Part shown: in pieces, positions 1 through 64,000 of the stretch
Position numbering within the stretch: position 1 is the stretch's first letter
How the letters are laid out: every line of letters begins with the position of its first letter
Virus record (IMG/VR): IMGVR_UViG_3300028914_000062
Location: 70,924 to 134,923 of that record
Source: a virus
Taxonomy: Duplodnaviria; Caudoviricetes
Direction: 5' to 3' (one strand)
DNA: 64,000 bases
Position numbers and translations under genes: made by a program
The notes under the pieces: generated by a model
Seen by the model: the letters and a program-made list of their open reading frames with translations, nothing else
What the model was told of the DNA's origin: nothing
Databases searched by the model: none

Positions 1-3000
1 AGAAATCGCCCTCTTTGCGCCAATATAAAGCACCCGCTTTATCTACTGCGCTTTCGGTCATGTTCAAAAATTGACCCAAAGTAGTTAAAATTCTTACTTT
101 GTCGGCATTGTCACCGTTGGCCAGGTCCATAATAATAGTACCTAATCTCCAAGCGGCCAGTGCGTCCGCATCGGCTGTGTGTGCAGTACCGGCGAATAGT
201 CCTAAACGATGACCTATTGTTTCCAACTTTAAGTTTTCAAAAACCTTGCCTCCGAAAACATTATTAGTAAATGACCGTAACAAAGTGGACAAATTACCGT
301 TTAAAGTGGTTCCATTACCTAATGTTACAGATAGCTGAACATTTTGCGCCCAAACGTAAGTATCCTATAATACAGATTTACTAATATCTTCAGCAGTATT
401 ATAATTATGAAGATAATATCCGCCTTTGCTATCCTTGCCAAAAATTTTAAGTTTAGCAAAACGGTCCATTAAGGAATCTACTTGCTACGCTGTCCATCCC
501 TAATCGGTAATGGTCCTCATACGCACCAATGTTTTAAGTAAAAACGGCGCGTCAAATCCTGTTGGGCCAGCATTATGTCCAATTAGCATGTCAGTATCTG
601 GATTAAATTTTGCCTTTTCAAGCGCAGAAACAAATTGATCCAACGCATTAAAAACGGTGGTCAAGTTTTTAACCGGCTTACCCTTATAAAATAACTCTCC
701 ATTTGATTTCCATTCAAAGCCTGTGGCCTAAGCAGCGCCAGCCTAATTAGCTCTTGCACGATTCAAATAATTAGGATCAACATTAATTTTAATACGTTTA
801 CCATCTGGAAGCACAATACCCATCTAAAATAAAGCCGGAATAGATTTACCTTTTTGTCCTAAAAGACCAGATGTCTCAAAGTCAAAAGCGAATAACCTAC
901 GTTTACCAGCAATAGTATTACCAATATTCTTTCCTTTAATAGCGTATACACTATTAATCATATTGTCTATTTGCTCGTCAGATGCTGTTGTAAAATGCCT
1001 CTTTAATATACGTCGCACCGATGAAGAAGACAATTCTCCCGTTTTAAAACTTGCAAGAAAGTCATCTAATGACATTACTTCTAATTCATCAATAACCTCT
1101 GTAATAGTGTCTGGAGGAGGAGCTAATGAATATTCATCAGCAATTTTCTAAATACTTTCTCTGCTTGTTAAATCAAAATCATCAGGATCTTCTCCCATAA
1201 CCTCTAAAGACATGCTTACATAGTTTGCAAGGTCAGATAAATCATAAGAAGGGTCTAGCCAACGATCTGAATCGTAATCATCTGGATTATAATTTGCATC
1301 ATCTCTATCGGGTTCAGAAGTTGGTTTTTTCCTAGCTATTCCATAAGCTGCCGCAGACACTCTGGCAGCGTGCTACTCATCCATAGCAACCTCTTTAAAC
1401 ACTGTAAATATGTCTATTAGCTTATTATGAAACTCTTGAGAAAATGCGGACTCGCGTAGCAATTCTTGGCGTAACATAGTTAAATTTATTCCAACGTTTG
1501 CAAATTTAGCTTTACGAGTGGTGAATAAATTTTCTAAGGTAAGCCCTTTAAACTTATTATTGGTTAATTTGATAACTCTATTCAGAACATCTACAAAAAT
1601 CTTTTTATCATTATTGGGAATATTAGTATCAGATAATTTTTCTGCTAACTATTCAGCATCAAACAATCTTTCTTCGTTATCCCATAATGCTTTTTCTGCC
1701 GCTTTGTGCATTGCCACTTCACGCTCAAGATCGGTTAACTCATCTTCATTAGCTAATGTTATATTAAATGATTTATCTTTTATCATTTGATTATAATACT
1801 CATTCAATGAATCGGACACATTTTGTTTCTTAAAATCTGTAACAGAAGACGTTTCAAACTCATTGACAACAGACAGCGTTAATTGAGCATCTACCAATGT
1901 GATAGGTATCTGATTTAATATTTGCTATGCCGCCTCCACATCAGCCAATTTCAAAGTCGATAATCCTAAAGCTGCAGAAATTAAATTTTCTACATTATAA
2001 TTAGAGTTAGATTTGGGTAAATTTCCTAAAATATTTTCGAATTTTTGTTTAACAACTGCAAAATTATTTACATTATTAATTTTCCACGCCAATACCTTAG
2101 TCAACGCAGGCTTTAAAAGTTCGGTATTAAAAACTTCTCCCCGCGCCAGTAACTAAACTCTTTTTAGTAAATCTTGTTCTGCGCCCATATAAGAATTACG
2201 ATTGGCCGATATTATAGCGGGATGCAATTGGGTTTCGGTCAGTGCTTCCCCAAGTCGAGATATTCTTGAGGCTGCCTATCCAGATCCGCTGTCAGATAAT
2301 AAACGCTTTGAAACGGTTTTTACTGCATCTTTTAATGCGGCAATTTCTGTTCCACTTAGTTTAGGTAACTGCATTGCCAAAATAGAGTCAACGTCTTTGA
2401 GTCCCTTTAGTATCTAGGGGAGAGCATCATTATATACCTTACTATATAACTAATAATTATTTGCAATATTTAATAATAATTCATACGCCGTATCAGATAT
2501 ATAATCCTTGGCTAATGAATCAAACCCGCGAAAACCCGGTCCTGACCATCCCATATCATCCATAAATTGATTAATGAGTGTGTTTCGTGCTTCAAAATCA
2601 CGCAAATTAATCTACGAATAACCAATAACAAAAGTTTTAATTTTTTTCATTATCTCTAAAGACTAATGTGCACTTATTTGATTTTTAGTTTCCGCTGGAC
2701 GTTGATGATATAAAGTTCTGTGCTAATCATAAATTATACTGGAAAACGCATTAGAAACGGGTTCGGTTAAGGGTTTTCCATCTACCGTGGTCGGTTTAAT
2801 ATTTTTTAAAGCTTCAGTATAACCACGAATTCTTTCAAAAAGATACTTTAAATCTGCTAAAACTTTAGAATTATGAACATAGTCGGGCGTTGTTGCCACG
2901 ATTTTCTTTAATTTTCGTAGAGCTTCGTCTCTTTTTTTTATTAATCGAATTTCCGCAGCTGTAAAAACCCTTTTCTGCTCTAATACTTCTTCTTCTACTT

Positions 3001-6000
3001 GTGATTTCCTTGGCTTTTCCCAATTCCTACGTTGGGCACTCTAACGATATTTTGGAGGCAAATGATTGCCATAGTAAGTTTCAAAAGCGGACTCCATTTC
3101 GGCCACAAATATTTTACCCATACCATTAATTTTTCCTTCAGGTAACAATTCATCTATATCTTTAGTAGCGGTTTTTAAAAGTTTATCTCCAGACTAATGT
3201 CTAGTAATAGCAAGACCTATCCAACCATCATCTGTTGTTTCTCTGCCATCGAAATTAGTAGTCGTAGAATATAATTTACTAAATCCGCGCTCAGTCAAAA
3301 CAGCCATAATCGCTGTATAAATACTAGGATAATCTTCACAAATTGCAAACAAACGTTCCATAGCAAATTCCTGATCTGCTGCACTAATATTTACAGTAGA
3401 TCCATTTTTTAAAGTTGTTTGTCCAGTTAATGCCTATTGTAACCAAGATGCAGTACTTACATATCCCCAAGGGTTAATCTTATAATCTACTCCTTGTTTT
3501 TTGCCAGCATCATATAACCATTGCGATTTAATTTTATCCGCATTAACGTTTTTTATATTAGAAATTTTAGTAAACACAATTTCATCAACGGCATCATGAA
3601 ATCGAGTACCTATAGAACCATAAGCGCCGCCAATCCTCAAAACCCTTTGAGCCCACCTGGTTATAGCGCCACTATTTCTTATATCAGATAAATCCATAGA
3701 ATTAAACAATGACTGTGCATACGCATCGGCTTTATCAGGCCCCTAAGTTTTATAAATAGATTTATAAACCGTAAAAATTTCATTAACTGAATTATTTCCG
3801 GTTAATAGTTCGGCCTAATCAACACGCATCCATTTGTCGCCCTATTTATAATAGGTCGCTGATCCATCTTCTGTATATCGATCTTCAGCTCTACCATAAA
3901 AAGTAAAATATTTTTGACCAGGATATTTCTTACGCATTAATTCCAATCTGGCTATTGTATAAAAAGTTTTACGATCTCCTGTTGGATCGAACCCCTAAGA
4001 TTTTACAACTTGTTCACGTTCGCCTCGAATTGATACTTCAGACCCAAACGGATTAATATCTGTCTGTTTATTTTCCGCAGCGTCTTTAATCAACTAAACG
4101 GCTTCGCGATCTGAAATATTTCGCACACTAATAGGGTGGAAAAAAGTGTCTTGTCGTCCAAATGGTACAACTTCTGCTCTAATATCGGCTCCACTAAAAT
4201 GAGGGTCGTGGCGTAATATCGCGGCCTGCATTGCGACCTCAAGACCACCATACAAACCACCATTTTTATATTCTTTACCAGATTTAAAATCTCGAATTTC
4301 ATAAAACACCTTACCGGTTTTTATATCTCTAATTTTATACAATCCATCAATCGTAGCAGATCCCCAAATTGGGTTTTTATGCGTACCAAAATTGGCATAA
4401 ATCTCTTTTTCACTAAAAATTTTTTCTACCTTAAATCTATTAGACGGATATTTGGCATTATAATATTGCTACGCATTTATAATTTTTTGAGTACCAACAA
4501 AATTGCCAAATTGATTAAAAAAATGAGTTCCATATTTCTACAATACTAAATTATTAGAAGTATATAATCCCATTTCAGACAGTTCTTCATCAGTAATTTT
4601 ATGTGCCTTCCAAGCGGTCTCAATATCTTTTATAGATAAATTAGAGATTTTATTGGCTTCATAAAGTTCCAAAAGTTTATGGAAGGCCGTACCATATGCG
4701 ACAGCTCCATTATTGCCCGTTCCAGAATAAGTAGAACCAGATGTAATTTTACCAACATAAGAAGCCGATATCACATGCGATTTGGGACTTAAATCAACCT
4801 TCCACTACTAAGTTTTGTTATCAAAAACTGCAGTAAAAGATTCGTGCTATGTTTTTAAAAATTTTACCATAGCGATCTTTTGCTATGCTTTATTTTTAAT
4901 GGATAAAATATCTTCGGGAATATAGCCTTTAGCATTAACAAAAGTAATGTTTCCTGCCTAATAATTGTTTAAAAAATCAGAACCATTTAAACGAAAAACT
5001 CGTTCTTTGTTTCTATGCGCCAACTCTTGTCTACGGCGATTTTTTACTTCATTGGGGTTCCATTTCTCCCATTGTAAAAAACCGCGATTTGATTTAGAGC
5101 GCCAATTTGGGTTATTTTTATTATCAGAAGTCCACTAGAAAAATTCGCTAACTGGTCTACCAGGAAATTTCTTTATCCACGCAAGCAATAATTTACCCTC
5201 TGGTCTATTTAAATATCCTGACTCTTTTAGTTTATGATAATCAGTATCATTTAACCAATCATTAAAACCGCGTTTTGTTTGGTTTTTCCAATATGACTCT
5301 GTGGTAATATCTCTTCTCCATGCAATAAACTCACTCACAGGATGGCCGGGAAATTTTTTCATCCACGCCTTAAGAAGTTGACCCTTTGGGCCACCCAACT
5401 TACGACTTTCTGGAGAAGGCTTATATTGAATATTACCAATCGAAGTCTCTCCAGCAACATAAGGCTTAGACGGAGAAGGAACACCGCGAGCGCCAAACTG
5501 AGAGGCTTGTGCCTGGCGACGATTTTCTTGTGTACGTTTAATATTCGCCAATATTGGTCTTCCCTCTTCGTATTCTATGTCCATTAATCTGAAATTAGCG
5601 TCTTCCTCGTCAAACTTGCCGTCAATAATAGAACGTGTAAAATAATTAATTACCTATTCTTTCGTAAAATGACATGTTTTAAATAAATAATCTGAGTCCT
5701 AAGAGGGTATTTTTTTAATATATTTTTCAATATCTCCTCGTCTAGCTTGGATATCTTCACATGCCATACGAGCCGACTTATTGAAATCTTTTAACCATAT
5801 TTCATAATTTTTAAGCGTCAAAGCTCCACTATGCCAATTTTTAGCCCATGTAGGCTAAGGTGCGCCCAACTATGGGGTAGTTGCACTATAAGTCGAATAA
5901 ACAGGAGAATCTATATTAGTCCATTCATGCTCGGTCCAAACTCCCCATTGAGAAATAGAATTAAATACCTCCACCCACTACTTTAATTCTTGAATATTCT

Positions 6001-6385
6001 TTGTACAAAACTTATTAATTTCGTTAATATCTATAGAGCCATAAGATAATATAGCAGATTGATATTGATCAATAGTCTAATTTAACTTAGGAATAATAGA
6101 GCTAATAATGCCCGGTCCTTCTTCTAATAGTATTTTTGCCTTATAACGCCCCGCAGCATTCCATTTCGTCATAGCTAAATCAACACGTTCTTCATATTTG
6201 GCGATTAAAGCATCTTTTTGTTCTTTGGTTAATTTAGAATATGCGCGAGTCTACTGATTTAACTACTGAGCCTCATCCTCCAAATCAAACGGTACAGATG
6301 AATCGATTTTTTGTGCAAGTTGAGCCTACATTTGCACGCGTTCTCGACGACGTTTTCTTGCCCATCTACTTGACGATTTGCTCAT
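1..6385 (-). CDS. Giant (>2100 aa, 3'-truncated) protein at the tape-measure position, with PD-(D/E)XK nuclease and DEDDh exonuclease domains (code 15)
   Basis: ATG at 6385 with a GAGGAG RBS. Track fragments 5135-5584, 4538-4774, 4094-4342, 3434-3709, 1649-1897, 1148-1360 and 824-1075 share one frame and each ends at TAG. Motifs: GTAFHKLLE..E..GSATIDG..IRDFKSGK..Q (~4100-4780) and AFDFETSG..GHN...FD..HTADAD (~130-900). Frame was spot-checked, not checked codon by codon throughout. Confidence 0.8.
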
Positions 6386-6422
6386 AGGTCTCCTCCTCTC
6401 CCATTTATTTTAATATCAAAAA

Positions 6423-7031
6423 TTATTTCTCTTCTTTTTCTTCTTTCTTCTCAAACATCTTCTCTGTTGCCTTCGCAAGCGGATCGATGCCATTAAGAAG
6501 CATACCAAGTCTCTCAAGATCCTCAGTCTTCATTTTCTCCTGGAATTCCTGAAGGCTCTTAGTCATCTCATCGATCTTCGCCGGATCAATCTTGTCAAGT
6601 TGATCGCGGTTACTTAAAATAACATTCCAGTTAATCGCATTCGCATAAATTTCTTTAAGTTTCGCATAGTCCTTCGCACAAACCTTCTCAATATCATCAA
6701 GAAGGCCTGTGGGCTCCAGGAAATCTATAATATCAACCGTATTAAACATTTCAACAAGATCATTCTCAATATTGGTGTATAATTCAATCAAGCCAAATAC
6801 CTCAATATTGGCGAGTTGTTCGAGGCCTAAAATTATAATATCATTATCAGTACTAAATCTCATAATCGCTTTCACAAGCGCCACGTTCTTATCCTTAACA
6901 GGAGCATACTCTCTGACAATCAGACGTCTTTTAATATTCGCCAGAGCATCGGCGTGCTCACCATTCTAGTCATCATCAAGCTGCATTGCATGCAGCATAA
7001 TTTCGCTAAGTTGTATATTCTTTTCTAACAT
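6423..7031 (-). CDS. Hypothetical protein, possible tail assembly chaperone (202 aa, code 15)
   Basis: ATG 7031 with AAGGAG RBS; one in-frame TAG (6966-6968) joins it to track ORF 6423-6884. Confidence 0.7.
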
Positions 7032-7054
7032 AATAAAAGTCTCCTTTCATATCC

Positions 7055-8038
7055 TTAAAAATCAAACTTATCTTTTTGCTACTGAAGCATCTTCGGATCA
7101 ACCTTAATATAATGCTTCTGCGTAACATCCAAACCTTTGTGATTCAAAAGTTTAGATATATCTTCCAATTCCATACCCAAATTCTTAAGCAGTGTAGCAC
7201 CACTATGTCTAAAATCATGCGGGTGGAGTGTGGACACACCAATCAAATTGCCAATAATACGCGCCCACAGGAACATAACGGAGGCGTCAGTAATGCCGCC
7301 GCTTTTTGTTACAAATAATAGTCCATTGTCCTCAATCTGCATTTCGGATCGAAACGCCTTGAGTTTTTCTAGAAGCTCTTTAACCTCGTTGGAAAAATAC
7401 AATGAAACAATATATCCTTCTTTCTCAACAACGTCATTAATAACGCGCCCCTCCAAATCGATCTGGTCCCATTTAATAGAACTAACTGCACTGGCGCGGG
7501 CCATCGTTGATAAAGATAACATACCATAAACCCAGACTTCAAGAGCCAAATGTCTTGCAGTCACACCAACAGCCGTCTCAAAATTCTCTGCAAGCTTCTC
7601 TCTCATCAAAGTCACTTGTTCCGGCGTCAGGTAGGTCTGCACTACAATATCGGTATCCTTCTGCGGACGACTCACATCCTCCATCGGATTTACAGTAATA
7701 ATTTTCTTCTTTCGTAAAAACTTATAGAAAGCTGCGAGAGAGCTAATGCGTCTCTTAAGGCGACGGGAATTATTCCCTTGCTCTTTACAGAAATAAAGAA
7801 AATCAGTAATGTCGTCCTCATCCAGGTCCGTAACACAGCGATTCTACTGCTCGTCCAAAATATAAATCCACCACTACCGTAGATCGCTATAATACTGGTA
7901 GATCGTATCTTCTGACAGTTCACGTAGCTTCATATCTTTTTCATATTTCTTCCATAGCTACAAAGTTTCTGCGTTTACTTTTGCGAGCTTTTCTGCATCA
8001 AACAGTTCAATCCGCTCGCTTCGAGTTCCGATCGGCAT
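7055..8038 (-). CDS. Tyrosine recombinase, XerC/D-like (327 aa, code 15)
   Basis: Catalytic R (MARAS), HxxR (HPHDFRHS), H and Y (LLNHKGLDVTQKHY). N-terminal domain restored across 3 TAGs; C-terminus reads through TAG 7079 to TAA 7055. Confidence 0.9.
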
Positions 8039-8729
8039 AAGTCTCTCCCCTTTCTTTCATGTTTTGTAATAGTTTAATTTGATTTTGGACCCTCTACTTG
8101 GCAGCCGCTGCCTTCAGGGTCTTATCCTTTTTGGTAAGCGCCTTGATTTCTTCCTCAAGGTCTTGCTGCTCCTTTCTCATAAACAGGGTGATCCACAAAG
8201 CGGCAGCATCCGAAATATCCAACGTCATATTCTTCGGGATCACGTGATGACCATAATGCGAAGAAACCCAAGACTGTATATCTAGTTTCTCTGGGTGCTC
8301 CACTCCGGTCAATTTTTTAAACAGGGCTTTTACACTCACTGAGTGTATTCCGTATCCATAATAATCCAGTCCCAATTGATCTACAACGAGATCGAGGACT
8401 GCATGAGCTTTTGCCAATCCTTGTAGAGTCGCTATAGTAGAGAATTTACTCTACTGCGGCATCATTTCCCTTAATACAAAAACATCCTTTTGAAGATCAG
8501 TGATCTTAGTTGAGCCTTCATTTTTCTGAATTATATCAAATAAAAGGTTGATTTTATTGTATAAATCCAAAACCGGAGTCTCACTCTTTGGGGATACGGA
8601 AATTTGGTAGTAAGATACAAGTCTATCTTGGTGCACATCGATTACGGCTACGCCTGTTTCATATTTAGCCAAATCGAACGCAACGCAATATTTGTAATCA
8701 TAAATGCTTTTCTTCAACTGAAAGTTCAA
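8007..8729 (-). CDS. RuvC-like Holliday junction resolvase (code 15)
   Basis: AFDLAKYETGVAV, VLRE and DISDAAA acidic motifs; fragments 8451-8729 and 8094-8417 are in frame and joined at TAG; next true stop is TGA 8007. Confidence 0.75.
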
Positions 8730-8772
8730 CTAAAAGCACACTCCTTTCTTCCATTTTAACCTTTAATAAAAC

Positions 8773-8801
8773 AATTGGGAGAGACTTTCGTCTCTCCCAA
8801 T
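8773..8801 (-). terminator. Intrinsic terminator
   Basis: ATTGGGAGAGAC/GTCTCTCCCAAT stem followed by a T-rich tail on the minus strand. Confidence 0.7.
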
Positions 8802-8804
8802 CCG

Positions 8805-9086
8805 TCACTCGGAAATCTCTTTCTTAAGCTCGTCTTCATCGGCGACCATATAAGCCCTCTGTTCGGGGACCGAAGCTTTTTCGGTATCCTCAACGGTGGC
8901 CGTAGTGGTCTTCTTTTTCCTTTTTGTACGAGCTTTAGTCGCAACTTCCTTGTCTTGAGAGATAGTCTCAATTTCTTGTTTGTCCTCCACGGGAAGGACG
9001 AATTCCTCTTGCTTGTGCGCTATTTGCCATTTCTTTTTGCGCTCTAATAAATCTTTTAGAGTAACTCTTTTATTGACCAGAGCCAT
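8805..9086 (-). CDS. Hypothetical protein (93 aa)
   Basis: ORF overlapping the holin stop; ends TGA. Confidence 0.6.
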   Translation of the reverse strand: MALVNKRVTLKDLLERKKKWQIAHKQEEFVLPVEDKQEIETISQDKEVATKARTKRKKKTTTATVEDTEKASVPEQRAYMVADEDELKKEISE

Positions 9087-9456
9087 CTAAATCCTCGGTC
9101 TCTACATGCTCGGCCAAAGGCTCTGCAAGTAATTTTTGTTCCTGCATATTATTCGAGAAACTAATTATCTCGTCAATATATGCGCTGACTTGAGTAAGGT
9201 CAACATTGCTAATTCCAATACTTTTACAGAATTGGGTTACCATGTCTATAACCATTTGTTTCTTATCTGCTCCCGAAAGGCCGGTCGCTTCAGCAACCTG
9301 AGCGGCATCTCTAATGGCATCAAGAATTTTAAGCCAGTTTTTGTCTTCTTTAATAGTTTTAAAAGATTTATAAAGATTAATTGCAAGAGTTAAAATAGTG
9401 GCCAATGCAGTACAGCCACTAACGATTAGGCCTATTATGGCCTCAACAGTATCCAT
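9070..9456 (-). CDS. Holin, LL-H-like (128 aa)
   Basis: N-terminal hydrophobic helix followed by AQVAEATG.SGADKKQMV pattern. Confidence 0.65.
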   Translation of the reverse strand: MDTVEAIIGLIVSGCTALATILTLAINLYKSFKTIKEDKNWLKILDAIRDAAQVAEATGLSGADKKQMVIDMVTQFCKSIGISNVDLTQVSAYIDEIISFSNNMQEQKLLAEPLAEHVETEDLDGSGQ

Positions 9457-9486
9457 ATTATTGGCCCCTTTCTTATATTAAGATAT

Positions 9487-9518
9487 AATCAGGAGAGAAA
9501 ACAATTCTCTCCTGAATA
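9487..9518 (-). terminator. Intrinsic terminator-like hairpin
   Basis: TCAGGAGAGAA/TTCTCTCCTGA inverted repeat after tail gene. Confidence 0.55.
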
Positions 9519-9522
9519 TAAA

Positions 9523-10905
9523 TTATGCCAATACCAAAGTGGTTATACCACAATGTTCTACTTTATTATTCTCGTCAAGTGTTACAACTACACAAGCATA
9601 TCCCGGAGCTCCACCTGTAGCCGGCAGTAAAAAGCCACCCCCAGCAAGTGTTGCGCTATTCCAATTACCAGAAAGAGTGTCTCCTATAGCGGGAATTGCA
9701 ACACTGACTCCTGTTTTATAATAAACAGTACCTTGAAGAACGGGCGAAATTGTAACTATCCAATCTTGTCCGTTTTTCCGATTAGTTACGGCTAAGTCAC
9801 CTATAGACTCTCCAAATGTAGTTGTTAAATTACTATATCCGGTACTATAAGTTAAAGTATAAGCGGCAGCATTGCCAAAATGCACTATACCATTTATGCA
9901 ATAAGTGGTAGTATAACCATATGGAGAATCCGAGGTAATTTGTGTATTAATTGCTGTCATTCCAGGCGGAGTGGGGTCTCCTCCGTTAGCATGAACTAAT
10001 ACTGCTACGGTTCCATTATCATAAATACCATATAAAGGAGCATTCGTGCCCTTCACATATCCTGTAGCAGCATCTACGATAATTCCCACAAGCCCTTCAT
10101 TAAGAGTTCGTCCCTTAACAGTTTCAATAACGCGGACTAATTGTCCATTAATCATATCGCATCCACTGAAGTCTGCAAGAGCAGTGCCCGACAATTCCAT
10201 TGTTGTATTGGAACTCATATTAAACGTAAAATTTTGCGCTCCATTAAGCTTAAACCTAGGAATTTCAAACGTCAACGTACCGGCAAATTTCCCATTTGCA
10301 GTAGCACAAGCGTCCCCAGAAAAAATAGGAGCGGTAATAATCAAATACAACTCTTCTGGAATAATATTAGAAGTAATAATAGCATCCCTAGCTTGCTCAT
10401 CGGTAGCAAGATAACGAATGCAATATTCGTCATCATTGGTAGAACCAGGAATCGTTACTTCGGCCGATTCAACTACCAAGGTGTTCCACACCTCGGAACC
10501 GGATCTGGAATACCAAATGATCTTATCATTATCAGTATCGCAAGCAACTTGCAAAGCAAGGGGATTTTTACTCAGAACAATTTTCCCAGTGATTTTATCG
10601 CCCACTTTAAGAGTTTCGCTCTGATATGCTGTTATATCCGCACCTGTCTAAAACATAGCCCCAAGTTGCGCCTCCAGATAAGACTCTTTCCAGAAGATAT
10701 CTGTTAATGTAATTTCTACATTAGGATCATGATAAAAATTCGTAACAATGGGAGCACCTGTGCCTCCACGAAGATCGTCTTTAGTTGTAGAAATATTAAT
10801 AGAAGAATCTGTTAATGTTTTACACACAAAAGCAAGTTGACGACCAACGGCCGTATTACGAAAAGCTTCTGCGCTACCTACTGATCCAAGAAAATATTTG
10901 GACAT
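9523..10905 (-). CDS. Major tail (tube)-like protein, paralog 2 (460 aa, code 15)
   Basis: 10648-10905 and 9523-10605 are in frame and joined at TAG 10648; strongly similar to 11092-12219. Confidence 0.75.
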
Positions 10906-10920
10906 ATGTTACCCCCTCCT

Positions 10921-11088
10921 TTACTTGTTATTATTTTGATACTGCGGGCATTTCTGCCCGCAGTTATGTTCTTTGAAACACCGATCTTTAAAGCAGTATT
11001 TTTGACAAATACACACTTCTTGAGATAATGTGCATGTATAGCCTTGGCCTGGAATATAATGGCTATATACACAATTGTGATTACTCAT
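10921..11088 (-). CDS. Small Cys-rich protein (55 aa, 8 Cys)
   Basis: MSNHNCVYSHYIPGQGYTCTLSQEVCICQKYCFKDRCFKEHNCGQKCPQYQNNNK; fills the gap between the tail paralogs; below the track length cutoff. Confidence 0.6.
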   Translation of the reverse strand: MSNHNCVYSHYIPGQGYTCTLSQEVCICQKYCFKDRCFKEHNCGQKCPQYQNNNK

Positions 11089-11091
11089 AAA

Positions 11092-12219
11092 TTATGATGC
11101 GCTAACAGTTGTTACAGAGCAGGCGAAAGAGGGCGAGCCCTGATCGCCGTTCGGATAAAAAGTAAAGGCCTGAGCGCCCGCGGTGGAGCTAAAGGTAACG
11201 GTACCATTAGATTTATCATAACTTGCTCCAGAGGGAATACTTATGTAATTTGGATTGGCGTTAGCACTAGCTGTGCTATTTGCCCACTTTAAGAGAGCTC
11301 TTTCACCATTTTCATATATGGTATAAATGTTTGCCGTAGCAGCAGGTGCATAACCATTACCCTTATCGATCATAATTTTCAAAATACCGACGTTTGGAGT
11401 TCTACCATCAATACTTTCGATAATACGAACAAGCTGACCATTAATCATATCACAGCCACTAAAGTCGGCAAGAGCAGTACCAGAAAGTTCCATAGTAGTA
11501 TTAGAACTCATGTTAAACGAGAAGTTCTGGGCACCATTGAGCTTAAATCTCGGGATCTCAAAAGTAAGAGAGCCGGCGAGTTTACCATTAGAGGTAGAAC
11601 AAGAATCGCCAAAGAATATAGGAGTTGTGATAATCAGGAAAAGTTCAGCAGGAATTATATTAGAAGTAATAGTTGCCTCTCTCGCTTGCTCATCGGTAGC
11701 AAGATAACGAACGCAATAGGTACCAGATTCGGGAACTGTTACGGTTTGCGACAATTCGGTAACCTAAGCAGTATGCCATGCGTCGGAACCCTCTTTTGAA
11801 AACCAAACCGTGGCTTTTTCTTCTGTATCACAAGCAACAGGCAATACAAGGGGCTGTTTAGTTAAGGTAATCTGATAATGACTGTCAACCTGCGAAGCCG
11901 TTAAAGCATGAGGCTCGGTAAAATAATTCGCAATTTCAGCACCGGCCTGGAACATAGCACCAAGCTGAGATTCAAGATAAGACTCTTTCCAGAATATATC
12001 GGTAAGAGTTATTTCAACGTTAGGATCGTGATAGAAATTGGTTACTATAGGAGCACCAGTGCCGCCACGAAGATCGTCTTTGGTCGTCGAGATGTTAATC
12101 GAAGAGTCGGTCAGGGTTTTGCAAACAAAAGCTAACTCCTTACGAGTTGTGCCATCGCCATTGTCTATGGTTCTGAAAGCTTCGGCACTACCGACCGAAC
12201 CAAGAAAATATTTGGACAT
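11092..12219 (-). CDS. Major tail (tube)-like protein, paralog 1 (375 aa, code 15)
   Basis: Fragments joined at TAG 11764; position in tail module; beta-rich. Confidence 0.75.
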
Positions 12220-12251
12220 AGTATTCTTCCTTTCATAAAATTAGTATTTTA

Positions 12252-13184
12252 TTAAATATGGGAGAGTTGTTGTTTCATGTCGTCAAGCGACATCGATGAA
12301 CCATACATATCCTCTTCCTTTTTATAAATCCAATGTGGGAGCGGCTCTTTCGAAGAAACAAAGCCACTCATTCGTCCTTGTAGGGCAGCTTCATACACAA
12401 GTTTATCATCTATTGCACCGAATAACATCAAATACTTCCGCATCGGCATTTTAAAGATTTCATCAATCTTATAATTGGTTGCCAATGATGTACACACAAT
12501 CTTTCTTTCCAAAGATGCTTCGCCATTTTTACGCGATTTTAGTCGAGCTTTTTCCTCTTGGTCCTTTTTCAGGGCTGGGTCTACCCAAGAATCATCACGA
12601 TAATCGGGCAGATTTTGAAAAAGTAAACTCTATCGCATAAAGCGATAATCTTTAAAGGTAATTGCGTGCTAATCAACGATAATATTTTTATTAGATGTTT
12701 TTTCATCAGTGACGTAATGAATCATTTCGTGCAATTCTTTTCCTTTACAATCAGGACAGCGGACAATATCGTCCTCATCTCTTGGCTGTGAGAAGATCTC
12801 CTCATAAGAGAACACCTTATTACAAGCGCGACATTTCACACCATTGGTAATGTGAAACACCAATTCCAAAAGACGAGAGAACTTCAATGTCCAATATAAG
12901 CCCTCCTGCGGATCGGTCAACTTCGTGATTAAAAAATCAAGATCGGTCATACCGATACCTTCAATCGTTGTGCGTCGATCAAGAGTTAAAAGCGGGACGG
13001 CCCCCATAAAATCATTATAATCCTTTGTTAACACAGGGTACATTAAGAGCCCTGTTTCTCTAAGTGGAATCGGAAGGTCGAAAGTATTATATACTTCATC
13101 ATTATACATCAATTCCGACGCAAACTCTTCCGGTTCTCCTTTAAATCGTAAAGGGAGCGACTTATCAGTAGCCAAAAGCAGCAC
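12252..13184 (-). CDS. Putative tail assembly protein with a CxxC..CxxC zinc ribbon (code 15)
   Basis: 12669-13184 and 12252-12512 are in frame across 2 TAGs. Confidence 0.65.
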
Positions 13185-13845
13185 TTCCCGATGAAGAGCA
13201 CATCTTCATACCAAAAGTATGTGTGTGCCCAATCAACGCTCGGTTGTTATATACATTTTGTTTTGTACCTAATAGACTATAAAGCTCTCGATTATACTGG
13301 AGATATCCAGAACCATCAAGATATAATCCATTAAACAAAGCCAAAACGCATTTGCTTAAAACTTCCTCACGATTTTTATAATTAACCAAAGACTACAAAT
13401 GATCGGGAGTTAAATCATTGGGATTAATATTTGTATTTTCTCCAGTTGCGTCTCCCAATATAACGGCAATTTTGGAGTGAGTTACAGTTTCTGCCGCAAC
13501 TTCAACTATACTCTCGTTAGTACCTCTAGGAATAATATCCTTAATAAACAAATGAAGGTGTGCACATTCCACCGTCCACCCATCGTTCATGAATGGTGCC
13601 AAGAACACTCTCTTAGAATCTTCCTTACCATCTACAATATCCAACAGGCTAACTTTCTGTTCATAGGTTAACGAGGGTTTTAAAAGACAGTCTACACTAT
13701 TATAGTATAAGACTTTCCATAACAAATCTGCGTATTTCGAGTCGCTGTGTAATAACACATAAACAAGCTTCCAAGTTATGGAGTCAAGGTTCGCAAAACG
13801 GTTCATATCGTTATACGAACTATATTGAAATATATCTTGTGCCAT
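13165..13845 (-). CDS. Putative neck/tail terminator protein (code 15)
   Basis: Fragments joined at TAG 13393; synteny. Confidence 0.6.
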
Positions 13846-13846
13846 A

Positions 13847-14980
13847 TCACAGCCCCCTCATATTCAAATCAAACTCAAGAATAATATCCTCTCCAGTGGG
13901 GCTATCCTGCGCCGCCACATACGACTTTACATGCAACGGGCCACCACCGTAAAATTGTACTTTCTTAATACAGAATTGAGCTTCTGTATCTCCAAAGTTA
14001 TAAGTTACATATTTACTAATACTGGTCGTTCCTTCCAAAGTAATCTCTGTATGCACCGGCAAAGATACTATTGTATCACCATGATATACGGCTACTTCAA
14101 AATTGATCTCAGTATTAGTGGGCAGCGGATTTGGGATAAATTCAGGAGATATTATTTTTAATGAATAACCATCATCAGCATTATCGGTTACTTGTACTGT
14201 TTCTTTATTGTTAAAAGCAATGCGGTGCTCGAAATCATCTTCAGCCGCAACATTAACAACCTCAAAATATAGTAAAATCGTACCGATGTTTCTGCTATTA
14301 AGAGTTGTACGACTCTGCGTTTTGTTCATAGCAGTTATCCTATAAACCTAATCATAACCCACAACAAAACGTTGATTCACATAATATTGATCAGTATATT
14401 TATTAAACTGAACAATACCATAAATCTCACTTTGTGGCAAGACACCATATTTCGAATAAAACAGATCAACCGTTTTGTTTTCTCGGGTAAATATAATAGG
14501 CTCATAATGATACGAGGAAATACCCTGCGAATCGGTAATAATACTGCCCAGTGTATTATTACAACGCACACAAGTCAAACTAGAAGTCATGTCGCCAGAA
14601 TTGCGATTAGACGCAATCCAAACATCTCTTTCCAATTCGGCTGGGGCATTCCCAACATCATCATCGAAGCGCCAATGGCTTCCAATAGGATAATGACTGG
14701 TAATATTTCTAAATACCAGTTTACGCCAGTCATCACTTATAACAGTATTATTAGTGTCTGGCTTTACAGTTTGCGCAATAACTTCCATTGGAATATATTG
14801 CTGTTCGCCCCATACATTTTCGTATTCAACGTCAATGCGATTAGGGGCTCTGCACCAGTCTCTGTCTACCTTCTGTTGCAACTCTTTAATCCAATAGTTA
14901 TTCGGATCATAATTCTTCGGAGTCTAAGTAAGGAGGACATAGTCCGGGGGTAAGTTCGCAGAATTATATACTCTTCCCAT
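13847..14980 (-). CDS. Putative head closure/neck protein (377 aa, code 15)
   Basis: ATG 14980; joined across TAGs at ~14924 and 14348; synteny. Confidence 0.6.
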
Positions 14981-14992
14981 AATCGTGCCCCC

Positions 14993-15358
14993 TTATTCTA
15001 AGGATTTACGAATGTGGTCGATAATTCCACGAGCCTCGAAAATTTGTTTCTTTATTATATTAAAAGGTGTATCCAAATAACTGGAATACACACCATTTAA
15101 CTTTATGACAACTTTAATAAGTTGATGATCAAAAAGGGCGTCGGAATTATTGAGCTCAAATAACAAGCCGGCAATGTATGATTTAGCGTCTCCAGGGGTC
15201 TTCTCTTGCTCAATAAGATATAAGATCTTTATCAATTCATTATATACCTTGTCAAGATAGACTTTTTTACCTTCTTTGGACAAAACCAATCTACATGCAC
15301 CAGACTCTTGTAACTGAGACACTGCCGATACATTTTCGTTATCAAACATTTCCGCCAA
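14993..15358 (-). CDS. Hypothetical structural-module protein (121 aa)
   Basis: Intact ORF ending TAA. Confidence 0.6.
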   Translation of the reverse strand: MAEMFDNENVSAVSQLQESGACRLVLSKEGKKVYLDKVYNELIKILYLIEQEKTPGDAKSYIAGLLFELNNSDALFDHQLIKVVIKLNGVYSSYLDTPFNIIKKQIFEARGIIDHIRKSLE

Positions 15359-16049
15359 AGCGATACCCCCTTTGATAGTTTGTGCTTACGTCCCACGATA
15401 AACTACAGGTGAGTTCATCAACTTCCCATTTCAGGTTATTGTACCATTCAACCTTAGAAGTGGTTGTGCTACCAGGGGAGTGCAAATTAAAATCAGTATC
15501 ATTTAACAGATTACGAATTTCAAGAATAAAATTCTTATTGCGCTCGGCCCAAGCAAGCAAAGTACAATGTGCCAAAATATCTACAACTCGTTCCTGAATC
15601 GCACTAAGATTCAAATTACGAGAAGCCTTACCAGTTACATCCTGCGTAAATGCACCAGGATAGTACCATTCAAAGGAACATTCAGTGCCAGCGGGAACAG
15701 GCTGGGAAAAAGTAACAGTATGCGTATCAGGATCGTACTATGCAGTAGGATCGGGCACGCCTGCTATTTTAAAAGACATAAGACTATTATCATCTGGTAC
15801 GGTGGTTACAGCATATTCCGAAACACCAGTACCATCTATAACCTCTGTCTCTCCAGTTGCCGCAGAATAAACGCTTAACTGGTCAGACAAAATTGTGGGG
15901 TTCGAAAAACGGCCCTTACCATTGATAAGGTAGGGGCGCATAATTTTCGCAAATTTAGCGGGATCATTAAAATACGCTAAAGATATATCGGGATCGTCAA
16001 ATAATCCTATAGCCCTTGAAAATATATCAGAGAAAGCTATAGTTCCCAT
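15342..16049 (-). CDS. Putative head-tail adaptor (235 aa, code 15)
   Basis: Fragments joined at TAG 15738; synteny downstream of capsid; DFNLHSP motif. Confidence 0.6.
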
Positions 16050-16068
16050 TTATAGATCTTCCTTTCGT

Positions 16069-16761
16069 TTATCTACGCGCAAGAGTCTGAAGTTCAGCGG
16101 CAAACCCACCGTTAGTGAGTCTGTTCATAACTTCAATTTTGCGAATATCTTTGAACGCGGGATCGTTAGCAACAATACGCTGCTTAAAATATTCTGCTAT
16201 GGATTGTTTAAGAGACAATTCAACTTGATTATAAATTTCTTCAAGCTCTGTCATCGATATATGACCAAGCTCAGCAAACAAATTGTAATTAAGATGATAG
16301 TCACGAGCACACTTCAGCTTCTTTCTACGAGCATAATACTCGCAATTGTCGCCTACTGCAAGAACACCTTCTTCAAATAACGAACGATATTTACCAGCAA
16401 GTTCATCAAATTGCTGGGGAGTAAGAGTAAACTCTTCTCCAAAAGCGGTCATAACCAGATCCAGGTTCGAAAGGTGAATGTAAGTCGACAGTCCAGCTGC
16501 TCTCTTCACAAGATGCACAACAGTAACATCTGCGGGAACATCTTTTTCTTTTGAAGTAGTGGGAGCCGGTTCTGTTTTACCCGTCTTCAGCATCGCCATA
16601 ATCTGAGCAATTTGCTCACTCTACTCCTGAAGCTGGTCTTTGAGCATTTTATTTTCTTTCTTGAGATTTTTTACCTCAGTATCATTTTCTATAGGTGTGG
16701 TTTCTTCTCGGGCTATCTCTTCCTCACTAGAAACCGCAGAATTTTTCTTTACATTAGCCAT
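16069..16761 (-). CDS. Conserved-type head module protein (230 aa, code 15)
   Basis: ATG 16761 with AAGGA RBS; one TAG at 16621. Confidence 0.65.
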
Positions 16762-16789
16762 TTTATCCTTTTCCTTTCCTTTCATTCAA

Positions 16790-16820
16790 TCGAGAGGGGT
16801 CCATAAAGGACCCCTCTCAT
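16790..16820 (-). terminator. Terminator after major capsid gene
   Basis: GAGAGGGGTCC/GGACCCCTCTC stem. Confidence 0.65.
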
Positions 16821-16837
16821 TAATTAAAATTTATCGA

Positions 16838-17935
16838 TTAGCCACCGATAGTGAGGGTACCGAATTTCGAACCAACTATGGCCGAAATACCGACCTTCAT
16901 CTTGATGGAGATGCCGTAGGTACGGTCATTGGTCTCTTCGGGGATGTTCTCGATGGTTACCGAGTCGCCTTCGAAGACAACCTTGACAGGACGATACGAA
17001 TCAGCAGCTATGAAGTAAATCTTGTTGTCAGCTATCGAGAGGGTAGCCGAGGTGTTGGTGGTACCAGGAACAAGTACGTTATCAACAGGGATAAGAGGAG
17101 TGTTGAGGTACTTATCGAGGAAGCCTTCCTTAGCTATCTCGGAGCCAAGACCATACTGGAGACCCTGGACAGTCGGGTAGACGTTGCCAAGAGCACCAAG
17201 GGTGCCTATCGCATAGACAGCGGCGCCGCCATTGGCAGCACGAACTCTCTCACGAAGAGCGGTCCAGTTGGCGTTGCTGAGACCAGAAGCAGAATAACCA
17301 GCGCCGACTTCAGAGACAGCAGAGGTCATCGCGGCAATTATCTTAAGGAAGATGTAGCCTTCGAACGAACGGCCAGCTCTAAGAGCGAAATCGCCCCAGT
17401 CAAACACGCCAGCAGCAACAGGATACCAGTCGACAGAAGTGGCTATCTCGATGGTACCGCAGTTGACGGTATACTCATCATCGTAAATGGGCTGGAGGAC
17501 ACCACGATTGATACCTTCGGCAACCTCATTAACTTTGAAGAGCTCATTGGACTTTACTATGAAACGAGCAGTGTCGCCCCAGCCAACCTGGACGACTTCA
17601 GCAAGGAACTCCGCATATCTCGCCGAGGTGACCTCGGGAGCAACGGCGTTGATTATCTGAGCTATAACAGCGTTGAAGTTCTCACGGACAGCCTGAGATC
17701 TGACTACCATGGGATTCTTGAAGAGTGCGGCGCCCTGGGTCTCAAACATAGACTCATAACGGGTGTCGGCGACCGAGAATTTAACGACAGCTTCGTTTAT
17801 TTCTCTCATCTTGTCGGCATAATCGGGAACGACGATGCCCTTTCTCTTATCGCGAGCGGCGATAATGACGGAATCAACGATGGCGTTGAAGCCTTCATCG
17901 TTGGATCTTTTATATTCAAACGATTCCATAATCAT
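16838..17935 (-). CDS. Major capsid protein (365 aa)
   Basis: Size, strong codon bias, synteny after protease and decoration genes, SPbeta-like order; no TAG. Confidence 0.8.
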   Translation of the reverse strand: MIMESFEYKRSNDEGFNAIVDSVIIAARDKRKGIVVPDYADKMREINEAVVKFSVADTRYESMFETQGAALFKNPMVVRSQAVRENFNAVIAQIINAVAPEVTSARYAEFLAEVVQVGWGDTARFIVKSNELFKVNEVAEGINRGVLQPIYDDEYTVNCGTIEIATSVDWYPVAAGVFDWGDFALRAGRSFEGYIFLKIIAAMTSAVSEVGAGYSASGLSNANWTALRERVRAANGGAAVYAIGTLGALGNVYPTVQGLQYGLGSEIAKEGFLDKYLNTPLIPVDNVLVPGTTNTSATLSIADNKIYFIAADSYRPVKVVFEGDSVTIENIPEETNDRTYGISIKMKVGISAIVGSKFGTLTIGG

Positions 17936-17960
17936 GTTCTCCTTTCTATATGTTTACCTA

Positions 17961-18515
17961 TTAAAGGCTTATAACTTCGCAGAGATAGATGTTGCCATTG
18001 CCCTTCTGGCCAGTGGTAAGACCTTTCTCAAGCTGAATTTTAACACCAAAGCCACCCGACGGAGCGGCGGCATTGGGAGTAAGAATGACATCACCAGCAG
18101 TGACGCCAGCATACTGACCAGCAACAGGAGTGCTAGCAAAGTTGTCTTCACCAAGCCAGAATTTATCGTGAACCTGAGGAATACGAACTCTGGTAACAGT
18201 ACCAGCAGGAACAGTCAGGTTAAAGAGCTTGTTGCCCATTTTGTAAACGTTACCAGCTATAGCGCCTTCAGAAATACCAGCATAGTCGACTATCGCGACA
18301 GGAGAGTTGGCGCCTTCGGGAGCTTCAGCATAATAAACGTTGTATTCCACATCACCATTGGCGGTATAAGTGGTATCGGTAACGAGGTTACCAAGAGTGA
18401 CAAAACCACCGTCAATAACGGGGGCGTTGGCATTATTGGCCTGGAAGAGCGCACCAACAAGGAGCGGGCGGACGGTTTCAGAAGCCATTATGCCTTTAGA
18501 AAAAAGATGTGCCAT
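17961..18515 (-). CDS. Capsid decoration/stabilising protein (184 aa)
   Basis: Gly/Ala/Val-rich, directly upstream of capsid gene; no TAG. Confidence 0.65.
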   Translation of the reverse strand: MAHLFSKGIMASETVRPLLVGALFQANNANAPVIDGGFVTLGNLVTDTTYTANGDVEYNVYYAEAPEGANSPVAIVDYAGISEGAIAGNVYKMGNKLFNLTVPAGTVTRVRIPQVHDKFWLGEDNFASTPVAGQYAGVTAGDVILTPNAAAPSGGFGVKIQLEKGLTTGQKGNGNIYLCEVISL

Positions 18516-18536
18516 ATTAATTACTCCTTTTCAAAT

Positions 18537-20507
18537 TTAATTGTTTTTACCAAGATATTCTCTTAAAGACTCTTGGCTAGACTTTTTAGTTTTTGTAGAT
18601 TTCTTTTCAGTGTTAAAGCTCTCAAACTGAGGCAGAGCAGAAAAAACCTCTTTCGAGGGTTCATCTTTGTGATTGTACATAAAGATCTGTAGAGCAACCT
18701 CTTTACGGAGATCCTCAAAGGAGGCAAATTTGCCTTCTATACAATCTTTATAAATTTTGTCTTTTCCTTCGATAGAGAAATTCTCTCCATTGAGAAGGCG
18801 TTTGGCTTCCTGAAGTCTCTTTTCGCATTCCACTTTGAACATTGCCATCTTCAGTTCATCACATCTAGCAGCAAGAGCATCGTAGTCTGCGCATTTCGCA
18901 GCCAATTCTTCTTTTTCTTTTGCCATTTGAGCAAGTTCTTCCTTGAGCTTGCCATTTTCCTCCATCAGCGCATTATGAGCGTTAAGGAGTTCCGTATAAG
19001 CGTCTTCGGGCTTCGACTCATCGTCTTCGTCCTCGTCTTTGTCGTCCTCGTCTGCTTTTTCATCATCGCCAGCATCTTTCTTGTCATCGTCATAAGCTTC
19101 TTCAGATTTCTCCGCCGTTTCAGCTTCGCACTCGGAGCATTCGCAACCATCGCCGTGCTCATCATCATCATCGGAACTCATCTGTTTCTTGGCCATGCAC
19201 TCTTCACAAGTACAATCCTCACCATGCTCATAAGCAGCTTCGGGCTCTTCTTTGCCTTCTTCGGGGCACTCATTCATAACAGTGTCAGCTTCCTGCTCAG
19301 TAGCAAAAGTCTCTTCCTGCTGCTCTGCAGCATAGGCTTCTTCGGGCTTTTCCTCTTCGCATTTTTCCTCGCACTCTTTGCCGAGTTCCTCGCAGGGGCA
19401 TCCGTACATATCGGCGCAATCTTCGCATTCCGTAAATCCACATTCATGTTCAACATCAATGTCAAGATCTTTGTAAATGGTCATGATCTTACCGATAATT
19501 TCGGATTCCTCGTTCTTCTTGGCATAGCCTAAAGCCGTCGACAGTGCTTCTCTATTATAAACAGCAGTATTTTCTTTTAACTGCATGACAGGATACTTAA
19601 GTGCGGTAACTTCTTTGTCTTTCCACCCATCTCTGAGATCAAGAAAGATATCTCCGGCTACCTCCTCATAGTTAGAAGCTTCTACGACTTTGCGTCGTAA
19701 CTCTGTCTTATCAACGTCACCCCAGGGGGTGTCGGATAATGCGTCTTTAGACTTGTCAACAAGAATCTTAAAGTCGAAAGTTTCTTGATTGTCCAAATCT
19801 GCACTTTCCTTTCTATTTATATTAACACGGTCCGCAGTCTGCTCGTCAAGCTTCTGATAAGCAAAACAGAGTGCTTCTCGTTGTTTGTTATAAATTGGGT
19901 CATCGTCTTTAATCTGCGCAAGTACGGAAAGATGCGCATTATTAATGCCCTCTTTTACCGGTTGCCCATTACGGCTACCCAGTATGGTTATACCAATGAG
20001 GTTGAATTTATCTATATGTTTAATACCGTGATCATCCATATGATATTCAAGGACATCTACCTCAACGGAAACCTTTTTATGTTTATCTTTAAGTAAGCGT
20101 TTAATCTGACGGAATCCATACTGGGTCCAAAGCACACAGCTTAAATGAATCCAATGTTTTCCATCCTTCTCAACCACTTCAAGAGTATCGCTTTCGCGAA
20201 TAACACCAAGGGGGCGTTCACCACCCTCAGTATCCCAAAACTCTACTCCGGTCTCTCTATCTTTTACCCATTTACCCTTATGAGATTCAAAATCGTTCTA
20301 AGAAGTAAAGAATCCGACAACAGGCTTAGAAATAAAAGAGGACAGACTGTTATGAAGAGACTCGATAGTAAAATGACTACCATTATTATTGGGATTTTCA
20401 TCGCTAATTGGATACATATCAATGGCCAAGAAATCTTTTTTAATCACATCTTTAAAGGAAAGCTACTCGGCATTCACTTCAAAGACTAAGCGTTCATTCT
20501 CAATCAC
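18537..20507 (-). CDS. Prohead protease/scaffold fusion (656 aa, code 15)
   Basis: GTG 20507 with AGGAG RBS; N-terminus NxNGSxF...KPVVG..DFxSH...LWTQY...VSVEV...GITILG; acidic coiled-coil C-terminus; 2 TAGs. Confidence 0.75.
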
Positions 20508-21202
20508 TTCTGTTCCTCTCCTTTCTTGACTTTGTTATCACCAGAAATAGCTAATGCTGCGCCGATTCTTTCGGCAGTAACAGCGGCTTGAATTTTTACA
20601 CCGTCTCTATTCTCAATATTTTCATGAGCAAACTCGACACATAAGAATCCAAGACAAAACCCATCTACTTGATCGTAGATACCGCGAACATAAATCGCCC
20701 TGGTCCCCCGCTGATTAAACATATAATACGAAACAGGATCTTCGGCTTTGATGGATTCTATATCATCAATCTCATAATTTTTATGCTGAGATAGTTTATC
20801 CTAAAGTAATGGATATGATTGACGGGGCATGTTTTGCTCAAACTGCATTACCGGCGCCACTGTCATATCAATAGACTCGTGTGTCGCACTCATCTTTTGA
20901 AAGCTTTTACCATTAACAGTATAATAACCATTGTGATATAAAAACACAAGTACTCTGTTTGCATGAGAAAATTCCCTCAATGTATTGATCTGAATGTTTA
21001 TAAAAGTATTCGCTTCGCTACCCTTTTTTTCGTTTTCTTGAATTTCCTTTTTAAATTCAGGAGAACGGGGTTGTTTGGTTTCTGGAAGACGTTTGACTAA
21101 TTTGCTTAATTGTTTAAACTATGTTAAAACGATGACAATTAGCGCCGCCATTAAAACCGGATAAACGCCGTGCTCGATAATTAATGTCAAAATCTCTTCC
21201 AT
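20504..21202 (-). CDS. Membrane-anchored GAF-like protein, T4 holin T-like architecture (232 aa, code 15)
   Basis: ATG 21202 with AAGGAG RBS; N-terminal TM; RVLVFLYHNG...FQKMSATHE; LGFLCVEF; 2 TAGs. Confidence 0.55.
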
Positions 21203-21216
21203 ACCAGTCACGCTCC

Positions 21217-21714
21217 TTATACCACAGGAATAAAGTGCGTATACTGACGAATATGAAAGTTCATCTGATCCGCTGCAACTTTTTTCGAGGCTTCCAGCCA
21301 CTCATAAGCCTGTTTAACATAAAGTCTTACGGTATTAGTTACAAAATCCTCCAAGAAGATTTTGGCTTCGACATCTCCATTAATATCAGCAATATCAATA
21401 GCCTCGTAACAGAGTTTCTGGAAACTTTCAATCATATGCAAATTATCTGCGAATATTCCCTCAAGAGAATCATAATTTTCTGCAAAGCCATCAAGAGGCA
21501 GTCTTATTGGACGATCGTTCTTAGACAGCAAGAAGTCAGAAAGTAGATCTGCCCACGCCGGGAATATATGGGCATAACTGTGATGATATAAATCTTCAAT
21601 CTCATTAAAATAATGATATCCAAGATTGTATGCCAAATTATCTGCCTCTGCATTCATATTAAAGCATTCACGCAGAAGTTGACACATTTTATTATAAGTT
21701 ACTTCTGTTAACAC
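21217..21714 (-). CDS. Ferritin/Dps-like protein (165 aa)
   Basis: Four-helix pattern with E/H ligands (EADNLAY..HHSYAH..WADLLSDFL..RP..IDIAD..AKIFLEDF). Confidence 0.6.
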   Translation of the reverse strand: MLTEVTYNKMCQLLRECFNMNAEADNLAYNLGYHYFNEIEDLYHHSYAHIFPAWADLLSDFLLSKNDRPIRLPLDGFAENYDSLEGIFADNLHMIESFQKLCYEAIDIADINGDVEAKIFLEDFVTNTVRLYVKQAYEWLEASKKVAADQMNFHIRQYTHFIPVV

Positions 21715-21734
21715 AAAACTTCCCTCCTTCTCAA

Positions 21735-23513
21735 TTAAATCATTTTATTTTCAGAGACGTTGTTTCCGGCATCTATACTAGCTGCCGTAGCATCATTCTC
21801 CACATCGTTCTCATCCATCTTAGGACGACCAACGGGATTTTTCTCTTCGTCATTTGCGTCAACCAGGGCCACTTTTTCCAATTTATCATATATATCCATA
21901 GAATTAATATAAGCATCTATGGCTTCTGCGTCTCTCACAGTGAGATCTTCCGAAGAAAGCAGTTTTGGCATGAGGAATTTATCTCCGCTCATAACCGCCT
22001 CTTTCAAGAATTTCTTCTCATTTTCCATTGTATAAATTCCGCCCCAAATGCGGATTTTCCAATGGTATTTAAGACCCAGAAGTTTATTGATAATTGTATT
22101 TAAAGCGTCTTCAAATTGACGCGTGACAAAGTCGTATTGAGATTCGGCCAAGAGTTGTGCACCCTTGACCTGTGCAATGGAGGGTTTGTCGGACGCAATT
22201 ATAATACCACCTTCACCAGATGTGGTGATAAAGTTTTTAATTGCGCTCGAAACCATATCGTTACTATTTACCGTATTCGGCAAAGACAATAATTGAATAT
22301 TCTTTAACGGAGCGAAGAACGCTTCGGTGTTTGTAGAAGTCATCGCATTAAATGCGTCCTGTAAGCCCTTAAGGATCTCAGGATTAATCTTTGTTTGAGT
22401 TTTACCAGGCATTGCATTATCAACATATTCCGCCTCACCAGTAAGAATGGCGGTAAGCGGAGTGCTTGCAATAAGACCTGCCAATGCTGAATAATCTGTA
22501 AGTTCTTGCAAATTCAAGAATAAAGATGCTGTATCCGGCACAACCCACACATGAGAGTTATCACTGCAGAAAGTATAACAGATCTCTTGCGGCAGCTGTA
22601 CCCAGAACATATAGGTACGATCCTTGGATTCCCAATTCGTTGCCATTTCTTTACCTTTATATGTAGATTTAAATTTCGTAGCAGCACTTGGAATAAACTT
22701 CATCGCCCCTTCAGAAGTCCTCGATATAACACCGGTTTCCAACATCTATTCCCAAACATTCTAGATATATTCAGAATATTGTTTGGGACTAAAGGCCGGG
22801 TTCATGAAGATCATCATATTAAAAGAAGCAATATATCCATGTTGACCAATACCGGTAAGTTTTACATATTGAGTAGGAAGCTTTTCAAGAGTTACATAAT
22901 GCACTTCATCATCGTTCATTGCATAACGTACAATATAAGTACTTTTGCCATCTCTTTTAACTTCCAGAGCTTTCTGTTTCAAAGTTCTAGCAACGCCCAA
23001 AACTTCAAGCCATTTATCAACAAGTGCGTCTTCTCTCTTAAATTCTTTGCTCTTATATTCCTCAGGCTCCAACAGTTCTGGTACTTTATAATATTTATAC
23101 GCCGGAATGTCACAAGCCTCGCGCAAAATCTTATAATAAAGATATTGAGTTGCAGAAAGCGCCCACGAAGAGCTCCTTAATGTTAACTCAGAAGATTGAG
23201 GGGCCTGAAGCGCCTTAACAATCTCTTCTTTGGATCGAGTCGCCGGCAAAGTATTAATCATCTTAAGTCGTTCATTTTGTAAGAATGGATTAAGACTATT
23301 TAACGTACCAAGCACAGGCAGCGCCACTTTCGAAGTGCCATCTGCATATTGACTCATCTACTGATAAATCTTTTCGTATCCTTCTTTTAAATCCGCAAGA
23401 GTTACTTTTTGATTCTCATTACTCATCTAAAGAGTATCGGAAGATTCATTCGCTATCGGTTCCTTCTTCTTCGGTCTCCCCCTCGACTTCTTCGTCTCCT
23501 TTTCCTTCTCCAT
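21735..23513 (-). CDS. Portal protein (592 aa, code 15)
   Basis: Between terminase and protease; joined across 3 TAGs; RGRPKK at N-terminus and GRPK near C-terminus. Confidence 0.8.
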
Positions 23514-23904
23514 CGGCTTCGGCTCCCCCTTTCTTTATAATGTTAGATGCGTTTTGGAGAATTGCAAGAACAGTATCGATTTTAGCTTTCATTTCTTGCA
23601 ATTTATCCTATTGTTCTTTTTCTATTTTTATGGTATCAATAGCGTTGTAGTAATCGTGTACCCATTGCCACTCGGAATCATAATCTTTGGGCTCCGGTCT
23701 CTCGATCTCCTGAATATAAAAATCTTTAATACCATATTTATTTAACTCTCGCGAAAGGCGAGATTTATTCACTTTTGGAAATAACGACTTAAAGAAAATA
23801 ACGTCGGCGCCACAATATAAATCACCGATTTCATTTAAGCCATCTACAACTTCATCTAGATTCTTAACTTTATTTATGTTAAAATGCACTTTACAGCAAA
23901 TCAC
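23446..23904 (-). CDS. Hypothetical protein (152 aa, code 15)
   Basis: Track ORF ends TAG 23608; read-through gives an acidic tail to TGA 23446. Confidence 0.55.
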
Positions 23905-23916
23905 TGAGCACCAACC

Positions 23917-25791
23917 TCACTTTCTTGAAAACGGATTTGTTCTATCTGCAAAAGGATTAACAATCTGCTTATGTTTGGGAGTTATGTTAAAAATATAATC
24001 ATAATCTGTATCGACAGTTGTGTCGCCATAGATTTCCTCATTACGAAGAGTCATAATGTGCCACGCAAACAGTGCTAAACAATAAGCGCGGTCATCGTGC
24101 ATTTTACGAATCACTGTATTAGGCAAGTGATACAATACCTAACCGGTATTCGCACTCTTTTCCTTTACGAAGTTAACAACCTCTTCTTTCATAAGGTCCA
24201 TTTCGACATAGGCAAATATTTCTTCTTGAGTTAATGTCGTAAGTTTTTCCTCAAGCTATAACTCGTGATTCTTTGGTAGGCAACAGGGGAAAATAATTAA
24301 ATCCTATTGCACCAATTCACATAACCAAGCAAACATTTGTTGACGCCACTTTTTCGGCTCAACCATATGGCAACAGTCCACAGCGTGAGGATATTTTTCC
24401 AATTGCCTCCCCGCATCCGGATCGGTTGAATCAATAACTCCTCTATGCAACTATCCATTATGATCAACCCAGTCTTCCCAGAGACGTTCACAATATGTGC
24501 GTCCACCTCCACCAGCACCAATATCAACCATAAGCTAACAATTCTAATATTCGGGATTATTACCATTATAGTTAACAATCATATCTCGAATGATCTATAA
24601 TTGCTCATTGGTCCTCAAGGGCTTTTTGGTCCCATCTGGTAAACGATCAATTAAGTTTTGGCCATTTACTATGCGGCCCATCCATCCCTTTTGTGGATCT
24701 CTATATACCTCTCCTACCAGTGCAAACGAATTATCCATCTGCGCCGCAGGGTCGAAACAAATAGCATAGTGTCTGGGAATAGAACGATCGGCGATCGGTC
24801 GATATTCAAATTCTGGCAGATAATCACGCTCATTACGAGTAATCTCATAACGCTTGATCATGGCATCAGTTCCGCCAGTTTTGTCGAAAATGTTGTAATA
24901 CTCCCTCATCGCTTTTGCCTCATTTTCTCTCATCGCCTGATCAATTTTATCCTACGTAAGCAACGGAGGATAAGCCTAACCATTAAGTGTCGGATGAAGA
25001 GGAATTTCACAGTTTATGTCTACACAGAAATAACCAGGAATTCCTTGTATCATCTTAATAGCACACTCTTTATAGCGCTAAAACAAAACAGTATTAACAT
25101 CTTCAGCAGAGGAAGAATATATCAACTGATTGGGGATATCTTTGGGTAAAATATCTGCGTTTAATCCGCTACCAGTTTTAAAATCTTTACTTTGAGTAGC
25201 AAAAGGTTCTGTTCTTGTAAAGAATTCGGGACCGATCGACCCCGCCTCATCATAAAAGTTTAAGTTAGAGCGTTCGCCCAATACAGTTTTTTCAGTACCC
25301 ACGATTGTTTTAATTACAGAGCCGTTAAATAACTAACATTCGTGTCCCTTCTAACCGTGAGTAAATCCATCGGAATTTGCGTTGCTTCTTATTAGCTCAT
25401 TGGCAAATACTTCAGTTGATCCGATAATTGAACTGATGTTTCGTTTCGCAATGTCTTCAAGCTTTTTAAAAGTCTCATTTGCCTGTTTCGCAGAAACAGA
25501 CAAAATACAAATCTTCATTTTGGGAAATAATAAAGCACGAGTCATCAGATACAATGCACCGTCAAAAGTTTTACCGGCGTTTCGGGACCAGAGCCAAACT
25601 GCATACTATGCAGTCCAACTGCCTTCAATTGTATATTTCTGATAATCCAGTAGCTAAATCTTGAATATTTTCTCAATAAACGCTACTGGATGCTTTCTGC
25701 CCCATAGAATTAGTTTATTATATCGATCCATCGCCTCGAGGCGTCGTAAGGAGATATTGTTATCGGTTAGATTACTATAAACAGAAATCAT
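23917..25791 (-). CDS. terL: Terminase large subunit (624 aa, code 15)
   Basis: Walker A SRNAGKT, Walker B NFYDEAG, nuclease CFDPA, VDIGAGGGG and HDDRAY; 11 in-frame TAGs counted. Confidence 0.92.
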
Positions 25792-27080
25792 TCAGTATCT
25801 TCCTCCTTCTCATCACGAGAAGTGCGTCCCTCATTAATTGGCTCTGGAACTTTATATTCTCGATCCATAAGCTCTTTAATTTCTTCCATTGAAAGACCTT
25901 TATCTCTAAATTCTTGCTCGAGTTCAGCTAAAAGTCTCCCTTTAATTTCTTTCGCCTTGACAAGTCTTAGAGCTTCTTTGGTGTCGTCTAATTCTTTTTG
26001 TAATTTTTCAAGATATTCTCTTTGATCTCTAAGAGCCAAGAGATAATCTTGTTCACTAAGGTTTAATTGTTTTATAATGGACTAAGTAGAGATATCGGCA
26101 ATATGCCTAATACTACTACTCGTCGCAATATCATAATAATTTGTGATGGCATCATCATAGTTTTCTTCAGTCATTTCACGCATAGCACCAGACAAAGTGC
26201 CGGCGCCTTTACTCTTCGCATTTGCATACTTCGAAGAGAAACCATGGTCCTTACAGAAGTTAGTAACTATTCGCTGCTGCTCAGTTCTAAGTTCATTCAA
26301 ACTTTCGATCTCCGCAGCGTGCTCTGTGATTGATTCTGGAGAAACGGTTAATTGTGCCAATGCCTCATCAAAACGACTCATTTGTTCAAACGACTTAACG
26401 ACCGTTATAGCCGCTTTTTGACGAACCAGGTCGTTCTTCATACTTTCATCAATCATTTGGGAAAGGTCGCGATAAAGGCTAGGACGCCTTTCGATTGGTT
26501 CTTTCTCAAAAGGATCGTATAAGAAAGTCGCTATAATATCCTTCCTGTTTTCAAGATCTTCCTTTGTCAACTTCATTTCATCTTCTCTGAATTGCGTATA
26601 TTTATCAATCAAGAGATATTCCATTTGTTGATCAAATGAAAGACCCGTATAGTCTTCATTGAGCTTGTCACAGACAATCTCAAAATAACTATCTGGAAAA
26701 TTACGATTTTTGCCCTCCATAATGAGCTACTTTAAAAGCGCGTGATCAAAGTAAATGTCGTTGATATAACATAGTTTCATCATCGTTTTAATCTCATCAT
26801 GTTCAGGGTCTTCTTCAAGTAAAATCTTATAAAATTTTGTTGTACATTTCTTACAGAGCGGACCAACTGTATAAGTTTTAAATCTTGCAAATCTACCAGT
26901 AATACCAGAGTTACGCCAATAAGCATAACCTTTTCGTTGTTCGGTACAACCCATGCAAGTTTTTCTTTCTCTGTAAGCGTCTAATAATTTAAGAGAGCCC
27001 CATTGTTCTACTTTTTGTGGCTCTTCTTCTTCGATATCTTCGGTATCTTCTACTTCCTTTTCTAATTCCTCTTCAGCCAT
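25788..27080 (-). CDS. Putative terminase small subunit, N-terminal zinc finger (430 aa, code 15)
   Basis: Three same-frame fragments joined at TAG 26727 and 26082; CxxC..CxxC; ATGA overlap with terL. Confidence 0.6.
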
Positions 27081-27177
27081 GTTAGGCTCTCCTTTCTATA
27101 TTAATTATGCAAATATGCACTATTATCTACTAATTTATCGTATAATTTGTCAAATTTGATAAATTAGCACATATTAA

Positions 27178-27206
27178 TGCAGGGGCCTCGTAAGAGACCC
27201 CTTGCA
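27178..27206 (-). terminator. Terminator-like hairpin
   Basis: GCAGGGG..CCCCTTGC inverted repeat after the phosphoesterase gene. Confidence 0.45.
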
Positions 27207-27208
27207 CA

Positions 27209-28465
27209 TTAATCAAGATTTATTCTAAAGTCAAGATCGTTTTTGCCATCAAAAACTATCAGCGTCTGCGACGGTCTCGAATACAGACTCTTCTGCATTG
27301 CATAAGTATCGACACCCTTAAGAGATCCGTTTACATAAACTTTCGCAGAGTTAAACTCTTTCGTCTTCGCACTGTGGAAATGTCCCAGGCAAATGTAATC
27401 AATATACGACTGCAAAGCACCGGTAAAATTCTGATAAGCTGTATCAGTCGCAAAAGTATGACCGTGAGCATATCCAACTTTTCTGCCATCCCAGAGTTTA
27501 AATACTCCCATAGTATCGCTCATATTTTCAAACTCGAATATAACATTCTCAACATTACTGAGCTGAAGCCTCATCTGAAGCGCCCAGTTAATGAGATAAA
27601 TCAGATTATCATCATCAGTGGATTCTTTCCAGTTCTGAATAACTCGATCATGGTTACCAACGCAACTCCTATATTCAATGCAATCAACATGTTCTGCAAC
27701 AGTTGTAAGGAAGTGAGCGAGAAGCTCGGTTGCCTGAATAACCTGATCGCAAGTATTAAGTTCGTTTGTTACTCGAACAGTTACGTGTATTTCTCCTTCG
27801 ATAAGATCACCAAGATCGAGCACGTGAAGCGTGGTAATATGAAACATTTCGCAATATTTAATAACTTCCTGCGCGAGTTTTTCCACTCTCTTAACCGCAA
27901 TCTCATAATCAAACTTGTTATAAAAATTATTCACATAGCTGCCTATGTGCCAGTCAGAAAGAAGGAATATACCTTCGCGGGCATCGTTAGGATCAAGATG
28001 ACCGCCTTGTCTCTAGAACTTAAGAGGAGGCATGGTCTTAATCGCTTCAACAAGTCTATCTTCAAGAACACCAAGTCGGGCGTCTTTTCTTAACTCGCTA
28101 CGATACTCTCTTACTGCATCTCTGGCAGTGGTCATTGTCTTATAAAGCTCAGCCGCCTTCTGTTCCTCTTCTGTCTTCTCTGGGTTGAGAGGAGAAACCG
28201 GCTCATCTGGGACCGCAATATAATCAGGGTTCTTGGGAAGGGTTCCATCTTTTTCCTGGCGATGCTTTACCCAAGCTCTGAGCTGTTCGCCGCTATCTTT
28301 TGGTGTGTGGAGTGCTTCATTCAATGCCGCCCAATTCTTTTCAGTATGCGGGAGAAGTTTATACTTTAAACCAATCGCATAAATATCGTCAAGGGTCAGC
28401 GTGCCATTGTCAATCTTGTCGGTGTATTCTGTTAAAAATTCCTAGAACTGTTCCTTAGTAATCAT
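27209..28465 (-). CDS. Calcineurin-like metallophosphoesterase (418 aa, code 15)
   Basis: SDWH, GDLIE, GNHD, HGH and GHFH motifs; joined at TAG 28013 and 28442. Confidence 0.85.
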
Positions 28466-28588
28466 AGAATCTTTCCTTTCGCGTCTTATATTTTCAGTGA
28501 ATTTTTCTCGTTATTTTGCACTTTGCAGTGCTTTTCTTCCCTTTCTCAATACCAATGTTTTAGGTCATGGTCTAATTTATCTATGGTA

Positions 28589-29641
28589 TTATTGCACATT
28601 CTAGACTGTATTTTGTTTATGAGTGGCCTTTTTAGGGATATTTTTAATATCGGCCGCAAAATAATACTTGCTTCCAGAGAGAGATCGTCGAGCGCAAAAC
28701 TCTCCTGTACGGTCCCATCTGGTTAGCGTATGAGGATTAACTCCACATAATTGAGCAAATTGTTTCATATTCAGCATGGTGCAGTTCTCGCAGTATTTTT
28801 GAGGGCGGCGATCATGAGCATATGTGTAAAACTCCTAACCACAATGAGCACACTTTACTAAACGATTAAACTTCGATTTACACTCGTCACATAAATCTGT
28901 TTGTTTCTGATAGTGCTCTCCAACGATTATCTTCTACCCACACTTACTGCAGTTTACAGATCCTTTGTCACAAAGAGATAGAATATCCTCAATACCGGTT
29001 AAATCGTTATCCGTGATCACAAGGGGTATCCCATTGTAATCAATAGTCTTCCCAGAGTCTTTGATGTTATAATCAATCAGAACCTTCATCTGGACTTGTG
29101 CCCTTAAAGGGTTCAACTCAGTCTCATACAAATGCAGCTGTTGGTTCCATGTCGCCATCTTCTATCTCTTTGAAGGTTTCATATCGTGCTCCATACCGAT
29201 TTTCTTAAGAATAACACTTTCAACGGTCAATGAAGAATACGGGAATGGCTAAGAGGGGAATACCTTGGACATTGCCAATAGGCACACCAAATATTTTCTA
29301 AACCATTGCGCCACAGGTAGAGAATTGATATAATCCAATTCCTCCTACCAAATCTTCGCTGGCCGATAATGCGTCGAGTACAACAAGTTCTTTTGCATCG
29401 ATATTGACCAGATTAGATTAAACCCTGCTCTGAGATCGTCAATATCGTGATAGAGATTATAAGACTCTGTCATCGGGTTCTCTGTCTTCTTCCAGATTTC
29501 AAAGATTTCTTCCTTGGTCTTCTTCTCCTCTGTGTATAAATACTAACAGAGCGCTACCTCTTCAGAAAAGATCTTGTACTTGGTTAAGTACTTACCCGTC
29601 TATAAAACTTGCTATATACTCTTGTTATAATCTAAAAGCAT
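28589..29641 (-). CDS. Putative transcription regulator with zinc ribbons and a C-terminal MerR-like HTH (350 aa, code 15)
   Basis: ATG 29641 with AAGGAG RBS; CSKC/CDEC/CAHC/CENC; LNMKQFAQLCGVNPHTLTRWDRTG; about 9 TAGs. Confidence 0.65.
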
Positions 29642-29670
29642 AGGGGTCTCCTTTCTAATATGCTGTCCAT

Positions 29671-29711
29671 AGTATACCACACTTTTTCTTATTTGTCAAG
29701 TGATATATCAC
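29671..29711 (-). promoter_or_regulatory. sigmaA promoter with palindromic operator GTGATATATCAC
   Basis: TTGACA-17-TGnTATACT; perfect 12-bp palindrome abutting the -35. Confidence 0.8.
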
Positions 29712-29789
29712 TATTTTTGAAATTTTCTTTAACTTTCTCCCTTATCTTTCAGTTAATCTATAATTCTGCATAAAACTCTAATTTCATTG

Positions 29790-30175
29790 AATATTCATAC
29801 TAGTATGCATATCTATACTAGTATATATATAAAATATTAATAATACGCGCATGTTTATACACGCACGCGCATACGCGGGAATAATTACTCAAATAATTAT
29901 TAATATTTATAATTATATTAATAATATAACACACTACAGGGCTTTATTCTGCTATAAGCCCCTTTCTTTGCTTCTTTCTTTCCGGGGAAAGAAAGAAGTC
30001 TTTCTTTTGGTATCTTTTCTTTCTTTAGAAAGAAAAGTACAATTTACTAAAATAATATAATATATTATATTCTCTTTATTTTCTCTTTATGTTACTTTCT
30101 CTTTTCTTTCTCTTGAGGGATTAACGCTTCGCGGCGCGCACACGCACACACGCGTATTATATATATAAGCAAAAA
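29790..30175. other. Candidate replication origin / AT-rich control region
   Basis: Non-coding gap at the strand switch; AT-rich; hairpins at 29971-29998 and 30014-30037; flanking CGCG/CACG tracts. Confidence 0.4.
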
Positions 30176-30188
30176 AATTTTTAAAAAA

Positions 30189-30229
30189 GTGAAATATCAC
30201 TTGACAAATAGAAAGGGATATGGTATAAT
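30189..30229 (+). promoter_or_regulatory. sigmaA promoter with operator GTGAAATATCAC
   Basis: TTGACA(30201)-17-TGnTATAAT(30224). Confidence 0.85.
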
Positions 30230-30271
30230 AAAGGGGATAAAGAGAGTTTTCAAAAAAATTTTTTCAAAATA

Positions 30272-30312
30272 GTGATATAGTACTTGACAAATAGGGTACT
30301 ATGTGCTATAAT
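30272..30312 (+). promoter_or_regulatory. Second tandem sigmaA promoter with degenerate operator GTGATATAGTAC
   Basis: TTGACA(30284)-17-TGnTATAAT(30307). Confidence 0.8.
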
Positions 30313-30371
30313 ATTAATAACTTAAGGGGGATCATCCCCAAGACAACACCCAGGAAGGATGAGCAACAAAA

Positions 30372-30980
30372 GTGAGCCTTATATCAAAAACAAATCTCTT
30401 TATCGACTTTGATGATACAATCGTCAATTCTGCAGAGACTATAATCAAAATACTAAACGAACGCAATTGTACCAGAAAAACAATTGTCGATCTGAAAGGC
30501 TGGAATTTTGAAGGAATAGCCTAGTGCTCCAGAGAAGACGTTATAGCGCTCTTTGAGAGTTAGAGCTTTTTCGATCGTTTAACCTTTCAGCCCGGCTTTT
30601 AGGAATTCTTAAACAATTATGCGAACAAGTTTAACTTAAATGTCGTATCCATTGGAACCGAAGAAAATCTGGCCAAGAAAAAGCAATGGCTGGATAAGAA
30701 CCTTCCCAAAGGAACGAAGTATCATCTAATCTCTTCTAACGTGGAAGGAAAGTTTGATAAGTCCTCCATCGATATGTCTAAGGGCATATAGATCGACGAT
30801 CGTACTGATTGCCTGCAAACCAATGCCGGTATCAAAATATTACTAAAAGACTATGAGTTTCCGTGGAATAAGACTACGGGCACAGAAGACAACCTCTACA
30901 TAGCCTCCTCTTGGAAGGAAATTGTAGAAATAATTTTATTCTTCGATAAAAACAAGAAAATGATTTGCCCCTGCTACTAA
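30372..30980 (+). CDS. HAD-family 5'(3')-deoxyribonucleotidase-like protein (202 aa, code 15)
   Basis: LFIDFDDTIVNS (motif I), K..WL, GI(TAG)IDD (motif IV), PWN; 4 TAGs; absent from the ORF track. Confidence 0.85.
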
Positions 30981-31001
30981 TTACAGAAAGAAGGCTTTGA
31001 T

Positions 31002-33800
31002 TTGCCCGTTAGACAAAACCTGTATTAGATCTATAAGCTGCCTTCCTCGCTTATAGTGAAAAATAATTGCAACATCCCCTCATACACAATCAAACAGGCC
31101 AGAGCCGAAAATACGCTTATTTCCATCAGTGATAACTTGGTCTTCCATCAGATTAGAAAGTACTACAACGATTTACGGACGCCCGATTAGATTTACGACT
31201 ATGTTTAGTCCTTGCGCTCCAGTTTAAGATATTATCGTCGTGAAGGCTTAACCAAAGAAGCCAATAACATTAACAACCAGATCACTTCTGTTCTCTTTGT
31301 GAAAGATATCATCAACATCGAGGTTATTAAAAAATCCGATTACAAACAATTTGGTGTGAAAGGTTTTGACGTCAATGGCATTCACTATAGACGGTTCTGC
31401 TGCGGATCTGGTCAAATGCGAAGAAACACAATCACCTTTATCAACGAGGAACTTTACGACACAATCTTTACCAATCTAATGTGTGACTTGGGTCACCGAA
31501 TTAGTGAATTTAATCTGGCAAAGTATCATGCATATTTTGCGTTGGCATTTTCCTCAGTGCTTTGGGTCAGAACCCCAAGGGTTTGTGTTATCAAAGATTA
31601 TTATCGCACCCTTAAAGAGGAACCGGTCGATTTTATTACTAAAAAGAACGGCAAGTCAATAGTGGAACCTCGCCACATGGATATCGAACTTAACTGCGCA
31701 GATGGTCAAGGGCTTATTGATCCATCATTCGCTGCACAATGGGCAGAAGACATGGCACAAGATTATGTTCCTTCGTCTTTTGTGGTACGAAGCGTATTTA
31801 TCAAAGGCAATTTGGTCCCATTTGATTTTAGAGCATACGCCAAATCGTAGGGAATTGACAAAATATATGACAAGTGGGGTAGGTCTTATCCCATAGACGA
31901 AATCGATGTCATCTTAAGCGAATCGCAGTTCAAGATGCACAAGTATTACAGCTCTTGGCAAGAATACAAAAAATATGCCGACGCTGCTGATATTAAATGG
32001 GGCGTTGCGAGATATAATAGAAAACGCGATGACGAGTTCGTACAAGCGAATTATCAATATATTTAGACCCTGGGTATTAACAAAGAAGATACCATCAAAA
32101 TGATCTAGCCGACGATCGATTGGATCCATAAGATTTGCTCCGGTGATGAACTATTTGGTTTATTGTTTGCAATAGGCGGAGGGTGCGGAGATTTAAGCTA
32201 CGACTCTTTATTACGAGCGACCGAATCCACTGCCATAAAGGCCGTCGTTAAGAATCACGAAATGATTCACGATGGATATATTCAGGCCAAAATGTATAAA
32301 ACCATTGCGCGTCTTATTGAGAAAGCAAAGATTGGTAAAATCTGGGTCCACGGCAATTATCAATTTATGATTTCTGATCCTCTTGCGCAATGTCAAAGTG
32401 CTCTTGGCTTGGAACCGAAAGGTTGCTTGGGCAAAGATGAAATCTGGTCCAAATTCTGGACAGAGAGATATCCCGAAGGCCGCACCATTGACCTTTGCCG
32501 CAGCCCGATGATCGATGAACATGAACACAATCCCATGCTTTCAATTGCATAGAATGAGACCGTTGATGAATGGTTTAAATATATCAAGAGTGGCATAGTG
32601 TTTAATACTTACGATACCAGTACCTTGAGAGCAGAAGATGCCGACTTTGATGGCGACATTGTGTTTTCTACTGACAACGATTACTTTATCAATGGCGCTC
32701 ATAAAGACCACAATATCATTACTTACGAAAAGGGCTCCGCTCCACTGCAAAAGGTTACTCTGGAGAACCAGGTTAAAACCGATATACGGGGACTTGGGAC
32801 TGGTGTTGGTGGATTCAGCAATTGTGCCACAATTATTGAGACCATGAAAGCACAGTTTTTACAAGATAATCAAAAGTCTCAATATGATGAATTGTGCCTC
32901 AGAAAGAAGCTTCTTCGAGAGATTGTGGGACAAGAGATCGATCGCATCAAAGGTTCTGCTGCTCCCGTCCTTCCCTCTGAATGGAAGCATTTTGAAACCA
33001 TTAACGAAGACGACGATGATGCCACCAAGGCAGAGAAATACCGTCACAATTCAATGGTTCTTTCCAAGAAGCCTTACTTCTTCAGATATCTTTATCCAGA
33101 GTTAAATCAGAAATATAAGCGCTATGAGAATGCTTATAATACGATTGCTCAAGCTCAGTTCGGTGCGAAGTTTAAGAAAGTCCTTGGCAAATAGAATAAA
33201 ACTCCTACTGAACTTCAACTTGTAAAAAGATTTTACAAGTTCAGTCCTCTACTTGATTCTCCCTGTACGATGAACAACATCTGTCACCTTTTCGAACACG
33301 AAGACTTTAGAATCAAGTACGATAGAGAAAACATTTCTCTTCTCCCCACTTTCGACGATGAGTTCGAATTTGATCCGGAGAAGTTAACATAGATCAAAAA
33401 AGCATACAACATATTCTCTTCGAGGATGCAGCTCCATGCCTTGGAAAGAGCCTGGGATATCTACAATACCACAGACTCCACAGCGTCGCTTCCTTACTCA
33501 ATTGAAGAAGAAGATTACGTCAGAATGAGAAAAACTCTTCTTGATCTCCTTCGCACCAATTGTTGGGATATCATGCGCGGCATCTCCTCAAAAGAGTTTC
33601 TGTATTACTGCGGACAACTATCCAAAATTTACAGACAGTTCAACTGGGGCTTTGCCTGGGATATGCTTGGAGAAAACATTATTGATTTAATCCCAGAAGG
33701 AGAAACAGTGGTTCCCGTAGAAGATCCAAATGGACAAGAATACTTGGGCAAAACTTATATTCTTAAGTCTGTCCCTCATGAAAAGGAGGAAACGCCGTGA
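31002..33800 (+). CDS. YonO-like single-subunit two-barrel RNA polymerase (932 aa, code 15)
   Basis: Catalytic DADFDGD, ADGQGLI, IKG, SQFK, NYQYI(TAG)TL, RSP and EID; four track fragments in one frame; 9 TAGs. Confidence 0.9.
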
Positions 33801-34381
33801 CCAAAAATCAACAAACTCTTGGACAAATAATGTTTATGAACTTAATGATGGGCAGAATCATTGTACCAGCTTCAGTATTCAAAGAGCTTATACCGGATAT
33901 CAAACCGGAGGAAGTTAAAGAGTTCTGGAATATGATCCCCGAGTCTCCTCCTTTTCCCAATTTGAAAGAGCCCGTATCCTTGCAATGTCCTCACCCAAAG
34001 AATCTTATGTTCTGGCTCTTCTTTAACTGCGGCATTTCAAACTCATTATCCTTTAATGCCAAAGCAATAAACGAACCAGCAATTGCGGTTGAGTTAACCA
34101 GTCAAGAAGAAGCGTTGCTTGCCTGCCTCGAAGACGCTGATGTCGGCGCTTATGTAAGAGCCTTATGTTGTTATCGTACTCTGCACCCTCATCAATCAAA
34201 CTGGATCAAGTACGATGAGAACGAGATCTTTAAACTGGCTGGATTGAAGCCGGAGAAGAAGAAAGAAGTTTACAAGAAGATAAGAGAAAAATACCCCGAT
34301 CTGATTGAGTTCAGAGTTATGGGGAAGAATACTCCGATCTCTTGCTTTAAATTAAATATAACAGGAGAAGAAGAGTCATGA
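33797..34381 (+). CDS. Hypothetical protein (194 aa)
   Basis: GTGA overlap with the RNAP stop; RBS. Confidence 0.65.
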   Translation: MTKNQQTLGQIMFMNLMMGRIIVPASVFKELIPDIKPEEVKEFWNMIPESPPFPNLKEPVSLQCPHPKNLMFWLFFNCGISNSLSFNAKAINEPAIAVELTSQEEALLACLEDADVGAYVRALCCYRTLHPHQSNWIKYDENEIFKLAGLKPEKKKEVYKKIREKYPDLIEFRVMGKNTPISCFKLNITGEEES

Positions 34382-34701
34382 AATTAAGAAAGCCTCCTTT
34401 CCCCACCTGGGAAGAAATATGTCCTCCTCATAAGAGATACACAAGCACCAAAAACAAATTAATAATCGACTGGCACAATGTGGTTGGTCCCAACTGGGGA
34501 TTTCCCTTCGATATTTACGTCACGTGCAAGGACGGCTGGTTGGAAGTCGGACTGCAGTACAGCAAGGATCAAAAAATTGTCGCAGGACATAAGACCAATG
34601 GCTGGGTTAAGACACAACCGATTTATGAAGCGATGGTTAAGTGGGTTATAAAGGATTATCGAAAGCTCTTTAAAACCCGAATATGCGAACATTTTCCGTA
34701 A
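34378..34701 (+). CDS. Hypothetical protein (107 aa)
   Basis: ATGA overlap. Confidence 0.6.
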   Translation: MKLRKPPFPTWEEICPPHKRYTSTKNKLIIDWHNVVGPNWGFPFDIYVTCKDGWLEVGLQYSKDQKIVAGHKTNGWVKTQPIYEAMVKWVIKDYRKLFKTRICEHFP

Positions 34702-34712
34702 GGAGTGATTAT

Positions 34713-36944
34713 ATGAAAGCAGAAGAACTTAAATTAAAATATAATATAGCGCCCGATACCGGCGAGGATATGACTCCTCGCTTTCAGGCGTTTATTGATG
34801 AAGAGAAAGAGCCTTATATGCAGCTCAAGGCTGGAGAGTATATCTTCAAAGGTACCTTGCATATAAGAGCTGACGCGGATCCGGATTCGACTTACGGCAT
34901 GTTATCAATCGAAGGTGAAGGCGCCAAGATCAAGATCGAGTCCAATTTATGGATTAACTGCCAATGCAGAAAAGGAATAAATGAGAGGGATATATCAACC
35001 GTTCATTTAAGAGATCTTGAAGTGACCGGACCAGGAGCAACTGTTGTTGAGTCCCAGAGCATTGTATCTATAAAATATTGCAACTTCCATGATTTAAAGA
35101 CCATTGCAAGGGTTTCAAAGGAAGGGTTTCATACCTTTAAGCATCTTAAAATTAATAATGTCGAAACCGCCTTTGAACTTTCTCATATGGCACAGTTCGC
35201 AACGTTTGATAGCATAACCGCAGAAGATATCGGCACATTTTTATTCTTAAGAGCAAGAACACCTGTAAGCACAGGCATTGTCGTTGTCAGATGTCATATC
35301 AAAAGATCTTCCAAATGGGCCATTGATATTGATCAAGGCGGAGGAGATACTACATATATTTATGATTCCAACTTCGAGGAATGCAAAGGAGGAGTCAAAT
35401 TAAGAGCCAGCTTATTCGATAAGTTATGGTCTTGCTCCTTTGAAAAGTGCGAAACCGGAATTGAATGGATGGGCTGTGTCAATGGGGGACATATTTCTTA
35501 CTCCTTCTTTGACGAGTGTGACAAGGGTGTTCATATGATCGGAACTGGAGAATGTTCCATCGGAGACTGCATATTTCAAAATAATAAACTGGATGTTGAA
35601 GTCACTTCATGCAGATGGCTTGGTTTCAATAACAACATCTTTGGAGAGCATTCTTTCGAATGGAACGGCTCAAACGGAAGGTGCAAGGTCTGGGACTGCT
35701 CGTTCAAAGGAAAGGAACCTGCATGGCCGGTATTATGTGAACACTGGAATAACTTTGAAGATGTCGATTACTTAATGAGACAGACGACATTTACTGAAAT
35801 TGATGTTCCTCCTGTTCCGATTAAGAGACTTGGAGCGGGAAGGTTTTATAAAGCAGAAGGCAACGAGTTCGACGGCTGCGGAAGAGGCTTGACCGTTATC
35901 AAGGGAGTCAAGTTCGAAGGAGAAAGTCTCAGATTAAGAAATCTGACCTTGCTTGATTGTGAGATCGATGTCAAGGATTTGGAAATCAAGGATTGTGTCA
36001 TAAGAGGCAAAGAGGTCGGATTCAAAGCCTCCGGAGAAGTCGATATTGATGGGTTGTATATGGTACAAGTTTAGAAGGGGTGTCAATTGAAGGGGTGCAC
36101 AGGGGTTATTAAAAACTTCCTTTGTGTTGGCAATCCGGATTACTTCATCGAGGCTGAGAATTGTCATGATATGGATTTTGAGAATGTTATTGCAGCGACG
36201 GAGACGAAAGATGTTAAACTGACCAGATGCAAGAATATGAGATTTAACTTTGGAGGACTTGACGGTTTCACAGAGCATAAGTGGGAGATCACCGAATGCG
36301 ACGGGATCGATATCAGAAACATGTTTATGAGTTCTGCGAGGAGCGCTTGTCTGATTGAGAAGAAGTCAATGAATCTGACGATGAGTGATTGCACTCTTAA
36401 CTGGAGCAATGATGTTGTTGACGGTCTTGCAAGGATTGAAAGGATTGCAATAAATCAATGCAAGCGTGTTAAAAATATGATTGGCGGTTTCGTTTACGAC
36501 AGAGGCGAACTCATCGAATGCAAGGGAGCATTCAGACCGGAGGATAATATTGAAGAATGGTGCGGAGAAGAAGAGGACTGGAAATATTATCATTTTAAAA
36601 ATCAAGATGGTCCTTGTACTCTTAAGTATAATAGTGGTTGGAGAGAAGGCAATAAGATTATTGTCTGCGACTGCAACTGGTTCGCCAGTCTGATTATGGT
36701 TAGCAAGAGACGGATTAAGGGAAAGGTTAAGATTAAGGTTACGAGACCGAGGACCAGGTACGGCTGGGACGAGAGCAAGTTGCACGGAGCCGTTGTTGGC
36801 TGGAGCGATAAAATGGCACCAAAAGTAATGAAGAGGATCGAGGACGAGTGGGAAGGAGAAGTCGACGGTTACTTGACAATTGGGGGAGTCGCTTACGGAG
36901 CTGCTGGTGTCGAGGTTGAGTACTGGATTGATGAGATAAAATGA
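34713..36944 (+). CDS. Right-handed beta-helix (pectin lyase-like) protein (743 aa, code 15)
   Basis: D.T..FQAFID....L.AGEY N-terminal cap; repeated CxF/GI beta-helix rungs; single TAG at 36072 joins two track ORFs. Confidence 0.7.
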
Positions 36945-37432
36945 AAGGAAGAAAGAACATGGAAAAGACAATGAGCGAAAACGAATTTATTAAGAAAGCA
37001 GAGGCTTATATTGAAAAATTTTATCCCGGCAAACAAATTTTAAAGCATGCTGAGTGCGTATACGTCGATGAAGACATGGCAATTATACGCGACAGAACCT
37101 ATGGAGAAAAGGATGAAGTTTTTTATTGTCCGGTTTATAAGAAAGGCAAGACGGTTACGGGCAAGCCTGATGAGAGATTGGTATAGGAGATTTATCCTTT
37201 GGAGAGATGGTTTAATGAGGCCGATATGATTGAAGCGGTTAAGATTGCTGAACAGGCAAGGAAGGATCTGCTGCCAATTCCTACGATTATTAAAAGTATT
37301 GGCAAAGAGGACAATAATATTGTGGTTTGTCCGGAGTTTAGTTATAGTTGGAGCGCGGATAAGAATGGTATTTGGAAAAAAGATGGCAAAATAAAAATCG
37401 AAGTTAAGGACGATGAAAATGGAAAGATTTGA
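36941..37432 (+). CDS. Hypothetical protein (code 15)
   Basis: 36941-37186 ends TAG and is in frame with 37199-37432. Confidence 0.6.
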
Positions 37433-37444
37433 AAAGACTGGGGA

Positions 37445-37753
37445 GTGGATGGTTTGAAAGATAAATATTATATTAAATTGAAGACTTATAATCCGCTGGC
37501 TGCGAGGTATGGTTATTTTGATAAGGGCAATAAGGCAGAAAGCTTATTGGAAGATGCCGGGATCAAGGTTAAGAGTCAGACAGTTTTTACGAATGATGAT
37601 GGCTGGCAATTTATCATTTGCAAAATCCCGAAGAAAAGAAGCGATGAGTTTGAGAGGGTCATGGAGAAGTTAAAGGATAAATTATTGATCTGCGGCGAAA
37701 ACCTGGAAGAGGTCGACGAGATCATGGACGCTTTTGAAAGGGCAATGATATAA
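37445..37753 (+). CDS. Hypothetical protein (102 aa)
   Basis: ORF ending TAA. Confidence 0.55.
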   Translation: MDGLKDKYYIKLKTYNPLAARYGYFDKGNKAESLLEDAGIKVKSQTVFTNDDGWQFIICKIPKKRSDEFERVMEKLKDKLLICGENLEEVDEIMDAFERAMI

Positions 37754-37793
37754 AGGGTTGTTGGTAAAGGAAGAGGAAGAAGAGGAAGAAGAG

Positions 37794-37826
37794 GAGAAGA
37801 TCTGCGATGGCGGGTCTTCTTTTTTT
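37794..37826 (+). terminator. Intrinsic terminator ending the RNAP operon
   Basis: AGAAGATCTGC/GCGGGTCTTCT stem plus T7. Confidence 0.75.
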
Positions 37827-38103
37827 ATGGGGGGGAGATGAAGAGGGCGAAATCTGGGTTGGGTCCTATTTTTGACGTGGTGTAGAGAGCTTAAAATAAA
37901 AAAGAGAGCCTAAAATGTAAATTAGGTTCACTTTAAAAGCTCTCTATATTGGACCATCCGATCAAAAACTCAGGATGATTGGATGATTCAATTGGTCGCC
38001 GTCATTTGACCGATCAAATCGGTGGGCTTGGCGCACCCGACAGCAAGGAGTTCAAAATGAACTTAAAAAACAATCCTTGCTGACCTTTAGGAGGTGCTTT
38101 CAA

Positions 38104-38535
38104 ATGACAGTAGCAAATAATAACCTTACTTGGGAAAAAGTTCTCCCCACCAACACCGCAGAGGCGGTAAAAAGATATGTGAGGCGCTGCCTTAACTGGC
38201 GCGCTCACGATATCGATATCTGGCCGAGCTCGAAGGGCTTCAAAGCCTATTGTGAAGCTAACGAGCTTAGCTTCGACAACACCGTCAGCGAATTTTTCGA
38301 CTATGCCGACGATAACGCGATGGGGGTAACCCCCGACAATTACGTCGCGTTTATCAAAGAGAACGCTCCCAGCGGCATCAAAATCACGTCCATCACCCGC
38401 AATGGCGAAACCTTCGCCGTTGACGACGAGTACGTTGATCCCACCACGAAACTCCTTGCCCTTCTGGGCATTGAGTTCGCCGCCATCGCTACCGCCATCG
38501 CGACTTTCGTCGCCTGGGTCGTTCCCTTTATTTAA
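38104..38535 (+). CDS. Hypothetical protein with C-terminal TM
   Basis: AGGAGG RBS before ATG 38104. Confidence 0.65.
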   Translation: MTVANNNLTWEKVLPTNTAEAVKRYVRRCLNWRAHDIDIWPSSKGFKAYCEANELSFDNTVSEFFDYADDNAMGVTPDNYVAFIKENAPSGIKITSITRNGETFAVDDEYVDPTTKLLALLGIEFAAIATAIATFVAWVVPFI

Positions 38536-38552
38536 GAGAACAACCCTTACAA

Positions 38553-38613
38553 AAACCCTCCCCACAAGGGGGAGGTTGGCTCTCCACGACCCTGAAAAGA
38601 CGATGGGTTTCAA
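38553..38613 (+). repeat. Intergenic structured repeat, copy 1 (copy 2 at 40222-40286)
   Basis: GGGGGAGGTTGGCTCTCCACGACCCTGAAAAGACGATGGGTTTCAAG identical in both copies. Confidence 0.85.
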
Positions 38614-38700
38614 GAAGAGATCGCAGAAGTCGCCGTCATCGGAGCGTGGCGCACTCACCTCGGAACCAGAGATACTGGACGAGGTTACCTTAAGGAGGTA

Positions 38701-38961
38701 TTGAAGATGACAGAAAAAACTAATTATTTTAGAAAGGTAGCCATCGAGGCTGCCAAAAAAGAGGCTGAAATAAACGGCCTCAACCTCACCGACAGCGAAC
38801 TCGAAAAACTCGCCCTCGAAGGTGTTTATCTCGCCTATGTCATGGGCGACGACATCACCAACGTTGCGGTGATTAAATCATGGGCTGCTGCAGCCGTCCG
38901 TGACGCGATTGCGGCACCGCCCTATAAAAGGGCGAAAACCATTGAAAGGAGGAGAGTATAA
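38701..38961 (+). CDS. Hypothetical protein (86 aa)
   Basis: AAGGAGG RBS. Confidence 0.65.
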   Translation: MKMTEKTNYFRKVAIEAAKKEAEINGLNLTDSELEKLALEGVYLAYVMGDDITNVAVIKSWAAAAVRDAIAAPPYKRAKTIERRRV

Positions 38962-39167
38962 CCTCCTATCTACGAAGAGTCCCTTTCGAGGGGCTCTTCT
39001 TTAATCCCCTCTATTAAGAGAGGATTAAAGAAGAGTTTATGCTCTTCAGCTTCCTCTCAGGGCAATCCCAATAGGGATTACTGGCAGGAGAAGAAGCCGT
39101 AGTCGACGACCTGGCCGTTGATCGTATAACTATAATGACCGGAGTTTTCCTGAAAGGAGGAAAAGAG

Positions 39168-39329
39168 ATGTTTGAAGAATTCTTCAAAGAGATCGTTACC
39201 GATCTCAAAGAGGATCTTAAGACTCTCAAGTCTTTCAATAAGAAAGACATACTTGAGGGTCTTGGCATCATCGCCGTCGTCGCGACGATGATCGTGAACA
39301 CGATCCTCGCAATTCTCATCTTCGGCTAA
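39168..39329 (+). CDS. Small membrane protein (53 aa)
   Basis: AAGGAGG RBS; C-terminal TM. Confidence 0.6.
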   Translation: MFEEFFKEIVTDLKEDLKTLKSFNKKDILEGLGIIAVVATMIVNTILAILIFG

Positions 39330-39518
39330 TATCGGAGATGAGACGTCTTTCTGCAAGTCTTGGACGTTAACTAAGACTTGTTCTTCTCATTTGGTGGGAT
39401 TGAGAAGATTCACAAGGCAAAGACCCACCACCAGCCCGAAAGGGCATTAGCAAAGCTTCAAGCTCGACGAGCACTCACTCGAAAGAGGAGTCAACCATGG
39501 GCTTGAGGAGGTTTTGCT

Positions 39519-39740
39519 ATGAACAACAAAATAAACAATATGAGGGCTCAGGCCCTCGCCATCGCCGACGAAGTCACCACCGACCTCAACATCGTCGTCA
39601 CCGACGACAAAAAGGAAGAAGTCACCGTCGAGGGGCTCCTCCTCGCCCACCACATGGGCGAAAACACCTCCGACAAGGAGGTTATGAGGAGGTGGATTAA
39701 AGCCTCCTTCGAGGAGGCGATAAGAGAGGGTAAAATTTAA
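39519..39740 (+). CDS. Hypothetical protein (73 aa), weakly similar to 38701-38961
   Basis: GAGGAGG RBS; EG..LA..MG.......V...W pattern shared. Confidence 0.6.
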   Translation: MNNKINNMRAQALAIADEVTTDLNIVVTDDKKEEVTVEGLLLAHHMGENTSDKEVMRRWIKASFEEAIREGKI

Positions 39741-39904
39741 CGTTCTCTCACTCGTCTAATGGGTCGCGAGTTTAAATAAGACTCATCACCAACCCGAAAG
39801 GGTAAATCTCTTCCCCTTCTTTGAACCCTTCTACGCAGAAAGGTTCAAAGAAGGGCTCAGCTCTTCAAAAATCAAAAGAAAAGAGGGAAATTAATGAACA
39901 GCAG

Positions 39905-40165
39905 TTAGTCTTTGGGTGTGCCCTTTCAAGCCCTTAAGGATCACGCACAATAAACACGAGGCACGGATCGCGGGGTTTTATTACTTTTGTAATAGTAATA
40001 AAACATATTTAACGCTCGACGATCAGCTGATAGCGGGGTCGGCAACAAAAGAGGTTCGGCTCCCTCATACCCGCAGAGTTTGTGACTCTTCACATAAACA
40101 AGAGCTTTGCCGATAAGTCGAGAAGAGCGGCTGGATGGGGTACGTTAAGCCCGATATATTCCAAG
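39905..40165 (+). ncRNA. Candidate large pseudoknotted non-coding RNA
   Basis: Multiple nested and crossing helices; no RBS-supported ORF. Confidence 0.4.
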
Positions 40166-40221
40166 AAAGGAGGGAAGAGAATTGACTTGCTGGACAAGAA
40201 AATTCTCTTCTCAAGGAGATT

Positions 40222-40286
40222 AAAACCCTCCCCCCCCTCGGGGGAGGTTGGCTCTCCACGACCCTGAAAAGACGATGGGTTTCAAG
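40222..40286 (+). repeat. Intergenic structured repeat, copy 2
   Basis: Same core as 38553-38613. Confidence 0.85.
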
Positions 40287-40327
40287 GAGGGATCGAATAA
40301 AAATTTATTAAAAAGGAGGAATATCCA

Positions 40328-40969
40328 ATGTCTAAAAGTAATTTTTATGGTAATAGACAAATTGCAAGATTGCTATTATTGGCTCATGAAGCAAATTTAA
40401 TAGCAAAAGATAAATTCCCAATTGTCGAAATGCCTGAAATAACTCAAGATATATATGCGGATTTTTACGCATTAAAATTGCGTTATTTTATGCAAGCCAT
40501 AAAACTAATTCAAAATATGAAAAATAGTGATTTCACATTTTGGGTTGAAGCCGCCCCGGACCAAAATGGTTATCCTTCTATTATCACATATTTTGAATTA
40601 AAACGGGGAATAGTCAATACCTATTTTCAACTCAAAGGTAGCATACTAAATCCCCGATATGAGAAAATTAGTGTGGACCATAAAATACAAGTCAGTTTCC
40701 ACACTCCGTTAAATCTGGCCCCCAAAGAACTAATTAAATTAGTTCAAAAAGGTAAACCCACAATATGGACCAAAATCGCGGGAGATCGCGATAGTATCGA
40801 ATATTTAGCAAAACACTATAATATCATGCCTAAAAATATTATTGAAGAAATGCATGAACCATGCACGACCTCATTAAAAACAGAACAAATGATTGATTTG
40901 CATCTGAAAGAAGTTGAGGCTTTAGAAGAGGAAGAAGAGCAACTCTTCTTATTAGAAGAAAATTCATAA
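40328..40969 (+). CDS. Hypothetical protein (213 aa)
   Basis: AAGGAGG RBS; AT-rich. Confidence 0.7.
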   Translation: MSKSNFYGNRQIARLLLLAHEANLIAKDKFPIVEMPEITQDIYADFYALKLRYFMQAIKLIQNMKNSDFTFWVEAAPDQNGYPSIITYFELKRGIVNTYFQLKGSILNPRYEKISVDHKIQVSFHTPLNLAPKELIKLVQKGKPTIWTKIAGDRDSIEYLAKHYNIMPKNIIEEMHEPCTTSLKTEQMIDLHLKEVEALEEEEEQLFLLEENS

Positions 40970-41177
40970 GACCCCCCTTAGGGGTCTTTCTCGGAGCCTT
41001 CGTCGAAGACTTCGAGAAAGGTCTCTAAGACCTCCGTCGTGAAAAGGTCCTACTCAGCGACGTAAAATAATACGAGCGGCGGTACGCATAATCCGACAAT
41101 GTCCTGTGATCTACGAAGGTTAACTAGATCCTCGTTACTAGCTCGGCGAGGTTAAATAAGACGAGTATCTTAAGGAG

Positions 41178-41468
41178 GTGTCTCTCATGCAGAGAGACAT
41201 CAAAAACTTAATATCGTTCGAGGGCCAGATTATTCTGACCCTCAAAGAGGGCGATACCCTGGGCGCTCTCACCATTATTGGCCGGAGGGCCAAAGAAATA
41301 CAGGGGGCTATGAACACCCCCTACGGCATTGAAAATGTCGAAATTTACGAAAGGAGGCTCAAAGAGCTCCGCGAGCTCGCGGAGGGCATTGTAGCCCTCG
41401 CGGCCGATCCCTTCTCGCTCGTTGAGAAGCAGATCGACATTGAAGAAAAACTTAAGCATCTTAAGTAA
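41178..41468 (+). CDS. Hypothetical protein
   Basis: AAGGAGG RBS. Confidence 0.6.
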   Translation: MSLMQRDIKNLISFEGQIILTLKEGDTLGALTIIGRRAKEIQGAMNTPYGIENVEIYERRLKELRELAEGIVALAADPFSLVEKQIDIEEKLKHLK

Positions 41469-41588
41469 TTCTTCAAGAAGGCAGAAGAGGACTCTACATC
41501 CTCTTCCCCTTCTCTGAGTCTTCTTATTAAGAGGATTCAGAGAAGGGTCGGTACATCCCTTCAAATAAAAAATATCCAAAAGGAGGAT

Positions 41589-42005
41589 ATGAAAATGTTT
41601 AAACTGTACTACACCCCGGAGGAATTCCGGACTATCAAAAGGCTTCTCGCGGAAGCCGAAGGTTATGAGGCAGCCATCGCAGCTGACGACCTCGCCTCAA
41701 TCCGCGAGGAGCTGAAAGAGGGGCTTTCTGAAATAGAAAGTCGCCTCACTGCCATGAAGGACGCCGCCGTCGAAAAGCGTATTACCGATGCGGTCAACGT
41801 CCTTTGCGGGGTTTGCAAGTTTCGCGATGAAAATCATCAGATTTCCTTCGCGGACCCGCAGGAGCAGTTAGCTCACGACTGTGAGCGCTGCTTCGCGACC
41901 CGCTGCCAGGTCGTAAAAGAAATGGCAAAACAGTTCGGCGTTACCGTCGAACGCAAATTTGACGGACACGACTTCGTACTCGTCATCAAAAAGGGGGCAA
42001 AATAA
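41589..42005 (+). CDS. Hypothetical protein with Cys cluster (138 aa)
   Basis: RBS; CxxC..CxxC...C. Confidence 0.65.
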   Translation: MKMFKLYYTPEEFRTIKRLLAEAEGYEAAIAADDLASIREELKEGLSEIESRLTAMKDAAVEKRITDAVNVLCGVCKFRDENHQISFADPQEQLAHDCERCFATRCQVVKEMAKQFGVTVERKFDGHDFVLVIKKGAK

Positions 42006-42231
42006 TGGCTGACGAAAAATCCTTCGAGGACGACGTCCTCATCGGCATCCTCACTCTCGAGGATATCGATGAGATCAACAACGAGCCCTACGGGGCTCAC
42101 TAATCCCTCAGCGGAGCAGGACTCTACATCCTGCTCCGCCTCTGCTTTGAATCCTATTGTAAATAGGGTTCAAAGGAGAGTTCACTCTCCTATTATTATT
42201 AGCGGGTAAACCCCGCAGAAAGGAGAACCTT

Positions 42232-42468
42232 ATGAAAAAGGTTCTTTGGAGGATCATAAAGATCCTCACCGTCCTTGCCGGAGTAGCCGGCTTTGTCGTG
42301 GCATACGTTTATGCCTCAACAGAAGACTATCTCGCGTACATTAATTCACGTGGGATAATCGACCCCGACGTCATCACCAACACGACGCCGCTGCTGGTGA
42401 CAACGTTCATTTTGCTGGGCGTCTCCCTTTTGGGTATCTTTGTTATAGAAAGGAGGAATTCGAAATGA
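42232..42468 (+). CDS. Two-TM membrane protein (78 aa)
   Basis: Two hydrophobic helices; RBS. Confidence 0.65.
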   Translation: MKKVLWRIIKILTVLAGVAGFVVAYVYASTEDYLAYINSRGIIDPDVITNTTPLLVTTFILLGVSLLGIFVIERRNSK

Positions 42469-42665
42469 CAATGGCACAGCTCATTGCTGCGTGCAATGCC
42501 GCACAACCTGGATCGGCTCACGAGCCGACCAATCACACTGCGGCTCTCAAAGCCGTCGACAAAGCCACCGCAACCGCCAAAGTCGCCTACACCCCCAAAG
42601 CACATAAAGGCGACAATCGTCGCGATTATAAGGCCGCGCGCCGCGAGAAACATACCACCTGGTAA
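42465..42665 (+). CDS. Hypothetical protein (66 aa)
   Basis: AGGAGG RBS; ATGA overlap. Confidence 0.55.
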   Translation: MTMAQLIAACNAAQPGSAHEPTNHTAALKAVDKATATAKVAYTPKAHKGDNRRDYKAARREKHTTW

Positions 42666-42744
42666 ACCTCTCACCTCGTTCCTGGCGGGCTCGAGGTAAA
42701 TAAAGCCCGCTAAATATTTAAACATTAAAATGGAGGAAATAATA

Positions 42745-42996
42745 ATGGCAAAATTCAAAGGAAATGGTTCCACTGCAATGGAGCAGTATAACTTTATGAA
42801 TGGTTTCGACCCCAAAAAGGACGCTCCCACACAGAAAACCCGTAAAACAGGAAAGATCGTCAGCAAACTTAACGGAAGGGCATTACCCAAAAAGCCATGC
42901 TTGGTCACCAAAAACGGCATGGAAATCACTATGGATATAGACGCCTATCAGGCACAAGAATTTAAAGCCAACGGCTACAAAGTCATCGAGCTTTAA
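42745..42996 (+). CDS. Hypothetical protein
   Basis: GGAGG RBS before MAKFKG. Confidence 0.6.
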   Translation: MAKFKGNGSTAMEQYNFMNGFDPKKDAPTQKTRKTGKIVSKLNGRALPKKPCLVTKNGMEITMDIDAYQAQEFKANGYKVIEL

Positions 42997-43021
42997 AAAT
43001 AAAAAACGGAGGAATAAAAAG

Positions 43022-43678
43022 ATGCAAGCAGAAAGAAAATTAACCACCACCAACAACAACAATACGGAGGAAAAGAAAATGAAAAAAGAAATGAAGAGAG
43101 AAATTTTATCGAACAAGCAATTTGACAAAATCCAAAAAGACATCGAAGACCTAGCCAAAGCGAGGTCCATCATTACTAAAAAAATTAACGAATTAAACCG
43201 CAAAACCAAAGCCTCTTATCAAAAGAGACAAGAAAAAACAACTAAAACTCCGAAAAGCATTCCGGGTTTTCCCAACTTTGATTTACCGATTTACAAATAC
43301 TATGATAAATACGGTAATCTAATAAAAACAGAATTAAAACCTGAATGCAATTGGGAGTATCTGGAAAAATGGACTGAAAGAATTCAGTCTAAAATAAACG
43401 AACTAGATTATACCTACTGCGAATTCCATCATTTAATAGACAATCCCAGAAAAAATCTTCTTGGGCTAGTTTTGATGCCCACACGCATTTATGATCACAT
43501 GTTTTTGTTTAAAAAAGACGATCGTTTGTTTGCAGTCGTTTATCCGGGAAGGTGGAACAAAATAGTTGATCTGGGGCAGAAATACGATCCCAATAAATCT
43601 AATTTAGAGATTTGCCTGGAATATACCAAATTCGTATACGACCATATTATGGCCGAATACAATAAAATAAAGTTCTAA
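43022..43678 (+). CDS. Hypothetical protein (218 aa)
   Basis: RBS; second in-frame RBS/ATG at 43079. Confidence 0.65.
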   Translation: MQAERKLTTTNNNNTEEKKMKKEMKREILSNKQFDKIQKDIEDLAKARSIITKKINELNRKTKASYQKRQEKTTKTPKSIPGFPNFDLPIYKYYDKYGNLIKTELKPECNWEYLEKWTERIQSKINELDYTYCEFHHLIDNPRKNLLGLVLMPTRIYDHMFLFKKDDRLFAVVYPGRWNKIVDLGQKYDPNKSNLEICLEYTKFVYDHIMAEYNKIKF

Positions 43679-43756
43679 TTTAAAACCATCACAGAAAGGA
43701 GGTGATGCCCATGCTTGTGGTTAATTAGGCAAATACCAATAAAATAAAAGTTTCAT

Positions 43757-43812
43757 TGTTCCATAACTTGGGGATCAAAATGATCTTAAAATTTCACCAC
43801 CCAAGTGGAACA
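43757..43812 (+). promoter_or_regulatory. Structured 5'-UTR element, copy 1
   Basis: Three-helix structure covarying with 46743-46797; abuts RBS. Confidence 0.6.
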
Positions 43813-43827
43813 GAAGGAGAAATCATC

Positions 43828-44847
43828 ATGAGCAATTTTTACTTTTTTGAAAACTTCGGCAGAGAAATTATTAACGGCAAAAACATCGAGGAGGCCCTTA
43901 TCGAAGGACTCCTCAACTATAAGGTGGTCAAAGAGGCCACCTTTACGGCGCCGTATCTTTACGACGACAACGGAGAACACATCATCGACCAAAATGGTCA
44001 GTGGGCCATCGATATGAGCCAGGCAATCTTGATGCCGAATTTAGCCACTACGGTGAAGATTGCCAACGGCCAGAGATTCCCCATCGACGTCGTTAAGCAG
44101 AGCTACGGTATTGTCCAGAATGCCGAGGCCCTCAGTGTCATCGATACTCTTCTCGCAAAAACCGGAGGAAAGATAATCAGAGTCGGTGAATACGGAACCA
44201 AGAAAAACGCCGTAAAAGGCAGCTTGTTCGTCGTTATTGAACTACCGCCCGTCACGATTTTGGGTGAAGAGTACAAGTTATATCTCCTCTTTACCAACTC
44301 CTTCGACGGTTCTTCGGCGGTTCGTGTGTGCTTTACGCCCACTCGAGTGGCCTGTAAGAATACTCTGCCGCTTGCATTCAAGAATGCAATTGCAAGTCTG
44401 ATTGTCAGACATACGATTACGGCACCCGAGAGATTCGCAGAAGGCGATAGAATCTTAAAAGAACATAGTGTTCAGATCAAGCTTCTTACTGAAGATTGCG
44501 AATACTTGGCAAAAATTGCAGTAAGCAAAGCGCAGTATCAGAACAAAATCATTCCCGCTGTTCTGAAAGCTGACAATGTTTTGCCTGACTCAGACGAAAA
44601 GAAACGCAATAAAGACCGCTACGAGCGTCTTTTCGGTGAGCTTGTGAAGACGTATGAGGCCGCTGATTTAGGTAACTTGAATAGTACGGCTTTTAAAGCG
44701 TTACAGGCGGTTGCTGATTACGAAACGCATCACGAGCCCGACAAAAACAAAAACAACTATCAGCAGTACTTCACTAGAGCAGTAGCTGGTATGCCTCTAA
44801 CTACCGTAGCTCACAATGTGATTGTTGATCAGTTTGTTACTAAATAA
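43828..44847 (+). CDS. DUF932 (TIGR03299-like) phage/plasmid protein
   Basis: Y.IVQN.EA, YLLFTNSFDGS, TP.RV.C.N.L and RHT motifs. Confidence 0.8.
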   Translation: MSNFYFFENFGREIINGKNIEEALIEGLLNYKVVKEATFTAPYLYDDNGEHIIDQNGQWAIDMSQAILMPNLATTVKIANGQRFPIDVVKQSYGIVQNAEALSVIDTLLAKTGGKIIRVGEYGTKKNAVKGSLFVVIELPPVTILGEEYKLYLLFTNSFDGSSAVRVCFTPTRVACKNTLPLAFKNAIASLIVRHTITAPERFAEGDRILKEHSVQIKLLTEDCEYLAKIAVSKAQYQNKIIPAVLKADNVLPDSDEKKRNKDRYERLFGELVKTYEAADLGNLNSTAFKALQAVADYETHHEPDKNKNNYQQYFTRAVAGMPLTTVAHNVIVDQFVTK

Positions 44848-44862
44848 GAGAGGAGGATAAGA

Positions 44863-44920
44863 ACCGTCGAGGGGCGAGACGTAAAACCCGACCACAAAAA
44901 TATTTAAATTAAAAGGAGAA
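44863..44920 (+). repeat. 58-bp intergenic repeat with mini-pseudoknot and RBS (copy at 51733-51790)
   Basis: One mismatch between the copies. Confidence 0.85.
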
Positions 44921-44927
44921 AAAAACA

Positions 44928-45323
44928 ATGAACGAAAACAAAACCAACAATACCAAAAACGAAAAGGAGAACAATATTATGAACGAAAACAAAACCAACA
45001 GCACCAACGTATGGTCTTATGCCCCCAACATGAGCAAGCTGTTTGATAAAATGAGCGAAGAATGTGAAATATATGAGCAGCACCTTGGTTTCGACAAGGG
45101 AGAAATTCTACAGCACGCTCACGAATACGCGCTGAGAGAAGATATCTTCTTTTCTTTATACGACTACCCGCTTACCGAGGATGAAGCGGCAGTATTACTG
45201 AAGTCCGAAACGCCTTTACTGGACTTGGTACACGCGTATGAAGAGGCCGAGACCGATCATATGACTGTTGTTCGATCTATGATTAAGAATTACGTAAACA
45301 TTAAATGCGGAGGTAATGAATAA
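44928..45323 (+). CDS. Hypothetical protein (131 aa)
   Basis: RBS; ILQHAHEYALREDI motif; duplicated N-terminus. Confidence 0.65.
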   Translation: MNENKTNNTKNEKENNIMNENKTNSTNVWSYAPNMSKLFDKMSEECEIYEQHLGFDKGEILQHAHEYALREDIFFSLYDYPLTEDEAAVLLKSETPLLDLVHAYEEAETDHMTVVRSMIKNYVNIKCGGNE

Positions 45324-45538
45324 TGCCTAATAAATACGTAATTATGGGCATCAATACTACCACACATCAGAGATCTTACTACAACGTCCTCGACTCCAAG
45401 TGGGTCGAGGACGAATCAAAAGCAACGATCTTCGATGACCACAACGAAGGACTCAAATGGTGGATGATTGCAAGCAAACCACCCATTTCTCGTGGACTAC
45501 GAGTAGTCCTTCCCAACGCGAAAGGAGGTGAAAATTAA
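45323..45538 (+). CDS. Hypothetical protein (71 aa)
   Basis: TAATG coupling. Confidence 0.6.
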   Translation: MPNKYVIMGINTTTHQRSYYNVLDSKWVEDESKATIFDDHNEGLKWWMIASKPPISRGLRVVLPNAKGGEN

Positions 45539-45681
45539 TGACCGATCTTGAATTCAAAGCAATCATGGATCGAGAAACCAAAGCCGCCATTGCGCAAGCA
45601 AAGGCAATGCAAGCAATTTTTGATTCATTCTTCAAAGCAGAGCCCTTAGTAAAACCTGATAATAAAAAGGAGGAAAAGTAA
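45538..45681 (+). CDS. Hypothetical protein (47 aa)
   Basis: AAGGAGGTG RBS; TAATG coupling. Confidence 0.55.
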   Translation: MTDLEFKAIMDRETKAAIAQAKAMQAIFDSFFKAEPLVKPDNKKEEK

Positions 45682-45861
45682 ATGTTTTTTGTTCTTATGG
45701 GAATTTTAACTATCAGCGACGTGGCCGTGTTCCTTATCATGAACCACGCTTCGAAACAGGAAGAGACAGGTCCGCAGATTGCGGGCCTTGTCTCTTCTTT
45801 AGGAATTACAGTATGTGACTTAGTCCTTTTGGGCCAAGCGATCGAAATGAATCTTATATAA
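45682..45861 (+). CDS. Small membrane protein (59 aa)
   Basis: AAGGAGG RBS; two hydrophobic segments. Confidence 0.55.
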   Translation: MFFVLMGILTISDVAVFLIMNHASKQEETGPQIAGLVSSLGITVCDLVLLGQAIEMNLI

Positions 45862-45879
45862 TTTAAGGAGGAAAACAAT

Positions 45880-46278
45880 ATGAAAACTTACAAAACTCGC
45901 ATCGTCACAACCAATCAACCTCATCATTTTCGCCCCTGCATTGAAGGAGTAGAAAGACTGGCAAATCTTTATAAGGAAGATTTCCCCAAACTTCATTGGG
46001 GACAATGGAACCTTATTCTCGAACGAACCAAGAAAAATTCCAAGTCAATTCATATGGGTAATCCTCAAGTTGTAAATCTTATCTTTGAGGATGTCCTCGA
46101 CGGATTTCTTTCTATCGAACTTTCTGATCTTTCTATTCATCAGAAAGAAATCTTATGGATGGGCTTAGGCAAATCTTTCGAGAAACACAGAGAACGAGAT
46201 CCTCTCGGGTCTCTGGGCGAAGACGAAGGGTTTTTCACGACTCTTCGAGATACTTTCTATCTCAAATTAAAAATATAA
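45880..46278 (+). CDS. Hypothetical protein (132 aa)
   Basis: AAGGAGG RBS. Confidence 0.65.
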   Translation: MKTYKTRIVTTNQPHHFRPCIEGVERLANLYKEDFPKLHWGQWNLILERTKKNSKSIHMGNPQVVNLIFEDVLDGFLSIELSDLSIHQKEILWMGLGKSFEKHRERDPLGSLGEDEGFFTTLRDTFYLKLKI

Positions 46279-46286
46279 GGAGGAAA

Positions 46287-46498
46287 ATGAACTGAACAAT
46301 TTATTAACACTTCGTTACAACCTGGATGAAGTCATATTAAAAGACCTTCACCCCATTGACCAGCACACGCCGGTCGAACTCTTCGCCGAGTTCGCAGAAA
46401 AAGCAATCAAAGAAGAATATGAAGTTGAACCCGTCTCCTTCGGCGTCGAAGTAGATTTCGAGGATGGACACCTCGACGTCTATGATATTAAAATATAA
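46287..46498 (+). pseudogene. Small acidic ORF with a frameshifted start (or a CTG start at 46292)
   Basis: RBS-ATG AAC TGA, then an open 68-codon frame from CTG 46292 to TAA 46498. Confidence 0.4.
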
Positions 46499-46510
46499 GG
46501 AGGTGATAAA

Positions 46511-46726
46511 ATGAATTTTCAACAGGCACACCTTAAGTATAGTAGGCTTAATGCGAAATCTATTAAAGCTTACAAAGGATTTAGAATCGCTTATGAAAAA
46601 GTCTTATGCAATCCAAATTGGCTTAATCAGAGCGTTTTAAATCTCAAGCGTAGGAATCATAGCAAAGCTCTCTCAAAAGAGATCCAGGCTTTCAAAGCGT
46701 GGATGGCAACAGCCACAATAAAATAA
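46511..46726 (+). CDS. Hypothetical protein (71 aa)
   Basis: AAGGAGGTG RBS. Confidence 0.6.
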   Translation: MNFQQAHLKYSRLNAKSIKAYKGFRIAYEKVLCNPNWLNQSVLNLKRRNHSKALSKEIQAFKAWMATATIK

Positions 46727-46742
46727 TTCTTTTATTGTGCCC

Positions 46743-46797
46743 GTTCTCATAATTTGGGAGTCAAAATGACTTTAAAATTTTACAACCCAAAGAGAAC
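46743..46797 (+). promoter_or_regulatory. Structured 5'-UTR element, copy 2
   Basis: Compensatory changes versus 43757-43812. Confidence 0.6.
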
Positions 46798-46813
46798 AGA
46801 AAGGAACATTACC

Positions 46814-47806
46814 ATGTACAACTACAACAACACCATCAACACCGCTGCTAACAACACCAACAAAAACAATAACAAAATGGAGGAGATTAAAATGAATGAA
46901 ATAAAAATGGCTTCTATTCTTAACAAACTCGACAGATCCGGTGTTAAAGTCGGATTTAGCGACCAGATCCCCGCTCAGCTTGCTCACAGCGATAAGCCGT
47001 ATATGACGGGTTATATGACCGGAACCGTTCCCGCCAACGTGCCGAGCAACATGTTTGCCCAGGGCGCAGTCGGAGGTATCGGCCTCGTCATCGAAGGTGA
47101 AAAGGAAACCCCTGAGCTTATGGAGCTTGTTTCCTATCTCTCTAGAAACGCATACGAAGGAGCTGCGCTCATCAAATTCTGTCAGAAATGCCTTCTTGCT
47201 GGCAACGTTCCTGTCAGAAAAGTCGTCGACGTTGTTGATGAGGATTGCGGAGAAGAATACGCAGACAACTCTGTGTACTTTATCTGCTCCAATGGTAAAG
47301 TTTTAATCCGCAACGGCGAAGATTTCGAAATCGTTTATGAAGGAACCGTGTTACCTAACCTTCAGACGATGAGCGACAAACAGTGTTTGGATGTCATTCG
47401 CTCTACGGTAGAGACTTATGCCAATTTGGTTGAACAGGGCCGAGACGAAAACAATGAGCAAGATAGCGCAGATGATTTATGGGACCGTGCTTGCAATATT
47501 GCAGTATCCAGAAGTACCCCCGAAGAACTTGAATGGGTTTATAACGTAATTGTCGATATTAAAAAAGCTCGGGGAAATGACGATATAATTCGTGAGCAAG
47601 CTTTAACAGAGGCTATAATGAACTGGGTTGAAGCAAAGTGCCTCAACACTGATTGGACAATAACCAATCAAATGAAACAGATTGAAGCTTTACAAGATTG
47701 GATTGAAGCTTTACAAGATTGGATTGATGAATTCAAAAAAGATCAGAAAAAGGAGGAACCGGAATGCGGCGAAGAAGATGACGGCCAGCAGAATTGGATA
47801 TTTTAA
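46814..47806 (+). CDS. Hypothetical protein
   Basis: Long ORF; in-frame 21-bp tandem duplication at 47681-47722 (IEALQDW x2). Confidence 0.7.
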   Translation: MYNYNNTINTAANNTNKNNNKMEEIKMNEIKMASILNKLDRSGVKVGFSDQIPAQLAHSDKPYMTGYMTGTVPANVPSNMFAQGAVGGIGLVIEGEKETPELMELVSYLSRNAYEGAALIKFCQKCLLAGNVPVRKVVDVVDEDCGEEYADNSVYFICSNGKVLIRNGEDFEIVYEGTVLPNLQTMSDKQCLDVIRSTVETYANLVEQGRDENNEQDSADDLWDRACNIAVSRSTPEELEWVYNVIVDIKKARGNDDIIREQALTEAIMNWVEAKCLNTDWTITNQMKQIEALQDWIEALQDWIDEFKKDQKKEEPECGEEDDGQQNWIF

Positions 47807-47838
47807 TCAACAATAATTATTAATAGGAGGAACAAATT

Positions 47839-48621
47839 ATGAAAAAGAACGAACAGTATCTCGGCAAGCGCATTCTCATCAAGTATATGGAGGGTGAACC
47901 TCGATATACCAACCGCACCGGCATCGTAACTCATGTGGACGATCTCGGTCAGCTTCACGGAACATGGGGTGGCCTTGCGGCCATCCCCAACCATGATTTA
48001 CTTGAAATACTCCCCGATGAGGGAAATAATAAAAAGGAGGAACAAATTATGAAACACACCAACAGCAAAACCAACCCCAAAATCAACAACAAGGAGGAGA
48101 ACAACATGGAAGAAAAAATCGAGTTCACCCCGGCAGAAGAGGCTGCCATCAAGAAGTACAACCAGTGCTTCTACAACGTGGGCAAGGGCCAGTTTGTCAC
48201 CGTCACCTACAAGAAGAGCGCAATCCCCGTCAAGCAGTACAGACAGAAGACGGGTGATGATTTGGCGTTTAAAACCACCCGCACTCAGTATAGGGTGGAT
48301 ATCAACGTCGAAGAGCCCAAGCACGAGTTGACCGAGAGCGGTAAGAAAGCCCAGGAGACCCGTAAGAAGAATGAGGTATGGTTAATCCCCAATCGCCTTA
48401 AGCACAACAGAAAGACGGATAACTACCTGATCGTTCTGTATCCGTTCAAAACGTCGACCTACGATGTGACCTATGGCCACAACGATCACGAGGTCGATAA
48501 GGAAACTTACGAGGCCTTAATCGGAGGCACCAAGTCCAGTGGTAAGCCTCCGTTCTTCACTCTCGCAATGAAGGGCCTTCTCAGAGTTGCGGCTAATAAG
48601 CGTGTTTGGGAGGTGAAATAA
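47839..48621 (+). CDS. DUF4314-like N-terminus fused to a hypothetical protein
   Basis: G.RI....M......G.V..VDD.GQLH..WG.LA.IP..D; internal RBS/ATG at 48049 and 48106. Confidence 0.65.
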   Translation: MKKNEQYLGKRILIKYMEGEPRYTNRTGIVTHVDDLGQLHGTWGGLAAIPNHDLLEILPDEGNNKKEEQIMKHTNSKTNPKINNKEENNMEEKIEFTPAEEAAIKKYNQCFYNVGKGQFVTVTYKKSAIPVKQYRQKTGDDLAFKTTRTQYRVDINVEEPKHELTESGKKAQETRKKNEVWLIPNRLKHNRKTDNYLIVLYPFKTSTYDVTYGHNDHEVDKETYEALIGGTKSSGKPPFFTLAMKGLLRVAANKRVWEVK

Positions 48622-48700
48622 TATAATGCCCCGGGGTGGGCTCCCATGCGAAAGCTAAAGCAAGCCCATTTTCCCATTCTAAATATAAAGGAGAATAAAT

Positions 48701-49318
48701 ATGATTTTATATTATATTCAATCGGGGGTCAATCCGTACACCAGCGCTGCTCATGGATATTGTTGGCAAAGCAAAACTGCTTGTAAGCAATATAAAAATG
48801 AACATGAAATAAATCCAAGAGAATCCAGAATCAAACGAATTGATACTAAAAACATAGAAGATATTATACAAGCGTTAACAGATTTTAATTCTTATTGTTT
48901 TTTAGAAGCAATAGACCGTTTAGATATAAAAAACAATTGCGTAGATCTGCGATTTTGTGGATTAGGTCGGAAAGATAACATAAACTCATCTAATCTGTTT
49001 TTCCACAAAGGAAAATTTCAAAATATATTAGACGAAAAATACTTTAAACCTGACGAAACAGGAAAGAGCAGACTACCATTAAATTTCCCATATATTAATA
49101 GACGTATGAACAAACTGTTAACGTCTTATGGATGGATTGTAGCTAATAAGCATACATATATCCCAATTACCAATCCTTGCTCCACAATTATTTTAATGAA
49201 GGGTACTTATGGAGAACAAACTCATTGGGATTCTTACTATCAAAGAGCGCCATATGAATATATGCGAGATAAATATCAGTTATATATTCATAAAAGTGTT
49301 GTAAAAACCATAAAATAA
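48701..49318 (+). CDS. Hypothetical protein (205 aa)
   Basis: RBS; AT-rich. Confidence 0.6.
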   Translation: MILYYIQSGVNPYTSAAHGYCWQSKTACKQYKNEHEINPRESRIKRIDTKNIEDIIQALTDFNSYCFLEAIDRLDIKNNCVDLRFCGLGRKDNINSSNLFFHKGKFQNILDEKYFKPDETGKSRLPLNFPYINRRMNKLLTSYGWIVANKHTYIPITNPCSTIILMKGTYGEQTHWDSYYQRAPYEYMRDKYQLYIHKSVVKTIK

Positions 49319-49339
49319 AAATATAAGGAGGATATAGCT

Positions 49340-49543
49340 ATGCACAAAGAAAAAATCAGAATGGAAACATGCAGAATGTGCCATCAGGAGGTTCACCGCG
49401 AGGATATGCGATGGACCTATGACTGTCACGGAATCCCATTCCGTTGTGTATGCCCGGAGTGCTACGAGGCCATCATGGAAGAGAAAGGCTATGATGGAGA
49501 ATACTACACGGAATTCGATGAAAATATCGAAGAAAATTATTAA
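49340..49543 (+). CDS. Small zinc-finger protein (67 aa)
   Basis: CxxC..DCHGIPFR.VCxxC. Confidence 0.65.
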   Translation: MHKEKIRMETCRMCHQEVHREDMRWTYDCHGIPFRCVCPECYEAIMEEKGYDGEYYTEFDENIEENY

Positions 49544-49561
49544 TTAATAGGAGGAATAATT

Positions 49562-51724
49562 ATGAACAAACAGCCTAGTTTCCAGTTTCATCTCCATCAG
49601 AATGGAACAATCATCTTTAAAGGCAATATCGCAGAAGAATCTTTTGAGGTGAAGGTGCCCAAGTCTGAGGTGCTTAACCCCAAAACAATGCAAAGCTTCC
49701 AAGGACAGTATTATCCTTCCAACGCTGAACGAGGCGGTTGGTTTGATATGCTAACTGGAAAATTCCCCTTGTCCCAGGAAGAAATTAGTGAATGTAATTA
49801 CCGGTATAAATTTTGGAGCGGAGAACTCCGGAGAGAATTTAATGGGTGTTACATCAAGAAAATTGAGCCCTCGATTTTAGTGTTCTTCTGTATCACCTTA
49901 AACACAGAAAAAAGCGCCCAAGAGATATATGAGCAGGGTCACTTCATGAAGAAATGGAAATATGAAGTGCCCTATGTTATCGTATACCATAAAGGGAAAG
50001 TTTACATTTATGATACGGTAATTAAAGAAGTCAAGTATCTTCTCCAATATAAAAAAGAAGCAGACATTTTAAATGCCTACCTATCTTGGGAGTGCCCTTT
50101 TACCGACTTCAAGAAAACAGGAGAAACGTGGGGTGATTATATTTCCTACGTTGGAATTACCAGTTCCGGAAGATCGGCCTGGTGGTGCAATTCCAATATG
50201 ATTTCTCTCCTACGTAACGCAATTTATGATGCAAGAGATCACGCTATTACTGCTAATGGTCCCAAAAAATCGATGGGAGAGGGATTGGAAGAAAAATTCT
50301 ACGACGCTTTACACACGCCGATTCCAGAGGGACTAATTAATGCTTCTCTTAGGTCCGCGATCATTACCAAGTATCAAGATCTCCTAATAATTAATTACAA
50401 AAATGGGCAAGGATATATTGGTAGATTTGTTCTCGATGGAACCAAACATTTTTCCAATTTTGTTAAGCGAGGAGATAATTGGTATTATGAAAAGCATAAG
50501 GTTCGTGATCTTTACGGTTATGATCTCATTCAATGGAATCCCGAGGTCGCCAAAGGAACCGTTTATGAACCGCTATGTCGCACAAAGCATTTTGGAGATA
50601 TTAAACAGCAACCCGGCATAATGCTTCATTACTTCCAATACTTAAATGGAAAATTTGATGGGGATCGAGCTATGGTTGAACAATATATCAAAGAATTTAT
50701 AGCATTTTTCGACAATGATTTATTGTATTCAATCTATGAAATTAACCCCGCAACCAATTCTTTAATCTCCATGTATCAGACAACGATTTCTTTGTATCCG
50801 GTTCGATACTGGATAAGGGTTCTCTCGCATTCGCATCAAAAACAATTTACAAATTCTTATGATTGGTATGGTGTCAATAAATATCAAATTTCAAAATTTG
50901 TACAATTATTAAAGCTACTCAAACAAAACCAAAAACCTAGTTATTATCAAGGCCTTAATTATCGATCTGCTATGCAAAACTTATTCAATTTCATTGCAAA
51001 ATTTTGGTACAATAATGAAACGGCAGATTTGCGAGGATTAAGCAATTCAAAATTTGATCTTTTGTTCGATTGGATTTATGAATTAAAAGATTATCCGTGG
51101 CCATACTATGGAGAGAATCTAATTCCCGCCAACGTGGATAAAGAAGCTCTAATCCGTTTCTGGCAAAAAGAAGGGTATACTCCCCAAGACCTGCGCAATT
51201 GGAGAGATACAATTCAAATGATGCGCCAGGTCACTCGTGGTGAACCTCTAACGTCAAGTGTTCTGAAAATTCGTCTAGTTGATTTACACACGATTCACGA
51301 TCGATTAGCAGCACAAATTCACGAATTTGAATCTAAATCGGCGGCTGAAAAATGGGAAATTCAAAAACCGAATTGGGAAAAATATGTATATGAAGATCCG
51401 ACATATACAATTATTATTCCCGAAAAACCAGAAGATCTCACAAGAGAAGGTACATTGCTGCAGCATTGCGTCGGATCTTATATTAACCGTGTCGCCAACG
51501 GCAGTGATATCATTTTGTTCTTAAGGAAGAAGGAGAAACCAGATGAACCGTTCTATACTCTAAATTTGTCACCGGATGGTACCAAAATTGAACAAGTTCA
51601 CGGCCACCATAATAAATGGCCGGCTATGAATCCAGAAATCTTACCTTTCTTGGATAAGTGGATTAAGAAATTTAACATTGAAGGATGGGAGGGAATTAGA
51701 AATGTAAAAAGAGACCATTATTAA
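49562..51724 (+). CDS. PcfJ-domain protein, paralog 1 (720 aa)
   Basis: C-terminal EG..L.HCVGSY..R...G...ILFLRK...P..PFYTL...Q.HG..N. Confidence 0.85.
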   Translation: MNKQPSFQFHLHQNGTIIFKGNIAEESFEVKVPKSEVLNPKTMQSFQGQYYPSNAERGGWFDMLTGKFPLSQEEISECNYRYKFWSGELRREFNGCYIKKIEPSILVFFCITLNTEKSAQEIYEQGHFMKKWKYEVPYVIVYHKGKVYIYDTVIKEVKYLLQYKKEADILNAYLSWECPFTDFKKTGETWGDYISYVGITSSGRSAWWCNSNMISLLRNAIYDARDHAITANGPKKSMGEGLEEKFYDALHTPIPEGLINASLRSAIITKYQDLLIINYKNGQGYIGRFVLDGTKHFSNFVKRGDNWYYEKHKVRDLYGYDLIQWNPEVAKGTVYEPLCRTKHFGDIKQQPGIMLHYFQYLNGKFDGDRAMVEQYIKEFIAFFDNDLLYSIYEINPATNSLISMYQTTISLYPVRYWIRVLSHSHQKQFTNSYDWYGVNKYQISKFVQLLKLLKQNQKPSYYQGLNYRSAMQNLFNFIAKFWYNNETADLRGLSNSKFDLLFDWIYELKDYPWPYYGENLIPANVDKEALIRFWQKEGYTPQDLRNWRDTIQMMRQVTRGEPLTSSVLKIRLVDLHTIHDRLAAQIHEFESKSAAEKWEIQKPNWEKYVYEDPTYTIIIPEKPEDLTREGTLLQHCVGSYINRVANGSDIILFLRKKEKPDEPFYTLNLSPDGTKIEQVHGHHNKWPAMNPEILPFLDKWIKKFNIEGWEGIRNVKRDHY

Positions 51725-51732
51725 TCCCAATT

Positions 51733-51790
51733 ACCGTCGAGGGGCGAGACGTAAAACCCGACCACAAAAATATTTGAATTAAAAGGAGAA
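51733..51790 (+). repeat. Second copy of the 58-bp intergenic repeat
   Basis: Matches 44863-44920. Confidence 0.85.
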
Positions 51791-51797
51791 ACAAACT

Positions 51798-54401
51798 ATG
51801 TCAAACATCAAAGTCAACCAGAACGTCGAACTCAAGCCCCTTGTCCTCAAAACTAAAGCCCGCTGCCTCCATTATCATGACCCCAACACGAAGCTCCAAG
51901 ATTCGATCATAATTGAGCAGCAATGGGATCCCAGAGCGTACACCGTCGAAAAAATCGATAACTATTTGGCTATCAACTTCTGGAGATATTCAGATGGTTA
52001 CTACTCAGATCCGTACAGGGTGTCGTCGTTCAATTCCCGTACGAATACACACATGGTACCGATTGGCAACAAGTACCCTGGATCCAGAATTCAGTTAAGA
52101 ATTTATCAAAATCGTAAAGTCGCATTGGTTCATGAACATAGAATCAATGTTGACGGTCACGATCAGATTAAGACCTTTGTGCAAAACGACATGGATGGAG
52201 GACACCTTGTCTACAGATCCTGGGGAGCCAGACACGAGCCCGGTGTGGATGCTACTTTGTTCTTTAACTCGATTAAAGATATGACCGACAAAGAGATTGA
52301 AGCTGCCGCAAAGACATTAAGAAAAGCTGAGGTCACTCAGTTAATCAATTATGTAGGCGGTCGATTAGCTTCTGATATATCTGATTCAAACGAGATCATT
52401 GCGTTCAATCAGACAGATCGATGCTATGTTCATCTGGGGGCCAACACTATAGATCGAGTTAAAAAATTCTTTGGAGATAGTATTCCTAAGAATTATGGCA
52501 AAATCACGAACCTAGAGAGCTTAATGAGGTTCTCGTACTATAAAGATGCCAATACCGATGCCAGCATCAAAAAGAACGAGGATATGTTCAAAACTCTGAT
52601 GGAACCTTACAAAGAGCAGATCCGGAGATTACAACCAAGAACCCAGTTCTGGTTCAGAACCGATAGTTATATTGGATGCTATATCAAAGGTAGTCAAGAT
52701 AACTATTATTGGGACCGTACGCGTAATGGGTCTGCTTGGGTATTCTTGTATAATTACAAAACCAGGTCTAGGATCTTGATGAAATATAATATTGAAACAG
52801 GATCTTATACTAAGAACGTACCATCATTAAGCGCATTGGATGATTTCCACTTTGGGCCGACCTGGGACTGGAGAGGTAATTATGGTCAGCAGCAGCCTCC
52901 AATGGACAAGCCTGCGTACTCCGTGGTTATCGCTAATAATCTCCCGATTAAAGAGTTGTTTGCTAATACCAATATCGGATTTTTATTAGAAAACAACCCC
53001 GATTTCAAGCTCCGGAATTTGCACGTTTATACGCGCAATGGAACAAATCCTCAGATACCTATATCCCAGATTATTACCAAAGAATCAATCCAAGAATGGG
53101 CGCTTATCCTCTTAGGCTCTTCCAATAACCCAGTTTTGGAAATGCTCTTGAAAAGCAAAATGTACAATTTGTACGATTTGGCTTTAAAGGATATGACGAA
53201 CCAAGGTGGAAGATTCGACGATATTGACGCAAAGAAAGCTCGTCATTCTTGGTATGGCCGTACTCAGTATTTCCCATACCATGGAAAACAGAAAAACCTT
53301 TCCAAGATGTTTGAAATGACGGTCGATCAGTTAAGAGTCTTGGACGAGCTATATGCAACCGTTAATAGAGACGATTATTATTGGAACAGTAACCACTATC
53401 GTCCGCATTGGCTGGACTCTGTTTTACATGTCCCGCTCTCAAGCTTGGATTTGGACACATTCAAGAAACTGTGTGAAATGAGTAAAGGCAACGATTATGG
53501 ATCATTGCCTGAGATGAACCTCAACGGTCTTAAACCCAAAGAGATCGTTAACACATTCTATATCTATAAGGATCATATGCAAGAATTCAAGGATTACTTG
53601 AATGCCAGAAAGACCTTACAGACAATTCAAGAAAGATTCCCTGATCGCTCCATTTTCAGTGAGAGAGATTATCCTCTTAAGCCGAAAGCGGGTAAAAAGT
53701 TTGTCAGGTTTATCTCTGGCATGACGGGCCAGGGTCGTTATGGATCACAGAGATTGAACACCTGGTATGATTTCCAGAACTATTATTCCAGTAATTATAA
53801 AAATTGCTGTGAATTTGTTCCAAATGTCGGCGTCAGTTTAACCTTGGGGACAATTGAAATGTTGAAGTATTTACACAATGATGCCTCTTTCTGGGCTTCT
53901 TTCTACCAAGATTCTACCAAGACCGAATCGTTCCAGAAAGCCTTGGAGAGAGTCAAAGAATACGTCTACGTCGATGAGGACATGGGGCTGGAAATGGTTT
54001 CTCCGAGCTCAATTCAGGATTTGAAAGCAGAAGGAGAAACTCTGCACCATTGTGTAGGATCTTATGTTGATTCGATCATCGGAGGAAAAGAAAATATCAT
54101 GTTCCTCAGAAGATCAGATATGCCTGGTGCCCCGTTCTACACGGTTGAATTGGTACCGCCGATGGATGACCACGGCGACATCTTGGATGAACATAAGAAG
54201 ATTATCAGACAGGTTCACTGCTATTACAACGGAGACCTGACTGAAGAGGGCCAAGACAAAGCCTATGAACAATCAAGCATGCCGGTCTATAACAAGAAAT
54301 TTAATATCGTTGAGTTCTTGTTAAAATGGGCCAAAGCCAAGAAGGACATCGACTCTCAGTCGATTAAAAGCAGATACGGCGCTCTCTGCGCTCTCAGATA
54401 A
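51798..54401 (+). CDS. PcfJ-domain protein, paralog 2 (867 aa)
   Basis: EGETLHHCVGSY...IMFLRR...PFYTVE. Confidence 0.85.
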   Translation: MSNIKVNQNVELKPLVLKTKARCLHYHDPNTKLQDSIIIEQQWDPRAYTVEKIDNYLAINFWRYSDGYYSDPYRVSSFNSRTNTHMVPIGNKYPGSRIQLRIYQNRKVALVHEHRINVDGHDQIKTFVQNDMDGGHLVYRSWGARHEPGVDATLFFNSIKDMTDKEIEAAAKTLRKAEVTQLINYVGGRLASDISDSNEIIAFNQTDRCYVHLGANTIDRVKKFFGDSIPKNYGKITNLESLMRFSYYKDANTDASIKKNEDMFKTLMEPYKEQIRRLQPRTQFWFRTDSYIGCYIKGSQDNYYWDRTRNGSAWVFLYNYKTRSRILMKYNIETGSYTKNVPSLSALDDFHFGPTWDWRGNYGQQQPPMDKPAYSVVIANNLPIKELFANTNIGFLLENNPDFKLRNLHVYTRNGTNPQIPISQIITKESIQEWALILLGSSNNPVLEMLLKSKMYNLYDLALKDMTNQGGRFDDIDAKKARHSWYGRTQYFPYHGKQKNLSKMFEMTVDQLRVLDELYATVNRDDYYWNSNHYRPHWLDSVLHVPLSSLDLDTFKKLCEMSKGNDYGSLPEMNLNGLKPKEIVNTFYIYKDHMQEFKDYLNARKTLQTIQERFPDRSIFSERDYPLKPKAGKKFVRFISGMTGQGRYGSQRLNTWYDFQNYYSSNYKNCCEFVPNVGVSLTLGTIEMLKYLHNDASFWASFYQDSTKTESFQKALERVKEYVYVDEDMGLEMVSPSSIQDLKAEGETLHHCVGSYVDSIIGGKENIMFLRRSDMPGAPFYTVELVPPMDDHGDILDEHKKIIRQVHCYYNGDLTEEGQDKAYEQSSMPVYNKKFNIVEFLLKWAKAKKDIDSQSIKSRYGALCALR

Positions 54402-54422
54402 TTAGTTAGGAGGTAAACCACA

Positions 54423-54443
54423 GTGTTTATTAGAGGACCTTAA
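54423..54443 (+). CDS. Micro-ORF MFIRGP-TAA
   Basis: AGGAGGT RBS; GTG start; shared IR(G/A)P-stop ending. Confidence 0.55.
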   Translation: MFIRGP

Positions 54444-54504
54444 TATAATCCAATGCTACATACCATTCCCCTATTAAAAAATAATAATAAAGGAGATTTG
54501 CAAC

Positions 54505-54684
54505 ATGAGTATGGAAGAAATGGTTTATAGGTTTAAAATTGAGCCCAGAGGAAGTTTTCGTGGTACCTACAGCTGGCTGGTCGTCTATGATAATTACGAA
54601 CAGAAATATGTCATGGACGGTCGTGCCTACAAAAAGTTTAAACATTCAATTGAAGTGTTTGAATATTTACAAAATAACTACTAA
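54505..54684 (+). CDS. Hypothetical protein (59 aa)
   Basis: AAGGAG RBS; not in track. Confidence 0.55.
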   Translation: MSMEEMVYRFKIEPRGSFRGTYSWLVVYDNYEQKYVMDGRAYKKFKHSIEVFEYLQNNY

Positions 54685-54700
54685 TAGGAGGAACAACAAC

Positions 54701-55138
54701 ATGAAAAAGATTTGTGTCAGCTGCAATCAGAAAGTCCGCTACAACGAGGAATGGGGCAAATGCTACAACGGCATCATCCACAAGGAATGTTTCCAAGAGG
54801 AAATCGTAGATAATCCTGAGGAATACTATGGGGACAAATATATTCCTATTCGCGAACCCAAATATCGCCTCAGAAAAATGATCCGACGCAATAAAGTGTA
54901 CCAGGCTATATACCGTAAGCTTACAGAAAAGCGTCGATTAATCGCCATGCTTGAAGAAAGCAATCGCATAATGAACAACCTCGCGTTCGTTAATGAATTA
55001 CATTATACCGGCGCGTTACGAGCTATAGAAGAAGGCAATAGGCAAGAGTTAATGTCTGAAATCTCGGCTCAAAACGTAGCGGTTCAACGCTACAAAGCTA
55101 TGGTTAACCACATGTGGAAACATGTAGAAAAAAAATAA
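54701..55138 (+). CDS. Zinc-finger-containing hypothetical protein
   Basis: AGGAGG RBS before MKKICVSC...HKEC. Confidence 0.6.
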   Translation: MKKICVSCNQKVRYNEEWGKCYNGIIHKECFQEEIVDNPEEYYGDKYIPIREPKYRLRKMIRRNKVYQAIYRKLTEKRRLIAMLEESNRIMNNLAFVNELHYTGALRAIEEGNRQELMSEISAQNVAVQRYKAMVNHMWKHVEKK

Positions 55139-55164
55139 AAAACAATAATAGGAGGAGAAGCACT

Positions 55165-57393
55165 ATGAACAACACTCAAAACACCCAGTCCAACAAAAAT
55201 ATCAAGGAGGAACAGAAAATGGAGAACAAGGCGATCAAAGCGAGATTTCTGGCAAATAGAGATTTGTCGATTGAGGTTATTTGCGATGGAGAAAAAATCT
55301 CTGTAAAAATACCTCACAACAGATTTGTGGGACCTAACGCCAGAGAATTTTACAGAACGGGATATTTTGGCGACAAATGGACCTATGTGAATTGTTTCAC
55401 CGGAAAAGAAAAACCCGTAGAAGTAAAAAATTACACTACGATAGATTATGACATGCGAGTACACTTATATGAGTTATTACCTAATAATAAGGTAATGGCG
55501 ATATTCTTAGACTTCGAAAGTACTCGTGCAACGGGTACGATCCGTCCCGTTGTAGATCGTATTTACGTCTTTGGCAATAACCATGTAATACATTATAGGG
55601 GATTAAGAGACTTAAGTCTGGGAAATCTTTCTAATGGGTATGTAGAAGATGTAAGGTTTGTAAAAGACTTGAAAAATAATTACCTTAGTAGTTATGGAAT
55701 ATATCCTTCTACTCAGCGCCCAGAGATAATGAATGCGATTTATCGCCATTTAAATCAAGAATCAAGCACCGCATACCGTGGTGAAGACAATCCCTATTTC
55801 TTAGAAAGAAATTATATTAATTATATCAGAAGTAGGGGTGGAGTCATGGCAACAAATAATCCCACTGTAGAGACCATGTATGCTGATCTATTGACTCGCC
55901 CCATTGTCTTGCCCACAGAAGAGCAAATAACCACAGCCAAAAATGAAAATTTAATAGCTGCAATTGGTGAGCGTATTGGCGATACGATTATGATTACCTG
56001 TAAACTTAGCACATATTACAATACGATACATAGGATTATTCTGAACAAAAAACACTGTTCTACGTTCAGTAAAAACGGAGGCGCTGAAGTTGGTGGTGCT
56101 CGCCGCTGGACTAATGACGATTGGCATTACGAATCGAGTCCCAGCCAATACGATTTGAAGAAGGTTAGTATTATTAATCTTACTTTGGATATGGTGAAAG
56201 GGCTGCCATATGAAAAAGCTGTGCGCGCCAAACACTTTGCTAAGGTTTGCAAAGAGCATCTGTCTCTCTTTAGATTAATGAGAAAATTTGCTTATCACCT
56301 TGGCCAAGATGCTTATTCAAACTCAGACAAAATGGCAATACAACACCTCATTTGGTGCTGCGATTCTGATGAGTGCGTTGCTCTCTTAACCAAAGCCAAT
56401 GGATTTCCCGCTTTTAAGATGTTCGGTGCTTATGGAAGGAGTATTACTATATCCGATCCGTTACACGAACTAATTGGTAAGGCCGATCCAATGGCTACTA
56501 GTTTAAACGCTGCTATTGGTTTAAATCATGAGCAGTTAAAAATGGCGGTGGAATTGGATAAGACTTACCGCCAATATGAAAGCCCCACCGCATACTACAA
56601 GGGAGCGAGCTATTACAGTGCGGTGCGGAGTGTTATTAGTAGTTATCGGTATTTCGTACACGGCAATACTAATGCAGATCTCAGATCCACGTCCAATGCA
56701 GATTTCAAAACCTGGATTGATTGGGCTAAAGACAGAGCCAGCCAAGGAGATAATGGTAATTTGAACTTTGGATGGGGATGGGATCGCGTGCTACCCGCTA
56801 ATCTTGATCGCATGGCTTTGGTTAGATTCTGGGCAAAGCACAATTACGGGTCTAGTGATATTCAATCCTTACTTGATTTGGTTAATATGAATTATCGTAT
56901 GACCCAAGTTATGCCTACTACTGAAGACTTCCGTATCCGTGATGTTGAAGACTTGCGTAGAAGACACGACCGAGCAGTAATTGCTCAACGCATGTTCGAT
57001 AACAAGAGTCAGTTGGAAAAATGGGAAATTACCAAACCCAAATGGGACAAATTCACATTCAAAAACGACGAGTACGAAATCATTCCTCCCGAAAAACCGG
57101 AAGAGATTGTAACAGAAGGTAGGGTTTTAAGTCATTGTGTTGGAGGTTACGTTGATCGAGTCGCCAGAGGTGAGACCATCATCTTATTCTTAAGGAAAAA
57201 GAATGATCCTACAAAACCGTTTTATACCCTTAATATTGATCCCGAGGGTAAAAGATTAATCCAGGCTCACGGTTATGGAAATAGGTGGCCCGCGACCGAT
57301 CCTGAAATCTTACCCTTCTTGGATGAATGGGTCAAGAAATTCGGATTTGAAGGTTGGGATTATATCCGTACCGTCAACCGTGATCACTATTAA
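55165..57393 (+). CDS. PcfJ-domain protein, paralog 3
   Basis: EGRVLSHCVGGY..ILFLRKK..PFYTL; C-terminus closely similar to paralog 1. Confidence 0.85.
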   Translation: MNNTQNTQSNKNIKEEQKMENKAIKARFLANRDLSIEVICDGEKISVKIPHNRFVGPNAREFYRTGYFGDKWTYVNCFTGKEKPVEVKNYTTIDYDMRVHLYELLPNNKVMAIFLDFESTRATGTIRPVVDRIYVFGNNHVIHYRGLRDLSLGNLSNGYVEDVRFVKDLKNNYLSSYGIYPSTQRPEIMNAIYRHLNQESSTAYRGEDNPYFLERNYINYIRSRGGVMATNNPTVETMYADLLTRPIVLPTEEQITTAKNENLIAAIGERIGDTIMITCKLSTYYNTIHRIILNKKHCSTFSKNGGAEVGGARRWTNDDWHYESSPSQYDLKKVSIINLTLDMVKGLPYEKAVRAKHFAKVCKEHLSLFRLMRKFAYHLGQDAYSNSDKMAIQHLIWCCDSDECVALLTKANGFPAFKMFGAYGRSITISDPLHELIGKADPMATSLNAAIGLNHEQLKMAVELDKTYRQYESPTAYYKGASYYSAVRSVISSYRYFVHGNTNADLRSTSNADFKTWIDWAKDRASQGDNGNLNFGWGWDRVLPANLDRMALVRFWAKHNYGSSDIQSLLDLVNMNYRMTQVMPTTEDFRIRDVEDLRRRHDRAVIAQRMFDNKSQLEKWEITKPKWDKFTFKNDEYEIIPPEKPEEIVTEGRVLSHCVGGYVDRVARGETIILFLRKKNDPTKPFYTLNIDPEGKRLIQAHGYGNRWPATDPEILPFLDEWVKKFGFEGWDYIRTVNRDHY

Positions 57394-57411
57394 TTAACAG
57401 GAGGAAACAAA

Positions 57412-57432
57412 ATGTTAATCAGAGGACCGTAG
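57412..57432 (+). CDS. Micro-ORF MLIRGP-TAG
   Basis: AGGAGG RBS. Confidence 0.55.
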   Translation: MLIRGP

Positions 57433-57501
57433 AAAAATACTTGGCTCCCTTTCCAGTACACCCAAATTTCAAAATAAAATTTAATTTAAAGGAGAATTAC
57501 T

Positions 57502-59658
57502 ATGAACTACGAAACTCTCAAAGCTTTATCCAACAGGTATGTCCGCGAAGATTATATCTACACCGAAAACGTGACCCGTGTAATCAAAGTATATAAAGAT
57601 AAGAAAATTGACTTGATTACGGGCCGCCCTTACTGCGGCGCTCTTATTCCTGGACAGACGGTTGTCGCCAAAACGGCGGGTGTTCCTTCCAATCATTTAC
57701 GATTCACAACCCTCGAATGGAAAGAGTCTGATAAAATCTTAATATGCGCTTCCTACGATGCATATTATGACAGCCAATCCAGCACTTATCATAGACAACT
57801 TATGGAATTGGTTGCCTTCGATGTCCGAAACAAATCTATTACCAGTTGCTATAGTTCTACGTTCGTAATGGAAAATAACGCAGAGATTAGCAAACGCAAA
57901 GATTGGAAAAACTGGATGTGGGACTATCATTATAGACTTCTTTTATCTGATGAAGATAAGGCTCGAATTTGTTCTAAGCTTTTTGATGAGCACAAAATTT
58001 TATCCAGCTTGCCCATGGCGTCCGGATATCCCGCGAGTTGGAGATGGGTGGATGTCAACATTCTTGCAGACGTATTTTTGTCTCATAGAGTTGGCCGCGC
58101 ATTACCAAAAGCCTTGCAAAAATACGAAGAAGCATTAACCGCTTCGCGTGATCTTGGTGAAGATCCTTATTCATGGCACGCTTTTAAGACAGAGCACGGT
58201 CCTCTTTTGGTTGGGGTTGATAAATGGGCCAAAACCAAAACTTATAAGTTGCTGTTCGCAGCAGATAAAGCTATCGCGGTTAGTGAAGTAGGGGGCGCCC
58301 TTAAGGTTTTGCGCAACAAAAATGAACACGAAGGAGCGGGTCTCACTTTTACAGCATCCAAAGAAATGCTAGAAGTTTTTAAAGGTACCAAATATGAAAA
58401 AATAATAGCAAAACCTTGGATGATGGAAATTCACAACCCTTTGGGAGTATTACTATCTTCTGATATGTTCGCAATTGAACATTTAATGGACACAGAGCCT
58501 TATTTTAAGCATATTTATGTTAAAGGATTCAAAAACAATTATGTGCCCACGAAATTAGAAGAAGTATTCGGTCCTACCAAAAGCAAGACTTCTTTCTTTG
58601 AAAGTTTGGGAATTAATAAAATGCAATGGTCTATGTATCTGCAGTTTATTAAACTATGCTGTAATAAAGTAGAAGAAGTTTTCGCCGCCCATGGGGTCCA
58701 AACACTAGATATTGGTTATAGCTTGTTTACATCTCGCATTCGGGAAGCCTTCTTTGATTGGAACTCCAAAAAAGCAAACATAGATTGGTTAAAAATACCT
58801 TTCCAAGCAATTAAAGCCCTAAAAGAGATTTTGGGACAAGATTCTATTGCGCATTTGGACAATAAGTCTTTTCAAATCTATTTAGATATGATTTATAAAA
58901 CTATGTATTTTCATCCCGGAGTCGACAGCCCTGTTTCTTGGAATCGTAGACTACCTTGTATTGAAGGTTTTCCTTGGTTCTGGGGAGGCAATGCTACAGA
59001 AAAGCTGGTAATTTGGGGCCGAGCCTTAAAAGAACATTGTTCTGTGTTCCCCGCTATGCAGCACGCTTCCGAACACTGGTTAAACGCAGATACTTTAAGA
59101 TATGCCGGTAATATAGTAGATACGTGTATAGACTACTACCGCTTAGTTGATACTATCAAACTTCTTAATCCTGAATTTGAATATTTAACCAAATTTAAAG
59201 ACGTCCCTGAGATCAACAGAGAACACGATCGTCTTGTTGCCATTGTCAACGCTTCAAAAGATAAATTATCTGAAGCTCAGTTTGATTCTTTAAAACGCAA
59301 ATGGAACAAATGGTTGTACGAAGACGAAGAATTTCAAATCGTGGCTCCCAATAAAGCATCTGATGTGCGTATAGAAGGACAAAATTTGGGACACTGCGTA
59401 GGAGGATATGTCAACAGAATAACTTCTGGTCAAACCAACATCCTCTTCCTTCGTAAGAAGAAAGATCCCAACGCCTCCTTCTATACCATAGAAGTAACCA
59501 ATGATGGGTATATTGTTCAGGTACATGGGAAAGGAAATAGGTGGCCCGCAACTAATCCAGAAGTTATTCCTTTTCTTGATGCTTGGGTAAAAGAAAAGAA
59601 ACTGGCCAATTGGGGCTCCATCAGAAATGTCAACAGTATGCACTACGGTAGAGTATAA
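57502..59658 (+). CDS. PcfJ-domain protein, paralog 4 (718 aa)
   Basis: EGQNLGHCVGGY..ILFLRKK..FYTIE..QVHG.GN. Confidence 0.85.
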   Translation: MNYETLKALSNRYVREDYIYTENVTRVIKVYKDKKIDLITGRPYCGALIPGQTVVAKTAGVPSNHLRFTTLEWKESDKILICASYDAYYDSQSSTYHRQLMELVAFDVRNKSITSCYSSTFVMENNAEISKRKDWKNWMWDYHYRLLLSDEDKARICSKLFDEHKILSSLPMASGYPASWRWVDVNILADVFLSHRVGRALPKALQKYEEALTASRDLGEDPYSWHAFKTEHGPLLVGVDKWAKTKTYKLLFAADKAIAVSEVGGALKVLRNKNEHEGAGLTFTASKEMLEVFKGTKYEKIIAKPWMMEIHNPLGVLLSSDMFAIEHLMDTEPYFKHIYVKGFKNNYVPTKLEEVFGPTKSKTSFFESLGINKMQWSMYLQFIKLCCNKVEEVFAAHGVQTLDIGYSLFTSRIREAFFDWNSKKANIDWLKIPFQAIKALKEILGQDSIAHLDNKSFQIYLDMIYKTMYFHPGVDSPVSWNRRLPCIEGFPWFWGGNATEKLVIWGRALKEHCSVFPAMQHASEHWLNADTLRYAGNIVDTCIDYYRLVDTIKLLNPEFEYLTKFKDVPEINREHDRLVAIVNASKDKLSEAQFDSLKRKWNKWLYEDEEFQIVAPNKASDVRIEGQNLGHCVGGYVNRITSGQTNILFLRKKKDPNASFYTIEVTNDGYIVQVHGKGNRWPATNPEVIPFLDAWVKEKKLANWGSIRNVNSMHYGRV

Positions 59659-59672
59659 TTAAAGGAGGAATA

Positions 59673-59699
59673 ATGATGAATTACATTCGAGGACCTTAG
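59673..59699 (+). CDS. Micro-ORF MMNYIRGP-TAG(TAA)
   Basis: AAGGAGG RBS. Confidence 0.55.
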   Translation: MMNYIRGP

Positions 59700-59721
59700 T
59701 AAAATATTTTGTAAAAAACAC

Positions 59722-59750
59722 TTGACAACCCAAAAATAATATGTTATAAT
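59722..59750 (+). promoter_or_regulatory. sigmaA promoter (no operator)
   Basis: TTGACA-17-TGnTATAAT. Confidence 0.8.
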
Positions 59751-59766
59751 AATGGAGGAAACAAAA

Positions 59767-60621
59767 ATGAACAAGAAAACCAACAACAGCATCACCATCA
59801 CCAGCGTTGCCACCGGCAAGACCACTCTCATCACCACCAAAACAAAAAAATCTAAGGAGGACAAAACTATGGGAGAAGTTCGTTTCACTGAGGCAGAGGT
59901 CCGTTCGCTTTCTGGTAAGGCCATCTTTAACAAGTATGGCAAATTGTCTAATGATGAAAAGGTTATCTTAACCTCGGATCAGAAGACGGTGTACTACACT
60001 TGGTATACTGACGAGGTCAACATCTCGCACGCCAATACCAAGTTGGGCCGCAAGATTTGGACAGTTGATATGCCCCCGATTATCACTTGTTGCAAAAATT
60101 GCCCCTGCGCCAAAGATTGCTACGCATGTAAGGGTAGACAGGCTCTTTGTAATTGCAAAGGCGCCTATTTGAGGAATTTGAGACTGTACAAAACTCACCG
60201 CGAAGAATTTGTTAAGTATATTCAGGGCAAGATTCAAAGATCCAAAGTTTTACAACACTTCAGGTGGTTCTCTGCTGGGGATATTGTGGATCCTGAATTT
60301 TTAGAATTTATGGTGGATACGGCAAAACAGTTCCCGAAGATTCGATTCTTGGCTTACACCAAGCAGTACGCAATTGTCAATACCTATTTAGATAAGCACA
60401 AAAAGCTTCCCACCAACCTGAATATTGTATTCAGTTATTGGGACAAAGAATGGCTTGTGCCGAACCCCTATCACCTGCCCACAAGCTATGTCGACTTCTA
60501 TGATAAGAGTCGCAATCCTAAATTACCCGAACAAGCAGTTCATTGCCCCGGTGGTTGCGAGACTTGCAAGGCTTGTTGGAATCTCAAGCCTGACGAGAGT
60601 ACTATTTTTCATCAGCACTAA
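59767..60621 (+). CDS. Gp88-like Cys-rich phage protein
   Basis: N.KLG, TC...CPC...CYA..G, FRWFSAGD, YTK, NLNIVFS and CPG.C..C..CW. Confidence 0.75.
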   Translation: MNKKTNNSITITSVATGKTTLITTKTKKSKEDKTMGEVRFTEAEVRSLSGKAIFNKYGKLSNDEKVILTSDQKTVYYTWYTDEVNISHANTKLGRKIWTVDMPPIITCCKNCPCAKDCYACKGRQALCNCKGAYLRNLRLYKTHREEFVKYIQGKIQRSKVLQHFRWFSAGDIVDPEFLEFMVDTAKQFPKIRFLAYTKQYAIVNTYLDKHKKLPTNLNIVFSYWDKEWLVPNPYHLPTSYVDFYDKSRNPKLPEQAVHCPGGCETCKACWNLKPDESTIFHQH

Positions 60622-60640
60622 TTTAAAGGAGGAATATATT

Positions 60641-60823
60641 ATGTCTATGGAAATTTATCTCAAGGAAATCTGTGGCAACAGCTATACCGAATTCGTTCGG
60701 AGGTTTGACGAGGGGAAAATTACGCTACGAGAAGCGTATATGACCCCCTACGAAGATGTGAAGGTCTATTTCGACAACGAATACGACCTGGAAGTAATAA
60801 CCCGATTCTATATCGGTGAATAA
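60641..60823 (+). CDS. Hypothetical protein (60 aa)
   Basis: AAGGAGG RBS before MSMEIY. Confidence 0.55.
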   Translation: MSMEIYLKEICGNSYTEFVRRFDEGKITLREAYMTPYEDVKVYFDNEYDLEVITRFYIGE

Positions 60824-60839
60824 TAAGGAGGATACCACT

Positions 60840-61481
60840 ATGAAAATGCAGTACAACCGTAACACCCGCGCTTTTGTTGGAGAGGACTCCATCGTCTACA
60901 GGATTTTTGATATCCGAGGGGACGAAATTTGCGACGATACAAAGCCCATTCCTTTGTATTCGATTGCTGTGCCCGATCTTCGCGTCGATCCGAATGACGA
61001 AGAACAGGTCGAACGTGCAGTCAGATTCTTCTCTGACAAAATTCAGAACTTCGGGTACGACTGCTCTGTTTGCCAGCACTGCACGAGAACTGGCGCTCTG
61101 TCAGGATGCCCGAAACAGGCGTCTGCTATTTACAAATCCCTTTCTGAAAGGGAAGATCCTGTAGAGGGTTGGAACGCCGAGCCCGTTGAATACATGAGCA
61201 ATATACAGGTGGGGGATCTTCTGGTACCTTTATTGGTTAGAGGATGGAACGTGCACACCTGTCCGTTATTTAGATTCAGATTCTGGACACAGGGAGCTCC
61301 GGACTTTATCCGATTTTTCAGAGCAACATGTTTCAGACTGAATGCACCGGACCAGTGGGGAATCATTGAGATACAAACCCTCAGCAAATACAAGGATAGG
61401 TTCGAGAATTTCTGGAAGGCTGTTTACGGAGACATCTTCCCATTATTCTGCGAAAGAAATGAAGACGAAGAAGACGAGTAA
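60840..61481 (+). CDS. Hypothetical protein with Cys motifs
   Basis: AAGGAGG RBS before MKMQYN. Confidence 0.65.
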   Translation: MKMQYNRNTRAFVGEDSIVYRIFDIRGDEICDDTKPIPLYSIAVPDLRVDPNDEEQVERAVRFFSDKIQNFGYDCSVCQHCTRTGALSGCPKQASAIYKSLSEREDPVEGWNAEPVEYMSNIQVGDLLVPLLVRGWNVHTCPLFRFRFWTQGAPDFIRFFRATCFRLNAPDQWGIIEIQTLSKYKDRFENFWKAVYGDIFPLFCERNEDEEDE

Positions 61482-61519
61482 CTCTCGTCTTCTTCTTTCT
61501 TAGAAAGGAGGTGATTATA

Positions 61520-61537
61520 ATGATTAGAGCTCCTTAA
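61520..61537 (+). CDS. Micro-ORF MIRAP-TAA
   Basis: AAAGGAGGTG RBS. Confidence 0.55.
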   Translation: MIRAP

Positions 61538-61786
61538 ATATTAATTTCCGGCGTCACCTAGTAATCTTTTAATTGCTTAACGGCAATTCGTGTCAAACCC
61601 CAAAGACACGTTAATAAAAATAAGCGAGGGAGTAGTATGTTGCAGTGTTAACTATAATATTTTTCTACCCCCCTACCCCCCTACCCCCCCCACCGGAGCC
61701 GCTTTCTTTTCTTCCCCCCGGCCTCCTCCTCGCCCTCCTCGCCCCCTTATCCTTCGCCCGATCCACAATTCCTCCCACCAAGACAA

Positions 61787-61817
61787 GAAAAAACCCCCGA
61801 TTTCTCGGGGGTTTTCC
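61787..61817. terminator. Terminator at convergence, possibly bidirectional
   Basis: AAAACCCCCGA/TCGGGGGTTTT stem with A/T tails. Confidence 0.75.
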
Positions 61818-61828
61818 CACTTGGACTC

Positions 61829-62146
61829 TTAAAAGTCCCACTCGTTGCGGATTTCGTTCCACCGCTCGTCCACCCACTTGCCGTTCGGCAACTTGAACTG
61901 CGGCTCGCCGTTGACTACTCTTTCGGCTAAAGGAGTAGTCCGCTTGATACGGCAGAGGTTTGCGAACTGCAACTTGCGGACGAAGGACAAGTCTTTCGGC
62001 TCGTTGGCGAACTTGACTTGGATTGCCTCCGCCTCCCACGAGCAGACGCCCGTATCGTCGATGAGGAACGAGCAATCGTCAATCTTGACGGTGCAACCGA
62101 GTTTTGCGAGTCTTTTGATGTTGGAGAGAGTTTCGAGATACGTCAT
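61829..62146 (-). CDS. Hypothetical protein
   Basis: RBS before MTYLET; own promoter. Confidence 0.6.
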   Translation of the reverse strand: MTYLETLSNIKRLAKLGCTVKIDDCSFLIDDTGVCSWEAEAIQVKFANEPKDLSFVRKLQFANLCRIKRTTPLAERVVNGEPQFKLPNGKWVDERWNEIRNEWDF

Positions 62147-62216
62147 ATTATTACCGCCTTTCTTCTCTCTTGCGAGAGCCGTCCGTTGTCGATGGACTTC
62201 GTTGTTTTGTGCCATC

Positions 62217-62257
62217 ATTATACTACTTTTTTCGCCGTTTGTCAAGCGATATTTCAC
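62217..62257 (-). promoter_or_regulatory. sigmaA promoter with operator GTGAAATATCGC
   Basis: TTGACA-17-TATAAT. Confidence 0.8.
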
Positions 62258-62308
62258 TTTTTTTGAAAAAAATTTTTGTGTTTCACCCGATCTATAAGAG
62301 CTGCTCTC

Positions 62309-62575
62309 TTATAATGTATTAGGATAAAGCCCAAAAAGAGCAAAGAGTTTAAGGACGTCCTCGACTTCTGCTTCATCCAATCCATAAGACTCTATCGGGT
62401 CGGTGATGCCGTCCACGAAATCGATTAAGGCGGTCTTTAAGGGGATCACCTTGCGATATTCTAGATCAAAGACCACGTCCACGTTGCCGATTGATTGAAT
62501 GGAAAACCAGCAATCCATCCCTGTCTTGCGAGCCAGTTTGCAAAGACCCTTGTACGCGTTGTCACTCATTCTCAT
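62309..62575 (-). CDS. Hypothetical protein (88 aa)
   Basis: AAGGAGG RBS. Confidence 0.65.
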   Translation of the reverse strand: MRMSDNAYKGLCKLARKTGMDCWFSIQSIGNVDVVFDLEYRKVIPLKTALIDFVDGITDPIESYGLDEAEVEDVLKLFALFGLYPNTL

Positions 62576-62605
62576 TGTTTTGTCCTCCTTAAAATTGATA
62601 CCATT

Positions 62606-62646
62606 ATTATATCACATCGCCGTCTACTTGTCAAGTGAAATATCAC
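62606..62646 (-). promoter_or_regulatory. sigmaA promoter with operator GTGATATTTCAC
   Basis: TTGACA-17-TGnTATAAT. Confidence 0.8.
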
Positions 62647-62800
62647 ATTTTTTTAAACTTTCTTATCTCTCAGCCAATCTATAAAAACTATCACTGTGGT
62701 GATACACCGGATCAAGGGAAAAGAAAAGCGCCCCGAGAGTGTCCAGTTCTCGGAGCGCCTTCCTTAAAGGAGAAACAATATGAACATTGACGCATGCATA

Positions 62801-63076
62801 TTAAGAGTGGAAGACATAATCGACGGCACGATCGATATTCTCCCAGGTGGAGAGGTCGGAGTCGTAATCATCTTCCAGGACTTCTACTATCCTGTCGAGT
62901 TGATCTTCATCTTCCCACATCATATCATGATTTTCCATCCAGTACTCAACGTCTTCTCTATCATACTTGCGGCGCTGAGCCCAATAGACATCGACCATGA
63001 ACTGTTCCTCGGTGCAGCCGAGCTCGTTTGCTGCTATGGCGATTGCCTTTTTTAAATCTTCGGGTTTTGGTAACAT
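62801..63076 (-). CDS. Acidic hypothetical protein (91 aa)
   Basis: AAGGAGG RBS before MLPKP. Confidence 0.6.
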   Translation of the reverse strand: MLPKPEDLKKAIAIAANELGCTEEQFMVDVYWAQRRKYDREDVEYWMENHDMMWEDEDQLDRIVEVLEDDYDSDLSTWENIDRAVDYVFHS

Positions 63077-63107
63077 GTGATGTACCTCCTTGATTGATTG
63101 TGGCATC

Positions 63108-63148
63108 ATTATACCATATGATTTTCGGTTTGTCAAGCGATATTTCAC
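63108..63148 (-). promoter_or_regulatory. sigmaA promoter with operator GTGAAATATCGC
   Basis: TTGACA-17-TGnTATAAT. Confidence 0.8.
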
Positions 63149-63206
63149 TTTTTTTCAAAAATATTTTGGATCCACTCCAATTGTAAATCAGCCAATCTAT
63201 AATTCA

Positions 63207-63243
63207 GCCAAAAGAAAAGAGAGGGCTTTTGCCCTCTCCCTCT
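63207..63243 (-). terminator. Intrinsic terminator
   Basis: GAGAGGGC/GCCCTCTC stem plus T-tract on the minus strand. Confidence 0.7.
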
Positions 63244-63947
63244 TATTCGTTCGCCCAGATATCCCCAGCGAATTCTTCCGCATCTTCGGTTCCCTCTACT
63301 GGGCTATTGTCTTCCAGTACCTTGCCGTTCTGTACGATAAGGTTGCCGCAGTTGTAGCCGATGTCCTCGTCAGCCCACGATATCTCGAACTTAACCTCGG
63401 GGTACATCTGGGACAGCTTATCGATAATCGTCAACGGACAATTCCATGCCGTATCAAATACGACATAATCGATATGCTCGTTGCCGTAGTTATAGGCATT
63501 CCATTTAGTACCCCAGTGAGTGATGCACCACTGATACCAAGTTGTTGAACCATACTCGATAAGATTGTGGATAGCCTTCTTACCATTTTCCAGTGTGACG
63601 CCCTTTTTAAGTAATTCCTTTACCTTCTCTTCGCTCAAGTTATCCTCGTAGCGACAGAAGTGTTGAGTGGCATTCAACTGGTCGACCATCTTGGTGAACT
63701 CTTTTTGTTCTACCTTGGGTAAACCATAATTCGGAGTCTTGGGGTTTACCATTGTAAGGTAAAGTTCGATGCTGTTGTCGGTGTCGCTGCCCTCGGTCAT
63801 GTTGAGGCTTTCGGGCATGGGACATATCTTATTGAAATCGATTGAACCGCCGCCAGCCTCGTCATCTTGGATGGATTTTAGGATTTTCTTGCAGGTCGGT
63901 ACATCCGTACCAAGGACAGAGAGTACATTGTGAATGTGATTTGGCAT
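63243..63947 (-). CDS. YubB/DUF1281-type ferredoxin-like domain protein (234 aa)
   Basis: MPNH..N.L, IDFN.I.PMP, WY.W...HWGTKWNA, FDTAW..P and WADED.G.NCG. Confidence 0.8.
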   Translation of the reverse strand: MPNHIHNVLSVLGTDVPTCKKILKSIQDDEAGGGSIDFNKICPMPESLNMTEGSDTDNSIELYLTMVNPKTPNYGLPKVEQKEFTKMVDQLNATQHFCRYEDNLSEEKVKELLKKGVTLENGKKAIHNLIEYGSTTWYQWCITHWGTKWNAYNYGNEHIDYVVFDTAWNCPLTIIDKLSQMYPEVKFEISWADEDIGYNCGNLIVQNGKVLEDNSPVEGTEDAEEFAGDIWANE

Positions 63948-64000
63948 TGTTGTTTCCTCCTTAATTTTGTTGTGGCAACATTATACCACACCTCGAGCCG

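What the first reader, a model, noticed from the sequence alone, without database searches (positions are those of the whole stretch)
1..37432. TAG reassigned to Gln, with a sharp genomic partition of code usage
Seen: most genes in 1-37.4 kb contain in-frame TAG (terL 11, RNAP 9). The standard-length genes from 38-64 kb, including >3000 codons of PcfJ genes, have none, and those whose stops I checked end TAA/TGA. Internal evidence for identity: tail paralog 1 reads GAMFQAGA where paralog 2 reads GAMF(TAG)TGA. Established: code-15 gut phages with recoding enriched in late genes have been described. Inference: early genes are readable in the host code, and late genes need a suppressor tRNA or RF1 change, which is not in this window.
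Basis: partly seen in the sequence, partly recalled or inferred. Interest (0 to 1): 0.72.

Follow-up and report, generated by a model that had tools for sequence, protein, structure and literature searches.

The report
Phage reads TAG as glutamine
This cattle-gut phage writes its particle, lysis and RNA-polymerase genes with the stop codon TAG read as glutamine while its replication and accessory genes avoid TAG, a real but already described way for phages to hold back late proteins.

Summary
Reading TAG as sense raises coding density from 0.72 to 0.89. It fuses fragments into terL (14 TAG, not 11), portal, a YonO-like RNA polymerase (9 TAG) and a 4245-aa tail protein (84 TAG). No in-frame TAA or TGA appears. 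A Codetta-style test against mostly standard-code relatives picks Gln in 1987 of 2000 bootstraps.

The window is the right half of a 134,923-bp phage contig that is 81% complete. The recoded block is 65 kb (genome 43.6-108.4 kb). Its right edge at window 37432 is sharp. Its left side is graded: PhoH, an exonuclease and a DnaB-like helicase carry two TAG each. The major capsid protein inside the block has none.

The suppressor is indeed outside the window. I partly confirmed it, 49 kb upstream, downstream of an early promoter.

About 22 near-identical host-type promoters drive the early units. They also drive the TAG-laden polymerase operon and the head of the late operon. The code switch therefore probably sits upstream of late transcription.

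This is a new member of a known kind (Ivanova 2014, Yutin 2021, Borges 2022). The scan has noted the same recoding in overlapping windows of this genome.

The parts
2..6385 (-). N-terminal 2128 codons of a 4245-aa tape-measure-position protein (genome 64571-77308). 42 in-frame TAG lie in the window part and 84 in the whole protein.
7055..8038 (-). Tyrosine recombinase (Phage_integrase family) inside the structural block, with 4 TAG.
9523..12219 (-). Two paralogous virion structural genes (9523-10905 and 11092-12219). A TAG in one aligns with CAA/CAG Gln in the other.
16838..17935 (-). HK97-fold major capsid protein. It has 0 TAG, and all 7 Gln codons are CAG. The neighbouring 184-aa gene (17961-18515) also has 0 TAG.
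21735..23513 (-). Portal protein, 4 TAG.
23917..25791 (-). Large terminase, 14 TAG (47% of its Gln codons).
27209..28465 (-). SbcD-type exonuclease, 2 TAG.
28589..29680 (-). First gene of the minus-strand late operon. It has a C-terminal MerR-type HTH and 9 TAG in 363 codons, the joint-highest TAG density among genes in the window (only a 155-aa ORF outside it is slightly higher).
29671..29711 (-). Promoter of the phage's conserved family (GTGATATATCAC + TTGACA, 17-nt spacer, TG, TATACT) at the head of the late operon.
30189..30312 (+). Two tandem perfect promoters of the same family (TTGACA, 17-nt spacer, TG, TATAAT) in front of the nucleotidase and RNA polymerase operon.
30372..30980 (+). 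NT5C-type 5' nucleotidase, 4 TAG (57% of its Gln codons).
31002..33800 (+). YonO-like single-subunit RNA polymerase (Pfam RdRP PF05183, DFDGD at residue 548). It has 9 TAG, the first at codon 9.
34683..37432 (+). Beta-helix protein (1 TAG) and a 163-aa ORF (1 TAG). These are the last TAG-containing genes, and the boundary lies at 37432/37445.
37445..64000 (.). TAG-free flank: small genes, DUF932, four PcfJ paralogs (49562-51724, 51798-54401, 55114-57393, 57502-59658) and GP88. Stops are almost all TAA.
59710..59750 (+). Family promoter in front of the GP88-like gene.
62217..63148 (-). Three family promoters on the minus strand near the right end of the contig. Their upstream boxes start at 62257, 62646 and 63148.

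Best explanation
What it is. The window is the right half of a roughly 135-kb tailed phage genome from a bovine gut metagenome. In this phage TAG is decoded as glutamine.

Where TAG is used. TAG makes up 28% of Gln codons in a 65-kb block (genome 43.6-108.4 kb; window up to 37432). The block encodes packaging, head, tail, lysis and NrdD genes, a recombinase, a regulator, a nucleotidase and a YonO-like RNA polymerase. TAG is almost absent, both as sense codon and as terminator, from the replication module on the left and the PcfJ-rich module on the right.

Shown: the reassignment, its identity as Gln, the distribution of TAG, and a family of about 22 near-identical sigma-70/sigma-A-type promoters.

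Inferred mechanism.
1. Host RNA polymerase starts at these promoters.
2. TAG-free genes are translated at once.
3. One early unit also produces a precursor tRNA. Removal of its group I intron creates a CUA anticodon on a Gln-like acceptor.
4. Only once this suppressor accumulates can ribosomes read through the TAG-laden polymerase, the regulator and the structural and lysis genes.
5. The code switch therefore acts upstream of the phage's own late transcription.
6. The most abundant virion proteins (capsid and its neighbour) avoid TAG, probably because suppression is less efficient than normal decoding.
For: ORF restoration and coding density. The recoded ORFs are real genes, because Pfam and PHROG matches run across the TAG codons (terL, portal, exonuclease, RdRP-type polymerase, NrdD, endolysin, PhoH).

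Gln identity: and the internal paralog pair. CAG falls from about 17 to 10.6 per 1000 codons where TAG rises to 11.7.

Selection rather than composition: out-of-frame TAG is equal in all parts of the genome. TAG terminates at most 2 of about 66 flank genes, against 7% of genes in standard-code relatives.

Relatives: three TAG-recoded relatives each encode a tRNA-CUA with a UGGGG...CCGCCA Gln-like acceptor. Two standard-code relatives have none.

Candidate suppressor in this genome: Rfam group I intron match, E 3.8e-4. The exons join into GUUGG-CUCUAAC-CCAAC with a 3' end of CCCCCGCCA. The gene lies about 680 nt downstream of a family promoter.

Promoter family: 19 exact TTGACA-N17-TATAAT sites against about 0.05 in shuffles, with a shared upstream box. 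None lies inside genome 47.4-100.6 kb.

Capsid protein without TAG.
Against: There is no direct evidence of translation, splicing or timing, and no RNA run holds this DNA.

The intron match is below Rfam's gathering score. The spliced tRNA has an 8-nt T loop without the usual GTTC, and ARAGORN rejects it. The P1 pairing for the proposed splice site is weak by eye.

Many TAG sites fall in variable columns where Glu or Lys is commonest. A few sit in columns that are conserved for a residue other than Gln, such as portal 256 (Asp) and terL 272 (Lys).

Polymerase recoding is not conserved. There are 9 TAG here, 2 and 1 in two other recoded lineages, and 0 in a lightly recoded one.

The right flank lacks family promoters over 22 kb, so its early status is assumed.

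The contig is only 81% complete.
Confidence: 0.8

Rival explanations
1. The recoding is real but has no timing role. CAG-to-TAG transitions drift in wherever a suppressor is already present when the gene is translated, and purifying selection keeps TAG out of genes needed before that or needed in large amounts.
For: TAG sites lie mostly in variable columns. Recoding load differs widely between related lineages, and the polymerase is TAG-free in one of them. The capsid gene avoids TAG, which suggests a cost rather than a benefit. Replication genes carry a few TAG.
Against: The first genes of both divergent operons are the most TAG-dense (9 TAG in 363 codons; 4 in 202). The polymerase has a TAG at codon 9 in a column that is Gln in 31 of 35 relatives. 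The right boundary is abrupt. The two views are not exclusive.
Confidence: 0.3
2. Suppression comes from the host, or from a canonical tRNA-CUA in the unassembled 19% of the genome, and the intron-split gene is a relic.
For: The contig is 81% complete and linear. Recoded relatives carry ordinary intron-less tRNA-CUA genes. The candidate has an abnormal T loop.
Against: The candidate keeps a perfect anticodon stem, the same CUCUAAC loop as relative G003, the Gln-like acceptor end and an encoded CCA. It also lies in an early transcription unit.
Confidence: 0.2
3. TAG encodes another residue (Glu, Lys or pyrrolysine) rather than Gln.
For: Glu and Lys are the commonest residues at many TAG columns. 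ARAGORN labels CUA tRNAs 'Pyl' by default.
Against: In the per-site likelihood, Glu is 12.4 and Lys 14.7 log units worse than Gln, and they win only 11 and 2 of 2000 bootstraps. Controls with true Glu and Lys sites are called correctly. The relatives' CUA tRNAs have tRNA-Gln-like acceptor ends. CAG is depleted where TAG rises.
Confidence: 0.04
4. The contig is a chimera of a recoded phage and a standard-code phage or plasmid.
For: The TAG-free right flank carries plasmid-like genes (PcfJ, DUF932) and has a higher G+C content in places.
Against: The same 40-nt promoter family occurs in the left flank, at the centre of the recoded block and in the right flank. TAG is avoided as a terminator in all parts.
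Confidence: 0.03

Closest known systems
Stop-codon-recoded gut phages using TAG as Gln (code 15): Ivanova et al. 2014; Yutin et al. 2021 (PMC7886860); Borges et al. 2021/2022 (10.1101/2021.08.26.457843); proteomic proof in Peters et al. 2022 (PMC9523058)
   Same: In-frame TAG is concentrated in structural and lysis genes. Replication genes are largely compatible with the standard code. TAG is depleted as a terminator. Relatives carry a tRNA-CUA. Standard, TAG-recoded and TGA-recoded members sit close together in one terL family. The timing model is the one in Borges Fig. 6.
   Different: This is not a crAss-like or Lak phage. Here the phage RNA polymerase and the first gene of the late operon are among the most recoded genes, and both sit behind consensus host promoters. 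The suppressor candidate is split by an intron.
Agate clade of Borges et al. (large Firmicutes-infecting phages from animal guts, with mixed codes)
   Same: Genome size near 130-150 kb, bovine source, mixed genetic codes among close relatives, and a Gram-positive style of promoter and ribosome-binding site.
   Different: Membership could not be tested because no Agate sequence was available to compare.
phAss-1 / Phassvirus group (Babkin et al. 2023, PMC10607447)
   Same: A roughly 136-kb gut siphovirus-like genome with TAG in about 40 ORFs, including terL, portal and a very long tape measure. Some members of that group lack a detectable tRNA-CUA.
   Different: phAss-1 carries 36 tRNAs and three ordinary tRNA-CUA genes. 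The terL search of the phage collection found only distant Bacillus and Microcystis phages, so this is a different lineage.
YonO of Bacillus prophage SPbeta and the crAss-like virion RNA polymerases (two-barrel, RdRP-related)
   Same: Pfam RdRP match and a DFDGD catalytic motif in a single polypeptide.
   Different: Its role in late transcription is inferred from YonO, not shown. There was no sequence match to any solved structure.

Membership tests
TAG-to-Gln recoded phage (code 15 type) | Conserved phage genes are interrupted by in-frame TAG only and restored when TAG is read as sense. | tested here: met
   Domain matches run across the TAG codons.
TAG-to-Gln recoded phage (code 15 type) | TAG positions correspond to Gln in homologs that use the standard code. 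| tested here: met
   Gln gives the best likelihood and wins 1987 of 2000 bootstraps. Controls are called correctly.
TAG-to-Gln recoded phage (code 15 type) | The phage encodes a tRNA with a CUA anticodon. | tested here: inconclusive
   ARAGORN and Rfam find none in the window or the contig. A candidate split by an intron lies at genome 21564-21850. Three recoded relatives have canonical tRNA-CUA genes.
TAG-to-Gln recoded phage (code 15 type) | Recoding is enriched in structural and lysis genes, and the replication core is standard-compatible. | tested here: met
   11.7 TAG per 1000 codons in the block, against 1.6 in the left flank and 0.4 in the right flank. DnaE, RecD2 and ligase have 0 TAG.
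TAG-to-Gln recoded phage (code 15 type) | Gln is found at TAG positions in the protein. | not testable with these tools
   This needs proteomics of the source sample.
Agate clade (Borges et al.) | Placement inside the clade on a terminase tree. | not tested
   No clade sequences were available. Only size, habitat and mixed codes agree.
YonO-like two-barrel RNA polymerase | DxDGD metal-binding motif and a match to the RdRP (PF05183) profile. | tested here: met
   DFDGD at residue 548. PF05183 scores 40 bits against a cut-off of 23.8.
YonO-like two-barrel RNA polymerase | Two double-psi beta-barrel fold. | not tested
   No structure was predicted. The sequence search of the PDB found nothing.
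Group I intron in a tRNA anticodon loop | Match to the group I catalytic core. | tested here: inconclusive
   RF00028 scores 26.7 bits, E 3.8e-4, below the gathering score of 50. The core is 83% identical to a stretch in recoded relatives G003 and G034.
Group I intron in a tRNA anticodon loop | The 5' exon ends in U, the intron ends in G, and the joined exons restore a 7-nt anticodon loop. | tested here: met
   The junction is ...GGCUCU / intron ...UAGG / AACCCAAC, which gives the loop CUCUAAC.

The most novel reading that the evidence does not exclude
The genetic-code switch is the master timer of this phage. Host RNA polymerase fires identical consensus promoters everywhere, including at the phage's own polymerase operon and the head of the 53-kb late operon. 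Dense TAG codons in the first genes block translation there, and may also block downstream transcription through polarity. The block lasts until a self-splicing intron has matured the only amber suppressor. Late transcription would then be gated by translation, not the reverse.
Probability: 0.3. Interest if true: 0.65.

Novelty: new member of a known kind. Interest (0 to 1): 0.35.

Why it matters
Practical consequence. This genome and its recoded relatives are mis-annotated under table 11, where a third of the coding capacity is lost, so they should be called with table 15.

Biological value. The case adds a non-crAss lineage, probably infecting Gram-positive hosts, in which a polymerase and a regulator sit behind amber codons and host promoters. 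The order of events (code switch first, late transcription after) could therefore be tested.

Suppressor detection. Published surveys found a TAG suppressor in only about 40% of TAG-recoded genomes. This case suggests one reason: the suppressor here, if real, is invisible to standard tRNA finders.

Tried and rejected
- A single-protein scan of viral contigs found nothing. The alignment-based scan worked.
- A terL search of the annotated phage collection gave only distant Bacillus and Microcystis phages.
- ARAGORN at relaxed thresholds produced hundreds of false calls and no credible CUA.
- A 91-nt tRNA-like gene (genome 18292-18382) was considered as the suppressor and rejected. It has no CUA and no readable anticodon arm.
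- No release factor or GlnRS gene was found in the contig.
- No RNA holder was listed among public runs, so splicing and expression could not be checked.
- A search for a shared late-promoter motif in the intergenic gaps of the structural block found only hairpins and ribosome-binding sites.
- A sequence search of solved structures with the polymerase found nothing.
- Chimeric assembly and gene decay were considered and rejected. The promoter family spans all parts of the contig, and only TAG interrupts frames.
Full report
**Setting.** The window is bases 70924-134923 of a single 134,923-bp contig. The contig is an IMG/VR virus record, linear, with CheckV completeness of 81%. The only runs that hold its DNA in full are from one bovine gut metagenome sample of 2019, which may be its source. 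Genome coordinate = window coordinate + 70923.

- Under table 11 the first 37 kb of the window hold only short ORFs. With TAG as sense they merge into long ones.
- Over the contig, a greedy ORF cover rises from 0.72 to 0.89 when TAG is sense. The control readings TGA-sense and TAA-sense give 0.77 and 0.82. The gain is concentrated in genome 50-110 kb.
- The merged ORFs carry in-frame TAG but no TAA or TGA. They include a 4245-aa ORF with 84 TAG, of which the window holds 2128 codons and 42 TAG.
- The merged ORFs are real genes. Profile matches run across the TAG codons for large terminase, portal, SbcD-type exonuclease, a virion structural protein, an RdRP-type polymerase, a tyrosine recombinase, a nucleotidase, NrdD, an endolysin and a tail protein.
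The polymerase has 9.
- The four PcfJ genes are confirmed and have no TAG in 3064 codons.
- Out-of-frame TAG is equally common in all parts (10-15 per 1000 codons). In-frame TAG is 11.7 per 1000 in the block, 1.6 in the left flank and 0.4 in the right flank.

**Which amino acid?**
- An alignment-based scan fetched 80 loci around terL homologs from viral contigs. Most use the standard code there. A few are TAG-recoded and one is TGA-recoded.
- I aligned all proteins of this genome, with X at each TAG, to these loci. I then built an empirical table of which residues the relatives show for each residue of this phage.
- Gln is the commonest partner of TAG and gives the best likelihood.
- With one vote per site (50 sites with at least 8 homologs), Gln beats Glu by 12.4 and Lys by 14.7 log units. 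It wins 1987 of 2000 bootstraps. The same test names true Gln, Glu, Lys, Asp, Asn, Arg, Ser and Thr sites correctly.
- Single sites are telling. RNAP codon 355 is Gln in 48 of 51 relatives, codon 9 in 31 of 35, a 377-aa protein's codon 19 in 20 of 20, and the nucleotidase's codon 140 in 15 of 15. A few sites sit in columns conserved for Asp, Glu or Lys.
- Where TAG rises, CAG falls from about 17 to 10.6 per 1000 codons, as expected from C-to-T changes in Gln codons.
- The tRNA-CUA genes of three recoded relatives have acceptor ends of the tRNA-Gln type: UGGGG at the 5' end, G73 and an encoded CCA. The comparison with E. coli tRNA-Gln is from my own knowledge.

**How sharp is the partition?**
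- The recoded block is genome 43.6-108.4 kb, so the window holds only its right 37 kb.
- The right edge is abrupt. The last TAG-bearing ORF ends at window 37432 and the next ORF starts at 37445. After that no certain in-frame TAG occurs.
- The left side is graded. DnaE (1318 aa), RecD2 (773 aa) and the NAD ligase (662 aa) have none. PhoH, an exonuclease and a DnaB-like helicase each carry two TAG inside their matched domains.
- Inside the block some genes have none. One is a 365-aa protein that I show to be the HK97-fold major capsid protein: a model with pLDDT 73 whose top Foldseek hits are all capsid or encapsulin folds at probability 1.0. It uses CAG for all seven Gln, and the 184-aa gene next to it does the same for its five.
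- TAG is almost never a terminator anywhere in the genome. At most 2 of about 66 flank genes end in TAG, against 7% in standard-code relatives.

**Where is the suppressor?**
- It is not in the window. ARAGORN and Rfam find no ordinary tRNA-CUA in the contig either, only Pro, Met, Asn and Thr tRNAs and an odd 91-nt tRNA-like gene.
- No release factor or GlnRS gene is present.
- Three TAG-recoded relatives each carry a tRNA-CUA, and two standard-code relatives do not.
I checked it.
- Rfam's group I model matches genome 21646-21825 (minus strand) at 26.7 bits, E 3.8e-4, below the gathering score.
- The flanking exons (37 and 41 nt) end in U and follow a G. Joined, they give a 78-nt RNA with a six-pair acceptor stem, a D arm with GG, a perfect anticodon arm GUUGG-CUCUAAC-CCAAC and the end CCCCCGCCA.
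- The loop is identical to that of relative G003's tRNA-CUA, and the 3' end is identical to those of G001 and G002.
- Its T loop is abnormal, and ARAGORN rejects even the joined sequence.
- I rate it the probable suppressor, at about 0.65. The 19% of the genome that is missing leaves room for another.

**Promoters.**
- The divergent gap at window 29.7-30.4 kb holds two perfect TTGACA-17-TATAAT sites with TG, and a third with TATACT on the other strand.
- Genome-wide there are 19 exact sites, against about 0.05 expected. All share an A/T-rich stretch and a GTGATATATCRC box upstream, and most are followed within about 20-45 nt by a ribosome-binding site and a start codon. Three more members differ at one or two positions or are cut by the contig end.
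- They lie in the left flank (genome 0-47.3 kb), at the polymerase operon, at the head of the late operon, and in the last 5 kb. None lies inside genome 47.4-100.6 kb.
- One sits about 680 nt upstream of the split tRNA, after a 175-aa ORF.
- Host polymerase therefore probably reads the polymerase operon and the start of the late operon early. Their first genes carry 4 TAG in 202 codons and 9 in 363, and the polymerase has TAG at codon 9.
- The polymerase has the DFDGD motif and matches Pfam RdRP, the family of YonO-like enzymes.
- That it transcribes the promoter-poor structural block is an inference from SPbeta YonO (my knowledge), not shown here.
- In other recoded lineages of the family the polymerase has 2, 1 or 0 TAG, so this gate is not universal.

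**Comparison with what is known.**
- TAG-to-Gln recoding confined largely to late genes, with suppressor tRNAs, TAG depletion as a terminator and frequent code changes between close relatives, is described for crAss-like, Lak and six other clades. It has proteomic support in crAss-like phages (abstract of PMC9523058).
- A 136-kb non-crAss group with the same trait is also described.
- The present case is thus a new member of a known kind. Size, bovine source and mixed codes among relatives fit the Agate clade, but I could not test that.

**Verdict.** Interest is modest for the recoding itself. The more interesting reading is that translation gates late transcription through a polymerase locked behind amber codons and an intron-matured suppressor. 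That reading is plausible but untested.

Noticed in passing
L081:17198-17276 (-) = genome 17.2 kb, outside the window: A c-di-GMP-I riboswitch aptamer (Rfam RF01051, 50.3 bits, above the gathering score) lies just upstream of a 267-aa gene next to the phage tRNA cluster.
   Followed up: no
L081:18292-18382 (-) and L089:3706-3796 (-): A 91-nt tRNA-like gene with normal acceptor, D and T arms, but a 39-nt region with no readable anticodon arm in place of the anticodon stem-loop. A look-alike of the same length occurs in the TAG-recoded relative G003. A second weak tRNA-like hit with a 6-nt loop is at L082:2186-2257 (-).
   Followed up: partly
L089:3552-3632 (-), relative G003: Rfam tmRNA match (58.4 bits, above the gathering score) inside the tRNA cluster of a TAG-recoded relative. 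A weak group I intron match (L089:2356-2613) lies directly upstream of that phage's intact tRNA-CUA.
   Followed up: no
window 30321-30342: A G+C-rich hairpin (CTTAAGGGGGATCATCCCCAAG) sits between the second perfect promoter and the start of the nucleotidase/polymerase operon. It could be an attenuator or an RNA-processing site.
   Followed up: no
window 7055-8038 (-): A tyrosine recombinase with 4 TAG lies in the middle of the tail genes, right after the tape-measure-position gene. Because it needs suppression, it is unlikely to serve early integration.
   Followed up: no
window 8742-28588, intergenic gaps of the late operon: Most gaps between late genes hold a perfect G+C-rich hairpin without a clear T tract directly after the stop codon, followed by a ribosome-binding site.
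   Followed up: partly
window 36001-38000: GC skew jumps to +0.40 at the boundary between recoded and TAG-free genes, and a GAAGAGGAA x3.6 repeat lies at 37770-37800.
   Followed up: no
L041 (relative, IMG/VR 3300001598_000001): One member of the same terL family appears TGA-recoded (coding density 0.68 under table 11 and 0.87 with TGA as sense). The family therefore holds standard, TAG-recoded and TGA-recoded members.
   Followed up: partly

What the first reader, a model, noticed from the sequence alone, without database searches (positions are those of the whole stretch)
28589..33800. Divergent regulator and RNA polymerase pair both locked behind amber codons
Seen: host-type promoters drive, divergently, a Zn-ribbon/MerR-HTH protein (TAG at codons 10, 14, 33 and later) and an operon with a YonO-like RNAP (TAG at codon 9, nine in total). 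Established: SPbeta YonO transcribes late genes. Inference: the code switch gates late transcription itself, an AND gate of promoter derepression and TAG suppression, in addition to gating translation of structural genes.
Basis: partly seen in the sequence, partly recalled or inferred. Interest (0 to 1): 0.75.

Follow-up and report, generated by a model that had tools for sequence, protein, structure and literature searches.

The report
Phage RNA polymerase needs amber suppression
A 135-kb gut phage related to Bacillus phage SPbeta, which reads the stop codon TAG as glutamine, carries nine TAGs in its own RNA polymerase gene, so the enzyme cannot be made until the phage's TAG-reading tRNA works; this extends a known timing trick from late proteins to the likely late-gene transcription enzyme.

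Summary
The gene at 31002-33800(+) encodes a 932-aa YonO/RdRP-family RNA polymerase with nine in-frame TAGs, the first at codon 9. The gene at 28589-29641(-) encodes a 350-aa zinc-ribbon/HTH protein with nine TAGs (codons 10, 14, 33 and six more). Consensus host-type promoters face both ways.

- TAG means Gln here.
- The RNAP's TAG share of Gln codons (22%) matches the late genes (29%). It differs sharply from the genes downstream on the same strand with no promoter between (1.6%).
- In at least four or five independent recodings within this SPbeta-like family (TAG=Gln and TGA=Trp), the RNAP gene again carries recoded stops.

Three points are not supported.
- The "regulator" is the conserved first gene of the late operon, not a divergent MerR regulator.
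- The promoters belong to one genome-wide class of about 20, so I see no specific derepression.
- The late operon has its own host-type promoter, so dependence of late transcription on the RNAP rests only on homology and synteny with SPbeta.

TAG conservation in close relatives is no higher than the synonymous baseline.

This scan noted the same idea before on other DNA (e1-5936731, e1-5686070). I rate it a new variant of a known kind.

The parts
28589..29641 (-). It encodes 350 aa with 9 in-frame TAGs. Domains: helical bundle, winged helix, zinc ribbon (C231/C234/C251/C254), second zinc ribbon, and a C-terminal MerR-type HTH (aa 291-334).
29671..29699 (-). Host sigma-A/sigma-70-type promoter of the late operon (TTGACA, 17 nt, TGn-TATACT). 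It is the only promoter of this class for the 53-kb late gene arm.
29700..29711 (.). 12-bp palindrome GTGATATATCAC abutting the -35 element, centred near -41.5. Variants of this element precede nearly all ~20 promoters of the phage. Related copies lie at 30189-30200 and 30272-30283.
29712..30170 (.). Non-coding core of the divergent region. It holds perfect hairpins (29971-29998, 30014-30037) flanked by inverted alternating purine-pyrimidine GC tracts (about 29843-29874 and 30118-30152). Function is unknown; candidates are a pac/genome-opening site or the RNAP's own promoter.
30201..30312 (+). Two tandem consensus host-type promoters (30201-30229 and 30284-30312). They head the 29-kb rightward arm.
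30372..30980 (+). NT5C-like 5'(3')-deoxyribonucleotidase gene, 202 aa, with 4 TAGs among 7 Gln codons. It lies just upstream of the RNAP gene with no promoter of the phage's class between them.
31002..33800 (+). YonO/RdRP-family single-chain RNA polymerase, 932 aa, with 9 in-frame TAGs, the first at codon 9. The catalytic DADFDGD motif lies at aa 546-552 (nt 32637-32657).
33797..34381 (+). Conserved 194-aa partner gene downstream of the RNAP. Its start overlaps the RNAP stop codon (GTGA). It has 0 TAGs.

Best explanation
The window belongs to a TAG=Gln recoded gut phage of 134,923 bp that is a distant relative of Bacillus phage SPbeta. Host RNA polymerase starts transcription at about 20 near-identical consensus promoters. 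These include the promoters of the suppressor-tRNA region, the two tandem promoters in front of NT5C-RNAP, and the single promoter at the head of the 53-kb virion/lysis operon.

The RNAP message is probably made early. It lies on the same strand as TAG-free genes of early, anti-defence type, with no promoter of the phage's class between them. Ribosomes stop at codon 9 until the phage's intron-split tRNA(CUA) is spliced, charged and abundant enough to outcompete release factor 1. With nine TAGs, the yield of full-length enzyme scales roughly as the ninth power of suppression efficiency, so it behaves like a threshold.

By homology and synteny with SPbeta YonO, the finished enzyme then transcribes the adjacent late operon, or boosts its transcription. 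The products of that operon need the same tRNA. The circuit is therefore a coherent feed-forward loop: the tRNA permits the RNAP, the RNAP makes late mRNA, and the tRNA also permits the late proteins.

Shown: the TAGs, that TAG encodes Gln, the promoters, the family membership and synteny, and recurrence of recoded RNAP genes in independent lineages.

Inferred: early transcription of the RNAP message, that the suppressor tRNA is rate-limiting, and that this RNAP transcribes the late operon.
For: RNAP identity:
- Pfam RdRP PF05183, 40 bits against a cut-off of 23.8.
- tblastn to SPbeta yonO, 27% identity, E 9e-25.
- Invariant D546/D548/D550/G551/D552.

Synteny with SPbeta:
- The order RNAP ... 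yonJ-like metallophosphoesterase, yonG-like, TerL, portal is shared.
- YonO transcribes the SPbeta late operon from a start site next to its own gene.

TAG encodes Gln:
- Position 355 is Q in 53 of 53 standard-code homologues, and position 69 in 45 of 53. The background Q frequency is 3.9%.

TAG share of Gln codons:
- RNAP 9/41 = 22%.
- Late arm 29%.
- Plus-strand genes downstream of the RNAP 1.6% (Fisher P = 4e-6).
- Early arm 4.6% (P = 3e-4).

Transcription units: a weight matrix built from the phage's promoters finds no other promoter of the class between 30284 and 59722. The downstream genes there are of DUF932 and PcfJ type.

Close recoded relatives (L007, L008, L009) keep 10-11 TAGs in the RNAP, including codons 9 and 69, and keep the same rich/poor pattern across neighbouring genes.

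Survey of 76 IMG/VR loci plus a tree: there are at least 4-5 independent recodings, each with recoded stops in the RNAP.
- L020 group: TAG at codon 20.
- L076: TAG at codon 32.
- L059: TAG at codons 50 and 907.
- L011: TAG at codon 355.
- TGA=Trp lineages L021 and L050: 6-7 TGAs at conserved Trp sites. The RNAP and its two flanking genes form a recoded island, followed by ten or more genes mostly without TGA.

Late genes of this phage place their first TAG within 30 codons in 13 of 27 cases, against 7.1 +/- 1.8 expected (P = 0.002).

Suppressor tRNA: a group I intron match and a CUA anticodon arm lie at genome 21563-21849(-), downstream of an early-type promoter.
Against: - The late operon has its own near-consensus host-type promoter (29699-29671), so host RNAP may transcribe it without the phage enzyme.
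- No promoter for the YonO-like enzyme could be identified.
- The suppressor tRNA sits behind the same promoter class as the RNAP gene, so any delay rests only on tRNA maturation and accumulation.
- TAG codons in the RNAP are no better conserved than synonymous codons. They are identical in all three close relatives at 4 of 12 TAG-containing Gln columns, against 32-50% for two-fold codon families.
- TAG and CAA/CAG interchange freely.
- TAG number in the RNAP varies from 0 to 11 among recoded relatives. Most members of the L024 group have none.
- The contig is estimated 81% complete, so other transcription factors may be missing from view.
Confidence: 0.55

Rival explanations
1. Passive drift. 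The RNAP is simply expressed after the suppressor is active, so CAG/CAA-to-TAG changes are neutral there and accumulate. The TAGs mark timing but were not selected as a gate and add no useful delay.
For: TAG and CAA/CAG interchange at Gln sites among close relatives, and TAG conservation equals the synonymous baseline. The RNAP's TAG density is the same as in late genes. The TAG count in the RNAP ranges from 0 to 11 across recoded relatives.
Against: The RNAP lies on the same strand as TAG-free genes, behind host-type promoters of the early class, with no promoter of that class between them. The same recoded island around the RNAP arose independently with TGA=Trp in L021 and L050. In lineages with only 1-2 TAGs in the RNAP, the TAG lies at codon 20, 32 or 50 in three of four. 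My own hand estimate for this under uniform placement is roughly 1e-3 to 1e-2, from a small sample.
Confidence: 0.3
2. The RNAP is a virion protein. It would be made late, packaged and injected to transcribe early genes in the next cell, as in crAss-like phage phi14:2 gp66 or N4 vRNAP. Its TAGs would then only reflect late synthesis.
For: In TAG- and TGA-recoded crAss-like phages the virion RNAP genes carry recoded stops (PMC7886860). The RNAP here has a late-gene TAG density.
Against: About 20 consensus host-type promoters precede the early genes, so no injected polymerase is needed. The gene lies outside the virion operon. SPbeta YonO acts on late genes.
Confidence: 0.05
3. The zinc-ribbon/HTH protein is a classical MerR-type regulator of the divergent promoters and controls RNAP expression.
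For: The MerR_1 HTH match is above the cut-off (24.8 against 21.6 bits). The gene abuts the divergent promoter region.
Against: The HTH is C-terminal and no coiled-coil or effector domain follows it. The promoters have 17-bp spacers, not the 19-20 bp of MerR targets. The conserved core (aa 1-260) occurs without the HTH in standard-code relatives, always as the gene directly upstream of the yonJ-like gene. The PHROG hits to the HTH are terminase small subunit, transposase and excisionase, so a role in packaging initiation or as an RNAP cofactor is at least as likely.
Confidence: 0.1
4. No switch at all. The host itself reads TAG as Gln, or carries a suppressor, so the RNAP is made at once.
For: None was found. 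The host is unknown.
Against: The 66 early-arm genes (13,086 codons) hold 20 TAGs, and the 36 plus-arm genes downstream of the RNAP hold 4. The 32 late genes hold 216. The phage carries its own tRNA with a CUA anticodon arm. The sister clades use the standard code.
Confidence: 0.03

Closest known systems
YonO of Bacillus phage SPbeta (Forrest et al. 2017, PMC5467207)
   Same: Both are single-chain RNAPs of the RdRP/two-barrel family with a DxDGD catalytic motif. In both, the gene lies next to a long late operon that contains yonJ-like, yonG-like, TerL and portal genes. The genomes are of similar size (~135 kb).
   Different: Identity is only ~27%. Here the RNAP and the late operon are divergent rather than co-directional. 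The gene carries nine in-frame TAGs. The late operon has a consensus host-type promoter. Activity and targets are untested.
Stop-codon-recoded gut phages (Borges et al., bioRxiv 10.1101/2021.08.26.457843), probably their 'Agate' clade
   Same: TAG or TGA is recoded in structural and lysis genes. Early genes use the standard code. The code changes between close relatives. The proposed role is post-transcriptional timing of late genes.
   Different: That paper never mentions a polymerase (0 occurrences). Here the recoded set includes the phage's own RNAP, which puts the code switch upstream of a transcription step. Membership in the Agate clade was not tested.
crAss-like phages with recoded RNAP genes (Yutin et al. 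2021, PMC7886860)
   Same: A two-barrel phage RNAP gene is interrupted by reassigned TAG or TGA. Introns also occur in the RNAP genes.
   Different: The crAss RNAP is a giant virion-packaged enzyme for early genes. Here the enzyme is a 932-aa YonO type, not in the virion operon, and by homology serves late genes.
Phage early-to-late cascades through a phage RNAP (T7 class; from my own knowledge)
   Same: Host RNAP transcribes the phage RNAP gene, and the phage enzyme then takes over later genes.
   Different: In T7 the delay is set by transcription and genome entry. Here an extra translational lock (nine TAGs) would set it.

Membership tests
YonO-type single-chain two-barrel RNAP (Pfam RdRP PF05183) | Significant match to the family profile | tested here: met
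   PF05183: E 2.8e-10, 40 bits against a cut-off of 23.8, aa 110-650. phrog_8308: E 2.7e-90.
YonO-type single-chain two-barrel RNAP (Pfam RdRP PF05183) | Catalytic DxDGD metal-binding loop | tested here: met
   DADFDGD at aa 546-552. D546, D548, D550, G551 and D552 are invariant in 15 homologues.
YonO-type single-chain two-barrel RNAP (Pfam RdRP PF05183) | Direct sequence similarity to SPbeta YonO | tested here: met
   tblastn to yonO of SPBc2: 26.9% identity over aa 120-612, E 9e-25. BUCT082 homologue: 29% over aa 8-924.
YonO-type single-chain two-barrel RNAP (Pfam RdRP PF05183) | Two double-psi beta-barrel domains in one chain | tested here: inconclusive
   The AlphaFold2 model has mean pLDDT 60, and the core (aa 440-580) is below 50. 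There is no sequence match to any solved structure.
YonO-type single-chain two-barrel RNAP (Pfam RdRP PF05183) | DNA-dependent transcription of the late operon | not testable with these tools
   Only synteny with the SPbeta late operon supports this.
Code-15 (TAG=Gln) recoded phages with a late-gene bias | In-frame TAG at conserved Gln positions | tested here: met
   Position 355 is Q in 53/53, position 69 in 45/53 and position 9 in 26/53 standard-code homologues. TAG interchanges with CAA/CAG in relatives.
Code-15 (TAG=Gln) recoded phages with a late-gene bias | Early genes avoid TAG and late genes use it | tested here: met
   TAG share of Gln codons: 4.6% in the early arm, 1.6% in the plus arm downstream of the RNAP, 29% in the late arm.
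Code-15 (TAG=Gln) recoded phages with a late-gene bias | Phage-encoded suppressor tRNA(CUA) | tested here: inconclusive
ARAGORN finds none. A sub-threshold group I intron match (26.7 bits, E 9e-4) is flanked by a tRNA-like body with a GTTGG / CUCUA.. / CCAAC anticodon arm at genome 21563-21849(-).
MerR-family transcription regulators | N-terminal winged HTH followed by a dimerisation coiled coil and an effector domain | tested here: not met
   The HTH lies at aa 291-334 of 350, at the C-terminus, and only a low-confidence tail follows it.
MerR-family transcription regulators | Target promoters with over-long 19-20 bp spacers | tested here: not met
   All three local promoters have 17-bp spacers.
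Terminase small subunit | DNA-binding HTH plus an oligomerisation core, encoded next to TerL | tested here: inconclusive
   The phrog_57 match covers the HTH only (E 4.5e-5). Two genes separate it from TerL. The fold search gives only winged-helix and helical-bundle matches at Z <= 6.6.

The most novel reading that the evidence does not exclude
In SPbeta-like gut phages, selection repeatedly places recoded stop codons (TAG=Gln or TGA=Trp) in the phage RNA polymerase gene, often near its 5' end. The genetic-code switch would then be the master timer of late transcription as well as late translation. Multiple stops would give a steep threshold, and the circuit would be a feed-forward loop built from a tRNA.
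Probability: 0.4. Interest if true: 0.7.

Novelty: new variant of a known kind. Interest (0 to 1): 0.55.

Why it matters
Stop-codon recoding in phages is currently seen as a brake on translation of virion and lysis proteins. If the phage's own late-gene polymerase sits behind the same brake, one small RNA controls both transcription and translation of the late programme. That is a simple and testable circuit. It would explain why recoding keeps re-evolving in this family, and it would help annotation, because these polymerase genes are split into fragments by standard gene callers. It also suggests a compact design for a synthetic timer based on suppressor tRNA.

Tried and rejected
- **Close relatives in IMG/VR:** the single-protein scan found nothing. 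The alignment-based scan worked.
- **Total ORF length under alternative codes:** uninformative, because removing any stop codon inflates spurious ORFs. I did not use it.
- **Foldseek of the regulator model against the PDB:** no match at E <= 0.001. VIA-align gave only generic winged-helix and helical-bundle matches at Z <= 6.6. A profile search of solved structures matched only zinc ribbons.
- **RNAP structure:** the model was too poor for a fold search, and there is no solved homologue by sequence.
- **Rfam on 28400-34000:** only a chance miRNA-like hit on the hairpin.
- **Promoter for the YonO-like enzyme:** I compared the divergent region with the SPbeta yonN-yonK gap and with the intergenic regions of relatives, and saw no shared motif.
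- **Terminators in the late operon:** I found none convincing that could make host RNAP stop.
- **Phage sigma factor or serine recombinase:** none found.
- **Conservation of the codon-9 TAG as proof of selection:** rejected, because it does not exceed the synonymous baseline.


Full report
**What is there**

The window is bases 70924-134923 of a 134,923-bp linear virus contig. CheckV estimates it as 81% complete.

With TAG read as Gln, 31002-33800(+) is one 932-codon frame with nine TAGs, at codons 9, 63, 69, 283, 355, 369, 517, 731 and 797.

28589-29641(-) is a 350-codon frame with TAGs at codons 10, 14, 33, 99, 131, 160, 236, 269 and 347. The longer GTG-initiated frame from the ORF listing starts upstream of the promoter's -10 element, so it is not the gene.

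The 690-nt gap between the two genes holds three promoters with an extended -10. One is leftward, TTGACA-17-TATACT at 29699-29671. Two are rightward and tandem, TTGACA-17-TATAAT at 30201 and 30284.

An NT5C-like gene (30372-30980) with four TAGs precedes the RNAP gene.

**Identity of the RNAP**

- It matches Pfam RdRP PF05183 above the cut-off.
- It matches SPbeta yonO by tblastn (27% identity, E 9e-25). The Spbetavirus BUCT082 homologue aligns over aa 8-924.
- It carries DADFDGD at aa 546-552, and the D/D/D/G/D residues are invariant in 15 homologues.
- An AlphaFold2 model was too weak in the core to test the two-barrel fold.
- The 5.8-billion-protein search found 752 relatives. Many are 50-59% identical and lie on contigs of 110-160 kb.

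**Family context**

In standard-code relatives the gene order is: NT5C-like, RNAP, a ~190-aa gene, a ~250-aa gene, YonJ-like metallophosphoesterase, YonG-like, TerL, portal. This is the SPbeta order yonO ... yonK-yonJ-yonG-yonF.

Here the left arm reads: 350-aa protein, YonJ-like exonuclease, 430-aa protein, TerL, portal, and so on out to the tape measure. So this phage is an SPbeta-like phage whose RNAP block and late operon are divergent. Several relatives share this arrangement.

Forrest et al. showed that YonO transcribes the SPbeta late genes as one operon, from a start site upstream of yonK. They left the promoter and any cofactors open.

**The "regulator"**

Its first ~260 residues are homologous to the ~250-aa gene of the relatives.

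In all 27 loci where that gene was found, it lies directly upstream of the yonJ-like gene and is co-oriented with the late operon. This holds whether the operon is co-directional with the RNAP or divergent from it. It is therefore the conserved first gene of the late operon.

The model has mean pLDDT 82. It shows a helical bundle, a winged helix and a four-Cys zinc ribbon. Fold matches are only generic, at Z <= 6.6: ORC/Cdc6/DnaD/TFE-type winged helices and primase helical bundles.

The second zinc ribbon and the MerR-type HTH (aa 291-334) occur only in this sublineage (P0244 from L007). The protein fails two defining features of the MerR family: domain order and promoter spacer length.

The protein binds DNA by prediction, but its role is open. 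It could be an RNAP or late-operon factor, a packaging initiator or a regulator.

**The code**

- In the RNAP, TAG positions 355, 69, 9 and 369 align with Gln in 53, 45, 26 and 23 of 53 standard-code homologues. The background Gln frequency is 3.9%.
- TAG interchanges with CAA/CAG between close relatives.
- ARAGORN finds no suppressor tRNA.
- At genome 21563-21849(-) a sub-threshold group I intron match is flanked by a tRNA-like body whose anticodon arm reads CUA across the insertion.
- That tRNA lies downstream of a promoter of the common class at genome position 22556(-).

**Where the TAGs are**

I called genes with a simple caller of my own and then corrected the RNAP start. The TAG share of Gln codons is shown below.

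| Gene set | Genes | TAG share of Gln codons |
|---|---|---|
| Early minus arm | 66 | 4.6% |
| Late arm | 32 | 29% |
| NT5C + RNAP | 2 | 27% |
| RNAP alone | 1 | 22% (9/41) |
| Plus-strand genes downstream of the RNAP | 36 | 1.6% |

The RNAP differs from the genes downstream of it (Fisher P = 4e-6) and from the early genes (P = 3e-4). It does not differ from the late genes (P = 0.38).

A weight matrix built from the phage's own promoters finds 20 strong sites and one atypical site. It finds none between 30284 and 59722 on the plus strand, and only one site for the whole 53-kb late arm.

So the RNAP lies in what is probably one transcription unit with TAG-free genes of DUF932, DUF4314 and PcfJ type. 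This contrast within one probable transcript is hard to explain by transcription timing alone.

Late genes also tend to place their first TAG early. It falls within 30 codons in 13 of 27 genes, against 7.1 +/- 1.8 expected (P = 0.002). This result depends on my start-codon calls.

**Relatives**

Three closer contigs (L007, L008, L009) have RNAPs 85-93% identical in protein to this one. About 47% of codons for identical residues differ between them.

- They carry 10-11 TAGs in the RNAP, including codons 9 and 69.
- They are TAG-rich in NT5C and TAG-poor in the downstream genes.
- Codon-level conservation of TAG is 4 of 12 columns identical in all three. This does not exceed the 32-50% seen for two-fold codon families, so it is no proof of selection.

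A survey of 76 IMG/VR loci, together with an RNAP tree, shows at least four or five separate recodings inside mostly standard-code clades. In each, the RNAP holds recoded stops.

| Lineage | Recoded stops in the RNAP |
|---|---|
| L020/L069/L075 | TAG at codon 20 |
| L076 | TAG at codon 32 |
| L059 | TAG at codons 50 and 907 |
| L011 | TAG at codon 355 |
| L021 and L050 (TGA=Trp) | six to seven TGAs at conserved Trp sites |

In L021 and L050 the small upstream gene, the RNAP and the next gene are recoded. Of the genes after them, ten in L021 and nine in L050 have no TGA, before single TGAs appear further downstream in L050.

Most members of the weakly recoded L024 group have no TAG in the RNAP.

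**Promoters and the "AND gate"**

All promoters share one architecture: an A/T tract, GTGAtATatCrC, TTGACAAA, 14 nt, then TGnTATAAT.

The 12-bp palindrome is centred near -41.5. In L007 it changes in a compensatory way to GTCAnATnTGAC. This points to a phage-specific dimeric DNA-binding protein that acts on every promoter. Nothing distinguishes the divergent promoters from the early ones, so a specific "derepression" input is unsupported.

The late operon's own host-type promoter also means that late transcription may start without the phage enzyme.

**Literature**

- Recoding as a brake on late and lysis genes is established as a hypothesis (Borges et al.). That paper does not mention polymerases.
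- Recoded RNAP genes are known in crAss-like phages, where the enzyme is a virion protein for early genes.
- No paper in the library combines YonO with recoding.
- This scan has made the same point on other DNA (e1-5936731, e1-5686070).

**Verdict**

The sequence facts are solid. The dependence of RNAP synthesis on suppression follows directly from them. Whether this is a selected gate on late transcription remains an inference. Convergent recoding and the contrast within the probable transcription unit support it. The host-type late promoter and the neutral-looking TAG turnover weaken it.

Noticed in passing
L007:9009-10058; L008:2430-2742; L001 (MT835481.1):2087-3036; L012:7747-8001: Many relatives have an insertion in the RNAP gene at residue ~550, inside the catalytic DxDGD motif. 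It is 0.3-1.0 kb long and in L007 carries a 238-aa ORF. It looks like a mobile group I-type intron. The copy in the window (32637-32657) is uninterrupted.
   Followed up: partly
window 29700-29711, 30189-30200, 30272-30283, and upstream of nearly all ~20 promoters genome-wide: A 12-bp palindrome (GTGATATATCAC consensus) abuts every -35 element, centred near -41.5. In relative L007 it changes in a compensatory way to GTCAnATnTGAC. This suggests a phage-specific dimeric regulator that acts on the whole promoter set.
   Followed up: partly
window 29712-30170: The core of the divergent region holds two perfect hairpins (13 and 11 bp) between inverted alternating purine-pyrimidine GC tracts, and the layout is kept in L007. 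In SPbeta the pac/genome-opening point lies in the equivalent gap upstream of the yonP-yonO operon, so this may be the packaging start.
   Followed up: partly
window 29699 and 30201/30284: Each long arm has promoters of the phage's class only at its head: 53 kb leftward and about 29 kb rightward. By contrast, the 47-kb early arm has 14 promoters.
   Followed up: yes
window 16838-17935 and 17961-18515 (-): A 365-aa gene in the capsid position of the virion block (PHROG matches only to families of unknown function) and its 184-aa neighbour have no TAG at all, although they lie inside the TAG-rich late operon. This would fit avoidance of TAG in the most highly expressed late genes.
   Followed up: no
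window 7055-8038 (-): A tyrosine recombinase (Phage_integrase, E 1.4e-18) with four in-frame TAGs lies in the late arm. This is unlike the TAG-free integrases reported for recoded temperate phages.
   Followed up: no
L011 (153.5-kb ENA contig), 6799-10841: This relative seems to be at an early stage of recoding. It has single in-frame TAGs in the RNAP (at a conserved Gln), in NT5C and in the YonJ-like gene. TerL and the YonG-like gene have none.
   Followed up: partly
genome 18292-18382 (-) = L010:1293-1383; genome 17198-17275 (-) = L010:199-276: A fifth, 91-nt tRNA-like gene is found by Rfam (45.8 bits) but missed by ARAGORN, and I did not resolve its anticodon. A sub-threshold match to the c-di-GMP-I-GGC riboswitch (45.9 against 59 bits) lies next to the tRNA cluster.
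   Followed up: no

Follow-up and report, generated by a model that had tools for sequence, protein, structure and literature searches.

In the window, a 64,000-nt stretch of DNA from a gut phage, a compact H-type RNA pseudoknot is present in several paralogous copies, all in the sense orientation of an early, TAG-free polycistronic transcript. The family is built from a sequence-constrained stem 1, a free complementary stem 2 (5–9 bp) that stacks on it, a loop 2 of 0–1 nt, and an A-rich loop 3. The motif was previously uncatalogued and is scattered over unrelated dsDNA phages and some plus-strand RNA viruses.

Pseudoknot copies in the early region

The fold occurs at four sites, all in spacers, within 3.4 kb, and in gene-sense orientation. 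Together with a degenerate relative, they scored as follows in a covariance model:

39343-39381, + strand, divergent copy (22.1 bits, but a member of the model's training set)
39750-39786, + strand, canonical copy (36.7 bits)
41036-41071, + strand, degenerate relative (16.3 bits, E 0.1)
41130-41166, + strand, canonical copy (37.5 bits)
42673-42712, + strand, canonical copy (28 bits)

The stems that an earlier note had quoted for 39343, 39750, 41130, and 42673 are all in the sequence as written, and the loop lengths at these sites are sterically compatible with an H-type fold. Copy 39750 begins 10 nt after the stop of ORF 39519-39740 and consists of a 5-bp stem 1 with the core UCG/CGA (ACTCG/CGAGT), a 4-nt loop 1, a 7-bp stem 2 that includes one G.U pair (ATGGGTC/GACTCAT), a 1-nt loop 2, and an 8-nt loop 3. 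Only 5 nt separate copy 41130 from the downstream Shine-Dalgarno sequence that serves ORF 41178-41468. Because its stem 1 (5 bp, CCTCG/CGAGG) and stem 2 (5 bp with one G.U, GCTCG/CGAGT) are nearly identical in sequence, this copy has competing folds. Copy 42673, starting 8 nt after the stop of ORF 42465-42665, has a 6-bp stem 1 (ACCTCG/CGAGGT), a loop 2 of 0 nt, a 6-nt loop 3 (AAATAA), and a G+C-rich 9-bp stem 2 with one G.U, which alone amounts to -15.9 kcal/mol. The site at 39343, 14 nt after the stop of ORF 39135-39329, has the topology of the others and a 9-bp stem 2. We classed it as divergent because its stem 1 (ACGTCT/GGACGT) deviates from the SUCG/CGAS core and its loop 3 differs in A-richness, with C replacing A (TAACT); it could alternatively be a plain stem 2 hairpin. 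Stem 2 contains a G.U pair in every window copy. Nested-fold z-scores of the sites are modest, ranging from -0.5 to -2.5.

We compared these sites with chance expectation using a descriptor that required a 5-bp stem 1 with at least three G-C pairs, a stem 2 of at least 5 bp, a loop 2 of at most 2 nt, and a loop 3 containing AA[AC]TAA. Applied to the 134,923-bp genome, the descriptor matched exactly the four sites, all of them on the + strand, and had no match on the - strand; over 100 dinucleotide shuffles, the mean was 0.56 matches and the maximum 3. Without the G-C requirement, 8 matches were found versus 4.2 ± 2.2 expected. Generic 5+5-bp pseudoknots are frequent by chance (183 per strand), and a generic scan was dropped as evidence, its chance matches being too numerous.

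Copies 39750, 41130, and 42673 have in common the stem 1 core SUCG/CGAS and the loop 3 sequence KUWAAAUAA, and the 13- to 15-mer CGAG[GT]T{0,2}AAATAA occurs genome-wide only at these three positions. The four stem 2 sequences are mutually unrelated, each still complementary. The description of the family as conserved in structure and not in sequence was inaccurate, since three copies are letter-for-letter alike in the stem 1 core and loop 3, and only stem 2 varies. The A-rich loop 3 attributed to all copies is found in these three, and loop 3 of 39343 is not A-rich in the same manner. Core, KUWAAAUAA tail, and an adjacent complementary stem 2 occur together on the sense strand at 39750, 41130, and 42673; 39343 shares the topology only, and 41036 lacks stem 2.

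Further, weaker copies had been proposed at 41035, 41103, 44865, and 51735, and none of them holds up as a full copy. The first actually spans 41036-41071 and comprises a GUCG/CGAC-type stem 1, an 18-nt loop, and an A-rich tail; stem 1 and loop 3 are present, with no downstream partner for stem 2. The element at 41103 is marginal, has a stem 1 of just 3 bp, and was missed by the covariance model. Those at 44865 and 51735 pair over about 4+3 bp only, were missed by the model at E ≤ 10, and are one duplicated 86-nt leader plus gene start (87% identical; repeat family D4). The observation of a pseudoknot family was partly confirmed.

Recurrence, covariation, and placement

The SUCG/CGAS core recurs in unrelated dsDNA phages, including Erwinia jumbo phages, gut phages, and others of very different hosts, and in three plus-strand RNA viruses. 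In viral contigs, stem 2 reached at least 6 bp in 11 of 58 distinct matches to the CUCG core (3.05 ± 1.6 expected) and in 15 of 86 matches to the GUCG core (3.8 ± 1.7 expected), a complementarity of 3–4 times the null for both cores. Stem 2 was not enriched for the control stems GCAC/GUGC (8 versus 4.75) and AUCG/CGAU (5 versus 3.8), nor in mostly cellular metagenome contigs (7 versus 3.7). Matches at 25 T5-like loci lie antisense within a tail-fibre ORF, and their loop 2 measures 6 nt; we treated them as chance. A U..G wobble closing stem 1 seemed conserved in the first set but was not enriched overall and was dropped.

Covariation was scored among paralogues and unrelated viruses. Counting Watson-Crick pairs only, stem 2 pairing was found 9 times versus 0.6 expected; the counts were 28 versus 7.1 with G.U admitted and 14 versus 6.7 with A.C admitted. 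G.U is tolerated and A.C is not; therefore, the fold is formed by RNA, and by the sense strand only. Stem 2 covaries both among the paralogues and among unrelated viruses, which bears out the proposal of an H-type pseudoknot family at the RNA level.

Close relatives of the phage were not found by megablast to phages, by two protein-seeded scans of viral contigs, or by exact-protein look-up. A homologue search returned short contigs that are colinear with the phage and lack the motif. A 76%-identical relative (L365) has no copies at two syntenic positions, and the element is thus dispensable; block 39343-41468 is absent from this relative.

Rfam 15 gave no match at any copy, either at the gathering threshold (window and 56 loci) or at E ≤ 10 (the sites, in 3.4-kb and 121-nt searches). 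Literature searches on the motif string or on phage pseudoknot motifs found nothing relevant.

Window copies begin 14, 10, and 8 nt beyond stop codons. In other viruses, copies are located 1–18 nt past stops, including those of viral replicase ORFs. Nearness to a stop codon (≤25 nt) is only modestly stronger for motifs (7 of 28) than for chance pattern matches (13 of 99). Compact genomes force short stop-to-motif distances.

The motif also accompanies RNA genes. It lies 2–4 nt 3' of a tRNA (L003, L129) or 5 nt ahead of one (L350), and it is found within tRNA arrays of the same orientation. In permuted (two-piece) tmRNA genes (L016, L091, L124), it occupies the excised spacer and precedes the coding piece by 6 nt. 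Near tRNA and tmRNA genes, 14 pattern matches are co-oriented and 0 opposed. The order in Erwinia jumbo phages is stop, motif, terminator. This phage's own four copies do not adjoin its tRNAs, and other spacer structures are packed behind each small gene of the window's early region.

A putative punctuation or roadblock structure

Our best explanation, which we hold tentatively, is that the motif may control how RNA is processed and how stable it is, acting as a self-contained punctuation or roadblock structure. The first reading of the motif is partly supported, namely in the RNA-level H-type family, in its absence from Rfam, and, indirectly through a parallel in the pistol ribozyme, in the minor-groove role of loop 3. 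Of the functions it put forward, the nuclease-resistant roadblock and the protein-binding or antitermination site are putative, and the antitoxin decoy is unlikely. Given its spread over many unrelated phages and a few RNA viruses, the motif is probably a general viral device, still putative, that marks or protects RNA segments.

A structural parallel to loop 3 is found in the pistol ribozyme (RF02679), in which three adenines of the 7-nt J1-2 linker make A-minor triples in the P1 minor groove in crystal structures (PMC6101554). Like the motif, pistol has a 5-bp P1 hairpin whose loop pairs with a downstream strand (topology checked against env25; PMC6101554), and both are phage-associated. The 7-nt string of env25 J1-2, with its conserved AAA, is also present in loop 3 of three copies. 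By analogy with this identical linker on pistol P1, we infer that stem 1 receives the adenines of loop 3 in its minor groove.

Such docking would yield a small, unusually rigid knot that requires no host-specific partner. Directly behind a coding region, tRNA, or tmRNA piece, the knot would serve as punctuation between RNA units and insulate neighbouring folds. It would halt processive enzymes, namely 3' and 5' exonucleases and possibly a scanning RNase E, and processed segments of polycistronic RNA would thereby gain defined, protected ends. Several points weigh against this explanation, among them the only modest excess near stop codons, the lack of copies at two syntenic positions of L365, and the modest nested-fold z-scores. 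A knot that worked by mechanics alone would also not need the sequence constraint on stem 1, which suggests a specific partner or chemistry, and Erwinia hosts are not known to have an RNase J-type 5'-to-3' exonuclease.

A comparison with class 3 xrRNAs cuts both ways. These are hairpin-type pseudoknots of ~45–55 nt with a covarying 3–9-bp pseudoknot, often intergenic upstream of the coat-protein genes of plus-strand RNA viruses, and independent of host factors (PMC12397905, PMC6299227). The three motif matches in plus-strand RNA viruses occur in such viruses, just past the replicase ORF. However, class 3 xrRNAs need a J1/2 bulge, a conserved L2B T-loop, and an AGY motif that together close a ring around the 5' end (PMC12397905), whereas the motif has an unbulged stem 1 and a loop 2 of 0–1 nt.

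Alternative functions

A regulatory aptamer or operator would use the knot to bind a small ligand, the ribosome, or a phage or host protein and so tune translation or termination of the neighbouring gene. The preQ1-I and guanidine-III aptamers match the motif in size and architecture; preQ1-I (RF00522), an H-type pseudoknot of the 34-nt class, likewise has an A-rich 3' tail that lies in the minor groove of a 5-bp stem 1. The constrained sequence of stem 1 and loop 3, the 5 nt between the 41130 copy and a Shine-Dalgarno sequence, a U-run after stem 2 in L163, and a post-stop spacing like that of recoding pseudoknots would all suit such a role. We nevertheless consider it rather unlikely. The distance to a downstream start or terminator is not fixed (12 to >500 nt, or none present), copies also occur in tRNA/tmRNA spacers and, in one setting, between a stop codon and a terminator in the 3' UTR, no gene family is associated, and the frame past the stop is not consistently open. 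With respect to preQ1-I itself, its stem 2 is 2–4 bp, its loop 2 holds a ligand-reading cytosine, and it lies in 5' UTRs of queuosine genes; the motif has a stem 2 of 5–9 bp and a loop 2 (0–1 nt) too short for such a residue. No Rfam riboswitch, including preQ1-I, matched (E ≤ 10, 3.4-kb and 121-nt searches), and the flanking ORFs lack queuosine-pathway families.

Luteovirus and retrovirus frameshift or readthrough pseudoknots are also compact and H-type, with an A-rich loop 3 triplex on stem 1, and are placed 6–9 nt past the recoding site. The motif differs in having no slippery site, in its distance of 1–18 nt from stops, and in its presence in non-coding tRNA/tmRNA spacers. A readthrough or bypass reading was rejected, as frames past the stops are not consistently open.

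The motif might instead be a signal for a universal processing enzyme. Stacked stem 2 and stem 1 (10–15 bp) would look to the enzyme like an acceptor/T-arm minihelix; RNase P (or RNase Z/E) would cut, and the stem 2 hairpin would cap the new 5' end. RNase P is able to cleave the pseudoknotted, tRNA-like acceptor arms found in plant viruses. Consistent with this idea are the tRNA-like slots and spacings in tRNA arrays and, for three tmRNA coding pieces, a distance of 6 nt to the RNase P site. The wide range of hosts whose phages carry the motif also agrees with a universal enzyme. We find it improbable, given that no consistent CCA-like tail follows stem 2, that stem 2 varies from 5 to 9 bp, that most copies are away from tRNAs, and that the occurrence in eukaryote-type RNA viruses is not obviously explained.

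Equally improbable in our estimate is a small self-cleaving ribozyme or ribozyme-derived module related to pistol that cuts at or near its own border and separates an upstream mRNA, tRNA, or tmRNA piece from the rest, in the manner of the theta (HDV-like) ribozymes located behind phage tRNAs. Ribozymes typically combine a conserved core with a helix free to vary, the motif shares with pistol both the J1-2 linker sequence and the P1-pseudoknot layout, and distribution among relatives is sporadic. Theta ribozymes, which are minimal HDV-like ribozymes, lie directly behind tRNA genes in gut Caudoviricetes, including TAG-recoded phages (PMC10879173). The motif copies 2–4 nt after tRNAs match this context, and both are small pseudoknotted RNAs in the same gut-phage tRNA setting. 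At 37–42 nt, however, the motif is too small for pistol P2/P3 or for HDV P3/L3 and J4/2. Pistol has a P2 and an internal loop between linker and pseudoknot strand, a P3, and a G-U scissile site, and its entire P1 loop pairs; in the motif, only 0–3 nt separate loop 3 from the stem 2 strand, P2/P3 and the cleavage junction are absent, and 1–6 loop nucleotides are free. HDV ribozymes form a nested double pseudoknot that includes P3/L3, P1.1, and, within J4/2, a catalytic C, and a loop 2 of 0–1 nt leaves no room for P3. Rfam models for pistol, HDV-like, hatchet, twister, and hammerhead ribozymes gave no match even at E ≤ 10, and the flanks hold no conserved candidate scissile dinucleotide.

A DNA-level element, whether it marks a cassette boundary, serves recombination, folds as a single-strand hairpin, or acts as a promoter, is very unlikely. 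Copies do flank small gene cassettes missing from a relative (block 39343-41468, L365), presence among kin is sporadic, and structured sites follow each cassette ORF in integrons, a position similar to that of the motif. Against this, tolerance of G.U and not A.C indicates that only one strand folds, each window copy carries a G.U in stem 2, orientation is always in the sense of genes and tRNAs, RNA viruses carry the motif, and no sigma-70-type promoter coincides with the copies. The promoter reading was rejected separately, as upstream -10-like hexamers are inconsistent and a promoter scan was empty at the sites.

The suggestion that the copies are decoys of type III antitoxin RNAs (ToxI/CptI/TenpI-like), directed at an abortive-infection nuclease of the host to neutralise it, is the least probable, with only a slim chance of being right. 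It draws on the general shape (a hairpin-type pseudoknot of ~36–45 nt), on the ToxN cleavage motif AAAU in loop 3, on an early, anti-defence-type region with DUF932 and PcfJ genes, and on three knot-like elements clustered at 41036-41166. The hallmark of type III antitoxins, tandem near-identical 34–45-nt repeats beside a ToxN/AbiQ-family gene, is lacking in both parts: the copies are not tandem identical repeats, no direct-repeat family lies at the sites, and the neighbours show no ToxN/AbiQ-type toxin, other defence protein, or Pfam or PADLOC match. Rfam antitoxin models did not match, and the core also occurs in eukaryote-type RNA viruses, tmRNA/tRNA spacers, and phages of unrelated hosts, where a host-specific decoy would not be expected.

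A bolder reading, which we regard as possible but doubtful, is a new class of very small (~40-nt), self-sufficient viral RNA devices, shared by dsDNA phages and plus-strand RNA viruses. These would be either minimal exonuclease/helicase roadblocks that use an A-minor pseudoknot like that of pistol, or punctuation elements, self-cleaving or RNase P-guiding, smaller than any other in nature. With such devices, viruses would both cut and cap the segments of their polycistronic RNAs, of tRNA arrays, and of the precursors of two-piece tmRNAs. Little is understood of the spacers that phages keep between early genes, tRNA arrays, and ncRNA genes, and a fixed-core 40-nt motif outside Rfam would be a new handle on viral RNA processing and stabilisation. 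If it blocked nucleases or directed cleavage without host factors, it would be a very compact RNA-engineering part. In this phage, the copies suggest heavy punctuation and processing of the TAG-free early transcript. The motif is a concrete seed for a covariance model, and Erwinia phage pEa_SNUABM_22 is a culturable system in which to study it.

Copies in the window

The stems that the earlier note had quoted for a dispersed family of H-type pseudoknots at 39343, 39750, 41130 and 42673 are all present in the sequence. The canonical motif consists of stem 1 (core SUCG/CGAS), a complementary stem 2 and an A-rich loop 3, or tail (KUWAAAUAA). A loose 5+5-bp H-type descriptor matched 183 times per strand and is worthless as evidence, and one keyed on the A-rich loop alone gave 8 matches versus 4.2 ± 2.2 in shuffles. 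When a G+C-rich stem 1 was required, exactly the four sites above remained in the 135-kb genome and none on the other strand; dinucleotide shuffles gave 0.56 per shuffle (maximum, 3). The string formed by the 3' half of stem 1 and the A-rich tail occurs at only three places in the 135 kb, all of them pseudoknot copies. A covariance model of stem 1 plus tail, trained on the four copies, had only two further matches: 41033-41079 (16.3 bits), which lacks stem 2, and a minus-strand hairpin among the late genes. Based on the descriptor, string and covariance model results, the window family comprises three canonical copies, one divergent copy and one degenerate copy.

Pseudoknot copies and related elements in the window
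39343, + strand: divergent copy
39750, + strand: canonical copy
41036: degenerate copy
41130, + strand: canonical copy
42673, + strand: canonical copy
23729-23765, - strand: 6-bp hairpin that resembles stem 1 in sequence and has the A-rich tail of the motif after it, but no stem 2 (17.5 bits, E 0.055); probably a chance match
44863-44948 and 51733-51818: 86-nt direct repeat, 87% identical, spanning a structured leader, a Shine-Dalgarno site and the initial codons of a gene, which differs between the two copies (44928 and 51798)

The core observation of the earlier note is therefore real and, as described below, more general than proposed, but part of its copy list does not stand. The weak copies placed at 44865 and 51735 are a single duplicated leader, the 86-nt repeat, which receives no covariance model score. 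The description "conserved in structure, not sequence" is also wrong: stem 1 and loop 3 keep their sequence, and stem 2 is the one part that keeps structure alone. Its four versions (5-9 bp, with one G.U in each) are unrelated in sequence. Nested-fold energies of the copies are unremarkable (z from -0.4 to -2.5), with competing folds at 39750 and 41130.

A covarying RNA pseudoknot in many viruses

The motif is a strand-specific, covarying, sequence-cored RNA pseudoknot that many viruses carry in the spacers separating their RNA units. Scanning viral contigs for exact matches to a CUCG-core stem 1 with its tail yielded 110 loci, of which 58 are distinct. To score stem 2, we checked the hairpin loop beside stem 1 for pairing with the bases just after the tail, using as a null downstream segments swapped among matches. 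Among the 58 distinct CUCG matches, a stem 2 of at least 6 bp was found in 11 (3.05 ± 1.6 expected) and of at least 7 bp in 6 (1.1 expected). Viral matches with a GUCG/CGAC core gave stem 2 counts of 15 versus 3.8 ± 1.7 and 8 versus 1.4. In contrast, the excess was absent with control stems GCAC/GUGC and AUCG/CGAU carrying the same tail and from 88 matches in mostly cellular metagenome contigs. The stem 2 excess is thus specific to viral DNA and to the SUCG/CGAS core, whose outer pair covaries.

Across the pooled 144 viral matches, Watson-Crick-only stem 2 helices of at least 6 bp numbered 9 versus 0.6 expected. Allowing G.U raised this to 28 versus 7.1, whereas allowing A.C, the equivalent of G.U on the other strand, gave only 14 versus 6.7. 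Because G.U is tolerated and A.C is not, only the sense strand folds, and the pseudoknot is an RNA feature. A search of Rfam 15, which the earlier note had suggested, gave no family match to any copy, either with E ≤ 10 or at the gathering thresholds, and literature text searches found no description of the motif, which appears to be uncatalogued. Multi-copy carriage is not unique to the window phage, since a 27-kb phage contig (IMGVR_UViG_3300031760_000471) holds a pair of GUCG-core copies that differ in their stem 2 sequence.

Of the four sites in the window, three begin 14, 10 and 8 nt downstream of a stop codon, and the remaining one (41130) lies 5 nt upstream of a Shine-Dalgarno site, behind two knot-like remnants. 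Credible copies in other contigs start 1-18 nt after ORF stops; among them, Erwinia jumbo phages (Alexandravirus) have a 131-nt spacer in which the order is stop, motif, intrinsic terminator. The Erwinia amylovora phage pEa_SNUABM_22 carries one copy, located between CDS 00212 and CDS 00211. Nearness to stops exceeds that of chance matches only modestly, and we therefore treat it as suggestive. The motif also occurs in tRNA arrays, where it follows a tRNA by 2-4 nt (L003 and L129), precedes one by 5 nt (L350) or stands between tRNAs (L036, L069 and L021). In permuted two-piece tmRNA genes of three phage contigs (L016:422-811, L091:1-130 and L124/L125), it fills the excised spacer and ends 6 nt before the coding piece. 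Fourteen pattern matches have a tRNA or tmRNA gene within 500 nt, and all of them run in the same direction as that gene. One weak copy lies upstream of a ROOL RNA. Three plus-strand RNA viruses in IMG/VR (L282, L249 and L019) also carry the motif, which was unexpected.

RNA virus genomes carrying the motif
Noda-like (RdRP_3 and Peptidase_A6 capsid): 9 nt after the replicase stop
Tombus-like (GDD ORF and S-domain coat): 8 nt after the replicase stop
Picorna-like (polyprotein): 1 nt after the replicase stop

Possible roles and resemblance to known RNAs

Loop 3 is identical in sequence to the 7-nt J1-2 linker of env25, a pistol ribozyme; there the linker comes after a 5-bp P1 with a pseudoknot-forming loop. 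In crystal structures, the three J1-2 adenines make A-minor triples with P1 (PMC6101554), which by analogy supports the minor-groove triplex that the earlier note suggested for loop 3. However, the pistol P2, P3 and scissile junction cannot fit in the motif, and the Rfam pistol model is silent. HDV-like theta ribozymes also lie beside tRNAs in recoded gut phages (PMC10879173), but they require a P3 hairpin at a position that spans 0-1 nt in the motif. Class 3 xrRNAs resemble the motif in their hairpin-type pseudoknot and in being intergenic in RNA viruses, but their defining bulge, T-loop and AGY motif (PMC12397905, PMC6299227) are all absent here. PreQ1-I shares the outline of the motif but differs from it in loop 2, stem 2 and contexts.

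The hosts range from Erwinia to gut bacteria, and eukaryote-type RNA viruses are included. This breadth speaks against a host-specific protein and for either a universal partner or a self-contained property, and it favors a rigid knot, a reading that we hold tentatively. A loop 3 triplex would brace the pseudoknot, and the resulting knot would insulate the RNAs on either side and arrest processive enzymes, giving processed segments defined ends. An insulating knot also fits the other hairpins densely placed behind each small early gene of the window.

The sequence constraint on stem 1 counts for three other readings and keeps them alive: a ligand, ribosome or protein operator, which we consider unlikely, and a ribozyme or ribozyme-derived module or an RNase P/Z-type tRNA-mimic signal, both of which seem improbable. 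The G.U/A.C asymmetry makes a DNA-level role very improbable. Type III antitoxins come as tandem repeats with a toxin gene next to them, and neither was found at the window pseudoknot sites, leaving the antitoxin decoy envisaged by the earlier note scarcely credible.

Setting in the phage genome and a colinear relative

The window is the final 64 kb of a single 134,923-bp virus record. The pseudoknot sites fall within a TAG-free early region. Its small ORFs form a plus-strand series, have strong Shine-Dalgarno sites and precede one DUF932 gene and four PcfJ-domain genes. The four tRNA genes of the phage lie away from these sites; none was found within the 64-kb window.

L365, a colinear relative (Logan SRR23253233 contig; 76% identity in a 138-aa protein), lacks the entire 39343-41468 block, and no knot follows its genes syntenic to the 64-aa and 66-aa ORFs. 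This 2.1-kb block holds pseudoknots, a candidate ncRNA at 39.9-40.2 kb and an AT-rich gene. Since a 67-aa gene is directly followed by a 136-aa gene in the relative (L365:500-642), the block is an indel between close phages. The pseudoknot element is dispensable and is gained or lost along with small gene cassettes.

Other features of the early region
40328-40969: AT-rich 213-aa ORF in G+C-richer surroundings, without a Pfam or PADLOC family, followed by three knot-like elements (41036, 41103 and 41130); it looks like a recent acquisition
38551-38628 and 40223-40300: 78-nt direct repeat, 86% identical, copies 1.67 kb apart, containing a G-rich/C-rich hairpin and a conserved tail and bracketing a small-gene block and two pseudoknots
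41481-41513 and 42111-42143: hairpins with different yet complementary stems and an identical 7-nt loop
39432-39447 and 39788-39802: short GNRA-capped hairpin, present twice

The loop of the 42111-42143 hairpin appears as its reverse complement in the relative (L365:1084-1112), so a small inversion may have occurred between the two arms. The two GNRA-capped hairpins follow the first two pseudoknots and share a 5' flank, so pseudoknot and hairpin may together form a larger repeated module.

What the first reader, a model, noticed from the sequence alone, without database searches (positions are those of the whole stretch)
54423..61537. Family of RBS-equipped micro-ORFs ending IR(G/A)P-stop: candidate minimal ribosome-arrest peptides
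Seen: MFIRGP-TAA (54423), MLIRGP-TAG (57412), MMNYIRGP-TAG-TAA (59673) and MIRAP-TAA (61520). Each has a strong SD and starts 14-38 nt after an upstream stop, and three follow PcfJ genes. Synonymous codons vary (ATT/ATC, AGA/CGA, CCT/CCG), which points to peptide-level selection. Established: SecM (IRAGP) and RAPP/RGPP-type peptides stall ribosomes, Pro-stop impairs termination, and stalled ribosomes block RNase J1 in Bacillus. Inference: these may be parked-ribosome elements that stabilise or punctuate early mRNA, or sensors/sinks of release factor. Two end in TAG, the codon this phage reassigns. After PcfJ paralog 1 the same slot holds a pseudoknot repeat, hinting at interchangeable roadblocks. 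I know of no description of this in phages.
Basis: partly seen in the sequence, partly recalled or inferred. Interest (0 to 1): 0.85.

Follow-up and report, generated by a model that had tools for sequence, protein, structure and literature searches.

The report
Amber-ended ribosome-parking mini-genes in phage
A gut phage that rereads the TAG stop codon late in infection puts tiny conserved genes ending Ile-Arg-(Gly/Ala/Pro)-Pro-stop, nearly always TAG, between its early genes; they probably park a ribosome that shields early mRNA until the phage's code switch releases it, an untested way of turning early genes off.

Summary
All four micro-ORFs are real (the first starts with GTG) and far beyond chance. 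Related gut phages carry 27 distinct stop-ended versions in about seven intergenic slots. The motif widens to I-R-[G/A/P]-P-stop: codon third positions and flanks drift, the peptide does not. G, A and P are the three residues that keep ApdP arrest in Bacillus, and one slot has canonical R-P-P-P instead of a stop, so ribosome stalling is the likely selected property. Internal copies end in TAG in 18 of 19 versions, while 0 of 130 neighbouring early genes do. The genome reads TAG as Gln in late genes and has an intron-split CUA tRNA. Readthrough frames are not conserved and there is no anti-SD switch. Pseudoknots fill the same slots. Best model (0.35): a parked ribosome is a firebreak against mRNA decay and is released at the code switch; which side it protects is unresolved. 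Nothing was measured. The multi-copy class was absent from 50 related phage records. The scan earlier noted stop-gated RGPP leaders in other phages, with the opposite logic.

The parts
54408..54443 (+). SD (54408-54414) and micro-ORF fMet-FIRGP-TAA (54423-54443) after the 867-aa PcfJ gene; orthologues end in TAG
57399..57432 (+). SD and micro-ORF MLIRGP-TAG (57412-57432) after the 742-aa PcfJ gene
59662..59702 (+). SD and micro-ORF MMNYIRGP-TAG (59673-59699) followed by TAA, after the 718-aa PcfJ gene
59722..59750 (+). Perfect sigma-A-type promoter match (12/12, extended -10) between the third micro-ORF and the gp88 gene
61505..61537 (+). SD and micro-ORF MIRAP-TAA (61520-61537) after the last + strand gene; TAA in all orthologues
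54444..54488 (+). Unstructured A/C-rich, G-poor spacer (similar spacers follow the other internal copies)
51733..51769 (+). H-type pseudoknot-like element in the same slot after the 720-aa PcfJ gene; identical copy at 44863
   Evidence: fold is inferred from complementarity
61560..61818 (+). Operon end: hairpin, near-invariant hairpin/pseudoknot, C-rich G-poor tract (rut-like), hairpin that terminates the opposite strand
49562..59658 (+). Four long PcfJ-domain paralogues (720, 867, 742, 718 aa), each followed by a micro-ORF or a pseudoknot; TAG-free

Best explanation
Code-sensitive ribosome firebreak. (1) A ribosome loads on the micro-ORF through its strong SD, probably coupled to termination of the upstream gene [layout shown, translation inferred]. 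(2) With I-R-[G/A/P]-P on the P-site tRNA and a stop in the A site, peptide release is slow, so one ribosome parks; the ORF is too short for a second ribosome to collide and trigger rescue [inferred, about 0.75]. (3) The parked ribosome does the job that pseudoknots do in equivalent slots: it stops exonucleolytic decay at the end of a long early gene. I lean 55:45 to blocking 5'-to-3' RNase J (protecting downstream genes) over blocking 3'-to-5' nucleases (protecting the upstream gene) [inferred, about 0.5 for either]. (4) Internal copies end in UAG, so once the spliced CUA tRNA appears Gln is inserted, the ribosome moves on, protection is lost and early mRNA decays: the switch that turns late genes on also turns early genes down [inferred].
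For: Peptide selection: in one slot, 7 strain versions show 100% identity at codon positions 1-2, 60% at position 3 and 42% in the next 20 nt, with TAG in 7 of 7; Arg uses AGA, AGG, CGA, CGT and the last Pro CCT, CCG, CCC. The middle residue is only G, A or P, the three that keep full ApdP arrest in B. subtilis (PMC12992588). One slot has M-Y-K-V-R-P-P-P, the canonical RxP/P form. Pro-stop arrests are documented (NSP-stop and NAP-stop, PMC10987492; PMC3985003). TAG ends 18 of 19 internal versions against 0 of 130 early genes. A-site Gln relieves ApcA arrest, and any non-Pro relieves ApdA/ApdP arrest (PMC7897499). A CUA tRNA split by a 209-nt group I-like intron is in the genome. Readthrough products are unconserved, from one extra residue to fusions. 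Pseudoknots and micro-ORFs alternate in the same slots. Stalled ribosomes stabilise downstream RNA in B. subtilis (PMC3997798; PMC7509114).
Against: No stalling, ribosome or RNA data. RAPP alone is not sufficient for stable arrest of ApdA/ApdP, and their mechanism needs an A-site Pro; 5-8 residue peptides may drop off instead. The copies share ancestry, so the TAG count overstates independent events; this window has already lost one TAG. The terminal copy is always TAA. Elements co-segregate with the upstream gene (same element type in 7 of 9 upstream families, 4 of 10 downstream families) and sit before a promoter and at the operon end, which is awkward for the 5' version; trimming to the ribosome edge invites tmRNA rescue, which is awkward for the 3' version. 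In this genome a terminator-like hairpin (61467-61495) precedes the last copy. Other TAG-recoded relatives lack the class.
Confidence: 0.35

Rival explanations
1. Constitutive roadblock: the same parked ribosome, but TAG is kept only because RF1-only termination is slower than at UAA (or by descent); release at the code switch is a side effect.
For: TAA-ended, Pro-ended and pseudoknot versions exist and cannot sense the code; the 54423 copy tolerates TAA.
Against: TGA, also read by one factor only and used by 13 of 130 early genes, never appears; the terminal slot keeps TAA in all 8 versions while internal slots keep TAG.
Confidence: 0.15
2. Stall-triggered destruction or polarity: the parked ribosome recruits a ribosome-dependent nuclease or tmRNA/RNase R, or leaves a C-rich spacer open to Rho, so the element cuts or limits the transcript rather than protecting it.
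For: Pro-stop stalls cause mRNA cleavage and tagging in E. coli; spacers are unstructured and G-poor; B. subtilis Rae1 cuts in short ORFs (own knowledge).
Against: Interchange with pseudoknots fits a barrier better; spacers are short (24-90 nt) and A-rich; readthrough often ends at the next codon, so it would not cover a Rho site.
Confidence: 0.13
3. RF1 trap acting in trans: abundant early mRNAs hold RF1 on UAG-stalled ribosomes, lowering free RF1 so that the suppressor tRNA wins at late-gene UAGs.
For: Explains the TAG choice, the multiple copies and the indifference to downstream context; no release factor gene was found in the genome; termination-arrest complexes can contain a release factor.
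Against: Does not explain the TAA terminal copy, the RPPP version or interchange with pseudoknots; only two TAG copies here; the genome record is 81% complete by CheckV.
Confidence: 0.12
4. No real stall: only SD occupancy matters, and the peptide is an inherited duplicated cassette.
For: SD-only stabilisers exist in B. subtilis (SP82, cryIIIA); the cassettes recombine with one another (hybrid in L176).
Against: Codon positions 1-2 are fixed while position 3, N-terminal residues and flanks vary; substitutions stay within G/A/P.
Confidence: 0.1
5. Translational insulator or attenuator that sets expression of the next gene.
For: This is what SecM/Apd peptides do; some spacers hold short pyrimidine runs.
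Against: Masking the footprint gives no consistent change in pairing of the next SD; distance to the next gene varies 37-105 nt; one slot precedes a promoter and one has no next gene.
Confidence: 0.08
6. Lambda bar-like minigenes that drain host tRNA-Pro through peptidyl-tRNA drop-off.
For: Short SD-led ORFs do this in phage lambda; the phage has its own tRNA-Pro(UGG).
Against: Last codon varies among three Pro codons; 5-8 codons is long for toxic minigenes; Arg and Ile conservation is unexplained; no Pth or Pth2 gene found.
Confidence: 0.05

Closest known systems
RAPP/RGPP (RQH) arrest peptides ApcA, ApdA, ApdP; SecM (PMC7897499, PMC10987492, PMC12992588, PMC10951233)
   Same: Arg-x-Pro ending on the P-site tRNA, with x limited to G, A, P; Ile before Arg as in SecM.
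   Different: Stop codon rather than Pro/Gly in the A site; only 5-8 residues, no localisation signal; multi-copy between genes; no SD-hiding hairpin.
Termination-arrest peptides TnaC, PepNL, NanCL, NSP-stop/NAP-stop (PMC11890864, PMC10987492)
   Same: Predicted stall with a stop in the A site after Pro; PepNL shows that stop-codon readthrough can cancel an arrest.
   Different: Much shorter; the readthrough agent would be a phage suppressor tRNA, not a metabolite-dependent host tRNA; not a single leader before one regulated gene.
Ribosome-based mRNA stabilisers of Bacillus (ermC leader, SP82 polypurine, cryIIIA, hbs) and the EHEC esp six-codon mini-ORF (PMC3997798, PMC7509114, PMC8708949)
   Same: A ribosome held on a strong SD or short ORF acts as a nuclease barrier.
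   Different: Here holding would come from the nascent peptide without a drug, inside a polycistronic region, and be tied to a reassigned codon.
Stop-codon-recoded (code 15) gut phages (Borges et al., 10.1101/2021.08.26.457843)
   Same: TAG-free early genes, TAG-rich late genes, suppressor tRNA, predicted Bacillota host.
   Different: Recoding is described as a late-gene ON lock; keeping TAG as a deliberate stop that might switch early genes off did not appear in the passages read.

Membership tests
RAPP/RGPP arrest peptides | Arg-[Ala/Gly/Pro]-Pro as the last three residues on the P-site tRNA | tested here: met
   28 of 28 versions
RAPP/RGPP arrest peptides | Pro (or Gly) codon in the A site | tested here: not met
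   27 of 28 versions have a stop; one has Pro
RAPP/RGPP arrest peptides | N-terminal localisation or regulator module | tested here: not met
   0-3 variable residues between the start and the Ile
RAPP/RGPP arrest peptides | Stall opens a hairpin hiding the next gene's SD | tested here: not met
   No consistent change in SD pairing; most spacers have near-zero folding energy
RAPP/RGPP arrest peptides | Arrest shown by toeprint or reporter | not testable with these tools
   needs in vitro translation
Termination-arrest peptides (TnaC, PepNL, NxP-stop) | Conserved Pro directly before the stop | tested here: met
Termination-arrest peptides (TnaC, PepNL, NxP-stop) | Single leader ORF upstream of the gene it regulates | tested here: not met
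   Multi-copy, linked to the upstream gene, one copy with no downstream gene
Termination-arrest peptides (TnaC, PepNL, NxP-stop) | Release factor blocked; readthrough relieves arrest | not testable with these tools
   inferred
Ribosome-based 5' stabilisers (ermC, SP82) | Strong SD that binds a ribosome | tested here: met
Ribosome-based 5' stabilisers (ermC, SP82) | Located at the 5' end of the stabilised RNA | tested here: inconclusive
Ribosome-based 5' stabilisers (ermC, SP82) | Longer half-life of downstream RNA | not testable with these tools
   needs half-life assays
Lambda bar toxic minigenes | Two to three codons with a fixed last sense codon | tested here: not met
   5-8 codons; last codon CCT, CCG or CCC

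The most novel reading that the evidence does not exclude
The phage uses its genetic-code switch in both directions: UAG locks late genes until the suppressor tRNA appears, and UAG-ended minimal arrest peptides hold ribosomes on early mRNA as protection (or hold RF1) until that same tRNA releases them, giving a translation-level early-gene off switch built from five-residue peptides.
Probability: 0.35. Interest if true: 0.85.

Novelty: new variant of a known kind. Interest (0 to 1): 0.7.

Why it matters
If true, it gives stop-codon recoding a second job, shutting early genes down as late genes open, and offers a direct handle on when the code switches during infection. It would also define the shortest natural arrest peptides and show that R-x-P blocks termination without a tunnel-spanning module. 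The first test is cheap: five to eight codons in a purified translation system.

Tried and rejected
Anti-SD switch: no consistent effect. Functional readthrough peptide or fusion: frames and lengths unconserved. General phage or bacterial family: no in-frame enrichment in IMG/VR (27 in frame, 35 out, about 40% expected; RxPP form 32 to 43); 10 of 401 genomes of one Bacillota class matched, fewer than the reversed control; 3 of 401 in a second sample; single-hit phages had no further in-frame copies seen; the metagenome scan saturated with chance hits. Other TAG- or TGA-recoded capsid relatives carry no equivalent micro-ORFs. No Rfam family in the window. No RF, Pth or Pth2 gene. MLVVN-TAG at 43711 is not a member: it lies in a pseudoknot-like element. 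The automated pseudoknot search was noisy and is not used as proof. The Woolstenhulme 2013 paper was not held. Ten literature searches found no description of this arrangement.
Full report
Observation. The four micro-ORFs are present as described, 21, 18, 14 and 38 nt after the upstream stop; the first starts with GTG. They are the only SD-led I-R-[GAP]-P-stop ORFs in the 134,923-nt genome. The full pattern never arose in 60 order-3 Markov simulations, and the bare motif was expected 0.4 times against 4 seen. Fifty capsid-related phage records had none.

Context. The window belongs to a tailed phage whose capsid relatives are Bacillus and Clostridioides phages and contigs binned mostly with Bacillota; close relatives come from gut metagenomes. 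The host is therefore inferred to be a Bacillota species. Structural genes need TAG read as sense, with Gln the commonest aligned residue. Following an earlier scan note, I confirmed a tRNA at about genome 21,560-21,850 (outside the window) whose CUA anticodon forms only when a 209-nt insert is removed; the insert matches the group I intron model weakly (E=5e-4, below the gathering score). The + strand block holding the micro-ORFs is free of in-frame TAG and contains four long PcfJ-domain genes, gp88 and small unknown genes.

Comparison with close relatives. Contigs fetched through PcfJ and DUF932 proteins give 28 distinct versions in about eight slots. The motif is I-R-[G/A/P]-P after 0-3 variable residues. 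Synonymous codons vary; in the best-sampled slot positions 1-2 are 100% identical, position 3 60% and the next 20 nt 42%. Selection is on the peptide, not the RNA. G, A and P are the three residues that keep full ApdP arrest in B. subtilis (PMC12992588), and the register (Arg two before the P-site Pro) is that of RAP/P with the stop in place of the A-site Pro. One slot carries V-R-P-P-P in an ORF that runs on for 37 codons, 14 nt after a gene, in two contigs: a canonical elongation-arrest motif in the same position. Arrest at Pro-stop is documented for NSP-stop and NAP-stop peptides and in E. coli tagging studies. Stalling is thus well motivated but not shown; published work also says RAPP alone is not always enough.

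The stop codon. Early genes in six loci end in TAA 117 times, TGA 13 times and TAG never (orthologues are counted more than once). Internal micro-ORFs end in TAG in 18 of 19 versions, the exception being 54423 here; the terminal slot has TAA in all 8. Shared ancestry inflates these counts, but third positions in the same elements have drifted while TAG has stayed. Reading TAG as Gln adds anything from one residue (TAG-TAA) to an in-frame fusion, with no conservation, so the readthrough product is unlikely to matter; passage of the ribosome is what changes. Gln in the A site relieves ApcA arrest, and PepNL is a precedent for readthrough cancelling a termination arrest.

Anatomy. Long intergenic regions read: upstream stop, then a micro-ORF or a pseudoknot-like element, then an unstructured A/C-rich spacer, sometimes a second structured element fixed 34-39 nt before the next start. 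Before the DUF932 gene, different strains have a micro-ORF or either of two pseudoknots. Every long PcfJ gene is followed by one of the two kinds. When neighbours are shuffled, the element type stays with the upstream gene in 7 of 9 families but with the downstream gene in 4 of 10, and those four always follow a PcfJ gene. One slot lies before a perfect promoter match and one after the last gene, ahead of conserved hairpins and a C-rich tract. No SD-masking switch was found.

Mechanism. The simplest account is a barrier to RNA decay made by one parked ribosome, removable when the code switches. The direction is open. Genomic linkage points to the upstream gene (a 3' cap); biochemical precedent points to a 5' block, since stalled ribosomes stop decay from the 5' side in B. 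subtilis whereas RNA trimmed to a ribosome's leading edge becomes a tmRNA substrate. A firebreak after a long, cleavage-prone gene fits both. I give 0.35 to barrier plus code-linked release, 0.15 to barrier without a code role, and the rest to stall-triggered cutting, RF1 trapping, SD-only binding, insulation and tRNA drain.

Distribution and novelty. The multi-copy class is limited to this lineage in what I could search; other recoded relatives lack it, and there is no enrichment across IMG/VR or Bacillota genomes. Scattered single look-alikes may be chance. It works like an RAP-type or termination-arrest peptide and like Bacillus ribosome stabilisers, but fails membership features of each. 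Ten literature searches found no description. Earlier scan notes on other phages describe leaders in which readthrough of a stop lets the ribosome reach RGPP before a Pth2 operon (unchecked); here the logic is inverted and no Pth2 gene was found. Verdict: real, selected, probably stalling elements; new variant of a known kind; function untested.

Noticed in passing
genome C1 about 21,560-21,850, minus strand (outside the window; locus L055): Suppressor tRNA whose CUA anticodon is formed only after removal of a 209-nt group I-like intron; its T arm is non-canonical, so ARAGORN misses it.
   Followed up: partly
window 43756-43815 and 46740-46805; relatives L040, L041, L044, L045, L048, L176: Conserved multi-stem RNA element fixed 34-39 nt before start codons; it travels with the downstream gene and has no Rfam match.
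   Followed up: partly
window 39341, 39749, 41130, 42673, 43705, 44863, 48628, 51733: Several unrelated H-type pseudoknot-like elements in early intergenic regions, most within about 5-26 nt of an upstream stop.
   Followed up: partly
window 61570-61620 and 61665-61780: Near-invariant hairpin whose CCCC loop could pair downstream, followed by a variable C-rich, G-poor tract; possible Rho site, ncRNA or DNA signal.
   Followed up: partly
window 30201-30312 and 31002-33800: The only perfect + strand promoter matches upstream of the early block drive TAG-containing genes first (9 TAGs in the 932-codon gene), so the 5' part of that transcript may be untranslated before the switch.
   Followed up: no
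L044:1698 and L462:2517: SD-led ORF starting M-Y-K-V-R-P-P-P in the same kind of slot: a canonical RxPP arrest motif in a phage.
   Followed up: partly
L340:1514 and L350 (one Bacillota genome): Two MTIRPP-stop micro-ORFs with strong SDs, each upstream of a relaxase-like gene of a mobile element.
   Followed up: no
L003, L006, L360, L409, L424: Single strong-SD I-R-[AP]-P-stop micro-ORFs in unrelated phages (L003 before a holin-like gene; L409 and L424 differ synonymously; L360 may be TAG-recoded). Could be chance.
   Followed up: partly
window 43022, 44928, 46814, 47839, 55165, 59767: Many early genes begin with an Asn/Thr/Lys-rich stretch followed by a second in-frame SD and start codon.
   Followed up: no
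genome C1 18,292-18,382 and 21,186-21,257, minus strand: Two tRNA-like genes with irregular anticodon loops.
   Followed up: no
L202, L203, L207, L220, L227 and L211, L219: The capsid-related family mixes standard-code, TAG-recoded and TGA-recoded members.
   Followed up: partly
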